In this document: positions 1-64,000 of the stretch, piece after piece
Position numbering within the stretch: position 1 is the first letter of the stretch
How the letters are laid out: every line of letters starts with the position of its first letter
Origin: Leucoraja erinacea
Taxonomy: Eukaryota
Direction: 5' to 3'
DNA: 64,000 nucleotides
Assembly (NCBI RefSeq): GCF_028641065.1
Contig: NC_073378.1
Location: 85,498,001-85,562,000, forward strand
The notes under the pieces: model-generated
The model's database searches: none
What the model was told of the DNA's origin: nothing
The model's input: only the letters and a program-made list of their open reading frames with translations
Position numbers and translations under genes: made by a program

Positions 1-498
1 TTGAACAGTTATATGGTGGCACATTGGATTTAATAGATGTCAAAAGATTGTGTTTTTGAAAACACATTCAATTTATTTCTACAAACAGGAAAAATATACT
101 CAGGGAAGAAAAAAATGTTCACTCCAAAACACTTGCTTGGTGCAAGCCCTCATGATATCTCAACACAAAGCCTTTGTTTTAGCTGTGTGCTATTGCTGCT
201 TGTAGTGGTTTTTCATAAGGTATTGAGGGAATAGAATAAGTGTTTGTATATGTGTTTCTGTGTGTTTGTTAGATACCATAATTTTGAATGATTGGCACAG
301 GTAAATAACCATGGAGTAAATTGTTTTCATGTAGAATCAATGTTAATACACTGTGTGTTTACACAATCTCATTCTAATTGGTCTAATGATTGATATCTGG
401 TTAATTTATGGGGGGGGAACATGGAGTCTGTTGGATGGTGTGATGTATTGATGTCTTTAATGTTAACATTGCTCACACCTACTTCTGTTCTTGAATAG

Positions 499-554
499 TG
501 TATCAATTACAGCAGGAAGCCCCACGTCCGAAGAGAATGACTTGTCCACGAGAG
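499..554 (+). CDS. CHN2: beta-chimaerin internal coding exon (56 bp; approx. human exon 3), (L)YQLQQEAPRPKRMTCPRE
   Basis: Acceptor ttgaatag at 491-498 and donor gtcagt at 555. Translation matches the chimaerin N-terminal YQLQQEAP motif with beta-type RPKR/CPRE residues. Ends in phase 0, compatible with the next exon. Confidence 0.93.
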
Positions 555-1669
555 GTCAGTTACAAATCACACTTGAATAATGAGATATCATACTTTTCAG
601 CTTTGTTCAGGGCTTTTCAGAAATTTTCCACAAGCTTTTCATTCTTATTATTAATGGAGAGATAAGTTCCTTTCTTGCAGGGTGGCACCAGTTGTGGTTG
701 ACTTTTCCAAGCTCTCATGCCAATGAAGGACTGCATTATGGTTAATGCATCTGTGGTTTGATGTTGAAAGCCTGTGGATCCCACTGTGGTGCTTCATGCA
801 TTTCATTGTTCTTTTTTAAATTGTGTAAAAGATATCATGTTTTCCCCAAGTGCAAATGTAAATGTCTGTCTGTTGGCAATGTCCTGCAGCCTTTGCATTG
901 TCAACATGTTACATATGCAAAGTATATGCACAGCTCTCCCTCATACCTTCTTTGGTACCTGAAATTAAATTGATTCTCTCTTTCACAGTTCTGATGAAGA
1001 GTCCTTGATGTGAAACGTTTGCTGATTTTTGTTTACTGATGATTCCTGACCTGCTAATCTTTAAGGGGTAAAGATTAAAGGGGGTGTGTAGGACAAGTTT
1101 ATTTTACCCAGAGGATGGCGAGTGCCTGGAACACGCTGCCAGAGGTGGTGGAGGAGGCAGATATGAAAGACGTATTTCAAAAGCTTTTGGATAGGCACTA
1201 GGATATACAGGGATTTGAGCAATGTGGCTTTAGGTACAGGGAGATAGGAATTGGCCATGGCATCATGTTTGGCACAGCCATTGTGGGCTGAAGGGCCTGT
1301 TCTTGTGCTGCACTATTCTACATTCTATGTATTTGGGTTTTATTTGAGTGAGCAATTTTTTTTGTGGTAGATTTTGCTGTGTACTATTCTAGATAATTGA
1401 ATATTTACTTTTGAAGATTTTTGTTAGAAAATAATCTCCCTGCAGTTAACTTCTTTGCACCAAAATAAAGAAATTCATTTTAAGTCACAGTAGAATCTAC
1501 AACTTGTTCAGAACTCCATATATTTTCTGTGTAGTCTGCCCAATGCAACCATACAGACATATAGTGGCTACAACACCTCAAGTTAGAAATATTTTTCTAA
1601 TACCTAATGTTGTGATACCAAATGTTGTGATACGATTGGGTTTAAAATCAAAACCTGATCTAAATGGAC

Positions 1670-2740
1670 TTCAGTGAGGCATTTGATAAAGTTCCACACT
1701 GTGGACTGTTCTGGAGGTTACATTACACGGGATCCGTGGAGAGCTACTGATTGATTAGAGAATTGGCTTTATGGAAGGAAGTTGAAGGTAAAGGTGGAAG
1801 GTTGTTTTTCAGACTGGAGGACTATGCCAAGTGGTGTGCCTCGGAGGTTTGAGCTGGGGCCCATTGCTATTTGTGATTTATATTAATGATTTGGATTAGA
1901 ATGTAGAAGACTTGATTGGTTAGTTTGCAGGTGACACTAAGTGGGTAGTTTCGTAGATAGTGAACATAGTTATCAAAAATTGCCGCAGGTTACTATAGTA
2001 TAGATAAGTGTGGGGTGTTGCATTTTGGGAAGTCAAACCTGGGCAAGACCTTCAGAGTGAATGGGAGGGCCCCTGGGGAATGTCGTACAGCAGAGGGATC
2101 AAGGAGTGTAGGTACTTAGTTCCTTGAAAGTGGAGTCACGGGTAGATGGGGTACATTGGCCTTCATCAGTCAGGGTATTAACTATAGAAGTTGGGATGTT
2201 ATGTTACTGTTGTACAAGACATTGATGAGGCCACAATTGGAGTGTTGGTCATCCTGCTCTAGGCAGGATGTTGTTAGGCTGGGAATTGTACAGGGAAGAT
2301 TTACAAGGATGCTGCCAGGAGGGGGGCCTGAGCTATTGGGAGAGGTTCGATACGCTAGTACTTCATTCCTCAGATCACAGGAGGCTGAGAGGTGAACTTG
2401 TAGAGGTGTATAAGATAATGAGGGGAATAGATAGGATGCATGTGTAGCGTCTTTTACCCAGAGTAGGGGAATCAAGAACAAGTGGGCGTATGTTTGAGAG
2501 GGCAAAGATTTAATAGGAACCTGAGAGGCAACTTTTTCATGAAACATGAAATGAGCTGCCAGAAGAGGTAGTTGAGGCAGGTACTATTTCAAATCCATTT
2601 GGACAGGTACAGGGATAGGAAAGGTTGTGAGGAATATGGGCCAAATGTGGGCAGGTGGGACTAATATAGATGGGGCATCTTGGTTGGCATGGGCAAGTTG
2701 GGCCGAAGAGCTTGTTTCCATGCTGTGGAACTCTATAAAG
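1670..2740 (+). mobile_element. old degenerate CR1 LINE
   Basis: Remnant AFDKVPH, SGVP and GINYRSWDVMLLLYKTLMRPQLE motifs. Confidence 0.8.
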
Positions 2741-3745
2741 GTGAATACCTGATTTTCTTTTTCAGATTGAACCTGACCCTGCCTAACCTTTGCTGCTAGT
2801 ATAACAATTACATAACTGTTCATAAAACTGAGGATACATGCAGTCATGCTAATTAAACCATCCTAACCCAGACAGTGTACAACTGGACTAATTTTGACAC
2901 AAGCTACTTCAATCTGAAATGGTTCTTTAGACCGTAATACAAACTACCCGTGCCCACGTTCAGGTCCCACTGAGCTTAGGCTGAATAGCCAGGCTCCTCT
3001 TCATAGTTTTAAGTCATTCTGTCTCTGCAGACTAATCAAAACAACAGTGCTGAGAGAAAAAAAGCAGAAAATGCTAGAAATATTCACCAGATCAGAAGCA
3101 TTTGTAGAAACTAATTCAGGCCTCAACCTGAAACATTAACTCTGTTTCTCCTACCACATATGTGACCTGACCTGTTGAGTATTTCTAACATGTTCTGGTT
3201 TTATTTCAGATTTTCAGCCCCCGCAGTTTATTTGCATTTCAAACGCACCTGTGGTTTTTTAAGCATGATTCATTCCATTACCTTAATTTTCCCATTACAT
3301 CATTATTGACAGAGCTTTCGGTCATCATCGATATTTTGGAAATCCCAGTAGACCCACGGAGCCTCTGATTCCCATTCCACATTTTCAAAAGTTTTCAGTC
3401 ATCTTTAACTCTTCTACCATGGATCAGTAATTTTGATTTTTGTTTATGCCTCCGTCAGCATTATACTTGCGGGTCACCACTTTAATCCTCTTTAGCATGA
3501 TCTCTGTATTAATGGTTCCATGCACAGACATGGTGGTGATTAATGCCTTTCACATTTAGATTGTAGTATCAAGAATCAGTCACAATTACAAATCAATAGT
3601 ATGTAATAAAATACCTTGGATACCCAGCTCTTGATGAGCTGCAGTTACTGCTACCTTTGATAGAAATTAGTGTTTGCTGCCACCTCATGGATCTTCTGCA
3701 ACATTGCACGCACATTCAAATGAACTTACTTTCAAATGAACTTAC

Positions 3746-4850
3746 GGTTCTGACCGACATCCACTACAAATCCAGACTCCCATGGCTATCTGGACTACAC
3801 TTCTTCCCACCCTGCCTCCTGTAAAGACTCCATCCCCTACTCCCAATTCCTCCGTATACGCGGCATCTGCTCCCAGGATGAGGTGTTCCACACCAGGGCA
3901 TCTGAAATGTCCTCATTCTTCAGGGAATGGGGATTCCCCTCCGCCACCATAGATGAGGCTCGCACCAGGGTCTCTTCCATACCCCGCAACACTGCTCTCT
4001 CTCCCCATCCCCCCACTCGTAACAAGGGCAGAGTCCCCCTAGTCCTCACCTTTCACCCCACCAGCCGTCACATACAACAAATAATCCTACGTCATTTTCC
4101 GCCACCTCCAACATGACCCCACCACTCGCCACATCTTCCCATCTCCCCCCATGTCTGCCTTCCGCAAAGACCGCTCCCTCCGCAACTCTCTTGTCAATTC
4201 TTCCCTTCCATCCCGTACCACCCCCTCCCCGGGCACTTTCCGTTGCAACCGCAAGAAATACAACACCTGTCCCTTCACCTCCCCCCTCGACTCCATTCAA
4301 GGACCCAAGCAATCGTTCCAGGTGCGACAGAGGTTCACCTGTATCTCCTCCAACCTCATCTACTGCATCTACTGCTCTAAATGTCAGCTGATCTACATCG
4401 GTGAGACTAAGCGGAGGTCGGGCGATCGTTTCGCCGAACACCTCCGCTCGGTCCACAAGAACCTACCTGACCTCCCGGTGGCTCAGCACTTCAACTGCCC
4501 CTCCCATTCCCAATCCGACCTCTCTGTCCTGGGTCTCCTCCATTGCCAGAGTGAGCAACACCGGAAATTGGAGGAACAGCACCTCATATTCCGCTTGGGG
4601 AGCTTGCATCCGGCGGGCATGAACATTGAATTCTCCCAATTTTGTTAGCCCTTGCTGTCTCCTCCCCTTCCTTAACCATCGAGCTGTCTCCTCCCATCCC
4701 CCAGCCCTTGGGCTCCTCCTCCTTTTTCATTCCTTCTCCCCGCCACCCCCTATCAGTCTGAAGAAGGGTTTCGGCCCGAAACGTTACCTATTTCCTTCGC
4801 TCCGTAGATGCTGCTGCACCCGCTGAGTTTCTCCAGCATTTTTGTGTATC
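3746..4850 (+). mobile_element. 5'-truncated Penelope-like element (RT thumb/linker + GIY-YIG endonuclease + 3' region with hammerhead motif)
   Basis: YLDYTSSHP..CKDSIPYSQFLR; SNLIYCIYCSKCQLIYIGETKRR...RFAEH; HLIFRLG...GMNIEF. Near-TSD ttcaaatga(a/t)ctta at 3731 and 4851. Confidence 0.9.
4756..4787 (+). ncRNA. minimal type I hammerhead ribozyme motif in PLE 3' region
   Basis: CTGAAGA (4758-4764), A, stem II GGGT-TTCG-GCCC, GAAA (4778-4781), palindromic AACGTT stem III, and a 2-bp stem I (gt/ac). Confidence 0.7.
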
Positions 4851-4921
4851 TTCAAATGATCTTAAACAGGAGGAGGAGAAGGCCATTTGTTGCTATCAGC
4901 TTGCTCCACCATGCATTGAAC

Positions 4922-5122
4922 AGACAATAGACAATAGGTGCAGGAGTAGGCCATTTGGCCCTTCGAGCCACCACCGCCATTCAATGTGATCATGGCTGAT
5001 CATCCCAAATCAGTACCCCGTTCCTGCCATCTCCCCATATCCCCTGACTCCGCTATTTTTAAGAGCCCTATCTAGTTCTCTCTTGAAAGCATCCAGGGAA
5101 CCTGCCTCCACCGCCCTCTGAA
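4922..5122 (-). mobile_element. CR1/HER1 3' end nested in an older copy
   Basis: agacaatagacaatagg tail; reverse complement of 14060-14259. Confidence 0.85.
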
Positions 5123-6198
5123 ATCATGGCTGATCTTCTATCTTGACATCACGTTTCTCCCCTCTCTCCGTGTCTTTTGATTCTCATCATATTCAGAACA
5201 TTATCAATTTCTGTTTCGAATAAACCTGATGATTGAGATGCCATGGCCTTCCAGTACAGGGAATTCAAAGATTTATCATGCTCTTTGTGAGGAAATTTAC
5301 ACTTGGCTCTTGTTGTAAATTACCTACCTGTAGTTTTAAGTGTGACCCTGGTTCAAGATGGCTTAGCTGGGGTGCTATGTTTTTATGCAGTACTAAAGGT
5401 CACAAAGAAGTTGTGCTCTCCAATTTTCTTCTAGCACTTCAATAGATGGCACTAGGTTTGTGATGTGCACTATTAAAAAGTATGACTTGAAAATAGCAAT
5501 ATTTATGTTACAAGTAGGGTGACTAATTTATCTAATTTATCTCTCCAAGGCCTGATTCTAGAGGGTGTAGTTCTAAAGGGTGAGAAGACAGCGGGGAAAT
5601 AAGGGTTTAAGTGGCAGGGCAGATTGAAAAAGTGGTTAAAAATATATGCAGGAATTGGGGCTTGGGAATTGGAGAAGGAAAGTCATGAACAATTGTTATA
5701 AACTACTAATATTGCCACAATTGAAGTCTTGCATTCATTTCCAGCCTTTATATTTTAGGAATAATGTAAAAGTTTTTGAGGGATGCAGGAGATTTACCAA
5801 AATGATTCTAACGATAAAGGACTTCTGTTACATGGATAATCTGGCATTATTTTTCGCAGAACAGAGGGAGTTGGGAGAGATTCTAATGTGGGTAAAATCA
5901 TGAAGGGTATGGAGATGATAAAGGAACTGCAATGTGCAGAAAGGACTAGAACCAGTGGATATTCAATGAAGGTATTGGATAAATAAAATTAAAATTAACT
6001 TGAAGAGACAGTTTTCAGTGAATGGCACTGTAAGGGGTAGGAGTTGAGGCAAATTTGCTTATCACATTCAAAAGCATCTGGGAATAGAAGTCTATTGGGA
6101 AAGGAAAGAGGTGATCAAATAGATTGCTTTTACAAAACTCAGACATGGACTTGAGTCGCCACTTTCTGTTAATAACCTTTCTTTGATTTTGCTTTCAG

Positions 6199-6230
6199 GT
6201 TGAAAACAGACCAAAGTACTATGGAAGAGA
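6199..6230 (+). CDS. CHN2: beta-chimaerin coding exon (32 bp), VENRPKYYGR(E)
   Basis: Acceptor gctttcag and donor gtatgt. Peptide is identical to the chimaerin VENRPKYYGRE segment before the SH2 domain. Phase 0 to phase 2. Confidence 0.95.
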
Positions 6231-6764
6231 GTATGTTGCCCATTTTCTCTTGTTTCGTTAATTTTTAACAAGTAATTTCTAAATGCATAAAATAATTCTC
6301 TTAGTTGAAAGCTAAAATGTAAATTGCGTTGGTGCCAACCAAACAGCTTTACAGCACTGTAAGCGTTTTAATTTATTGAAGCATGGTTTTTAATACTTTC
6401 ATTCAATGTTCTATTATAATATGTAGTGATGTTTCATGTTTAACCTGTTGACTTCAGAAAAATGCAACTTTTCATATTGTAACGTCCATGCTACATGGCA
6501 GATACTTCTGTTACAGATACTTCTGTAATGTCAGTACTCATTCTGTACCAACACAGAAATAATTTGTCATAAATGCAACAATTCCAACACATTGCAAGAC
6601 CTTAATTGTACAATTATTTAGAAGGATGGAATTTTGGGGAAAATGTGCATTTTTGCAAAACAGCACCATTTCTTTGTGTTATTGTCTTGTTTTACAGTGA
6701 AGGACAACAAAATATATTACTTGCCATTGCTTTAATTCAAATTGATTGAAAAAATAGTCTGAAA

Positions 6765-6975
6765 ATGGCCCCTTTGGCCCACAGAGTCTATGCCTACCAT
6801 CGATCAGCTGTCACTAGTTCTACAAACCTGCACATCTTTGGGATCTGGGAAGAAATGGGAGCACTGGGGGTAAACCCACATGTTCATAAGGAGATTTTGC
6901 AATCACCGCACAGTTAGCACCCAAGGTCAGGATCTCAAGTGCTGTGATGTAGCAGATGCACCAGCGTGCTGCCCT
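6765..6975 (-). mobile_element. degenerate HE1-like SINE
   Basis: acaaacctgcacatctttggga core. Confidence 0.6.
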
Positions 6976-7465
6976 CATTTCACACTGTAATAGCTATATT
7001 GCAGTATTCTTCTACATCTGCAATTTATAAATAGTGTAATAGGAATAAATTAATAATATGGGAATTATGTATGAGCTTTGTAGATGTGTGTGTTCAATGG
7101 TAACGTCTTTAATTCATCTAAAGTAAATTATTTATTTATTTTTTACTTTTTACAAAAGATTGGTTGAAAATGTTTATTTCCCTGGAGAGTAAAATGTGTT
7201 GCCATCAACAAGTCTGTTGACAAGATATAGTATTTATAGTACTTGTATAATATGCACCATGGTTTGAATCTTTTTTCTGTTCACCACTTTCCAGACCTTG
7301 AGATTTTTTTTTGCTAAATGTTAGGAAGAACAATGTATCTTTTGAAGTTTTTGTGGGTAGCTGACTGAAAAACCTTTTTGCTGGTATGGGTAATATCGTG
7401 CAGATATCCAGATATAGAGCTCTGGAGCTGTTGGGGATAAATACCTCTGTAGACTCTCTTTAAGC

Positions 7466-7772
7466 TTTTAAACTTTAGAGATACAGTGCAGAAATAGGCA
7501 CTTCCACCCACTGAGTCCACACCGACCTGCAATCACACGTTCACTAGCACAAGTCAACACACTGGGGACTAGTTAAAATTTTACCGAAGCCAATTAACCT
7601 ACAAACCTGTACATCTTTGGACTGCTGGCGTAAATCGGAGTGGCCAGAAAAAACACACATGGTCACGGGGGGAACATAGAAACTCCATACACCCAGCAGC
7701 CGCAGTCAGGATCAAACATGAGTCTCAGGTGTTTTAAGGCAGTAGCTCTCCTGCTGCACCACCGTGCCCCCC
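7466..7772 (-). mobile_element. HE1-like SINE
   Basis: gccaattaacctacaaacctgtacatctttgg core and ctgcaccaccgtgcc head. Confidence 0.8.
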
Positions 7773-8451
7773 CGATGTTGCTTCAGCACCTGCTGCCATC
7801 CACTGTTTGTTTTACAAAACCTCATTTTCACAGCTTGCAAGGGATTTTGAGTCAGATCTAGAGTGATGCATGGCCATTAAGGTTGTTGCAGTTTCCCTCC
7901 CATGGTAATTTTTATTTTTAATAGTAAAAGTAAGATATTTGCAACATTTCTTAATTGAAAAATGTTGTTTCTGTTCCTTCAAGCAAAACTATTCAATGTG
8001 GAACAAACACTGCAATCTTTGCTAACTCTATTGTTAGTTCAGTTTGCAAATGAGATCTGTCTTTATGTTCACTTGACATGCTGCATTGTCATTTGAGAAT
8101 ACGTACTATGCATCAAAGATTCCTTAATTATTCATATATGACCAATATTAAGACCACCGCTCAGTTGACTACACCCAGACATGGAGAATGTGAAGTTGTC
8201 TTGTTGTTCATTGCTGCCAACAGGACCTAATGGGTTTACCAAAAGTTAGCCAATTTATTAAATGGATTGTCCTTATCTCCCAAAACACATGGAGAGTAGG
8301 TTTGAACTTGCATATCGCAATGTGAGGTACATTAATTATGATTTGAAATGTTTTTAAGTAGATCTTGTCTAATCCTGTGAAAACTAGTATCAAATGACAA
8401 TTGGAGCTGTGTGCTGTTGTAATTTTTAAAATATTGATTTTCTTTACTCAG

Positions 8452-8565
8452 GTTCCACGGGATGATATCTCGTGAGCAGGCCGATGAACAGCTTGGTGGA
8501 GTCGAGGGAGCTTATCTCATCAGAGAGAGTCAACGTCAGCCAGGTAGCAACACATTGGCTCTGAG
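8452..8565 (+). CDS. CHN2: beta-chimaerin coding exon (114 bp), SH2 N-half (E)[37 protein letters not shown](R)
   Basis: Acceptor tttactcag and donor gtaagt. Contains the chimaerin-type SH2 start EFHG and the FLVRES-equivalent YLIRES. Phase 2 to phase 2. Confidence 0.96.
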
Positions 8566-9312
8566 GTAAGTTATGTTCGCTGTGCCAAAAACTGACCATG
8601 TTATTTTTATTCAAAAAAAGAGAATTGATCTGTTACATACATTGGTTTCTTTATCTTGTTTTCTAACTCGGGATATTTATATTTTACACTCTTCTCAACG
8701 TGACCTCTAGTATCTATGAATAGAAACAAGCTGGATTTTGTGTGTATTTTCTTCCTGGCTATGCCTCTTATTAATTGGGGTGCATCCCATCTCAATATAG
8801 GATAGTTGCCAACAGTGAAAGTAGTAGTGTTTATGCTATGTCCCCAAAGTGACACGGGACTTCTTGGCATTTCTTACTTTCAGGCCAAAATAAGCCCAAG
8901 GATTCCTCCTCCTCCTCCTCCTCCTCCTGATTACCAATTACTGACAGCCCTGTCAACTTGCAGTTTATCAGCAGCTCAGATATAATACCTTCTGGTAACA
9001 ATTATTACCCGGGAAGCTATAGGACATATATTTGGTGGAAAGTTCCAGCACCCCTTAATGATTTCATTGTTTAATAATTGACCTAGGTGTCCAATTTATG
9101 TCAGAACAGGCTTGCACCAGGTGGTAACTTGTCAGTGCCAAATTACCAAAAAAAAAAAAAAAATGAATAAGGCAATAACCTCATTTTGAAGAGAAAATTG
9201 TTTTCGAAAGACAGGCACACTTCCTCATACAATGCGACATTCCTACAATGCAAGGTGAGGTGAGATAAAGCATCTCTAAGCTAAGCACCCACAAGGCTCT
9301 AAGGGCTATAGG

Positions 9313-11278
9313 TAGCAATGTTACAAAATTTTGAGATTTAAAAAAAATCAAGTCTGCAATTTATCCCATCAGATAAAGCATAACAATAAATTTAATTTGA
9401 CACCTAATTCACTTTCATATCTCAAGTAATAAAAAAGTTATGGCCATTTTCATACTCGGAAATTAGCATCTTGTTCCCTATTGATTTTCTATGGACATAA
9501 CAAAAAAGCTGTGATTGAGGACAGTCAAAAGCCCATAACCTTCTTAAAAATTAAGAGAACTGAATGAAATTTTCAGTTATCATAGATTGAACCATTCTGA
9601 AACAAATATAAAATAATCTTACTTGGAGGACCTGAAATTAAAGCATATAATTAGTTAGTTACCCAATTGTAGCTAATTTCAAACTTCAATTACTAGATCT
9701 AAACATCTATCCATTTCTTAATAAATGATTAACATTTTTAAATAGCCTAAGTGTGCAAATAATATTCACAAATAATAATCACAATAAAACATGATTTTTA
9801 AATCTCATTTACATCAATTTATAGGCCAAATGGAAGGAATTTAGTGTTCAATTGCTGTAAATTGAAACGGCAGGCGGCGCGGCTCTGGGCAACAGCAGCC
9901 CTCTGCAGCCTGTCCGCGTTTTTATTATTTTTTTGTGCTGTGTTTTTATGTAGTTTTTGTTATTTTATGTTGGGGTGTGCTTTGGGGGGATGGGGTTGGG
10001 GTTACGTCAGGGGGCTTAAAACAATAACTTTGAATCTCTCCCTGCACTTGGAGACCCGACCATTTCTCGTCGGGTCTCAGTAGTTTGCAGAGGCCGCAAC
10101 GAGCTTTCGGCCTCCAACTCATAAAGCCGGGGACTCTGGTGCCGACTCACCGTTGCCGTCGCGGAGCTGGCCGAGAACAAGAACGGGTGGAGTGGTGGAG
10201 GAGCGCTGCACTATGCCGCTGCTGCTGCTGCTGCTGCTATCGATGCCTGTGCCGCTGCTGCTGCTGAATCGGAGGCTGCTACTGCGGGTCTGCGGACGGC
10301 TCGGATGACCCCGCGCGGATCCCTGGAGAGAGAACCATAATTTTTTTTCGGGGCTCCTGCAACGGCGAATTCTAAGCCCGTGTTGCGGGGTTGAAGAGCT
10401 CCTGGAGCGGGGCCTAACACCATTGCCCCGCGCGGCTGGAACGGCCGCGGGACTTTGCGAGCGCACACCGGGGGCTCCAACACCAAGACCCGGTGTGCGA
10501 CCTCGCATCACCCGGCGTGGCTTCAATGGCCGCGGGACAATCGCCATCGCCAGCCGGGGGCTTTGACTTTGACTCTGACATCGGGGGGGGGGGAGAGTGC
10601 AGTGGAGAGATAAGTTTTTTTGGCCTTCCATCACAGTTATGTGATGGATGTTTATGTTAAATGTAATTATGTTGTGTCTGGGGTCTATTTGTGTGTAATG
10701 TATGGCTGCAGAAACGGCATTTCGTTTGGACCTCCAGGGGTCCAAATGACAATTAAATTGACTCTTGACTCTTGACTCTTGAAATTAAAGTCAATTTAAA
10801 TCAGCTTTCTAGTGGGTTCCTGTGAACGCGCTGGTTTAGAACGTTCACATTGCGCTGGATTTGTGCCCTCAAATGCCCAGAAAAATACTGCGGGATATAA
10901 AGAGCCCAAAATGAACTATTCGCTATAGAAAACTTTATATACAGGGTTCTTAAGAAGCCCCTTTTAATGTAAAAATAAGGTACATACCTTTAATTGTTTG
11001 CTTTATAAAACCTTGGGGCTGCGAGAGGTTGCGGGTTGAGAGAGTGATTTTTAAACTACTATAACTATTATACAAGGCCATAAAAACTAATAATACCTTT
11101 TGCGACGGGGTCTTTCAGCGATTTTCCGATAATGATTTACTAGTCTGAACATTTTCGATTGCAACAGCCTAGTAAAAATCGCGTTTTATACCCGCCCCCT
11201 CTAAACAGCGCCAGAATCGCGCACACGGGGTGGGGCAGATACTCAGACACGATTCAGGTAGGTTTTGTAACATACCTA
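9313..11278. mobile_element. non-autonomous DNA transposon with TAG...CTA termini and 7-bp TSD (hAT-like, subgroup uncertain)
   Basis: Imperfect TIR tagcaatgttacaaaa / ttttgtaacataccta. TSD ctatagg at 9306-9312 and 11279-11285. Carries a nested insertion. Confidence 0.85.
9864..10781 (+). mobile_element. GC-rich non-coding retroposon with (ttgactc)n tail, nested in the DNA transposon
   Basis: CpG-rich body with CTG tracts. 3' end aaatgacaattaaa followed by a short tandem tail typical of Rex/Babar-type 3' ends. Confidence 0.6.
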
Positions 11279-13374
11279 CTATAGGTAGAACAAAGATGAT
11301 TTCTAAACTCATTTATTGGCATCTCACATGATCCTCCATCTTCTACACTAATACACAAATTCTGTCTCATTGGATAGTTAATGGGACATAAAAAGGGCAA
11401 ACAGTAACTGTTTCTATATGATCCCCTCTCATTCTTCTAAATTCCAACGAATACAATATGATCACAAACAGTGTTTGTGATATGGCCTACTTCTGCCACT
11501 ATTTTCTATGTTTCTATGACATTCACACTTTATCTCAAACGTACTGTGCTAAATCGAATAGATCATCAACAGACCACAATCTGTACAAATTAGCCACAAC
11601 ACTTTCTCCTTGATAACCATCAGCACAACACAAGGCTCACAGTCGGTCACACCTCTCCTACACTTTGTCTCCCGTACTAAGTCACCCCAACCTTTCCCTC
11701 CCAACTCCAGTCCCGTCCCAACCCCCTGGGAAACTGTAGGGAGCGACAATCAACTGCCACATGATACAAATAATGTCATACACAAGAAAGGGCAGATGCT
11801 GGTTGACAAAAAGTGAACACACAGTGCTGGAGTAACACAAAGACGCAGCAGAAGTTTGGAAACGTCATCCCTTCGCCCATTCCTTCTCTCCAGAGATGCT
11901 GCCTGCCCCGCTGAGTGACCATACTGAGGGGATTCCCACGTATATGAAGTAGAGAGAAAAGTGAGTTCTACACGGCTCTGCCCAACTTTTGAGAATGGAT
12001 TTGGTGGTTTGTACCCACTCCCCCTCCCTGCCTACCCACCCACCTACCCACCAAGCCAGCCAGCCGGACCCCTCCTTGTTACAGCAGCAGAAGCGACATT
12101 TCCAAGAGAATGGGGCAGAGAGCTGGGGCAGGACTGGGATGGGAGCAGGGCAGATGAGGCACACCAAAGGAACAAACAAATTGATGGCTGCAAGGGGCAG
12201 GCGGCAGAAGTCTTGTGCCCCAGCGAGGTAGACCGCTCTTCCCCCTGCTAATGCACACACAGAAAGAGAGAGATGAGAGCAGAGAATGATCCCAGCCTAA
12301 CCCAAGAGTCTTGTCACCCCAGACAGATTAATGACACCTACGTATACCTCCACCCCCCTCCCACACCCAACCTCCCTCCACCTCAACTCACGCCTGGGCA
12401 CCAAAGCAGCTCAGGAGTCGAACCCTGAGCTCCGTCTCCCAACAATCTGATGTGAAAGAACAGCGGCTGTGGCTGCGGCCGGCCAGCACCCGACATGGAC
12501 CTCTCACACCCTCACACACGAAAAGTGTGTGCGAATAAACACAAACAAGGAATAAAACCAAAGCCTGGCTTGAAAAGCAACTAAACATATATTCCGCTTA
12601 GAACGAGCAGGCGCGGAGACATCCGTCCACATTCAAATATTTCATCTCCCATCTCCCCGCAGTGTGTAGACCTGGCAGTAAATTCAATTAAAATATAGCA
12701 AACCTCCGCCCACTGGTATTCTAACTACGTGATGCGTGTTTCAAACAAGTCCTAAGTATAACTGCTCAGGCACTGGCCGGTGTGCATTTTCCCTTTGTAG
12801 GTCACATCAATAGATGCGGCCGCGCTGAATTCTATCTTTAACTCAAAGTTGCAGGATGGAGCTGTCTTCTTTAACACTGTTGCTTCGGCGCCACCACCTC
12901 CTTGCTGCACAATAGCAGCGAGTGTGGGGCCGAGAACCTGCCTAGATAAGTTCTGAAATTGAATAACTTTCAATACTGAATCAGAATATACTTACTGTAT
13001 GAGATGCTGTCCAGCTCCTCTATTTGATACTTAAAACAGACCTTCATTCATGGCTGGCTCAAGAGTAACTCGGGAGAGGAACGTGGTAACTCGTGAGAGG
13101 AACTTGGTACATTGCAGAAATGAGAAGTAAACGGCAAACTTAGACATACACATGGGAACTCGTTTAAACTCGTGAACATAAACTTGGAATCTCGTAGACA
13201 ACCACGAGTGTGATTTTTTTTCTTTCACTCGGCATCACTCGTGGGTGGACTCGCACCGTGAGACAGGGCCGTAATTTTTTTAATTTGTGATGTCTTTTTA
13301 CCAGTGTTTGTGATATGTTTGATATGGATTCAGGAATCTTGCTTATCATTGATTATTCAATTTTCTCTTTGTAG

Positions 13375-13660
13375 ATTTGGATATCAGACTTTAAACTACA
13401 GATTATTCTATGATGGAAAGCACTTTGTAGGAGAGAAGCGATTTGAGTCGATCCACGATCTAGTGACTGATGGCTTGATAACACTTTACATAGAAACTAA
13501 AGCATCTGAGTATATTTCAAAGATGACCACAAATCCCATCTATGAGCACATTGGATATGCCACATTGTTGAGAGAACAAACTTCAAAGAGACTGATCAAA
13601 ACAAAGCATGACAGTAGGAAGGTGTCCTTGGTAAATGATGAAAACAGTTCCGTTGATAAG
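13375..13660 (+). CDS. CHN2: beta-chimaerin coding exon (286 bp), SH2 C-half and SH2-C1 linker, [42 protein letters not shown]...SSVDK
   Basis: Acceptor ttttctctttgtag and donor gtaaga; lies within ORF 13304-13720. Beta-type residues [27 protein letters not shown] distinguish it from CHN1. Confidence 0.97.
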
Positions 13661-13934
13661 GTAAGAATTTATATTTACCTGTTTATTATTAAATACATGG
13701 TTGTTTGTGTTATATTTTAGTGTGCAACTTCTTCTAACTTGCAGTCATGTTTGGTTTGAATATTACTGCTAGACCTCTCATTTGTTCTGAATACTTTTTC
13801 ATCATGTTTATTCTGTCATGCCTTGAGGCAGTGTGATTTCAGGGGAGTAAAACTGCTCTCTATCATTCATCTATAGTATGAAAGAAGCATGTGTGGGCTG
13901 ATGTATTTTGGAAGTCAGCTAAGGACTTCCAAAC

Positions 13935-14259
13935 GTGTTCCAGATGTTGGGGGAGTCCAGAACCAGGGACCACAGTTTAAGAATAAGGGGTAAGCCATTT
14001 AGATCGGAGACGAGGAAACACTTTTTCTCACTGAGAGTTGTGAGTCTGCGGAATTCTCTGCCTCACAGGGCGATGGAGGCTGGTTCTCTGGATAGTTTCA
14101 AGAGAGAGCTAGATGGGGCTCTTAAAAATAGCAGAGTCAGGGGATATGGGGAGAAGGCAGGAACGGGGTACTGAATGGGGATGATCAGCCATGATCACAT
14201 TGAATAACGGTGCTGGCTCGAAGGGCCGAATGGCCTACTCCTGCACCTATTGTCTATTG
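13935..14259 (+). mobile_element. CR1/HER1 3' end
   Basis: Near-identical to 53636-53950; tail cctattgtctattg. Confidence 0.9.
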
Positions 14260-15111
14260 CCGTGCTGATTGACTGGACTGTGAGTCTACACTACAAACCG
14301 TGGCTCACACTGGAAGTGGCGCTCACTCCGGAAGTGGCGCTCACTCCGGATGTCCCTCTCACTCCAGATGACCCGCTCAGTCTGGAGGCCACGCTCAGTC
14401 GCGTGAGTAGATTCAGGAGTGCTTTACTGTGATATATATATGTCCCGTGTGTGCGATGGAGGGTGTGAGTGATGGACTGTGGTGTGACTGTGTGCGTGAG
14501 AGAGATGGAGAGATGGTGTGTGTGTGTGTGTGTGTGAGAGTATGTGTGAGAGTGATGGAGGGGGTGTGTGTGTGTGAGATGGAGGGTATGTGCGAGAGAT
14601 GGAAGGTATGAGTGTGTGTGTGTGAGATGGAGCGTGTGGGTGTGAATGTGTGAGAGATGGAGTGTGTGTGTGTGTGAGATGGAGCGTGTGGGTGCGGCTG
14701 TGTGTGTGTGTGATGGAGGGTATGAGTGTGAGGGTATGAGTGTGTGTGTGTGTGAGGGTGTGTGTGTGTGTGTGAGCCCACCAGCCGTGACTGATCTGCC
14801 AGCCCACCAGCCGTGACTGATCTGCCAGCCCACCAGCCGTGACTGAACTGCCAGCCCACCAGCCGTGACTGAACTGCCAGCCCACCAGCTGTGACTGACT
14901 GAACTGCGAGTCCCAATAATCCGTTCGGCCCACAATGTCCATACTAGCCCTCTGGAAACTAGTCCCTTTGGTCCACAAAACCCATAATAGCATTCAAGAA
15001 AGCCCCCCCCCACTGGCCACCAGTATTGAATTGGTGGAGAGTTGGAATATTGCGTTGGGGGACCAGCCCTCCCGTGTGAGAATGTGACCCAAAGGAGCCC
15101 ACTTAGTCTAG
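14260..15111 (+). mobile_element. 5'-incomplete non-autonomous Helitron with internal minisatellites
   Basis: 3' ~200 bp homologous to 33060-33268, ending cccacttagtCTAG|T. Contains 18-bp, TG-rich and ~25-bp tandem arrays. Confidence 0.8.
14445..14775 (+). repeat. TG/GA-rich compound microsatellite inside the Helitron
   Basis: (tg)n tracts interrupted by gagatggag. Confidence 0.95.
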
Positions 15112-15689
15112 TAATATATATAGATTAAATAGATAGACAGAATCAGAGGGCATAGGTTTAAGGTGAGAGGAAGGAATTCAAAGGGAATTTGAGGGGAAAG
15201 ATTGTTTACGCCATAAAGCTGTTGATATCTGGAACATACTGCCAGAGCAGGTGGTGGAGTTAGATACAATCGCTGTTTAATGAATATTTAGGCACATCTG
15301 TACAGGCAAGGGATGGAAAGATATGGACTGTGCACAAATCAGAATAGTATAGACGGCAAAGAGTTGGCATGGAGATGATGGGCCAAAGTATCTGTGCTGT
15401 GATACTAGGACTTTGGTTCATATTTGTTGTAATGCAATTCTAATTATGTTTTGTTGTTACCTCAGTCATGCTTTTCATTTTCCAGTACATTTATTATGAA
15501 TGTCACATTGTGAGACTGGCCATGCATTTAAATGCACAGAGGATACACAAGTCTGTTCTTCATAACTGGCTGACTCCACATGCAATTGCAATTGATTGGA
15601 AAATAACGTGATGCAGTCAACGCATTATATGAACTCGTTGTTCAGTAGTAGATGTGAAACTCTTGGCTGAACATTTTTATGATCTTAAT

Positions 15690-16920
15690 TTATAACCATA
15701 TATAACCATATAACAAATACAGCATGGAAACAGGCCATCTTGGGCCTTCTAGTCCGTGCCGAACACTTATTCTCCCGTAGTCCCATCTACCTCCACTCAG
15801 ACCATAACCCTCCATTCCTTTCCTGTCCATATACCTATACAATTTATTTTTAAATGATAAAATCGAACCTGCCTCTACCACTTCCACTGGAAGCTCATTC
15901 CACACAGCTACCACTCTCTGAGTAAAGAAGTTCCCCCTCATGTTACCTCTAAACTTCTGTCCCTTAATTCTCAAGTCATGTCCTCTTGTTTGAATCTTCC
16001 CTACTCTCAGTGGGAAAAGCTTATCCACGTTAACTCTGTCTATCCCTCTCATCATTTTAAAGACCTCTATCAAGTCCCCCCTTAACCTTCTGGGCTCCAA
16101 AGAATAAAGACCTAACTTGTTCAACCTTTCTCTGTAACTTGGTTGCTGAAACCCAGGCAACATTCTAGTAAATCTCCTCTGTACTCTCTCTATTTTGTTG
16201 ACATCCTTCCTATAATTAGGCGATCAAAATTGTACACCATACTCCAGAATTGGCCTCACCAATGCCTTGTACAATTTTAACATTACATCCCAACTTCTAT
16301 ACTCAATGCTCTGATTTATAAGGGCCAGCACACCAAAAGCTTTCTTTACCACCCTATCTACATGAGATTCCACCTTCAGGGAACTGTGCACAGTTATTCC
16401 TAGATCCCTCTGTTCAACTGCATTCCTCAACTCACTACCATTTACCATGTACGTCCTATTTTGATTTGTCCTGCCAAGATGTAGCACCTCACACTTATCA
16501 GCATTAAACTCCATCTGCCATCTTTCAGCCCACTCTTCCAAATGGCCTAAATCTCTCTGTAGACTTTGAAAATCTACTTCATTATCCACAACACCACCTA
16601 TCTTAGTATCATCTGCATACTTACTAATCCAATTTACCATACCATCATCCAGATCATTGATGTACATGACAAACAACAGTGGACCCAACACAGATCCCTG
16701 TGGCACCCCACTAGTCACCGGCCTCCAACCTGACAAACAGCCATCCACCATTACTCTCTGGCATCTCCCATTCAGCCACTGTTGAATCCATCTTGCTACT
16801 CCACCATTAATACCCAACAATTGAACCTTCTTAACCAACCTTCCATGAGGAACTTTGTCAAAGGCCTTACTGAAGTCCATATATACAACATCCACTACTT
16901 TACCCTCATCAATTTCCCAA
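15690..16920 (-). mobile_element. CR1-clade LINE 3' half with (ataaccat)n tail
   Basis: ORFs 16224-16895 and 15690-16163 encode the RT and C-terminus. Same subfamily as 37965-39530. Confidence 0.95.
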
Positions 16921-17802
16921 TTTAAATCTCCCCATCATTCTTCTAAGCTCCAGCGAGTACAGGCCCAGAGCCATCATCTGTGGATTGACCTCTTATTGAT
17001 GAATGAAAACGTTTTTTCCCCCCATTTAGCCTGTTTCAGATACCAACTGCTCACACGCAGGCTTTGGTGTCCTAATATCTCCACTTAATGTGTTCAAAAA
17101 AAAAAAGAGCAAACCTCACCTTTGTGTATTTGTAGGCAACTCCTGTTCTCCTCCGGCAACACCCTGTCACCTTTGGCAAAATATTCCCTTCGTTTCTGTT
17201 TGAAATATTTGTAGCAAGTTGGCTAAACTGAGGAAGGACAAATGAAAATTAAGCTGTTTTTTTAAATAAAAACAACAGGTAAAATGAAGTTTGGGATATA
17301 GAATATTTCAGATCAATCATTTTTGATTGAAAAATATTGTTCCAAGGAAACATGATTTATTCAATAAGGGGTCAGGTTAGCCAGCAAATGCACGGAGTAA
17401 GGACTCAAGGCATTAGTGTGCTACCTTAGCTGGGACAGATTTGAGTAAGAAACAGAAAACACATTGGGAATAAATGGGGCATATTTAGGTAAATGCATTT
17501 TAACAAGCAAGATGGAAGAGGGATCAGAGCCCAGTGTATAAAGTGATCTGGTTGTCCTTGTATATGATATGTGGAATGTGAGCATGCAGGTGCAGCATGT
17601 ACTTAGGAAGGCAATGTTTGCCTTTATTGAAATGGAGATGTAGAATATGTGTAATGATGTTTTACAGTAACTATATGGGAAGCTGAGAAGGCCACATCTG
17701 ATCTACTGTGCACAATTTGAGTCTCCTTATTTAAAGAGGCTTTATGTGGAAACAGGGTTTGCCTGGTTGATTCCCCGAATTAAGAGGTTGGCTAATGCGA
17801 AA

Positions 17803-17930
17803 AGAAGAAAGGTCTCGACCCAAAACGTTGGCTATTTCCTTCGCTCCATAGATGCTGCCTCACCCGCTGAGTTTCTCCAGCATTTTTCTCTACCTTCGAT
17901 TTTCCAGCATCTGCAGTTCCCTCTTAAACA
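17803..17930 (+). mobile_element. short PLE-derived 3' end inserted into a decayed CR1
   Basis: ggtctcgacccaaaacgtt...gatgctgcctcacccgctgagtttctccagca, near-identical to 4766-4845. Confidence 0.8.
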
Positions 17931-19045
17931 AGAAGTAGGAACCAATCTCTTTTGGAGTTCAGTGGAATGTAGGTTTTCCTATGCAAGATTCTGTGGAAAC
18001 TTAAACATGGTAGGTATTGATGCACATATCTAAATCTGGTGGTCACAGTTTTAGATAGAAGGTACCCTATTTAAAATGGAGATAAATAGAAAGCCTTTGG
18101 AATTTGCAACTTAGAGAGTTATTGAGGCAGAGTCATTAAACATAAGCAAGGCTTTTTGGCAGATTTATTTGACTACAGATGCTTACGGCTTGTGGGACAT
18201 AAAATAAAGCAGTATTAAGACAAGGAATGCATTTTGCTGAATTATGCTGCAGGGTCAAAGGATATTATGGCCTACTTCTGCTCCTATTTCTCAATCAAGC
18301 TAACTGTATTCTGGTTTTATTGTAGAAAGATCGTAAATATTCCAACTGAACAAAGTGATGTATATCAAATTATAAAACCATGAAAGGGATTTAAGTAGTG
18401 TGGAGTCTGTGCACCTTGTAAAGTTTTTGCTCTTTCCTGTTACAATAGATAATTTGAGTTTGGAATCATGGAAGGAATTAGCAATCCACATTTGATTATT
18501 CTTTTGAAACATGCTTTTTAAGATAAGAAAAATAATTATTTTTGGCATCGCTTTAAAACATAATGAAATATTCTATTATGTGATGTTACAGCACAAGCTT
18601 TTCCAGGAATATGCATCTGTGAACATATATTGAATCTGTGTGCATTATCTAAAGAATAATTGTATTTACAATCTCATCGTATGATTGAGATGTTTAGATA
18701 TTATCTACTGAAAGCAATAGAAAAAAAAACTATCTTCTGTATCCCAAGTGGCAGCTGTGAAACTACATTCCAAACTGAAATAGAAATAGAAATTCTTGGA
18801 AATATGAAGGCTTTTTAATCTAATACCAGAAACATACAGAGATCTAAAACAAACTGCTTTTCCCTTCTCGATGTTATTGTCATAGCAACATGGTTACTGG
18901 AATAGACTGCTCAGTCATTCAATTGTATCATGAGCTACAGCTCTCGATCATATTCCTGAAAATGTTGCACTGTAATTTGGCACCTTGCTGCTTTGCACCC
19001 GTCATTGTATTATTTATTGTTGCATTGATCATCACCATCTATATT

Positions 19046-19269
19046 ATTGTGTAAGAAGGAACTGCAGATGCTGGGTTAAACCAAAGATAGACACAAAAAG
19101 CTGGAATAATTCAGTGGGACAGGCAGCATCTCTGGAGAGAAGGAATGGGTGACATTTTGGGTCGAGACCCTTCTTCATACTGGTTAAGGGAAAAGAAAGA
19201 TATAGACAGTGATGTGGAGAGATAAAGAACAATGAATGAAAGATATGTAAAAAAAGTAACGATGATAAA
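19046..19269 (-). mobile_element. short PLE-derived hammerhead-bearing element
   Basis: TSD accatctatatt at 19034-19045 and 19270-19281. Reverse complement reads atgaagaagggtctcgacccaaaatgtc. Confidence 0.85.
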
Positions 19270-19904
19270 ACCATCTATATTGTTTATTCTGTACTCTTGC
19301 TTTCATGTGAACAATGACTTTAATTGTATCCTGTTGTATATGACAATAAACTAATCTGAATCGGCTCTCCTCATTTAAGGAACATCATTAGTGTGTTGAA
19401 AGCAATTCAAAGAATTGCCCTGAACTAATGAATGGGCCTGGGTTAGGTTGGCAAGGCTTGTATTTGTCAGAATATGCAAATGACTGAAATATACAAGATC
19501 CTGAGCGGTCTTCACATGGTGCTTGTGGACAAGGTCAGAGAGTCTGAGAATCAAAGAGAGGTACCACATGGAAACTGAATCTGTGCAGACCATAAAAATG
19601 CACTCCATTTTATACTAATCCTACGCCAACCTATTCTGTTCACATTCCCATCAGATACTCCCCCTCTGATTCTCCTATCATTTGGACAATCTTCAATTGA
19701 TTGGCACAATTAGACAACCAACCCTCATAGTTTTGGGATGTGGGAGTAAACGGAACAGCCAAAGGAAATTCATGTGATCACAAGGAAAATGTCAATGTGT
19801 TTCCTCTTGTGGGAGAACCTAGAATAAGAGCTTACTGTTCTTCATTCTCCCACAAAAGATTTTTATTTAAGATTGTTTAGAAAGCTTTTTCTTTCTGAGA
19901 ATCA

Positions 19905-20216
19905 GAAGTTTAGTTTAGATTAGATACAGCGCGAAAACAGGCCCTTTGGCCTACATCGAGTCCGCGCCAACCAGTGATCCCTGCACATTAACACTATCCT
20001 GCACACACTAGGAACAATTTACGCATACACAAAGCCAATTAACCTATATACCTGTACGTCTTAGGATTGTGGGAGGAAACTGAAGATCTCTGACAAAACC
20101 CATGCATTTACGGGGGGAACGTACAAACTCCATACAGACAGCACCCGTAGTCGGGATTGAACCTTGGACTCCGGCGCAGCAAGCGCTGTAATGCAGCAAC
20201 TCTCCCGCTGCGCCAT
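19905..20216 (-). mobile_element. HE1-like SINE
   Basis: Reverse complement of the 45216-45495 type, with a tttag-repeat tail. Confidence 0.8.
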
Positions 20217-20304
20217 TGTTCTTTCACAATGGCCAATGAAAACTGAGTCTTGAAATGTTTTCAGTCGGGGGAGTTGAAAGGTAGATGGAAATGGAGAGTC
20301 GAGA

Positions 20305-20600
20305 TCAGCACGGTGCCACAGCAGATTATGCTGCTGTCTCTCGGCTTCAGAATTTAATTTTGAGCTCTGATGTGCAGTTTGCACATTCTCCCTTTCATGC
20401 ATGGGTTTCTGCAAGGGGCTCTGGTTGCCATCTGCATTCCAAGGACGTACTAATTCTTAGGTTAATTAGGTGCTGGAAATTACCCCTAATTAAGGTCAGT
20501 GGTTGGAGAATCGATGGACACTTGAGAGAATAGGGTCAGGGGTATAAATGGGGAATTAGATATTATTCCCATTGACTTAATAAGCTAAACGGAGTCTTTC
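20305..20600 (+). mobile_element. older HE1-like SINE, head-to-head with the 19905 copy
   Basis: cagcacggtgccacagc head and gtttgcacattctcc core. Confidence 0.6.
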
Positions 20601-21378
20601 AATCAGAAGATGAGAGATGTAGGGATATGAACAGGTGAATACAGAGCAATGTGTAATAAAGAATAGACGGTGAGAGAATTGAGTTATGAAATTACCTTGC
20701 TGTGTAAGTAATAATGACAAAAACATATTGGAAATCCTCAATAGGGCAGTTACCTTCTGTGCAAAATACCTCCAGACCAGCTACGAGCTTCCGGCATATT
20801 TTGCTATTGTTATATACTTTCCGTATTTTTAGATGGGAGAGGTTATTTTTCCCCACGAACACATCAATACATGACTAAGTCAAGGAGGATGATGGGTATT
20901 TGAAACATGAAGCATGCAGCTGTATATTTCCACAGTCTTGACCTGGCCTCTTCAGAGTGAGAGGGTGTGGGAAAAGTTGTCTCAATTGTCGGGGTGAGAG
21001 GGGGGACAGTCTTCTTCAGCTAACGTTTAAACAATAAAACCACACGTTAGAATTCTGAAATAAAGTAGAAAATTCTGAAAATCTCACCATGCCAGGCTGC
21101 ATCTATGGAAAGCAAAACAAGAGTGAAAGTTTCAAGTCTGAGACCCTTTATCAGAACCATGAAAGAAGAAAAAAAAAACAAGTTAACCTGCAGTTGCAGA
21201 GAAGATGGATGGGATAAAAGGGAATATCTCCGTTAGGATGAAACCAAATTAAATACAGATTATGATTATTTGTGTTACATTGCAAAAAGCCAGACTGTTG
21301 TAGATGCTTGAGATTAATCATTGATTTCAGAAAGGGGAAGTTGCATTGCAATGGTGGGCTGGCAGTGGAGAGAGTTAA

Positions 21379-21918
21379 GGGCCTATCTCACTATGGCGAC
21401 CTTATTTACGAGTTCAGGAGAGTTTGCGCTCACCACAAGCTCGCAGCATGGTCAAAGCGTGGTCGTAGGTGGTCAATGGTAAGTCTCCTTCAAGGTCGAG
21501 AGGAGTTCCCGCATAGTGGTTACTACTCGCGGAAATATTTTCAACAAGCTGAAATCTTTTCAACCGCTTTCCCTGGCCCCTGCTTTTGCGATNNNNNNNN
21601 NNNNNNNNNNNNNNNNNNNNNNNNNNNNNNNNNNNNNNNNNNNNNNNNNNNNNNNNNNNNNNNNNNNNNNNNNNNNNNNNNNNNNNNNNNNNNNNNNNNN
21701 NNNNNNNNNNNNNNNNNNNNNNNNNNNNNNNNNNNNNNNNNNNNNCCAGCTTGCGGTTTTTCAGCCGAGTGCCCCGAGCATGAAGGTCGCAGACAGTTTG
21801 CTGAAAAAGTCAATGCCTCATTCTTCAAAGTAAAAAAAATGGCATCACTGAATACTCTCATAAACTTCTACAGATGTTCCTGATGAGAAACACCCCGGAG
21901 GGAAGTGGGACAGGCCAT
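21379..21918. mobile_element. PIF/Harbinger-like MITE spanning an assembly gap, inserted in a Rex/Babar fragment
   Basis: Imperfect TIR gggcctatctcact / agtgggacaggcca with (T)TAA duplicated. Host frame IIDFRK...AVERV resumes after the element. Confidence 0.6.
21593..21745. other. assembly gap (153 N)
   Basis: Run of n characters. Confidence 1.
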
Positions 21919-24254
21919 TTAACAACTGGACATTCATTCTTTGGGTGACATGCCCTGGGCCCAGCATGTAGATGTAATTATGAAGAATGTACACCAATGC
22001 CTCTTTCTTCAAAGTAAAAAAAATGGCATGTCACTGAATACTCTCATAAACCTCTACAGATGCACTGTAGAAACAACCCTGACTGGTTACATCTGGCTGT
22101 TGTGGTTTATTTCCAACAAGGGAATGCAAGAGATTGCAGAGAGTGGTGGACTCAGCCCATCCATTGTGGGCACAGCTTTCCCCACCATTGAATTATACAA
22201 TTTATGTATAATTTATGTTTTTATGTGCTGTATGAGTCCACGTACCTGTGATTGTGATGCAAGCAAGATTTTAATTGTACCTGCACCTCACCATAAGATG
22301 ATACATTTGACTTGACTTGCCCAGCAGATCAGTCTATACCAAATAAAAGAGTAGTCCTTGAAAAGCAGGATTTTGAGAATAAAACTTGTGAATTGTTGTT
22401 GGATATATGCATCTAATTCATTCAGGTTTCAGAACTACTGAAGTGCAGTTCACTCTATGCTCTGAAATGTGATTGCAAACTAAGGGCATTAGCGATAGAC
22501 AATAATTGCTGGGTTTTTTTGTGACACCTAAACCAATGAATGAAAAACAAATCCTGTGCAATAATCAATGGCTATCAATTGTAAAAATAGAATGCAATTG
22601 CAATAAATATCATAAAAAAAACTGCATTACATTAATGGTAAGGAATCTGAAGAGTGCACAGTTATAATTAACTGTATTCTTGGGTATGGCCTTGCATTGC
22701 TTATCAATAGTCTCTCATGTCCAAATTACCTGGCCTTAGCTGTCAACTCGTATGCAGTGGAGCAAGTTGACCCATAGCTAAACCTTTGCTACAGTATGAC
22801 AACATAATTATTGTAGTCCTAGAAGCTTGGCGCCAAGAGTCCCTAAGCGATCTGCGAAGAAAATGAAAATAAATAGGGATGCAAATAATTAGATTTTTTT
22901 AAAGAGAAAATAAGTGTACAGAAAGGAACATTGTGCACAAAGAAACAACATTATTCTAGAATGAATCAATGTCATATTGGAGTGAAAGACAAACATGAGA
23001 TAATTACCAAAAGGGAAACAACAAGAAATTGCCATGGGTATATATTATCGCAGATGAGAAAATCACTGCAAATTATTAAGAGTCATGAAATTGCAATGAA
23101 AGGAGTGAAAAATAATTTGGAGTGTACACGACATTGTCATTTTTGCTGGGGTTTTTCCAGTGTACCACTTGCTTTTACTGATATAAAAATGTAATCCAAT
23201 TCAGATTTCATCTTTGATAAAATTTAAATTGCACTCTAATTCTTTGTGCCTACTTACCTCCGCAGAGCTGCATTTATCAAAAAACTTTCAACTATAATTG
23301 AGAAACCTATATTATTTCATTACCATAGAAATGAGCAATACAGATATTTAATTGCTTGATCTGCTCAGCTGAACTTTTGCTTTTATGTTCCACCAGTAAC
23401 ATTATGGCATTGTAAGTACTTCTGTTATTTCAGTGCCTTCTAATTCTGCATAGGGCCATTTTGGATTCAAATCTAAATCCCAGTCTATTAAATAGGAAGG
23501 TAAATTATACCCTAGGTTTTGGACTTTGCACATCTGAAAATAAATTACCTGTAATTAGCTTTGATAGATATGTCAATGCTAATGATCTTATTAATGCAAT
23601 CTATAACTTTCAAAAATCCAGAATTGGTGGCATGGATACAAATTATATTTAATAAAAAGCCTGAATTAATTACTTGTATCACATACTTCCATATATGTCA
23701 CTCGCATGTTCACAAATATTGAGTTATTTTTGTACCCTAATGTAAGATTACAGTCGCAAAATAACCGGATCCCCAAACAGCGCATTTCTGTTTATATTTT
23801 GATCTATCATTATTTTTGTAACAAGCTTGGCAAACCTTAACACTTTCTTTCCACAAGCTTTAGTATTGGACACTCCAACTATTTAGGTTTAATTAAAATT
23901 TATATTTATTGAAACCTTTCAAATAAAATCAGGAAAAATAAACAGCTATACTATTACGTAAAATAATCATTCCATTCTTCTGCATAGCTTTTGTAAAGTC
24001 CAGGGGGGATTGTATTTTATTGCACTGAAATAACATTAGCACCAAAACAAAAGCCATCCATTTATCCATTTTGTGGTAAAGCACACATGTAGCAGTGTGC
24101 TTTACCGTTGGCTCATTATTGTAGCCAACCAATATGGTTACATTAAGAAACAGCATCAATCAGTAGATAACAATCATAAATACCCAGTTATGTTTAGGTT
24201 TATCCTACAGGTCAATACCTGATTGCTTTATTTTTTTAGTATACATGATTAGAT

Positions 24255-25620
24255 AATGTCGCCCATTCCTTCTCTCCAGAGATGCCGCTTCACCTGCTGA
24301 GTTACTCCAGCATTTAGTGTCTAGGTATAAAGAGCTGGAGTAACTCAGCAGATTAAGCAGCAACTCTGGAGAACATGTGCAAGTGGCGTTTCAAGTTGAG
24401 ACCCTTCTTCAGAGTGATTGAGGGGGGAGGGGGGAGAAAGCTGGAAGAGGGGAGAGGCAGGTGATAGGTGGATGTTGGTGAGGGTTTTTTTTTAGAAAGG
24501 CAGACGATTGGAACAAAGGCCAGAGAAAAAAACAGGATTGCAGAGTTGCAAAGCTGGAAAGGAGGAAAGTAGCAGGAGGGGAACAATAGGTGGAAGTCTA
24601 GGTGGCATACAAGGGAGGGAAGATGTGAGAGAGAAAGGAAGGGGCGGGTTAGTTGGAGATTGGAGAAATCAATGTTCATACCATTGGGTTGTAAGTTATC
24701 CAAGCAGAATATGAGATGCTGATCCTCACTCTGAGGCACGTGACCTCACTCTGGCAATGGAGGAGGCCCAGGGCACAATGATCAGTTTCAGTTTAGTTTA
24801 TTGTCACGTGTACTGAGGTACAGTAAAATGCTTTTTGTTGCGTGCTAACCAGTCAACAGAAAGACAGTACATGATTACAATCAATCAATTTACAGTGTAT
24901 AGATACATGTTAAGTGAATATTGTTTTGTGCAAGGTAAAGCCAGCAAAGCCCAGTCAAGGATATTCCGAAGGACATCCAAAGAGGTAAATGGTAGTTCAG
25001 CACTGCTCTCTGGTCGTGGAAGGATGATTCAGTTGCCTGATAACAACCGGGAAGAAGCTGTCCTTGAATCTGGTGGAGTGCGTTTTCACAATTCTATGCC
25101 TTTTGCTTAATGGGAGAGGAGAAGAGGGAGAGGCCAGGTTGCAATTTGTCCTTGATTATGTTGCTGGCCTTGCTGAGGCAGTGGGAGGTATAAATTAAAT
25201 CAATAGAAGGAAGGTTGGTTTATGTGATGGCCTGGGCTGCGTACACAATTTGCTGCAATTTCTTACGGTCCTGGATGGAGCTGTTCCCAAAACAAACTGT
25301 GATGCATCCTGATAAAATGCTTTCTATGGTGCATCTGTAGAGGTTGGTGAGAGTTGTCGGGGACATGCCAAACTTCCTAAGCCTTCTAAGGAAGTAGAAG
25401 CGTTGGTGTGCCTTTTTGGTCGTTGCTTCAATATTGGTGGGCCAGGAGAAGTTGTTGGTGATATTGACTCAAGAGGAATTTGAAGATTTTGACCATCTCA
25501 ACTTCGGCACCTTCAATGCAAATGTCAGTATGGGAATGAGACGAGGATATAAAATGGTTAGCAACTGAGAGATCCAGTAGCCCTTGGTGGAACGAGCGCA
25601 AGTGTTTAGCGAAACAAATG
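24255..25620 (-). mobile_element. Penelope-like 3' fragment (minus) split by a Rex/Babar insertion, plus a tail-to-tail plus-strand PLE end at 24255-24325
   Basis: Minus-strand HLIFCL...GMNIDF (24353-24739). The endonuclease continuation FAKHLRS...VANHF lies at 25525-25620. Confidence 0.75.
24780..25520 (-). mobile_element. Rex/Babar-like LINE 3' portion
   Basis: Tail tcagtttcagtttagtttatt on the + strand. Reverse complement encodes FKF(L)..NITNNFSW..NI-type and FLRRLRKFG segments. Confidence 0.7.
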
Positions 25621-26827
25621 TTGTTTTAGTAAGTGGCTTTAACGTCCCCAATTTTGACTACAACTTGCTCAGGGCCAAAAGCATAGACTAGGCAAAATGT
25701 GTGAGGTTTATCCAAGAGGGTTTCTTGAAACAGTATGTGGCTAGTCCATCCTGAGATGAGAACTTTGTGTTGGGAAATGAGCCTGGCCAAGTATCTGGTA
25801 ATTCTGTGGCAGAGCATTTTGGGGATAGTGATCACAACTCCATAAGTTTTAGGTTTGTTTGACTAGGAAGTCGGCTCGACTTTGCAGGAAAGTACTAAAG
25901 TGGAATAAGGTAAAGTATAACTAATTAGGCAGGAGCTCGGGGGGGTACACAGTTATTATAAGCCATTGTAATTGGTTACACTATAAGTAATTGTTATTGG
26001 GCAAGTCAACATCTGACGTGTGGGAGTTATTTAAAGATCACTTGATCGAAGTTCAGATCCAGTATGTTCCAGTGAGGAGGAGGGATGTAGATAGGTAAGT
26101 AAGAGAACTTTAGAGATTATAGATTTGGTCAAATAGAAAAAGGAAGTGCATGCAAGATTTAAAAGCATGGAATCAGTCGGGGTCTTTGAGGAATATAAAT
26201 AACGGAGGTAAGAACTCGACAATTGAAAGAGTAAAGCATGGCCACGAAATGGCTTTGGTGAGTCGGATTGAAGAAAAGATGAGATGAAGGAGATTTTTCA
26301 CACAAATAATTCAGTGTCTGGAATGAGCTGCTAGAAGAAGTGGTAGAGACGGAAACAATGTCAACGTGTATGAGGCATCTGGACAGGTACTTGAATATGT
26401 AATGCATTGATTAGTATGGAATGAATGCAGGCGTGGGATTAGTATAGGTGAGCATGATAGCAAACATAGACATGATCTACCTCCAAATTCATTGTAAAGC
26501 TGGTAGAATGCATCCAGGATAACTACCAGCTGTGTGTTTACCAACTGGAGATGAATTTCGAGCTAACTGTATCTCCATCAATAATTAAATGCTGAAAACA
26601 AAAGATTATGCTGTTGAAAGTTTGTACTTAGTGCTAAGGAGATCGATTTTGCTGAATTAATATATATTGATAAATAGTGACGTAGATTCAAGTAATTTCA
26701 TGACTAATTTAGTCTATTTATTTTAACAAAATAATTTCACACTTTTCAATGGTTTAAATTGGGAACAAAGTTGTGAAATGACATTTCCTGCATTTTTTGG
26801 AAAAGCAACATCCCTATTCTTATATTT

Positions 26828-27553
26828 CATAATTATAATCATAATCGTACTTTATTAGCCACGTATGTTTAGCAAATATGAGGAAATTGATTTGCCATAC
26901 AGTCGTACCAATAAAAAGCAACAAGACACACAAAATACATTTTAACATAAACATCCACCACAGTGATTCCTCCACATTCCTCAAAAAATCCTCAAAAAAG
27001 TTCAATCTCTTCCCGTTGTTCTCCCTCGGTCGGGAGCCTTGAGCCTTCCATTGATGGGACGATCTTGGCTCCCGTAGCCGGTGGTCAGGCCCTCCGCCTC
27101 AGGGCGATCAAGCTCCCGCATCGGGGGGGGGGGGGGGGGGATCTCAGCTCCCCCACGCCGGGTGATCGTACCCCAGGTGGGGGCTAGTCGAACCTTCTGC
27201 GACTTAGGAGCTTCCCGACATCAGTCTCTACCCGAGACTGCGAGCTCCTCGATGGTGAAATCCGCAGGCCGCAGTTAGAGCACCGATCCCAGGCAAGAGA
27301 TCGCAGACTCCGATGGTAAGTCCACGGTCCTGCGATGGGGCTCAAAGTCAGTCTCGAGCAAAGCCGCCAGCTCCATGTTGTTAGACCGGAGATACGATCC
27401 AGAAAACAATCGCATCTCCGGCAAGGTAAGAGTCTGAAAAAAATTCCCCCGACCACTTCCCCACCCCCCACATAAAACAAACCAGAGAACATTAACACAA
27501 ACTTTTAAAACACACTAAAAATAACAAAAAGACAGACAAATCGTTGATGAGGC
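26828..27553 (-). mobile_element. related GC-rich retroposon (minus) with tandem-repeat tail
   Basis: Tail ataatcataatc + tttatt on the + strand. Its 5' T/G-rich region resembles 9910-10080. Confidence 0.5.
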
Positions 27554-29074
27554 TTAACAGCATTTAACAGCATTTGTGAGCTTACCACATTTGGTTCAAT
27601 AGAATCCGACCCATGTAATGTTCAAAATGCCAATGAAAATCCCCAAAGACTATTGATATTAACAGGGAATAGGACAAACCTTCTCTGTTCATTAGATGAT
27701 ATTGTTATCTCACATTATTTATTGTCATAAACAAGCCGTGTATAATCTATCATAAGCTATCATTATTTGAAAATATTTGTATATGTATTCTTTCATGTGA
27801 AATACAAGTTGATAACTAATTGCATGCAACGCACGATTAGTTGTCCCAACAAATCTCTTTGGATATCTCTATATGTTCCATTTACTGATCTTACTGCGAA
27901 ACCCAGCTACAGACTGTACTTTTTTTGGTGCTGTTTGTTCTGTTCTGCAATTAAAATTCCTTGTTTTGCGATAAATCAGTAGTTTCTTGCAATACATTTT
28001 CATCCTAAAACAAAGCAATAAACTCGGGAGCAGCTGTTCCAGAATGGCAATAAGAAGTATATCACCATTGCAGTAGTATTTTTTAAATTTGCTTTTCTGA
28101 ATGAAGACATTTCTGGCAAGGTCAACCTTATTTTGCTTATTCCTAATTGCCCTTGAAAAAATTGTGAACAATCGTCCTCTTAAAATAGATGCAGCCCTTC
28201 CAACTGTAATAGAAAATTCAGACCTGTTCAACCCTGACTTTCTGGTTGTGATTTTTACTCCAAGGTGGCAATAATGCACAAGCCCTGTTGCAAGTGGTGC
28301 ACATAAAGGGACAGCAAGGCCCAGGATAAAACCTCTATGCATTGCATTCTGCATTTGGACATTTGGTTGTATTATTTGGGTGGGTGAGAATTGAAAGGTT
28401 TCCAGTGACGTTTGCAGCCAGGACCAGATGAACTCTTCCCTGTCAGAAAGCATTTGGGAGAAGAGTTCCATTCATTTGGATAATTCTGTTCTGGTCGCCT
28501 CATTACAAGAGGCTTTGGAGATGGTGCAGAAGAGGTTTAACAGAATGGAATAACTACACGGAGAGTTTGGATAAACTCAGATTGTTTTCTCCGGAATGTC
28601 TTGCTTTGAGGGTAGAAGTATATAAACTTATATAGAAGTATATAAACTTATGTGAGGTATAGATAGGATAGACACTCAGAACCTTTTTTCCCTCAGGGCG
28701 GTAATGTCCATTACTAGAGGGCATGGCTATAAGGTGAGAGAGGGAATGTTTAATAGAAATGTGTGAGGCAAATATTTTACACATAGGGGGTCTGGATGCA
28801 CTGCCTGGGGTTGGGGCAAATACAATAGTGGCATTTAATAGGCTTTTAGGCACATGGAAATGCTGGGAATAAAGGGATATGGAGCATGTGCAGGCAGATA
28901 AAGTCAATTTAACCAGGCATCATGTTTGGCACGAACATTGTTCCTATGCCGTACTATACTATGTTCATGCATGAGCATGGTGCTGGGGACATCCAAGTGA
29001 GGCAAGAAAATGATCAATGACCCTCTCCCAGAAGGCAAGAGGAAGTACACCTTCTTATATTCATGAGAACCTAA

Positions 29075-29992
29075 ACATAGAATCATAGAAAAATAGGTGC
29101 AGGAGTAGTCCATTCGAGCCAGCACTGCTATTCGACATGATCGTGGCTGATCATCTAAAATTAGTACCCCGTTCCTGCTTTTTCCCCGTATACCTTGATT
29201 CCTTTTGCCCCAAGAGCTGAATCTAAATCTCTCTTGAAAACATCCAGTAAATTGGCCCCACTGCCTTCTGTGGCAGAGAATTCCACAGATTCACAACTTT
29301 CTGGGTGATAAAGTTTTTCCTCATCTCAATCCTAAATGGCCTACTCCTTATTCTTAAACTGTGACCCTTGGTTCTGGTCTCGCCCAACATCGGGAACATT
29401 TTTCCTGCATCTAGCCTGTCCAATCCTTTGTGAATTGTATATGTTTCTATAAGATCCCCTCTTATCCTTCTAAATTCCAGTGAATACAGGGTCAGTCGAC
29501 CCATTCTTTCATTCATATGTCAGTGCTGCTATCCTGGGAATTAACCTGGTGAACCTATGCTGCACTCTCTCAATAGCAAGAATGTACCTCAAATTAGGAG
29601 GCCAAAATTGCACACAATACTCCAGCTGCGGTCTCTCCAGGGCTCTGTACAACTCCAGTAGGACATCCTTGCTCCTAAACTCAAACCCTCTTGCAATGAA
29701 GGCCAACATGCCATTTGCTTTCTTCACTGCCTGCTCTATCTGCATGCTTACTTTCAGTGACTGCTGTACAAGCACACCCAGGTCTCATTACACCTCCCCT
29801 TTTCCTAATCTGACACCATTCAGATAATCTGCCTTCTTGTTCTTGCTACCAAAGTGGATAACCTCACATGTACCCACATTATACTGCATCTCCCCATTCA
29901 CCCAACCTATCCGTCACCCTGTCGCCTTATAGCATCCTCCTCGCAGCGTACACTGCCACCCAGTTTTGTGTCATCCACAAACTTGGAGATGC
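29075..29992 (-). mobile_element. CR1/HER1-like LINE 3' portion
   Basis: ORFs 29223-29516 and 29509-29775, plus an atagaatcatagaa tail. Confidence 0.9.
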
Positions 29993-30109
29993 AAAGGGGT
30001 TTTTCTTTTTAAAAAACTAACTTTGAGTTCTCCAGGTTCATGACATGCTGCAATTTTTCTATCTTAAGCAGGCTTTATTTATTTCCAGTAAGAGCAGTGC
30101 AGTTTTCCT

Positions 30110-30710
30110 AAAGCACCACCAGAGAGATTGAGCAACTGTCCATATGGTGCCAGCACAATAACCTGGCCCTCAACACCAGCAAAACCAAGGAACTGATTGT
30201 GGACTTTGGAAGGAGTAGGATAGGGACCCACAGTCCCGTTTATATCAACGGGTCAATGGGTTTGGTTTGGCAATTTGAGCGCCCTGGAGAGGAAGAGACT
30301 ACAAAAAGTAGAAAAACACTGCCCAGTCCATCATCGGCTCTGACCTTCCTTCTATCGAGGGGATTTATCGAAGTCGCTGCCTCAAAAAGGCTGGCAGTAT
30401 CATCAAGGACCCACACCATCCTGGCCACACACTCATCTCCCTGCTATCTTCAGGTAGAAGGTACAGGAGCCTGAAGACTGCAACGACCAGGTTCAGGAAT
30501 AGCTACTTCCCTACAGCCATCAGGCTATTAAACCTGGCTCGGCCAAAACTCTGAACATTAATAACCCATTATCTGTCATTTTGCACTTTATCAGTTTATT
30601 TATTCATGTATTTTATAGTCAATGCCTATTATGTTCTATGTGCTGAAGCAAAGCAAGAGTTTCATTGTCCTATACAGGGACACATGACAATAAACTTGAA
30701 CTTGAACTTG
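30110..30710 (+). mobile_element. Rex/Babar-like LINE 3' portion with internal deletion
   Basis: WCQHNNLALNTSKTKELIVDF; DPHHPGH.L; (cttgaa)n tail. Confidence 0.8.
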
Positions 30711-31967
30711 TTACTATGCAGTAGAAGGAAAATGGTTGCTCAGAGAAGGGGTTTTGATTTCAACCATTAGTCTCACCTTTTCTTGTCCAATGAGGTCTAA
30801 AATCAAGGCTGTTAACTTGTTGCATTTGAATTTGGTCACCAAAAGGGATGACCTTTGCTGGTTGGTAGGGGGCCTTAATAGATCCACTCTGGTTGGATCA
30901 GTTACTGATTTTTTTATTTATTTGGGAGGTTGTGATAAAAATGTGATTAAAGTTAAAATCTCATAGAAGGAAAGCCAGTACTAAACATCATCTCAGTCAA
31001 TAAACATAATACATTTTATAATTGTACAGTCTGTTCCAGGCTTGGCCAACAAGTCAAAATAGGTGATCCTTACATACAGTGATCCAGAACCAAAACTTAC
31101 TTCCAAATGGTGAGAAATGGGAATATAGAAAAAGTTACTAAAAATGGGAAACATACTGTACCTACAGATATTAATGAGGGAAAAGACTGCAGGCAATTAT
31201 ATAATATATGATGCACCTTGCACTTTAAATTGGAAGTGGTCAAAGGTTTGTGTACAGTTAGATTATCTTAAATAAACAATAATACTTTGCTTGGTATTTG
31301 GAGATTTACCCCCTTAGTTTCATAAACCTGAATTTCTGGTTGCAGGTTTTAATGATTTGGGGGAAATAGTGAGAAAATGAAAATGAAAGATTGACGGCAA
31401 AATATAATAGCAGTGTATTTCTTCACATATCTGTGTGTGCCATGTGTGTGTATATATAGCAAGCTTCCTCCTGTTGACATAACTTGGGGGCAGAGATCAC
31501 TGGGAGAGGCAAGTAAAGCAATAACAAACCTTCACAAGCTGCAAGCAGTTGTGGCTCCATAACTGTATTCAGATTCACAAATACTGCCCAGTACTCGCTC
31601 TCTCTGAAAGCTACAGAGACTACATTTGTGATGAGTACTTCACATTGTAATTAAAAATAGGATTTGGGAAATTCTGTTAATGGTTAATTAAAACAAAACG
31701 AGGCTTAATGTATTTCAGCAAATAATTGAGCAGTCACCGTTTACTCATAATTTAATAAATGGGTGTTTGTACAATCAACTTTAATCCTTATGAATAGAGT
31801 AAACTTGGATTTCATCTCAGTAACTGTGATTTAGTACAAATTTATGAGCTTTTTGCTGACACAATAGAATGTATTGTGGAAGGAAGAGAACAGCCAAAAT
31901 GCAAACTTTATATTGATCAGTGAGGTGTATTTTAGTTTGTATGCTACTTTTTTCTTAATTTTCCCAG

Positions 31968-32014
31968 CACCCATCTATCTGATTTTTTTTTCTCCTTACT
32001 GATTTATGGGAAAG
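31968..32014 (+). other. candidate 47-nt alternative exon ending ATG GGA AAG
   Basis: Acceptor tttttcttaattttcccag and consensus donor AAG|gtgagt. The donor is in phase 0 with exon 51724. Confidence 0.4.
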
Positions 32015-32405
32015 GTGAGTTAATTCAATGTTAAAACATAACTATTTGTACAACAGTATCAGTACACTTTCTTAAATTAGTAAAAATCGTTGGGTTAGAG
32101 AGTATAAAATAATTTAAAGAATGAAATTGATTCAAAGCTTTCATTAGTAAATTCAGGTTATAATAATGCATCCAATATTTAACGTAAAACAAAATCCAAA
32201 CATTGGTTTGAGTTATTGAAGCAGTTTTTAGTATCCATGATACAACCTTCAAAACTTTTCAGGCCTGAGACAGAATTGTGGTTTGAAGATGCAGTGGGGA
32301 TCTGTACAGCCCATGCTCAGTGAGAAGCGACTTGAAGTACAAATAAATTATAGATCTTCAGTCTCTGGGCCATATTCAGGTTGAACAGATGCCATTTGTA
32401 CAACA

Positions 32406-33268
32406 TCTATTTAATTAAGTGTCTAAACTCGACCACTTACTGTTTGCACTGTATATTGATTTTAGAAAAAACGCGACCACTTACGGCAGTGATTTTTGGC
32501 CACCTTACTCAGAGTCTCCCTCCAGCTGTCAGGGTCAGAGGATTTTCCCCATTGATGAAAAATAAAAGACTTATTAATGATTAAAAAATGTTGAGATTCT
32601 CTCTCTTGTCAATCACGCCATGAAGACCATACCCCTTCCAGTGGGAGGGGGAGGAGCTATAAAACCCGGAAAAGTGGGCGTGGCTCAGTCTCTGCAAGAT
32701 GGGGGAGGGAGAGGGTCACAACTTGGTCTGAGCTGGAAATCTACAGAACACTGAGAATACTGACCTGTGAGTGCCCTTTATGTGTTTTTAAACTGTGCCT
32801 TTTGCAACTGTGCGGGTATTGAAATGTGTGCTTTTTGCAACCGTGTGCCTTTTGCAACCAAGTGCTTTTTGCAACCATGTGGCTTTTGCAACTGTAAAAA
32901 AAAGATGAAAATGTCTAAAATTGATTGTCCACCCTCTCCCCCTTCTCTCTCACCATCTCTCACCTGTTTTCGGCAGAATTTCTGGCAGTTTCTGAGCTGC
33001 CAGCCTGCCAGACTTGAGCTACTGAGCTGCCAGGCCTGAGTGACTGAGCTGCCAGCCCAAGAATCCATTCGGCCCACAATGTCCATACTAGCCCTCCGGA
33101 AACCAGTCCTGTTGGCCCACAACACCCATACTAGCACTCCAGAAAGCCCCCCTTCACACACGCCCACACTGGCCAGCAATCTTGGAATTGGTGGAGAGGT
33201 GGAATATTGTGTTGGGGGACCAGCCTTCCCGTTTGAAGCTGGGACCCAACGAGTCCCACTTAGTCTAG
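32406..33268 (+). mobile_element. non-autonomous Helitron, complete termini
   Basis: A|TC 5' end (tctatttaatt). Subterminal hairpin gggac-ccaacga-gtccc at 33241-33257. CTAG|T 3' end with no TSD. Confidence 0.85.
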
Positions 33269-33358
33269 TATTTGATATTCATTAAGGTGATGCTTGGGAT
33301 GGGACAAACTGTTGCTTTTACTGCCACAGGAGTTTACGGCCCAATAGTTAATATTGGT

Positions 33359-33538
33359 AGACACAAAATGCTGGAGCAACTGAGCGGGTCAGGCAGCATC
33401 TCTGGAGAGAAGGAATAGGTGATGTTTAGGTTCAAGACCCTTCTTCAGACTGATGTCAGAGGAGGGGGCGGGACAAAGAGAGAATGTAGCTGGAGATAGT
33501 AAGACTAGTGGGAGAACTGGGATGGGGGAGGGATAGAG
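33359..33538 (-). mobile_element. short PLE-derived hammerhead-bearing element
   Basis: 15-bp TSD atagttaatattggt at 33344-33358 and 33539-33553. Reverse complement contains ctgaagaagggtc. Confidence 0.85.
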
Positions 33539-34716
33539 ATAGTTAATATTGGTTGTTTATGTAATCCCTAAACTGGAGATGGCAATATTGAGCAAATAAT
33601 GGATGAAAGGTGAACCAGATTAAGTGATAGAAAGAAGGGCGTTTCTAATTTCACCATGACCGGTAAACACTAAAATAATGGTTATCAGTAAATTGGAACC
33701 TAAGGTCAAGTTGGATGATTGGGAAGATTGGGAACAAGTAAAAGCAGGGCACCCAGCATTTCTGGAGAGAATACCATTACAAATGTGATGTTGTTCATAA
33801 ACAGCAAATTATCATCCTTATCATAGCTTTAATGTCAATGAATGAGATCTGAGCGAACAGATTTTGCCATTCAGGCTGAGGTGGGCAGTGATAGGACATG
33901 TTAATGCAGAATAGAATGCCATCCTGGCAGTCTGTCATGGAAGATCTGAAGAATATAGGAGGCCAGAAGGAAGGATCTAGATTGAAGATTAATTGGAATA
34001 TAAATAAAGGATCTGTTTTATGTGGTCAAGGTGCAGGGAGAATGATATGGTAAGACGGCCCTTGGTCAAAGAAGGAATTACACAGGGAAATGTGACAAAA
34101 TAATTAAATTCACGCAGAATTGTAAATTCATTTAGGTTTGAGTGGACGAAGGCTATTATTGAGACTTGGTGGAAGGAAGTATCACATAAGAAGATATGAT
34201 AATATGAAAAGGAAAGATTTTAAATTTGGTAAATTAAGATATTTAAAGGGGATGGGGAATGCTCAAAAATTTCAGATGTAACCGGATTATTTTAATTCAC
34301 ATCTCCCAGTAAAGAGATTGTCAACTAATACTTGACGGATATTTAACAGATAAAATAGAGAAACACACCTAAATTTCCGATGTAACATCTGATTATTTTA
34401 ATCTACGTCACCCAGTAATTGAGACTGTAAACAAATATTTGTCAGATACACTACTCACCATAGGGTGTAGAGCAGCTATTCTTGACTCATGGTACCAATA
34501 GCGGGTTACGCTAAAGTTCCCAAGTATGTTTTTCCAGGTATATACCTACAGCTAACAATAATTGGGTGGAGCTCATTGACATTTTCAACACTGATATTGA
34601 AATTGATGTATAAATTAGATTGTCCATTATTTAATGGATAGCAAGCAAAGATTTCCATTGTATTTTAGTATATGTGACAATAATAAACCAAAATCTAATC
34701 ACCTTTTAGGCAGACT

Positions 34717-35343
34717 ACTTTCCCTTGCAACCACGGGAAATGCTACACTTGTCGCTTTACCTCCCCCATTGACTCCATCCAAGGACCCAAGCAGTCCTTC
34801 CAGGTGCGGCATTCCATTCACCTTCACCTCCTCCAACCTCATCTATTGCATCCGCTGCTCTAGGTATCAACTGCTCCTCATCGGTGAGACCAAGCGTAGG
34901 CTTGGTGATCACTTCGCCCAACACCTTCACTCGGTTCGCAATAACCAAACTGATCTCCCGATGGCTCAGCACTTCAACTCCCCCTCCCATTCCGTATCTG
35001 ACCTTTCTGTCCTGTACCGCCTCCATGGCCAGAGTGAGGCCCACCGTAAATTGGAGGAGCTGCACCTCATATTTCGCTTGGGTAGTTTACACCCCAGTGG
35101 TATGAACATTGACCTCCAATTTCAGGTAGTCCCTGCTTTCTCCTTCTTTCCCCTCCCCTTCCCAGCTCTCCCACAGCCCACTGTCTCCGCCCTCCTCCTT
35201 TTCTTCTTCCCCCCCCCCCCCCCCCCCCCCCCCACCCCCACATCAGTCTGAAGAAGGGTCTCGACCCAAACCGTCACCTATTTCCTTCGCTCATTAGATG
35301 TTGCCTCACCCACTGAGTTTCTCCAGCTTTTTGTCTATCATTA
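34717..35343 (+). mobile_element. Penelope-like element 3' fragment (GIY-YIG endonuclease + hammerhead remnant)
   Basis: SSNLIYCIRCSRYQLLLIGETKRRLGDHFAQH. TSD aggcagact at 34708-34716 and 35344-35352. Motif ctgaagaagggtctcgaccc at 35248. Confidence 0.9.
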
Positions 35344-36003
35344 AGGCAGACTCGGCTACTTCCTTTCCTTCCCAATTGTTTGTGCTTGTAGATACAGCAA
35401 TGTATTTTGAGGTGGAACACAGTTGTTTTCCAAAGTTATTTACAAAACAGTATGGGTTGGTATGTCACACCCACATGAGAAATGAAACACTGTGGTATCA
35501 GAATAATTTGATCAAAATCCCTGTGATTTGTCTCTCTGGGGTATGGCTGGTCAATTTTTTTATTTTTTATTATAGAGTATTTATTATGGTCGGTACTGAG
35601 TAATATGAAAGAGATCTACTTAAGAATACATTGCATTTCCTTATGTCATCTTCCAAATGAATTATAACCACCCTCAGTCTAGATTCAATACAAATTTATC
35701 AAATTGGATTGTTCACATTCAGCATTACTTATTTTGTCAGTGCACCTGGAAATAAGATATTTCTGTTCTACATTTTATTTATTTCCAATTTGATTTTGAG
35801 TGGTTCTAAATACTCCTCAAAATCCTATCCCCTGCCTGTTTAATCGTCAAAAATTCCTGATGTTTAGATAGTTACCAACTTGCTTTTAAGCCAAATTAAA
35901 AAGCTGTATCAATCTTAACATCATCTTCAAATCACAAGGCCAACATTTGAGCAATAGTCTCTATACTATCTTACTTGTGCAGAATTTCCACTACTGCTAT
36001 TAT

Positions 36004-37058
36004 TAGGTATGTTACAAATACTTACCTTCAGCGGCGCTGCAATTCTGCCACTGGCCGTGTGTGCGATTTTGTCACGTTTGAGGGGGGGTGGGGGCGGGGT
36101 TAAAACGCGTTTTCTTTCTTATCTTGTCCTGGATTATATTTGGTTGGAGTGCAAGATTTTGTTGAAGAATAGTTCCGACGGGCGTTCTGTCTATTTTTTT
36201 TTTTTTTAAATCGCCCGACTCGTTCAGCACTGGAGTCATTTTAAAATCAGCTTCTGAAGCCGTCAACGCCGACAACGGGGACGGATTTCATGTAGGTGAC
36301 AGGTAAAAGAAAGCTGTTTATTTTTATGTATAAAAATGGTCCTTAAGATACCTTTAGTTCACATTTTAAGTTGCAAAACGGTGATTTAGTCCCCATACCG
36401 ACCGGCAGTGTTTTTCATGCCGATGTGGGGGTCTAAATCACTGCAAACCGCAACGTTCCAAATGGTCGCGTTCCAGAAAAACCCACTGGCAAGTTGATTT
36501 AAATGGCCATTAATTTACAGGTATTAAACATTAAATTCCTTCCATTTGGCCTATAAATCCATGACAATTAAATTTAAAAATTATGTTATATTGTGAATTC
36601 TTGTGTTAATGTTATTTGGACACTTAGGCTATATAAAAATGTTAATCTATTCTTAAGAAATTGATAGATGTTTAGATCTATAATTGAATTTTGTAATTAG
36701 CTACAATTAGGTAACTAACTAATTATATGCTTTAATTTCAAGTCATCTAAGTAAGATTGTTTCATATTTGTTTCAGAATGCTTCAATCTATAATAACTTA
36801 AAATTTCTTTCAGTTTTCTTAATTTTTAAGAAAGTTATGGCCATTTGACTGTCCTCGATCACAGCTTTTGTGTTAAGTCAATGGAAAAGCAATAGGGAAC
36901 AAGATGTTAATTTCCGAGTATGAAAATGGCCATAACTTTTTTAATACTGAAGATATGAAAGTGAATCAGGTGACAAATTACACTTCTTTTTATGCTTTAT
37001 CTGATGGGATAAATTACAGACTTCATTTTTAAAATCTCAAAATTTTGTAACATTGCTA
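36004..37058. mobile_element. second copy of the TAG...CTA DNA transposon, opposite orientation
   Basis: Termini taggtatgttacaaa and ttttgtaacattgcta. TSD ctattat at 35997-36003 and 37059-37065. About 520 bp are shared with 9313-9835. Confidence 0.85.
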
Positions 37059-37314
37059 CTATTATCTAGCTATACGTGCAAGATATTTTGCTACAACAAA
37101 TAAAACGCTTGCAGGTTTTCTTCAGTTTCCAGTTACAAATTTGATAACAAGACATTTATTTTTATTGAATAGCCTTAAATAGTGAGATGTGCTTACAAGA
37201 AAAAATTATACTGAAGAAAACCTGCAAGCGTTTTATTTGGTTAGGAACCTGACAGTAAATTAAGGCTACACTTTAAGGGCTGAATGTTTCAAGTGACAAG
37301 AGTTCCTTAACCTA

Positions 37315-37668
37315 TAGTTTAATTTAGAGATAGAGCATGGAAATGGAGCCATCAAGTTCACACCGATCATCGATCACCCGTTCACATTAGTTCTATGCTA
37401 TCCCACTTTTCCATCAACTCCTTACGCACTCGGGAAATTTACAGCAGGCAATTAACCTACAAACTGCACATTTTTGGGATGTGGGAGGAAACCACAGTTT
37501 GGCATTAGAATACCTGGAATATAAATACCCAGAATAAGAGCACCCAGAGAAAACGCAGGCAGTCACAGGGACAATGCGCAAACTCCACACAGACAGCAGC
37601 CAAGGTCAGGAGCAAACCCCGGTCTCTGACATTGTGACACAGCGGCTCGACCAGCTGTGCTACTGCTA
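37315..37668 (-). mobile_element. HE1-like SINE
   Basis: Same core and head as 7466-7772. Confidence 0.75.
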
Positions 37669-37760
37669 TTAATTAGCAACAGTTTTTTAAAATAATAAAT
37701 CTAGTATTCTAAGCAATTATTGACCAATGTTTGATCGAATCTGTATGCTCGAAAATCTTG

Positions 37761-37940
37761 TATAGGAAGGAACTGCAGATGCTGGTTTACACTGAAGATG
37801 CACAAAATGCTGGAGTAACTCAGTGGGACAAACAGCATCTCTGGAGAAGGGGCTCGACCTGAAACGTCCCCCATTCCTTCTATCCAGAGATGCTGCCTGT
37901 CCCTCGGAGTTACTCCAGCATTTTGTGTGTATCTTTACTG
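37761..37940. mobile_element. 180-bp fold-back PLE-derived element
   Basis: TSD gaaaatcttg at 37751-37760 and 37941-37950. 45-bp inverted arms at 37801-37845 and 37883-37927 surround a hammerhead stem II/GAAAC remnant. Confidence 0.85.
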
Positions 37941-37964
37941 GAAAATCTTGCCTGCTCTCAATTT

Positions 37965-39530
37965 TAGATAGCATGGGTCAAACTGAGCCTAGGGTTGAGA
38001 TTTTTGATTGGAGAAAGGCTAACTTTGTTGAGATGCGAAATGATTTAAAAGGAGTGAACTGGGACATTTTGTTTTATGGGAAGGATGTAGAAGAGAAATG
38101 GAGGACATTTAAAGGGGAAATTTTAAGAGTACAGAATCTTTATGTTCCTGTTCGGTTGAAAGGAAACAGTAAAAATTGGAAAGAGCCCTGGTTTTCAAGG
38201 GAAATTGGACATCTTGTTCGGAAAAAGAGGGAGATCTACAATAATTATAGGCAGCATGAGGTGCTTGAGGAGTATAAGGAATGTAAAAAGAATCTTAAGA
38301 AAGAAATTAGAATAACTAAAAGAAGATATGAGGTTGCTTTGGCAAGTAAGGTGAAAGTAAATCCAAAGGGTTTCTACAGCTATATTAATAGCAAAAGGAT
38401 AACGAGGGATAAAATTGGTCCATTGGAGAGACAGAGTGGACAGCTATCTGCAGAGCCAAAAGAGATGGGGGAGATATTGAACAATTTCTTTTCTTCGGTA
38501 TTCACCAAGGAGAAGGATATCGAATTATGTGAGGTAAGGGAAACTAGTAGAGTAGCTATGGATACTATGAGTTTCAAAGTAAAAGAAGTACTGCCACTTT
38601 TGAAAAATATAAAAGTGGATAAGTCTCCATGTCCTGACAGGATATTCCCTAGGACATTGAGGGAAGTTAGTGTAGAAATAGCCGGGGCTATGACAGAAAT
38701 ATTTCAAATGACATTAGAAACGGGAATAGTCCCCGAGGATTGGCGTACTGCGCATGTTGTTCCATTGTTTAAAAAGGGTTCTAAGAGTAAACCTAGCAAT
38801 TATAGACCTGTTAGTTTGACTTCAGTGGTGGGCAAATTAATGGAAAAGGTACTTAGAGATAATATATATAAGCATCTGGATAAACAGGGTCTTATTAGGA
38901 AGAGTCAACGTGGATTTGTGCCTGGAAGGTCATGTTTGACTAATCTTCTTGAATTATTTCAAGAGGTTACTAGGGAAATTGATGAGGGTAAAGCAGTGGA
39001 TGTTGTCTATATGGACTTTAGTAAGGCCTTTGACAAGGTTCCTCATGGAAGGTTGATTAAGAAGGTTCAACTGTTGGGTATAAATGCAGGAGTAGCAAGA
39101 TGGATTCAACAGTGACTGAATGGGAGACGCCAGAGGGTAATGGTGGATGGCTGTTTGTCGGGTTGGAGGCAGGTGACTAGTGGGGTGCCTCAGGGATCTG
39201 TGTTGGGTCCTTTGTTGTTTGGCATGTACATCAATGATCTGGATGATAGTGTGGTAAATTGGATTAGTAAGTATGCAGATGATACCAAGATAGGGGGTGC
39301 TGTGGATAATGAAGAGGATTTCCAAAGTCTAGAGAGAGACTTAGGCCATTTGGAAGAATGGGCTGAAAGATGGCAGATGGAGTTTAATGCTGATACGTGT
39401 GAGGTGCTACACCTTGGCAGGACAAATCAAAATAGGACGTACATGGTAAATGGTAGGGAATTGAAGAATGCAGTTGAACAGAGGGATCTGGGAATAACCG
39501 TGCATAGTTCCTTGAAGGTGGAATCTCATA
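37965..39530 (+). mobile_element. CR1-clade LINE ORF2 (RT) fragment, relatively young
   Basis: PWF, KSP(G)PD, NYRPVSLTS, YMDFSKAFDKVPH, GVPQGSVLGP and YADD motifs. Single TGA at 39113. The 3' end is missing. Confidence 0.95.
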
Positions 39531-39990
39531 TGCGACTTTTTAAGCGACTGCAGGAGACTATGAGGTCGCCACAAAGTCGCCACATGTTCACCGGAGGTTG
39601 CCAGGGTGTCGCCTGCATGCTGGTTAGTAGTTCCCGCATTTTCGTAACTAGTCACGGCTTCATTCTGGTCGCCGCTTATTTTCAACATGTTGAAAAATTA
39701 ACAGCGGCTAGAATTTTGATGCCATGGAGAGTAGCTAGAATTCTCTTGGCATTGGTACAGTCAGGGTTGCCAGGAGTTTGTAGTTTGTCGTAGGTTGTCG
39801 CCACTGCTGACCGGTGACAACTTACGACAAACTACAAACTTCTGGCTCATTGGAGGAAAAAAACATAAACAATAGCTTTCAGAACCAAGGATATCCGACC
39901 GGTAATGTTAATGTCCGCCGAGCTTCACAGCCGTCTATCTCTGGCTTCTTAAAAGTTGTCTCCACTCCTTCTCCCACGTCCCCCCCCCCC
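39530..39990. mobile_element. one-armed fragment of the Harbinger-like MITE family (cgac/gtcg-rich)
   Basis: Similar to 21379-21570 (attttcaaca..tgaaa motif); no second TIR seen. Confidence 0.45.
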
Positions 39991-40792
39991 CCTTCTCCTC
40001 CCCTCCTTCTCACCCCCCTCCTCCCGCCACTTCTCCCTTCTTCTCCCCCCCTTCACCCCCTCCTCCTCTCCCCCTCCCCCTCCCCCCCCCCCCCTCTCCC
40101 CTCTGCCTCCCTCTTTTAAAGGATAAAGGATTTGTTCCATTTTAATTATAATTTTTAGAGTATACAATGTTTGTCAAATGGAGTTTTCTGCTGAAATCTA
40201 TATTTTTGTTGATTTATTGTGTCTCAATACATTGACCTTGTAGGTATATGATTTTATCAATCCTGGTAGTAAAAGATGTTTAGTTCCCAGAATTTAAATA
40301 CTTGCCCAATTTGATTGCCGGCAATGTTGTCATAAAACTAGTATTTCTAGCAAAATTTAATTAAGTGTAATAACTAAAAGCTAGAAGCCATGGATGAATG
40401 GAAAGCTATTTTTGTTCAGAATGATTAAGCAATAATCTTCCAATGGCCTGGAGCGCATGAAGGCCTGGAATATATTTCACTTTGGCACTATGACAAGACC
40501 AAGGAGCCAAGGCAATGAACAGTGTTCATGTTAATTCTACAAAACATCATACAAATCATTATTACTATTTATAGTTACTTAAAAAATAGAAACTGAAGTA
40601 TAAAAGAACAGCATGGAAAAATAAAAACATCTTTGTGTAGAAGTTAGACTGTATAACTTTGACTTTTCTCATTTATGCAATTGATTTTTTTTAAATTCCA
40701 AAATTATACATATTATTTCTGGGTCTTTTTGACTCTCAGCAAAAAGTTGATTGAGCACAATTTGACAAAGAACAATTTGCCAATTTAACAAA

Positions 40793-41245
40793 CCATATAA
40801 CCATATAACAATTACAGCACGGAAACAGGCCATCTCAGCCCTACAAGTCCGTGCCGAACAACTTTTTTTCCCCTTAGTCCCACCTGCCTGCACTCATACC
40901 ATAACCCTCCATTCCCTTCTCATCCATATGCCTAACCAATTTATTTTTAAATGATACCAATGAACCTGCCTCCACCACTTCCACTGGAAGCTCATTCCAC
41001 ACCGCTACCACTCTCTGAGTAAAGAAGTTCCCCCTCATATTACCCCTAAACTTCTGTCCCTTAATTCTGAAGTCATGTCCTCTTGTTTGAATCTTCCCTA
41101 TTCTCAAAGGGAAAAGCTTGTCCACATCAACTCTGTCTATCCCTCTCATCATTTTAAAGACCTCTATCAAGTCCCTCCTTAACCTTCTGCACTCCAGAGA
41201 ATAAAGACCTAACTTATTCAACCTATCTCTGTAACTTAGTTGTTG
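40793..41245 (-). mobile_element. CR1 3' end, same subfamily
   Basis: ORF 40874-41272 (LGLYSLE.RRLR...) and aaccatataaccatataac tail. Confidence 0.9.
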
Positions 41246-41329
41246 ATAGACAAGATAGAAGCATATCTCCAATTGGGGTGGAGCAGGTTACATTGGAGAT
41301 ATGCTTCTAAGTCAGTGGAGCTAATATGA

Positions 41330-44250
41330 CCTGATGTTTCAATCCATATAGCAAGTCAGCACTCTTGGTATTTGCGGTGGGAATGGAGTGATGAAAGGTG
41401 GGGTAGGTACGTCATCGGGGTCATCAGGTGGGCACCCTCCTTCTTTGACGTTTCATTGGTAGGCCCACAACGTCTCTAGAGGGCTCAACGGTGATACCTG
41501 GTGTCCCTGGTACACTCCCCTCAATTCCATAACCTCCTGTCTTCATCTTGCAGCCCAATTGTTATCTTTCCTTTTGATCTAAATTGCTGCTTTTTTCTGC
41601 AGAATTTGATAATGACTTGATTGCTTGTTGGAGGGAGCGACCTCTCACCCCCATTTTCTTTAATAGCCTGGTCATAGATGGAGCAACAAATCCCCTGCAT
41701 CCCAATTCTACAGGGAAAATCATGGTCTTCCAGCCATTCTGGGCAGCTTCAGTTGACAGTTCAGAGTTACACAAAAAAGCTGGAGAAACTCAGCGGGTGC
41801 AGCAGCATCTATGGAGCGAAGGAAATAGGCAACGTTTCGGGCCGAAACCCTTCTTAAGACCAAGTCAGAGTACTTGGTCTTTTTCCTCCCATAAGCTTCT
41901 TCAACACCTCTTCTTCCCATGGAACTGTCAATTCCACAATGAATGCTAACTTGGCTGTTGTGGACCACAGGACCATGTTTGGCCGGAGTGTTGTAGCCAC
42001 AATGTATGGGAGAAACACAAGCTTTTTTTCCAAGTCCACTTCCATTTTCCAATCCCGAGCAGGCTGCAGAATGCTTGCACCCATTGATGTTATCTGGTGC
42101 TCTGGGTATTGGCCTGCTGGTACAGATGTTGTGAAGTGGACATTTCCTGCCAATGTTTGTGGGGAAGCATTTGTGATCGTTCACCTCTGTTGCAGGATTG
42201 ATGCCAGCTGTCTGAGAACTTGGTTATGCTGCCAAGTCTAACGCCTTTGGGCGAGACTCTGTCTTTACTGCACTGATGTTGCCTTGTGCCATTGAGGAGC
42301 ATTTGGGATGAGCCCGAGCCCGGCTCTCCCATGTTGGACTTGGCCAACCACATCCTGGAAATGAAGAGCAGACTTAGCACTCTGAACAGATGGGGCCCAC
42401 TTCCTCCCCGTTGCCACACGGGGGGCCACTGTTCGAATAACAGTATCTTCAGATTCAGTGAGGGTCATGGCCAAACTTGCTTTAGTGCATTTGAACTCTT
42501 CCACAACACCTGCAATGGGTAATTCCAATTTGCCACTCCCGTACTGTCCGACAGCACTTAAGCATCGTGGAAGTCCAAGCCACTGTTTCACATGTGTGCT
42601 GATCATTCTTTCCAGCTTTTCCACTTTGTTGATGGGGATTTCATACATAGTTAAAGGCCACATGATTCTTGGTAGTATGCCAAATTGGAAGCACCACAGC
42701 TTGAGTTTTCCTGGTAGCAAGGTCTTGTTGACGCAAGCTATGTGCGTGATGGTAACCTTTTTGAGTTGTTCAAACTGCTCGTTGTCCCTGAGCTTTGCAT
42801 CATACATTGGCCCAAACTCTTCACTGGCATTTCTGAAACAGTTGGAACAGGTATTCCGTCAATATGAAATCTTTGATCCTTGACTTGACCTTTGACAATG
42901 GAGATGCTTCTGCACTTGCTGGGTTTAATCTTCATCCTTGCCCATGTGATGTTTCGATGAAGTTTTTCTAGAAGTCTCTGGTGCAGGGGACAGTTGTCGT
43001 TAGTGTTGTTATATCGTCCATATAGGTTCGTGTAGGTGGCAATCGCTGACCACACTGTAGCTGTTTTCCTCCCACAACCCATTTTGTTGCCCTGATAATG
43101 AGATCCATTGCCATAGTGAAGGTCAATGGGGAGATGGTGCACCCCGCCATGATGCCTACTTCCAGTGGTTGCCACGCTGTGGTAAAGTCTGATGTTGTGA
43201 GACAAAATTACAGATCTTGGAAGTAGTTTTTTTTTACCAGATTTGTTACTATTGCAGGCACCTGAAAGAATTCAAAAGCAGTCCACAGTAGCGAATGAGG
43301 AACTGATCCATAGGCGATGGCCAGATCGAAGAACAAGACATGCAGATTATTTTGTTCTTTCTTAGCAGTCTGGATTTGATGCCATATGATGCTGGTCTGT
43401 TCAAGGCATCCTGAGAAGCCTGCTATGCCAGCCTTTTGGATTGATGTATCAATGAAATGGTTTTGTTTCAGATACTTTGTAAGTCTTTTCGCCACCACAC
43501 TGAAAAAGATCTTGCCCTCTATCTTAAGAAGGTTTATTTGCCAAAACTGTTCGATTGTGGACAATTTATTTTCTTTTGGGATCAGCACTCCCCACGCCCT
43601 TCGCCAGGTTTTGGGGATAACTTGCTTTTCCCATACAACCTCATGTTCCTCCAGAGGAATTTCAGAATATATGGGGCATTCTTGTAGACACAATATGAAA
43701 CGCCATTAGGGCCTGGTGCAGACGCTGTTCTTGCCTTCCTCACTACTTCTTTTACCTCACTCAGCTTGGGAGAGCTAATGTCAAATTGATGTTGTGGGGG
43801 TGAGATTGGTGGGATGTCGGCAGGGACAAAAATCGGTTCATTTGTTAACTCATCAGTGTGGATGGTTCTGACGTTGTCCATCAACCTCATTTTTTGACGC
43901 TTTCAGGGACCCACTTTTCTCTTTTGTGAAAATGCCTTTCACAAACTTAAAGGAATCTTTGTAGGTCAGTTCTTGCTTTTTCCTTCTTTTTTGCGTTGTT
44001 TCCTTAAATTCTCTGCTCTGCACAGCTTAGCCTCTGTTTTAGGTCCTCTTGAATGAGGTTGATGCCCTCCCTTTCTTCTGCTGTTGCTTTTTTCCACATC
44101 TTCCTCGGGCCTCTTCTTTCTTTAACAAGTCGTTGGATTTGCTGGAGATGACAGGACTTGGGGGGAGGAGCCCTATCTTTCCTGCTGAGTTGTTCCTTCT
44201 CACCAAATGTCTCCTTTCCATAGCTGTAGCCTAGATCACCCAACTTATTT
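41330..44250 (-). mobile_element. decayed HERO-like (R2 superfamily, restriction-like endonuclease) non-LTR retrotransposon
   Basis: RT motifs QKAGIAGFSGCLE, FFDLAIAYGSVPH, MAGCTISP and YMDD; PGKLKLWC...ILPRIMWPL; HNQVL; RLE motifs RPNMVLWS...IVELTVPWEE and FPVELGCRGF. Multiple frameshifts and deletions. Confidence 0.85.
41768..41864 (-). mobile_element. short PLE end nested in the HERO-like element
   Basis: TSD tcagagt at 41761-41767 and 41865-41871 interrupts the host KTKYSELSTEAA frame. Reverse complement reads aagaagggtttcggcccgaaacgttg. Confidence 0.8.
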
Positions 44251-45215
44251 TCTGCTGAGCTACTGATGGAAACCCCTTATTTGGTTGCACAGTAAGGTAG
44301 ATGAATCAATGACAAAAATGTGTATGATCTAATTGTCACTATAAAGAGTGGTAATTCTCCTCACCAGCAATTTTGAAGAAGAGGTTTAGAGTGAACTACA
44401 AGAGGTCTTGTATGGAGTAAAATGAAATTAGCATTCATTTAAAACATGTAAAATTGGACGTATTAATGGGATTGAAAACTGAGTAGCTATCCAGGACCAG
44501 ACGACCTTCATCACAAAGCAGTGATGTTGATTGTAGATGTCATCTTCCAAAATTCCCTAGAATTTTGATTGTTCTGACAGATTGGAAGGTAGGAACACCA
44601 TTATTTAAACAAATAAAACAGGTAGAAAACTGGAACTTATGGACTTGGCAGCCAAACATCAGGGATAGGAATGTTGCTGGAATCTATGAATAAGAAAGTA
44701 GTATCAAGACACTCCAAAAATTATAGAATTTGCAGATTCAATGGAAAGTAATTTCCAGAAGTTTGGTGAAAACCTGAGGGGTGAGTGAATCTATACATCA
44801 CCATGCCTCAATTTGCCAGCGCACAGCATTGCATAACTCCAAAGATATTTTACAAATTGACTCCACTGCTAAATCTTAGTTTTCTGTTACCACTGAACCA
44901 TCATTTTTTCTTGATTTTGAAATGATTGTGAAAATATTCCAGTTGCATTCTATGTGCATTGACAGTCTTATTTTCTGGCGACTCATTTATTTACATGATT
45001 AGCCAGAATGGTAACTTGGTCACCAACGTTACAAATTTTACCCCCACTGCCCACATACCAGTACACAAGGTGAAACCTTTTTAAGTAGGGAGGTGCAATA
45101 AGCCAAAGGAGAATACATTAAATGCAGACTATTGAGTGTTTGAAGGAACAAAGAAACCTAGGCATGGTCATTGACAGAATCCTATTAGAAATAGATAATA
45201 TGCTGAACTATATAG

Positions 45216-45495
45216 TTGCAGCACAGTGTCGCGGCAGTAGAGCTACTGCCTGACAGTGCCAGAGATCCCGGTTCGCTCTTGACCATGGTTGCTGTCTGTA
45301 CGGAGTTGTACGTTCTTACTGTGACCACGTGGATTTTCTCCATGTGCTCCGGTTTCCTCCCCCACTCCAAAGACGATGAAATTGTAAAATTGCCCGTAGT
45401 GTGTAAGATAGTGCTAGCGTACAAGGGTGATCGCTAATCGGTGCTTATTCAGTGGGCCAAAGGGCCTGATTCTATGCTGTGTCTATAAAGTCAAG
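45216..45495 (+). mobile_element. HE1-like tRNA-derived SINE
   Basis: tRNA-like head with A/B-box-like motifs (gcagtagagctactgcc...cccggttcgctc), central V-type core and a CR1-derived tail gggccaaagggcctg. Confidence 0.8.
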
Positions 45496-47009
45496 TATAG
45501 ACTCCTCAAATGTTTTCAAAGTTGTTTGACTTGAGGGGATTTGTAATTATTCTGGTGTATATTAGTTTAGGTTAAAGAAACAGACCCTTTGGCCCACAGA
45601 GGAGCTTGTGTTGCTGCCTCACAACTCCAGTGTCCCCGGTTGAATCCTGATGTCCAGTACTGTCTAAAAATCATAGAGCTCTATGATCTTTGGTACTGTC
45701 TGTGCATGTTCTCCTTATGACTAAATGGTTTCCTTGTGTACTTCAGATTCCTCCCACAACCCAGTGAATTGTCATTGATAAGTTAATTGGCTGCTGTAAA
45801 TTGGCTAAAATGGAAAGACAACCGTTGATGAGAACACGAGGGAGAAGAGGTTACAGGGAAAATTTAGTCGAAGAATGCAGTTGTTCTGAGAGCCAGTAGG
45901 TTCAGTGGGTTGAAAGATCTCCTATGTTTATAAGAACATATCAGAACTTGAATATCTTTCCTTGCTCAATTATTTTATTGTTCCCAAACATTGCCATTAA
46001 TTAAAATGTCAGAAGAAATTTACAAATAAAATTACTATTTTACTAACTACTTAAATTTAAAGTAAACGTCTATTACTGAGAAGCAAACCAAGGCTGCCAA
46101 ACATTTTATGACACAGATATCACAGTTGATATATTTGATGGAGTAGTTAAAAGCAGAATGTACTGAAATTTCCTTTTTACTAAATCATAAGATGAGAAAA
46201 TGTGCTATTTGAAAGCTGAATAGCTCTTTGTTTAGCAACAAATGTCCTTTATGATGAAAAAACCCCACAAAAAAACCCTTTTTCTTACGAGATATTTATT
46301 TTTACTGTTGTGAGCTTTGAACAATGCAGCACAGTGCAATGTCTGGCAAATTCACACTATCAGCAAAAATTAAGGAATGCTCACAGAAATCAATGTGGAT
46401 GTGGCATGACAATGTGTCTGTTGTCTGAATTAGCAGTGAGCCCTCGTGTTGCTTTTACGATCATGACCTTCAGCAAAATTAGATTAAATGCTTGTCCTCA
46501 CTACTGCAAGAGGGATGACAATTAAAGGTCTGCCAGCAGGCGCCTCTTGAGTTTCTTGTTTCATTGCCTTTGTTGGCTGATCCATAGCAGATGCGATCTG
46601 GAGCAAATGAAATTGCTGGAGGAACTCCATGTATTAGGCAGCATCTGTGGAGGGAAATGGACAAATGACGTTTTTGGCTGCGATCCTTCTTCAGACGCAG
46701 ATTTAGAGGAGATCTAAATATTGGTGTTGGAGTGAGGAGAGTGATTACTTTTAACTCTCAGGATGAGTCTAAATATTGGCCAGTGAGAAGCTGAGCAGCA
46801 GAAGATGGAAAGGTTCCAGGTTTAATCCTTCTCTGTACCAGGTTACTTGGGTATAGCACTTAATTACGACAATCCTGGGAAAACAGAATGAAAATCAGCT
46901 CTACTACTGATTACTGTCCAATGAGCTTCCTGGGAGTTGGTTTGCTGTCCAAATGTGAAGCCAGTGAAGAAAATGCAGGTGCCCGGGCTGAGATACATCA
47001 TGAAATACG

Positions 47010-47960
47010 GATGAGGTGCCACAAGACTGGAGGGTGGCAAATGTTGTGCCTATTTAAGAAGGGCTGCAGGGGAAAACATGGGTACTACAGGCCAGTGAGT
47101 CTAATATCTGTGGTCTGAGAGCTACTAGAGGGTATTCTGAGGGATGAAATATACTACATTTTGACAGACAAGGGTTGATTGGGGATAGTCAGCATGGTTT
47201 TGTACGTGACTCACGAATCAGAGTTTTTTTGAAGATGTGACCAAAAGGATTGAGGGCAGAGCTGCAAACGTTGTATAAATAGATTTCAACAAGGCATTCA
47301 AGGACAGGGGAAAATTGGCTTAATGGAAGAAAGCAGAGAGTGATAGAGAAAGGTTGGCTTTGTTTTGGACTGGAAGCCTGTGACTAATGGTGTGTATCAG
47401 GGTTCAGCGCTGGTTCCATTGTTGCTTGTCATCTATATCAAAGATTTGGATGAGAACATACAAGGCATGATTAGCAACTTTTCAGATGGCACAAAAGAGA
47501 ATAGAATTGTAGATAGTGAAGATGGTTGTCAAAAGTTGCAGCAGGATCTTGATCAATTCGGCTGGTAGGCAGAGACTGGTTGGACGAATTTAATACAGAG
47601 AAATGCGAGGTGTTGCATTTTGGGAAGTCGAACCAGGGCAGAACCTAAACGGTGAATAGCAGGGCTCTGGGAAGTGTTGAAGAGCAGAAAGATCCAGGAG
47701 TGCAGATACATATTTCCTAGAAAGTGGCTTGGTCAGAGTATAGAAATGGGGATGTCTTATCACAGTTGTTTAGAACATTGGTGTGACTACAATTAGAGTA
47801 TTGTGTTCAGTTTTGGTCTCCCTATTGTTGGAAAGATGTTATTAAGCTGGAAAGAGTGCAAAGAAGATTTATGATGATGTTGCCAGAACTCAAGGACTTG
47901 AGCACAAGGGAGAGGTTGAGCAGGCCAGGACTTTATTTGTTGGAGCACAGAAGGATATGG
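47010..47960 (+). mobile_element. degenerate CR1 RT region
   Basis: YRPVSLISVV and WKPVTNGVYQGS remnants. Confidence 0.75.
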
Positions 47961-47962
47961 TG

Positions 47963-48468
47963 TGATTCTGCTCGGATCCAGCGTCGGTCCGCAGATTGAT
48001 CAGCATCTGCGACCAGTTTGAGTTGGCCACGGGAGCCAGGGTGAACCGCAGGAAGAGCGAGGCCATGCTCTTTGGCAACTGGCCCGACCGATTTTCCGTC
48101 CCCTACACCATAAAGCCTAACTTCTTGAAGGTGCTGGGGATCTGGTTTGGGGTGGCTGAGGCGTGTGACATTAACTGGCTGGAGCGGATAGCCAAGGTGG
48201 GGAATAAATTGGAGCTGTGGAAGCAGCGCTCTCTCTCTATAACAGGGAAAAATATGGTCATTAGGTGTGAGGTGCTCTCGGGGCTGCTGTATGTGGCACA
48301 AGTGTGGCCTGTCCCTCCCTCCTATGCCACAGGGATCACCCGGGCCATCTTCCTGTTCATCTGGGGGTCGAGGATGGACCGGGTGCGATGGGGCACAATG
48401 CACAAGTCGGCAGACAACGGGGGTAAAAGTGTGCCCAACGTCGCCCTCACCCTGATGGCCGCCTTCAA
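47963..48468 (+). mobile_element. Tx1-clade L1 ORF2 internal fragment
   Basis: FELATGARVNRRKSE, LKVLGIWF, WKQRSLSITGK and GG-VPN motifs of the RT C-terminal region. Confidence 0.8.
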
Positions 48469-49046
48469 TGAGATGGGATGGTGGAGTCCGTGCACCATGC
48501 TTTGTTTACATAAATGCACAGACCCCCACCCCTGGTCTTACCAGAGTCTGTTGTCCTGTCCGCTCATTTGTGTTTATGTGCAGTTTTTTTTAAACAAATT
48601 ACTAATTGAGATCAACCTCGTTCCAATCTACCTTATTGCGGCCTTTGTACTTTTTTACCTGCACTTTCTCTGTAGCTGTAATACTATATTCTGCACTGTT
48701 TCATTTCTCTTTTTGCACTACCCGCAGTACTAAAGTGTGGCACAGTATGATCTGTCTGGATAACACACAAAACACATTTTTTTCACAATGTCTCAATGCA
48801 CATGACAATAATAAACCAATATTAATATCAATGTAAAATCTAAATATTAAGGTTTATCTCAGGATTAGTGCCTCAACTGATGAGCTTGGAATTTTTAAAG
48901 TCTTTAACAACTGATATTTTGGTCAGTTTTGGACTTCAGAAGAATCTGTTGGTTGTGCTGTTTGTGTTTTCTGTTTAATTGTTTTCTAAATCCATCCAGG
49001 GTTCACTTAATAATGAAGTAAATCACAATTTAGATTTCAGACTTTT

Positions 49047-50563
49047 TATTTTTTTTATTTTTTTTATTTTATTTTTATTAGAAGTACGGTAAATTACAAT
49101 CCTACACAACACATATATCTTAATACATTTTTTGTACCGCTTCATTTTTTTTGAGCTTTAAGAAAAAGGTAGAAGTAAGGAAAGTAAAGAAAGTGCAAGA
49201 GAGTCGTGAAGTGCAAGAGTGTTGGGAAAAGAAAGCCCCTTAGGAAAGAAGTTAGAGAAGGAAGTAAAGTGAGAAAATAGACCCTAGAAAAGAAAGAAAG
49301 AGAAAATAGAAACAATCGCTCTATTATAACATTAAACTCCGCAGAAAGGGGACTACCAACCAAGTCTGTTTTTGTTGTTTTACCTCCCATTACCAGGTCC
49401 TGATACCACTTATTTATATATTTGTTTTTTTTTTAAATTACTATTGCACCTCATACTTGTAATAGGTCCAGAAACATAGACCACGTCTTTTGGAATTGGT
49501 CTGCTTTACCTGCTAGGAGGAATCTCATCTCTTCCAGATGTAATGTTTCAAACATATTTGATATCCACATTTTTATTGTTGGTGTCGGCGCATTTTTCCA
49601 GAATTTAAGTGTAAGCTTTTTTCCCATTATTAGCCCGTAATTAAATAAATTCTTCTGAAACACGTTTAATTCAGGGTTACCTTCCGATATTCCGAAGATA
49701 ATCCATTCTGGTTTTGTTACCAGTTTTATTTTGATCAATTTTGAAAAAATATCAAATATTTCATACCAGAATTTTTGGATTTTTGTACAAAAAACAAAAG
49801 AGTGCGCTATGGTAGCTTCTTGACACAGGCATTTATCACAGATTGGTGAAACATTAGGGAAGATTTTATTTAATTTAGTTTTTGAATAATATAATCTATG
49901 TAATGTTTTAAATTGGATGAGCGTATGTCGTACGTTGATCGAACATTTATGCACCTGTAGTAAATGATTATCCCAGGTCTCTTTTGATATTTTTATAGCT
50001 AATTCTTGTTCCCAATCTTTTCTAATTCCATCTGTTGTGGGTATTTCTATGTTTAAAATGATATTATATAGGTACGATATTAAATTAGCTGATTCCGCCT
50101 TGGTCTTCATTGCTTCATCCAATAAGTCGGAAGGCATATTATGATAGTCTTTTGTGTGTTTTTTCAGATAATCACAAATTTGAAGATATTTAAAATATTG
50201 GTTATTTTTCAAATTATATTTCAGTTAAAAATATGATTCACCTGCTGGACAATTCTGCACAGCAGGCGGACTGGATGGTAATGGAAAAAGGGGACTGCTC
50301 CCCGAGTAATATAGGAGCGACCATCCTCTCACCAATAAATTTGAATAATAAAAATTATAATAAAAATCCAATTATACATAACACAATAAGAACATGGAAA
50401 CAAATAAAACAGAATTTAAAATTAAGAAACCTATCTCTTTTAATACCAATAGTCAATAATCCATCGTTTAAACCATCAATCATAGACAAATCATTTATAC
50501 AATGGGAAAGAATGGGAATTAAAACGCTCGAAGATCTGTATGAATTGGGGAATTTACTATCAT
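49047..50563 (-). mobile_element. 5'-truncated L1 with 5' inversion
   Basis: A-rich tail (T-tract at 49043-49078). ORF2 C-terminus with CCHC-like C..C...H...C at 49451-50212. Inverted upstream ORF2 piece at 50233-50563. TSD gatttcagactttt at 49033-49046 and 50564-50577. Confidence 0.9.
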
Positions 50564-51049
50564 GATTTCAGACTTTTGAAATGAAGAATGGAAAGTAAAA
50601 TCTGATTCAGAATCTGATTTCATTGTAATGTTTACCCCAGTATTATTAACAATCCTATCCATACATTCTAGCCCAATATGTCCTGATGTATTAGATCACA
50701 AGTCATATCAATTAGACATTTTATATTTGCCCCTCCTACATCTGTGCTGTTCTGAATATTTAGGAGAAAGCACTGCAGAACTATTGTGCATAATAGTTTT
50801 AACATAGTATTAAATCTTAGATTTTGTAGACAATCTCCTATTAAATGTCAGATTTTGTAAATTAAATGTTAATGATAATATATCAACACATTTTAACATG
50901 TACAACTGTTTGCTTAAATGGGAAGATAACTTAAAAAGACATTGAGAGCCTTGTTTATACTCAATTTGGTGTTTTAAAGGAGATTAATTAGGAGATTAAT
51001 TTCCTGAGGATATCAAAAAGATTTGCATATAGTAAGATTACCTTAAGTA

Positions 51050-51555
51050 GATATTTTTGTCATGCAATTTCATCTCTTGCTTTGATTATTAGATCTCGCA
51101 ACTCCGGGACCAGATTTGCTGTGTAATTGGATGCAGTGTCTGGCCAGTGTTGTTTGAACTAGTTTCTTTAATGTGGTAGCATGTAGAATGGATCAACTCT
51201 TTGAAATCTGCTGTGGTCTTGGAGTGCAGAGCCGCTACCCCCTGCCTAAAGTTTCTTCAACTTCTGTCAGGAAATGGTTGCCAAGGTTTTGCAGTGTTCA
51301 TGAATGTGAGCTTTTGTCTGCAGCACACGTGTGCCTTGAGTGCTCTCACAGACCTTTAGCAAAGGCTCTTTCAAATGCAGACGTCCCTTCCATCACACAA
51401 GACAGCCCATTCAAGTCACATGCCTGAGGTCTCGGCAGAATGGAGCGCAGATGCTGCCACTTTGATTACTAACATTAGCGGCTGCTCAGCAAACTTGAGG
51501 ACGTTTAAAAATTAATAGCTCAGAGGATAGAGAACGTTTTTGGAACCTTAACGCC
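51050..51555 (+). promoter_or_regulatory. putative internal promoter/5'UTR of the short isoform
   Basis: Repeat-free sequence directly upstream of the isoform-specific ATG. Position is inferred from the known chimaerin gene architecture; no TSS can be read from the sequence. Confidence 0.45.
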
Positions 51556-51801
51556 ATGCCATCTCAGAAACTGTGGCTAGAGAGTGAACAGACATATCCT
51601 CCTGTTGCGCACAGAATTAAAAAGGATAAGAAACAAGAACTGCTGGCTGTAGGACTAGGGATGAAAATGGGAAGAAAACATACAATGTTATGGCAACCTC
51701 TGAAACTTTTTGCCTATTCACAGATTACCTCACTTGTCAGAAGAGCTGCCTTGAAACAAAATGAGAACAACTTCAATTATGAAAAAGCTCACAATTTTAA
51801 G
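51556..51801 (+). CDS. CHN2: alternative first coding exon of the short SH2-less isoform (beta1-chimaerin-like N-terminus)
   Basis: gccATG at 51556 with an upstream in-frame TGA at 51496-51498. Open frame [12 protein letters not shown]...[13 protein letters not shown]...[12 protein letters not shown] runs into ITSLVRR. Resembles the amphipathic N-termini of beta1/alpha1-chimaerins. Confidence 0.88.
51724..51801 (+). CDS. CHN2: beta-chimaerin coding exon (78 bp), [26 protein letters not shown] (start of C1 domain)
   Basis: Acceptor ttttgcctattcacag and donor gtaagg. Phase 0/0. Follows a ~38 kb intron (13661-51723). Confidence 0.96.
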
Positions 51802-53014
51802 GTAAGGCTATTTTTGTTTTACAGATTGTTGTCCTTAAATTGCTGAATGCGATGACAGCTACCATTTGTAATTAGTAAGTCCTTGCTTAGATTTGATTTG
51901 AAGCCATGCAAATTTGCTTCCACTGCCACTTCAGTCTTTTTTTTAATAATACAATGAGAGGCAGAACTATACTTGAAAACAAAGCATATTTGAGATTTCA
52001 AACATGTTTGTGCTGCTTTAAACAACTTACATTTTTAAATCTGTTTTTGTTTTATTTTAAAAATTTGGGGGCAGTTTCAGGGTTGCTTTATATTAAAGTA
52101 GTGTCTAATTGTATATGGTTAAAAATAGTTTAAAAGTGCAACACCAGATGCTGAAGTATGTTTCTGTGACAAAGTTGTAAAGCAATGGTGATCTGCTGGT
52201 ATGTGCTGGAGATCAGCACAGCCACTGCAGCTGCCATCTCTTGATAATGGGAATACTTGCCCACATAAATTTCCCAGAGATGTGTTACAAACTGAAAAGT
52301 CAGGTATGCAGGGAACTTTGGACGAGAGTTCACTTCTACCACACCTTTGTGTTCAATTGGTGGGTTAAAGTATCATGCTGATTTATTGCTCTTTAAAGCA
52401 AACAACTGAATTGTAAAGTTTATCTTGTAACTAATCACATTTCTGTTTGGTGGTTCATGATTGGCATTCTTGCAAGTACAATGAATTGTGAAGCATGCTT
52501 AAACTAATATTCTGAAGTATCACAGAAAGAGTGGCCATTTATTGTTTTTGTCTGTCCTGGCTTTTAGCGCAGAACGGCTACTTTAGACTTACTGCCTTAC
52601 ACTATAGATATCGGTGTGGAATCACACTATTATTCACTTAGTCTCTTTGGGCAATTGGTGATGGGCCTCTAGAATATGAGTTTTAAATGGACATTGTTTT
52701 TGAATTGTGTGGTTAACAAATTATTTCTACCTGCATTAATTCATCTCTTGTGATTCAACATTCACATTGCTAATAAATTATTTACATCTGTTTTAACTCC
52801 ACTCATGTGATTCAACATTCATAATGCTAATTTGTCATTCCAATGGGTCTGCAACCCAAGTGGGAGTTTAGTCTGGTGATGAGAAGAGCTGGCATTGTCA
52901 TTGGCTGTGTGGGGAATAAAAACTCTTGGTACGTTCTCTGAAAAGCAATTGCTGATTATTTCTAACCAAACCAACGTGATTATCCTCTTGTCAGTGCAAT
53001 TATGATCCATATGT

Positions 53015-53952
53015 AAAATGTTAGCAAATTTGCAGATGACACAAAGCTGGGTGGCAGAGTGAACTGTGAGGATGTGAGCTATGAGAATGCAGGGTGACTT
53101 GGACAGGTTGGGGTGAGTGGGCAGATGCATGGCAGATGAAGTTTAATGTGGATAAATGTGAGGTTATCCACTTTGGTAGCAAAAACAGGAAGGCAGATTA
53201 CTATCTAAATGGCATCAAGTTGGGAAAAGGGGAAGTACAACGGGATCTCTGGATGTCCTTGTACATCAGTCTATGAAGGTAAGCATGCAGATACAGCAGG
53301 CAGTGAAGAAAGCGAATGGCATGTTGGCCTTTATAACAAGAGGAATCGAATATAGGAGCAAAGAGGTCCTTCTGCAGTTGTACAGAGCCCTAATGAGACC
53401 ACACCTGGAGTATTGTGTGCAGTTTTGGTCCCCTAATTTGAGGAAGGAAATTCTTGCTATTGAGGGAGTGCAGCGTAGGTTTACAAGGTTAATTCCCGAG
53501 ATGGCGGGACTGTCATACACTGAGAGAATGGAGCAGCTGGGCTTGTACACTCTGGAGTTTAGAAGGATGAGAGGGAATCTCATTGAAACATATAAGATTG
53601 TTAATGGTTTGGACACGCTAGAGGCAGGAAACAAGTTCCCGATGTTGGGGGAGTCCAGAACCAGGGACCACAGTTTAAGAATAAAGAGTAAGCCATTTAG
53701 AACGGAGACGAGGAAACACTTTTTCTCACAGAGAGTGGTGAGTCTGTGGAATTCTCTGCCTCAGAGGATGGTGGAGGCAGGTTCTCTGGATGCTCTCAAG
53801 AGAGAGCTAGATAGGGCTCTTAAAAATAGCGAAGTCAGGGGATATGAGGAGAAGGCAGGAACGGGATACTGATTGGGGATGATCAGCCATGATCACATTG
53901 AATGGCGGTGCTGGCTCGAAGGGCCAAATGGCCAACTCCTGTCTATAGTCTA
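53015..53952 (+). mobile_element. CR1/HER1-like LINE 3' portion
   Basis: FADDTK, RPHLEYCVQFWSP and RRMRG motifs; 3' tail ggccaactcctgtctat. Confidence 0.92.
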
Positions 53953-54150
53953 TTAGATTTTTTGTTTACTCCTTCAGATTGTGTTCACCATCAACATTTT
54001 ATGTTTTTGAATTGCTTGATTAAAGCTAAACATCTTTGGAAAAGATCCAAAGTATTTCAGTCTTGCAGAATTGTTTGCAAAATATAGTCAGTCTACGTTT
54101 TAACAATCATTGTGGCAGTAGAACCTTGATATGAAATAATATTGCAGATT

Positions 54151-54295
54151 CACACAAAAAGCTGCAGTGACTGAGGAAGGGTCTAGACCCAAAACATCAC
54201 CCATTCCTTCTCTCCTGAGCTGCTGCCTGTCCCACAGAGTTACTCCAGCTTTTTGTATCTATCTTCGGTTTAAACCAGCATCTGCAGTTCCTTCC
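54151..54295 (+). mobile_element. short PLE-derived element with short inverted 5' segment
   Basis: TSD ataa(t/c)attgcagatt at 54136-54150 and 54296-54310. Contains ctgaggaagggtctagacccaaaac. Confidence 0.8.
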
Positions 54296-55554
54296 ATAAC
54301 ATTGCAGATTGGTGTTTTACAGAAAACAAAGGAAATGCTATCTTTATACTAAATAGCCATTTTTATACATAATAAACCAAAAATTAAGTATAAACACGTC
54401 ATCTTATCATTCTCGCAGCTCATTACTCTGACATTATATTGGTGATAATTTGATAAACCACAACTCGGCGTAGATGAAAGAGTAGCTTTATTTCCTTGCT
54501 TTATCCCCATAAATGTTGCTGTTGTTGCATGATTGTATAGCACAACATTCCTGCTGCATTCCATTATTCTCTTGTTACCTGTGATTATGGCAATTAATAT
54601 TTTCAAAACATTATTAATGTAATTTTGTACTTCATTAACGTTTCGATATTTTTACTAAATTGAACATTTTCACACAGTGTAATATAATCACATTTTAATA
54701 TAACTGCAGTTAATGAGGGTATCATATTTAATCTGACAGATATATTGTGACTTGCTGCATGGTTTCAATTTCAACATGGCTTATATTGTAAATTAACCTA
54801 CCAATTATGTCGAGAGGCTCAATGACTCACCAAATACAGTGTACTCAGTTAAAATTAATCATCCATTTCAAGTTTTGGTGACTATTTGAACATGAAATTT
54901 TGCATTTTCTTTCATTAATTATTTCAATTTTCCTCCTGAAAAAACAAGTAGGAAGTTGCAGGATCGGATGCTGCATAGAACTTTAAGTAGTTTTGTTTTA
55001 AACTAAAATAAATTAAATAAACTAAAAGTAGTTTTTGTTCTTGTGGCCCAAAACGTGCTCCCACCAATGCTCTATGTAAGTTTACCACTGACCCACACGG
55101 TAATGATGTACTTTTGTGGATTGCTGGGGTTGAATTACTGCCAAGTGCCACCCTGGTACTAAAAGGTGAAGTCGTGCTTTGTGGCAGGACCTTCTGTGTT
55201 ATAGTTCCTTTTTTGTGAAGAAGAGCATATCGAGAACTTCCGCTCATTACATTTCTGAAATACTTCCCCCGCCTCCCATCTTGGTCATAGGCCACCCTAT
55301 CATGTGTTCCAAATAAACTTTCAAAGGCCATCATAACTCTATGAAACAAATAAAGCATTTAAAAAGATCTTTTGAACAAAAGAATTTCAGCTTTTAAAAC
55401 AAAAAACATTTAAGTAAATATATTCAAAATGCAATTACCTGGCTCCTTCGGAGCTGTTCCTCTCCATTGAAGCAACTGAATTTGTTGTTTTTGTACCACA
55501 TCTAAATGGGTTCAGGTTCAGCAACAGATTTCCTAGCATAAGTTCTGCAAACTC

Positions 55555-55863
55555 TGGTCGTGGGCTCCCCTCGGTCATGACTGATCATGGGTGATGCATC
55601 CTAGTTGTCGGCTGCTTGCTCCAAACCTCAGCTAGAGCAGCGTCGCTTGTGGCTGAAGAGACCAATGCGGGAGTGACAGTCTCTGTCGCAGAGGTCATTT
55701 GCGTGTGGTCTCTGGTTTGTTGAAGTTGCTGCGCTCCTTTCTGCGTTCAACAGTTTCTCTTCCCCCGTTTTGAGATGTTGGTTCAGGGTACCTCTCCACC
55801 TTGTGCGGTCAGCTGCAAGGCTCTCCCAGGACTCCACATCGATGTCCAGCACCTTCATATCTC
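55555..55863 (-). mobile_element. RTE-clade LINE 3' fragment
   Basis: WESLAADRTRWR and the C-terminal CDRDCHSRIGLFSHKRRC zinc-finger-like motif. Confidence 0.75.
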
Positions 55864-56369
55864 AGGTAAGTATAACTCTGAAGCACAGTCAAGGAGTTAA
55901 CAATCAACCACAGCCAACAAGTTACTCTTCCATGTTTCAGTGAGAAAGGTAGGTTTATTGGTATCTGCATGGAAAGTGATAATAATTCAACATGATGCTG
56001 GTGGCATTTCCCAATAAGTTCAGGCCTATTAAAACAAACACGGAAACAGAAGGTGGCAATATTTTTTAAATGAAAAGATTATCAAAGCTAATGTGGGACC
56101 TCCAGAAACAGAACCAAGAAAAGTTATAAAATGTAATAAACTGAAGATGCTGGTTTATACCAAAGATAGACACAAAATGTTAGAATATTTGCATTAATGA
56201 ATTTATTTTCACACTAATTCCATGAAAACAAATTTTATTTAATGTATCAAATGTCTCACTAATTAAATGTGAATTTCCTGATGTAAAAATTCCACAAGCC
56301 AAATGGCCGTAAAGCACAGGGGTGATCATCTGTGTGAACATCAATTTAAAAAACAATTAAAGAAATGAA

Positions 56370-57440
56370 TGGATTGAAAAACAAATCAATCCCCAGGGCA
56401 CGATGACCCGCACCACAAGGCTTAGAAGGAGGTGCGGTGGTATTGGTGTTTAGTTCCAAAATTCCCAATGATCCCAGATTTGAGGCTGTAGAATTGACTA
56501 GTGGAATGCTGCCTAGGGTCATTGGTCTCCACTGCTCGTAATCTACACCAATCATTTGGATGAGGTGATTGAGGTAGACATACATGTTTGCTGATGAGCT
56601 AAGGTTGGTGATGATGGGAGTTATGAGGTGGATGCAATGAGGTTTCGTGGGGGATATGGGCAGCCTAAATGTACAGGTAAAGACATGACATATGTAATAA
56701 AACATGGGGAGCAGGGTGATTTTTGTTATTCACTCTGACAGAATACCACAAAAATACCACTCTCCGTTTTTTTTAATGGAGAGTGATTGAAAATGGATTT
56801 TTAGGTAAAATTAAGGATGCCATAGTACAGTTGTATTGAGACCTTCTGAGACTGTACCTGGAATTTGTGTACATATATGATCTCTATTCCAAAGGAAGAA
56901 TATACTTGAAATCATGGGAGTGCTAACATCCTTCTCCAGATGAAACCCTGGGATGGGGGAGATTTTCCTGTGAGGAGAAGTTAAACAATTTGAGATTAAA
57001 AGTAAAAAATGGCAGCTGCTGAACTATTATATTTAGAAGAATGAGAAACATACTAAATTCGTACAAGGCTTGAGAGGGTAGATACTGTCAAGATGATTCT
57101 CCTGGTGGGGATGTCAAGATAATTCTCCTGGTGGGGATGTCAAGATAATTCTCCTGGTGGGGATGTCAAGAATCAGTAGATGTACAATGAAAATAAGGGC
57201 ATAACCTTTCAAGCATGGAAATGTATTTCTCAAGGGTGTTCTCTATCGAATAGAGCTGTGGAAGCTTAGTCTGTCTACTTTCAGAAGAGAGATTGATAGT
57301 TTTTGAACATTAAGGGTATCAAGTGAGGTCTGGAGTGTGCAGGAAGGGACGCTGAGGTAAAGGATGAGCTGTGATGTTGAATGGTTGAGCTGGCATGAGG
57401 GACTGAATGGTCTAATTTTGTCTCTATTTCTTATGAATAT
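56370..57440 (+). mobile_element. highly decayed CR1 with an internal 26-bp triplication
   Basis: Remnant gtgactagtgg-like and tttgctgatga motifs; 3' ttcttatg tail. Confidence 0.55.
57086..57171 (+). repeat. 26-bp tandem repeat x3.3 (tgtcaagataattctcctggtgggga)
   Basis: Three near-perfect units plus a partial one. Confidence 0.95.
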
Positions 57441-58791
57441 AGATCTAAGTGTGTGCAGCATTCTCATTCATTGTGCGTTAGTGTTAAAAATGACAATGGA
57501 AATTCTCTCTTTTATCTTTCTCACTTTCTCCACCTCATCTTCCCACCTCCACTTCCCTAAGACTTTTTTCTACTACCATCTCCATTCTCATTTCTACTTC
57601 CCCCACCTCCTTTTCAATCCCCTCATCTTTCCTATTTGTTCCTGCCCACCTCCAACTCCTCTATTTATAATAGAATTATTTATACATCATAGATAAACCA
57701 AAGCAACCAGATTTTCCATGATGCCATTCGATAAGATCTAAAACTGTGTCCTGAGTGTTGTAAGATATCCCACGATGATCATTTATTGTTATTTATAGGA
57801 CGTTACTCTTTACCGTGGTTTGCTGCATTTAACTTCATAATTTTATATAAAATAATGAATTATCTGTAAAGTACTTTGTAACATCCTGATGATGTGAAAA
57901 TGCTCTAATTCAATAGATTAATTCTTTCCAGTATAAATTCATGAAACACATACGCATTTACAGTTCATTTCCAGAATGTCCACTGTATGAATATGCTTAT
58001 TATTTCGAAGACCCGTGAAATTAGCATTCATAGAATTAAAGTAGTATCTTGATAAATGGTATTTTATGATGAATGCCATGAATTTCAAAATTATTTAATT
58101 GACTTTTCATCAATAGCTGCATCTCTCCCCTGTTACTGCCTCAACCCAAAAACAAAACCAGAAAATTATAAACGACAATGATCGTCTGTACAGATTCTTA
58201 ACATAGTTAGCATTTAATGTCATTTTGACAGTGAACATTATTGTTATCTTCATGCTGACTTTTTTGCTTCTGGCTCTAACCCACGGTGCAATAACACAAT
58301 AATAATTAATATTTATAACTTACAATTAGAAACAAGAGGAGGTCACTCAATCCCTTGAACCTGCATTGCAACTCAATAAATCCCTGGCTTTTATTTATAT
58401 TCTATTTATATTTATTATTATTTTATTTATATTCCATATATAAATTGTTTAAGAATTGGCAATACTTGGTCCAGTTACAGTATAAAAGAAACTAGAAGCA
58501 TAAAAAGTTTTTTGCATACATTTTGCATATTTCAAAATTACAAGCATGTTATAATTGGAATGGGGCCATATATTCCATTGTGCTCATGTTAAGTGGGAGG
58601 AAATCTAGACAGAATGGCCATCCAGTAACTCCTCAATCCAGCAATGTTGCCACATCTCCTTTCCTCCTTTCCCATCCTCTTGTTGATGGTTGATATCATT
58701 CACCTAATTTTCTTCCTTCAACATTTAATCTCATAGGTACAGAAATGACTAAGAGTTTGATGTTTAGCAAAAAAAAAGCGTTTAACAGCTA

Positions 58792-60273
58792 GCTATACTA
58801 TTACTAAAAATCTCATCTTGTTTTCTTCCGGTTAGCGTTGTTTTTAAATTTGCGCAAAAACGGTACCCTATATCGCTAGTATTTTTTCGCCACCTTACTC
58901 ACCGTTCTCCTCTGCTCCAAGTGCATCAAGTTTTGTTCCGATCGGTGGAATATTACAAAAGTTATGAAGGTTTAAAAATCGTAAGATCAGCAGATTGGTC
59001 TTCTCTTCTGTCCGTCAACGGGACAGCGACTCCCCTTCCGTCACCCGCTGTCAGTCACTGGGGCGGAACCTCATGTGAGGTTCAAATGACAAATAAATGG
59101 TATTGTATTGTTGGAGACAAAAGCCCTGGAGGCCGGGCTGGGTCCGGAAGCCGTCTGCAAGCCGTTCACATCCATCCGCCCTGAAGCGGTGAGTGAGTGA
59201 ACTGTGAGTGGACTGTGAGTCGTGAGACCAGAAGCCGTGACTGAGTGAACTTTGCGTCCAGAAGCCGTGACTGAGTGAACTGTGAGTCCAGAAGCCATGA
59301 GTCAGTGAACTGTGAGTCCAGAAGCCGTGAGTCAGTTGACTGAGTCAATGAACTGTGAGTCCAGAAATCGTGAGTCAGTGAACTGTGAGTCAATGAACTG
59401 TGAGTCCAGAAGCCGCCCGGTGTGCGGATGCGGCCCGGAGCGCGGAGCCTGCTTGACTGCTGCAAACTCGCAGTGAGAGTGGGGGTATTGAGGGAGCCGG
59501 GTATTGAGGGAGCCCCCCACAGCGGCAAGCCACGGCAGCGATAGGCCATGGCAGCGCTCCCCCTCCCCACCGGTGCATGCCTGAAGCCTTCCACATCCCT
59601 CAGCTACAGAACGCTCCCGCCGGCCCCCACCTGAGGCCTCCCCATCCCCAGCTGCAGGACTAGCCCAATAATCCATTCGGCCCACAATGTCCATACTAGC
59701 CCCCTGGAAAACTGTCAATTTGGCCCACAACACCTAAACTAGCCCTCCAGAACCCCCCCACTGACCACCGCCTGAAGCCATCCCCCTCCCCAGGCTGCAG
59801 GACGCTCACCCCTTTCCCACCGGCCTCCAACAGCCCCGCCTGAAGTCGTGCCCCTCCCCAGGCTGCAGGAGGCTTCCCCCCCCCCCCCCACCGCCCCCCG
59901 ACAGCCCCCACCTGAGGCCGTCCCCCTCCCCCGGCTGCAGAACGCAACAAGAGACACAACCAGAAAGAATGGACTGAATAAATCGCCTCTTTAACGTTTA
60001 AATTGTTGTTATATTTTAAGCTTTAATAAATCTCTTTTCCGCTTGTCGTGCCCGTCAGCTGCGTGTTCTATGTCATAATGGGAACCCAATAGGAGGGAAT
60101 TGCTGCGCCACCAGAGAACCGCTAGGAATGGACGGGGGGGTGGGGGTTTGAGGGGGGGGGGAGGGAGGGCAAGGGGCGGAGTGGGCCACCCTCCCCCATC
60201 CTTCCTGCAGTACCCAAATAGTAAAAGCAAGGACCTATAGGTGCTGGCTGACAAGCTTTTTTCGCTTTCCTAG
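58792..60273 (+). mobile_element. non-autonomous Helitron variant with 30-bp minisatellite
   Basis: 5' ctatactattact similar to 32406. Shared core ataatccattcggcccacaatgtccatactagccc. Near-palindrome agcaaggacctataggtgctggct followed by CTAG|T at 60270-60274. Confidence 0.7.
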
Positions 60274-60664
60274 TTCTAGCAAAGGGCCTTTGATCTGGAA
60301 AGTTAATTGTTTCCCTTCTCACATGCAGCCTGACCAGCTGAGCATTTCCAGCATTTTCTGTTTTAATTTTAGATTTCCAGCATTTGGAGGGTTTTTTTTT
60401 ATTTTAATTTCTTTGGGATTACTTTGTGTGATTTTAAATTAAATTTGTGCTAGGGTCTGAAAATATGCAGAGCAATATATTGTAATCACTGCCATGTCAC
60501 TAAACTAATTTAATCTGCCAATTATTCTCCTTACCTTAGTAATCATCATTGATTTACTTCTGTAATTAAAAGTTCAGGAGTTCTCAATCTGAAACGACTC
60601 TTCTACTAATTGTATGGCATGAATAACTTGTCATGCATTTGATTGGTCTAGCTCCTCAGCTAGA

Positions 60665-60932
60665 TGATGGAGGCGCTACAGGTCTCTCCGTTGCCGAACC
60701 AGCAGGTCGAGGAACAGCTTCTTTCCGGCGGCTGTCACTCTACTAAACAACGTACCTCGGTGACTGCCAATCACCACCCCCCCCCCCCCCCCCCCCCCCC
60801 CGGACACTTATTATTTTTTTTATTCAAATCGTTTGCTATGTCGCTCTTCAAGGGAGATGCTAAATGCATTTCGTTGTCTCTGTACTGTACACTGACAATG
60901 ACAATTAAATTGAATCTGAATCTGAATCTGAA
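60665..60932 (+). mobile_element. Rex/Babar-like 3' end
   Basis: RRYRSLRCRTSRSRNSFFPAAV segment and an (aatctg)n tail. Confidence 0.7.
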
Positions 60933-61476
60933 TGATTGTAGAAGTGAATTCAATAAATTTGATTTAATCTCACCAGGCAAAAATAAGTGTAATGTCCTGC
61001 ATGTTATAAAAATACATCAATGCTGAAAGTCAGACGTTAAATTGTAAACAGTGTAATTGCAGATTGGCCATCATGGAAGAGAAAGATTATTTCATCTACT
61101 GCTTGGATAATCTTTGAGAAATAATTTTGTGTGCTTAATGAAGGATATGGTAAATCTCTCTTGCAAGCAGTAGAGCTTATTTCACTGACTCTTACAACCT
61201 TGTATGTGATTAGACTAAACCAAGATACTAGTTTAAATCAAAAATGAATACGAATAGCACATATGAAAAAAACGAAATACGAATAGCACTGTTGTTTAGT
61301 CGAAAAAAAGGTTGTAACTCGGAGCCAGCTGTGGAGAAATTTGTGTAAAAACTGTTCAATAAAACTGGTTTCATGTGTCGATCCCCGCTGGGTGCTTTGT
61401 GACCCTTGCTTTAGTATGTTCCATCTGTCGTGCCATCTGGCTCCAGCCTTCACCACTGTCCATCTTTATTTTGCAG

Positions 61477-61561
61477 GTCCATACATTCAGAGGTCCTCAC
61501 TGGTGTGAATACTGTGCCAACTTTATGTGGGGCTTGATCGCTCAGGGAGTGAGATGTTCAG
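61477..61561 (+). CDS. CHN2: beta-chimaerin coding exon (85 bp), C1 (DAG/phorbol ester-binding) domain [28 protein letters not shown]
   Basis: Acceptor ctttattttgcag and donor gtatca. C1 zinc-finger cysteines present. GVRCS is beta-type (alpha has GVKCA). Confidence 0.96.
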
Positions 61562-62040
61562 GTATCATCCAAATTTCCTTTTATAATTTCATTTCCTTAA
61601 GCTCCATTCAAAAAAATTACTTGTTAATTATTAAATGCAATGTCGGTTAAAGTATAAAGTACATGCTGAAAAATTCCTGTTGTAATGAAAGTATATTTCG
61701 TATTAGTTATCGGAGGTACCTGGAATAATTCAGCACATCAGAGATTTAATCTTGCTATTTTAGATCACTATTATTTGCATGCTGTGTTTAAACAAATTAA
61801 TCAAGGGCCTTTTCTGTGTCTGTCTTTTTTAACCTATTTTGTTTCCGCTTCTGACTCTGAAGCTCTGAGAATGACATAGACCCTTCTGAGAACCTATTGT
61901 GTTTATTTTATGGATTCTGTAAAGAAGCAAGCATGTACTGTTTTGACAAAAATGAATAATTCAATGAAAGCAACTATGGATGAATACGAGTCACCTATTT
62001 ATAGCTCTGAGAATGACATGCTTCAGAACCTATTGTATAT

Positions 62041-64000
62041 AGACAATAGGTACTGGAGTAGGCCATTCGGCCCTTTAGAGCCAGCACCGCCATTCACTGT
62101 GATCATGGCTGATCATCCACATTCAATACCTTCTGACCATATCTCCTGACTCCGCTATCTTTAAAAGCTCTATCTAACACTCTCTTGAAAGCATCCAGAT
62201 AATTTGCCACCCTTCTGAGGCAGAGACTTCCACAGATTCACAACTCTCGGGGTGAAAATGTTTTTCCTCATCTCCATTCTGAATGGCCTACCCCTTATTC
62301 TTAAACTGTGGCCCCTGGTTCTGTACTCCACCAACATCGGGAACATGTTTCCTGCCTCTAACGTGTCCAATCCCTTAATAATCTTATATGTTCCAATAAG
62401 ATTCCCTCCTCCTTCTAAATTCCAGTGTATACAAGCCCAGCCGCTCCATTCTATCAGCATATGACAGTCTTGCCATCCTGGGAATTAACCTCGTGAACCT
62501 ACTCTGCACTCCCTCAATAGCAAGAATGTCCTTCCTCAAATTAGGAGACCAAAACTGCACACAATACTCCAGGTGTGGTCTCACTAGGGCCCTGTACAAC
62601 CGCAGAAGGAACTATTTGCTCCTATACTGAACTCTTCTTGTTATGAAGGCCAACATGCCATTCGCTTTCTTCACTGCTTACCATGGGCAGAAATCCGGGG
62701 GGTGGGGGGGGGGGGGGGGGGGGGGCACGTCCCTCCCATGTTTTGAGAGGTGGGGGACAATCTCCATGTTTTGTAATCCAAATTTTGAAAAAAATCTATT
62801 AAAATCGCCGCTTTCCATGAGACAGTGGGGGTGTCACTGTTGAGTGCTTGTTAAATGTCTCTATTAACATCGTATTAACACGATGTGTCACCAATTATGT
62901 TTGACCTTCAAGTATTACTGAAGGTCTTCACGGAGAATTTCTTAAAACTGTCTGATGCGGGTACAATTACCATTTGAACTAATTTGATGTATTGGTGGAT
63001 GGGAAGGATTTAAACGGGTATCGGATGTAAACGGGTCAGGTCATTATCGGCTCCGGTCGAATGGGTTTCCTGGCAGGCTTGCAGGTATGTCCCTCATTCA
63101 CGGTCACTCACTCACAATTTAGTTTTTTTTCCCATCTCTCTTTCTCTTCTCCTCTCCAAGGTTGGTACTTGTGTTTGCCTTTATTTGCTTCATTTTTATT
63201 TGTTTGTGTTATTTATCACATTGTAGCCTTTGAAAGGTTCAAGCAGGTATCAGACACTTTCTAAGGGCTGAATCAGCCCGTTCGCGGGGCCTTTCATCAC
63301 CTCGCTCGGCTTAAAATCAAACTACTGCATTGAGACAATCGAAGCTCCTGATATTGAAGTCCACGCCAGCCGATTTTAAGCAGTGCCGGGTGATGAAAGA
63401 CCCCGTGAACGGGCTGATTCAAGCCCCATGATTCGGGGCAGACAAAGCTGCTGTTGCAGGAGTTCGGAGTCAGTCACCAACCTGGTAAGCTCCCAAATGT
63501 TACCATCCACAGGGCCCACGGCTGAACCCTCCAAAGCCTTGCGTGTGTGCGTGCGCTTATGTGCACATGCACGTACGCAAGGCCACCAAGAAATTGGGTC
63601 CCCCCCCATGTTTTGATAGCGATTTCCGCCCCTGCTGCCTGCTGAACCTGCATGCTTACTTTCAGTGACTGATGAACAAGCACCCTCCAGATCTCGCTGT
63701 ACTCTCCCTTTTCCCAACTTGACACCATTCAGATAATAATCTGCCTTCCTATTTTTGCCATCAAAGTGGATAACCTCACATTTATCCACATTAAACTGCA
63801 TCTGCCATGCATCTGCCCACTCACCCAACCTGTACAAGTCACCCTGTATCCTCACAGCATCCTCCTCACAGTTCACACTGCCACCCAGCTTTGTGTCATC
63901 TGCAAATTTGCTATTGTTACTTTTAACCCTGCCCTCTAAATCATTAAAGTATATTATAAATAACTGCGGTCCCAGCACCGAGCTTGTGGTACCCCACTAG
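62041..64000 (-). mobile_element. CR1/HER1-like LINE split by MITE 62682-63634
   Basis: ORFs 62170-62460, 62384-62599 and 63376-63978; tail agacaatagg. Confidence 0.9.
62682..63634. mobile_element. hAT-like MITE inserted in a CR1/HER1 copy
   Basis: TIR catgggcagaaatc / gatttccgcccctg. Degenerate 8-bp TSD ctgcttac / ctgcctgc. The CR1 sequence resumes in register after the element. Confidence 0.8.

Follow-up and report, generated by a model that had tools for sequence, protein, structure and literature searches.

The hammerhead-bearing modules dispersed through the window (the whole 64,000-nt stretch of DNA that was analysed) are the pseudo-LTR (pLTR)/5′-leader of several Penelope-like elements (PLEs) of Neptune or Nematis type and not a separate mobile family; the clade is assigned from features of the elements. 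PLE ends with minimal hammerheads have already been described and the copies here are decaying, and to that extent the family is an ordinary one. The point that matters is its fixed 5′ end, which bears on the origin of pseudo-LTRs, solo ends and inverted arms and on the role of the hammerhead. We consider it probable that the solo modules are copies of the first 95–135 nt of the element's RNA.

Linkage of the modules to autonomous elements

The first-pass annotation of this DNA had read the modules as Penelope-derived, retrotransposed sequences with a minimal type I hammerhead, and ORF linkage, strict motifs and TSDs bear this out. Copies linked to a GIY-YIG ORF were found for all five young sequence types, a result that covers the young types and leaves out the oldest window copies (991, 3060, 21050 and 60270). 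At locus L067 a 557-aa frame matched Pfam RVT_1 (E 8e-6) and GIY-YIG (E 4e-4), both under the curated cut-offs. The endonuclease domain is C-terminal to the RT and contains an IYCI..YIG motif, and a CX2-5CxxC linker, which defines the clade in the partial text of PMC8557442, stands ahead of it in 7 of 7 translated loci. Tandem units of full-length elements meet at the module, and the ORF starts about 40 nt past the tail; the module lies colinear before the ORF as a whole module in 8 of 20 loci and as a partial one in 1 of 20, and one locus (L160/L293) has the arrangement module-ORF-module. An inverted arm adjoins 102 of 309 copies. As far as the partial texts of PMC8557442 and PMC3846280 go, EN+ PLEs of the Neptune or Nematis clades resemble the elements here in their RT with C-terminal GIY-YIG and CX2-5CxxC linker, partial tandems, inverted 5′ copies, optional 30–40-nt tail, 7–15-bp TSDs and heavy 5′ truncation.

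Solo and UTR-linked copies have an identical majority sequence. A solo-only lineage with private mutations is not supported: no solo-specific column survives correction for multiple testing in these small samples of 95 nt (best p 0.002 in 251 tests for type E and 0.06 in 112 for type A). References for type D were poor, and 0 long copies were assigned to it.

Module copies in the window and decay of the hammerhead

The host is a plus-strand chimaerin gene that scores higher against beta2-chimaerin (144 bits) than against N-chimerin (123 bits), and sense copies do lie in its introns, as had been annotated. Its marker is the SH2-domain exon of a beta-chimaerin (CHN2-like) at 13376..13615 on the plus strand, and other chimaerin exons lie at about 515, 6199, 8451 and 51700. 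A profile search gave 18 matches in the window and none in the reversed-sequence control. Modules are present at all of the roughly 15 places listed in the first-pass annotation, to which the search adds a tail-only fragment at 56137..56190 (minus strand).

Copies 4758, 35248, 19046, 24419 and 33359 are 5′-truncated PLEs, because an ORF end or UTR precedes the module: the first two stand directly behind the end of a GIY-YIG ORF and the other three have PLE UTR upstream. The type A element at 3740..4850 (plus strand) consists of a frameshifted RT C-terminus, a CX4CX2C-type linker, GIY-YIG (to 4648), UTR and module, with a 9-bp TSD by direct reading (3731–3739 and 4851–4859). Its type B counterpart at 34717..35343 (plus strand) retains the end of GIY-YIG (34717–35116), UTR and a module with a broken core, and has a 9-bp TSD. 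Two further PLE ends are on the minus strand, one at 19046..19269 (about 86 nt of UTR, tail, core broken at C3 and G12, 12-bp TSD) and one at 33359..33538 (about 90 nt of UTR, no tail, G12 gone, 15-bp TSD). A tail-to-tail pair at 24255..24660 (upper limit approximate) joins a plus copy that begins inside the module (24255–24322) to a minus copy (from 24320) that is preceded by UTR and a remnant of GIY-YIG, and has no TSD.

Stubs occur at 17804..17931 (plus strand; solo, +2 to tail end, C3 and U4 absent, 6-bp TSD with overlap by microhomology), at 41768..41864 (minus strand; solo and leader-type from −2, short 3′ class, G5 gone, 7-bp TSD), at 46593..46696 (minus strand; solo and older, from −2, G12 gone, doubtful 6-bp TSD) and at 54151..54300 (plus strand; from about −4 to the tail end, with a short inverted piece before it, G12 gone, 10-bp TSD). 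Inverted pairs include a head-to-head one at 37761..37940 (tail on the inverted arm, A6 gone, 10-bp TSD), an old head-to-head one at 3057..3232 (3057–3114 minus, 3112–3232 plus, CUGA box gone, no TSD) and a rearranged one at 11784..11918 that has no hammerhead core and a TSD of 6 bp or weaker. Old modules lie at 985..1062 (plus strand; 3′ side eroded, boxes 991–997 and 1012–1019 present, stem II unpaired), at 21050..21162 (minus strand; G8 gone) and at 60268..60392 (plus strand; decayed core), all three with no TSD; near the second of these is a weaker relic (20927–20955). The 7–15-bp TSDs of the annotation stand, seven of that length having been read directly.

An intact hammerhead had been claimed for the best copies, and this holds for the copy at 4758; in every other copy the core or stem II is damaged or the motif is absent. 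Under a strict minimal-hammerhead descriptor (CUGANGA / GAAA / UH with stem II and palindromic helix III) the sole window match is at 4755..4787 on the plus strand, with CUGAAGA at 4758–4764, stem II at 4766–4777, GAAA at 4778–4781 and position −3 at 4755. Its stem III is the loopless ACGT palindrome of the annotation, and the predicted cut after 4785 follows, as had been proposed, from hammerhead numbering. The 1.2 Mb sample contains 42 strict motifs (0 in the reversed control) and the whole genome 50,153 exact intact-core motifs (control 0), against about 9,000 motifs in X. tropicalis in the partial text of PMC4209133, by a different search method. The Rfam scan that had been suggested matched no hammerhead family at E≤10; the minimal motif is missed by it. 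Other features in the available part of that paper (Cervera and De la Pena 2014) recur here, namely the extra base after A9, the G10.1–C11.1 pair, the palindromic loopless helix III and thousands of single motifs (ascribed there to truncated PLEs); a point of difference is helix I, which has just 2 bp here, as it does in D. virilis.

Inserted copies have not kept the ribozyme core, which decays neutrally, like its neighbouring bases. Core columns are conserved at 0.89–0.96 (G12, a CpG, at 0.68), similar to invariant columns downstream, and the core is intact in 35 of 99 copies from the peak of 5′ ends described below and in 27 of 61 long copies. Both annotated versions of stem II do pair, yet they are set apart by one-sided changes (U-G to U-A, U-G to C-G) with no double compensatory ones; A-U replaces G-C in 5–6 of 254 copies per pair. 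Monomer folding gave no hammerhead fold, and stability was no better than that of shuffles (z 0.16 to −1.4).

The 5′ ends of module copies

Outside the window, 468 profile matches were obtained in the 1.2 Mb sample. The first-pass annotation had held that randomly distributed ends would speak against its mobile family; the 5′ ends in fact pile up at −6..−1, where 80 of 309 fall, with the mode at −3, and about a third of copies begin at this one spot just before the ribozyme. The rate there is 80 ends per 737 bases at risk, or 10.9% per base (p=6e-62 for the excess over a pooled 0.8%); the two neighbouring intervals have about 3% and six others 0.2–1.2%. The peak is present separately in both 600-kb halves and in every type, and among flank-joined copies 57 of 192 end at −6..0. 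Exact genome-wide counts for type A give 24,385 cores, of which 16,055 reach −3 and 7,137 reach −10; at 30 loci with a base other than C at −4, 29 are true ends and 1 is a point mutant. An artefact of missing subfamilies was rejected: the first histogram was made with few references, and the peak persisted once ORF-linked references for every type were included. No such sharp excess of solo copies at −6..−1 is described for EN+ PLEs in the parts of PMC8557442 and PMC3846280 available to us.

A 5′ end set at the cleavage site was also rejected. One full-length copy (L158) begins at the predicted cut (+28), and just 3 of 309 copies begin at +26..+30, below background.

At the other side of the copies there are two classes of 3′ end, at about +93 and +130 (114 of 309 at +86..99 and 104 of 309 at +120..137). 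TSDs of at least 8 bp flank 17 of 50 flank-joined peak copies, compared with 1.7% of shuffled pairs. Where the first bases are present in a perfect short repeat, the upstream piece stops again at −5..−2 in 11 of 11 distinct insertions and runs on into UTR in 0 of 11. Head-to-tail dimers restart at −3 (L244, L246), the tandem class makes up 3 of 103 peak copies, and no array of whole modules longer than a dimer was seen in 1.2 Mb. Inverted-arm junctions fall at a natural 9-nt palindrome in 37 of 103 peak copies, and this palindrome could in itself be a hot spot.

Origin of the solo copies

In the model that we favour, transcription of the element would start at about −3, where TCAGT resembles an initiator. 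Hammerhead and priming sites would then both lie close to the 5′ end of the element RNA, and the enzyme would prime internally at the known “tail” sites and run off after about 95 or 130 nt. Run-off might be followed by attachment through microhomology, by re-copying of the first bases, by fold-back into an inverted arm or by a jump to another RNA, while priming on the downstream repeat of a tandem transcript would yield ordinary 5′-truncated and full copies. The template would mostly be uncleaved RNA, because copies keep bases upstream of the cut site. A start at −3 with internal priming would account jointly for the solo stubs, the dimers and the fold-backs.

Known PLEs offer parallels for several of these steps. 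Reverse transcription by a PLE protein is primed at two internal sites, which delimit the tail (partial text of PMC11167929), and in the same source the anole Poseidon element PAc likewise has two classes of 3′ end about 35 nt apart, fitting internal priming at the tail, and a mostly uncleaved template. In PAc the ORF begins at stem II and the tail is coding, whereas the likely ATG here is about 40 nt past the tail; no map of PAc RNA 5′ ends is found in the available part of that paper. Penelope has an internal promoter (PMC2377424). Starting at the hammerhead is not a general rule, as D. virilis shows: its start is 46 nt upstream of a 75-nt intron (PMC2377424), and it is the end of this intron that adjoins the hammerhead (partial text of PMC4209133).

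Against an RNA start fixed at −3 are the spread of the 5′ ends over about 7 nt, the share of inverted-arm junctions at the palindrome and the finding that none of 9 inspected full-length elements starts there. A cap-derived G is absent (G at −4 in 31 of the first 100 rows, background 29%); GG before −2 is over-represented (654 of 2847, background 12.6%), and of the two readable examples one is accounted for by an inverted arm and the other by TSD microhomology. As a broader proposal, we only tentatively suggest that PLEs have a second major insertion product, a run-off copy of the 5′ leader from a transcription start before the hammerhead to an internal priming site. If so, the genome would hold hundreds of thousands of records of both the start site and the priming sites. 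The hammerhead would occupy the extreme 5′ end of the mRNA, so that an infrequent cut would take off the cap. Stubs retaining the start site and priming signal would be re-copiable, which would offer an easy path from PLE to SINE or retrozyme.

The best of the other explanations, though an unlikely one, is a truncation hot spot on a long RNA that extends upstream: having just passed through the hammerhead, the enzyme would stall or change strand. A pyrimidine tract that ends in CAG (−4..−2) is common to all types, and this tract (with a possible bound 3′-splice-site complex), C-runs and the 9-nt palindrome around −1 are candidates for such a spot; the spread and often inverted ends, the missing cap G and smaller peaks at other hairpin positions (+3 and +15) would also fit. 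However, types that differ in upstream UTR stop at the same place, the re-copied first bases stop there again every time, and reverse-transcription stalls are expected in front of a structure rather than past it.

Somewhat less likely still is the non-autonomous, SINE- or retrozyme-like family of the first-pass annotation, with master copies of its own that are transcribed and then mobilised in trans. The stubs do have SINE-like traits (a defined 5′ end, 3′ ends in common with the partner element, TSDs), and their fixed 5′ end, two fixed 3′ ends, very high copy number and few head-to-tail dimers suit such a family, the more so if a stub with start and priming sites could be re-transcribed. SINEs have a promoter head of their own, usually Pol III; no foreign head is present on the stubs, the whole unit being colinear with the PLE. 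Vertebrate retrozymes are thought to come from pLTRs (partial text of bioRxiv 10.64898/2026.07.22.740005), and metazoan non-LTR retrozymes, as described there and in the available text of PMC7229834, are like the stubs non-coding and pLTR-related, with a type I hammerhead and long TSDs. Those retrozymes are 150–450-bp tandem repeats with mostly canonical hammerheads and circular RNA; the stubs, unlike them, are 95–135-nt monomers with a minimal motif. Speaking against the annotated family are the ORF-linked copies, the lack of any column telling solo from UTR-linked copies, of long arrays and of units beginning at the cut site, the rarity of tandems and a core no better kept than its surroundings.

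Spliced templates, in which CAG would serve as a 3′ splice site and the stubs would be copied from RNAs with a PLE or host exon joined to the hammerhead exon, would suit the pyrimidine tract, the A or G before −3 in most cases and the D. virilis intron that ends at helix I (partial text of PMC4209133), but are very improbable, being largely excluded by TSDs that lie directly against the module or no more than a few bases from it; in addition many ends retain only G or fall at 0, and a shared exon upstream of solo copies was rejected, common upstream sequence being found in 0 of 1953 pairs.

In the first 600 kb of the sample, modules make up about 3% of the bases; their share of RNA reads is about 0.3%, in runs that were chosen by species label and may not be from this genome's species. 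Between 90 and 96% of module reads continue into unlike sequence, though poly(A)-primed libraries would miss circles. The reads list no position at which many molecules begin or end and are uninformative about a start at −3. Single-cell libraries have an antisense excess, which may be due to oligo-dT priming on A-runs.

Module copies in the window and across the genome

All 15 places at which the first-pass annotation had put the module, a hammerhead-bearing repeat of about 100–220 bp, hold a copy in our profile searches. A profile made from module copies gives 18 matches in the window and 0 in the reversed sequence, and a second profile was required for the oldest copies (982 and 3114). The TSDs claimed in that annotation were likewise recovered, at 7–15 bp in seven window insertions. 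Its hammerheads were confirmed for the copy at 4758, the only one in the window that passes a strict minimal-hammerhead descriptor; the remaining copies have lost core bases, often the CpG-located G12, or begin within the motif. The Rfam scan it had proposed returned no hammerhead match in the window. Helix I of the module hammerhead is 2 bp, and the two stem II versions are separated by one-sided changes. Luense and colleagues have reportedly worked on dimer cleavage.

The window (85498001–85562000 in a genome of 2.19 Gb) lies within a + strand chimaerin gene with exons at about 515, 6199, 8451, 13376 and 51700, and its SH2 exon scores 144 bits for beta2-chimaerin versus 123 for N-chimerin. 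The proposal that sense copies sit in CHN2 pre-mRNA is therefore upheld as regards a beta2-chimaerin-like + strand gene; copies beyond 51801 are presumably intragenic. The window also contains mutually related minisatellite-like arrays of 15–30-nt units (14489–14904 and 59177–59421), a near-perfect 139-nt inverted repeat (37099–37237) that is probably a small DNA-transposon derivative, and a run of 153 Ns (21593–21745) shortly upstream of the old module copy at 21050–21162.

Elsewhere in the genome, 22 stretches chosen arbitrarily and adding up to 1.2 Mb gave 208 module matches in the first half and 260 in the other, the latter at a density of 6–46 per 50 kb; this non-random sample extrapolates to about 850,000 module pieces. 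Exact matches to one degenerate pattern for the intact core number 50,153 genome-wide, against 0 for the backwards control.

The element to which the module belongs

The end of a GIY-YIG ORF directly precedes the copies at 4758 and 35248, and those at 19046, 24419 and 33359 carry upstream UTR. Among sampled loci, each of the five young sequence types that we label A–E also occurs behind a GIY-YIG end. A 557-aa frame matches RVT_1 and GIY-YIG, both under curated cut-offs, and the linker contains the CX2-5CxxC motif, a mark of Neptune and Nematis (PMC8557442). Of 20 loci found via the 5' part of the ORF, 8 have the whole module colinear ahead of it and 1 a partial module; the colinear modules are preceded by a 5'-truncated unit of variable length, and two loci (L160 and L293) together make up module-ORF-module. 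Taking C3 of the hammerhead core as position 0 of the module, 114/309 copies have their 3' end at +86..99 and 104/309 at +120..137. These two classes match the anole element, whose optional tail delimits two internal priming sites (PMC11167929). An inverted arm adjoins 102/309 copies, as already described for Penelope-like elements (PLEs; PMC3846280). Because of the ORF and UTR linkage, linker motif, colinear tandems, tail classes and inverted arms, the module is the pseudo-LTR (pLTR), or 5' leader, of canonical PLEs. Its assignment to the end of a PLE, as opposed to some unrelated element, is almost beyond doubt, and far more certain than the mechanism discussed below.

In L160 (oriented 1093–3260) the ORF has a long proline/histidine-rich repetitive segment from the N-terminal region to the RT, and a pyrimidine-rich run ending in AG, which could be an intron end, lies directly 5' of the likely ATG.

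Position of the 5' ends

An ORF-linked reference could be assigned to 440 of the 468 matches; a filter of 82% identity and 45 nt kept 309 copies and excluded 159. The 5' ends of the 309 lie past -12 in 64, at -12..0 in 103 and inside the module in 142. Random placement, which the first-pass annotation had held would speak against its reading, is not what we see: the stop rate per base is 10.9% at -6..-1, 3.5% at 0..+4, 3.1% at -12..-7 and 0.2–1.2% elsewhere, with the mode at -3 and only 3 ends at the predicted cut (+26..+30). The same peak appears in the unfiltered mapped set (-8..-1 in 62/196 and 60/244 for the two sample halves) and in every type (A 11/46, B 7/36, C 11/24, D 6/25, E 68/178). 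One full-length element (L158) starts exactly at the predicted cut site (+28).

The 103 peak copies comprise 63 joined to flank, 37 to an inverted arm and 3 to a tandem piece. TSDs of at least 8 bp occur in 17 of 50 testable flank-joined peak copies versus 1.7% of shuffled pairs, in 4/40 long copies and in 13/73 copies ending inside; none of 1953 pairs of flank-joined peak copies shares upstream sequence. Exact genome counts for type A fall from 24,385 cores to 16,055 reaching -3, 13,471 reaching -4 and 7,137 reaching -10, a drop of which point mutation, at a few per cent per site, explains only part; 29 of 30 loci with a base other than C at -4 are true ends. A search pattern for repetition of the opening bases matches 693 times, a figure that takes in random hits and sites without a repeat. 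The 30 loci read contained 11 distinct insertions with a perfect short repeat, and the upstream piece of every one of these 11 ends once more at -5..-2 and lacks UTR. Two dimers restart at -3. The fixed start is a solid, testable detail of the PLE mechanism. Our search of the openly accessible literature turned up no account of 5' ends clustering in front of a PLE hammerhead.

Origin of the short copies

From the observed anatomy, two 3' classes, 5' pile-up, TSDs and neutral decay, we favor, with some confidence, a reading in which PLE RNA would begin at about -3 and the PLE protein would prime at tail sites close to the RNA 5' end, giving run-off copies of 95 or 130 nt. Several observations speak against a start at -3: the spread of ends over 7 nt, the palindrome, which favors fold-back, and the lack of a cap-derived G excess at -4 (31/100 versus 29% background). 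Two further points weigh against it: transcription in D. virilis begins far ahead of the hammerhead (PMC2377424; PMC4209133), and none of 9 full-length elements from the present genome starts at -3. Genome-wide, GG precedes a -2 start in 654/2847 cases, 1.8 times background.

That the enzyme instead stalls on a long RNA appears unlikely. Rather more doubtful is a self-propagating SINE or retrozyme, the trans-mobilized family of the first-pass annotation: solo and UTR-linked copies agree in their majority sequence, and once corrected for testing no single column tells them apart, in small samples and over a stretch of just 95 nt. The repeats are real and belong to an element of known kind, and a separate retrozyme family is not supported. 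Earlier reports describe minimal hammerheads both within pLTRs and dispersed singly (PMC4209133), and retrozymes as tandem units expressed as circles (PMC7229834) that derive from pLTRs, in a survey including one cartilaginous fish (bioRxiv 10.64898/2026.07.22.740005), whose supplements may list the present family. A splicing origin of the 5' ends is very improbable.

All core bases are kept in 78/254 motif-spanning copies, and core columns decay much like downstream invariant columns, a comparison that gives no sign of selection on the ribozyme after insertion. Any influence that sense copies have on chimaerin pre-mRNA would therefore rest on one intact motif, which would need a partner.

RNA reads from four runs of two studies, chosen by species label only, were tested on the correctly oriented module. 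About 0.25–0.37% were placed on it, 90–96% of these lead over into sequence that does not match it, and the four runs gave no position at which read starts or ends accumulate. The copies are carried along in host transcripts, and the reads leave a start at -3 neither supported nor contradicted. Type D ends (L137, L134) contain 65–66-nt tandem repeats from the GAAAC box without the CUGA box, each unit half a hammerhead, and RNA reads frequently show a joint that goes back 58. In single-cell libraries, reads antisense to the module outnumber sense reads over the hammerhead by about 7 to 1, a bias that may come from oligo-dT priming inside transcripts or from transcripts being depleted of sense copies.
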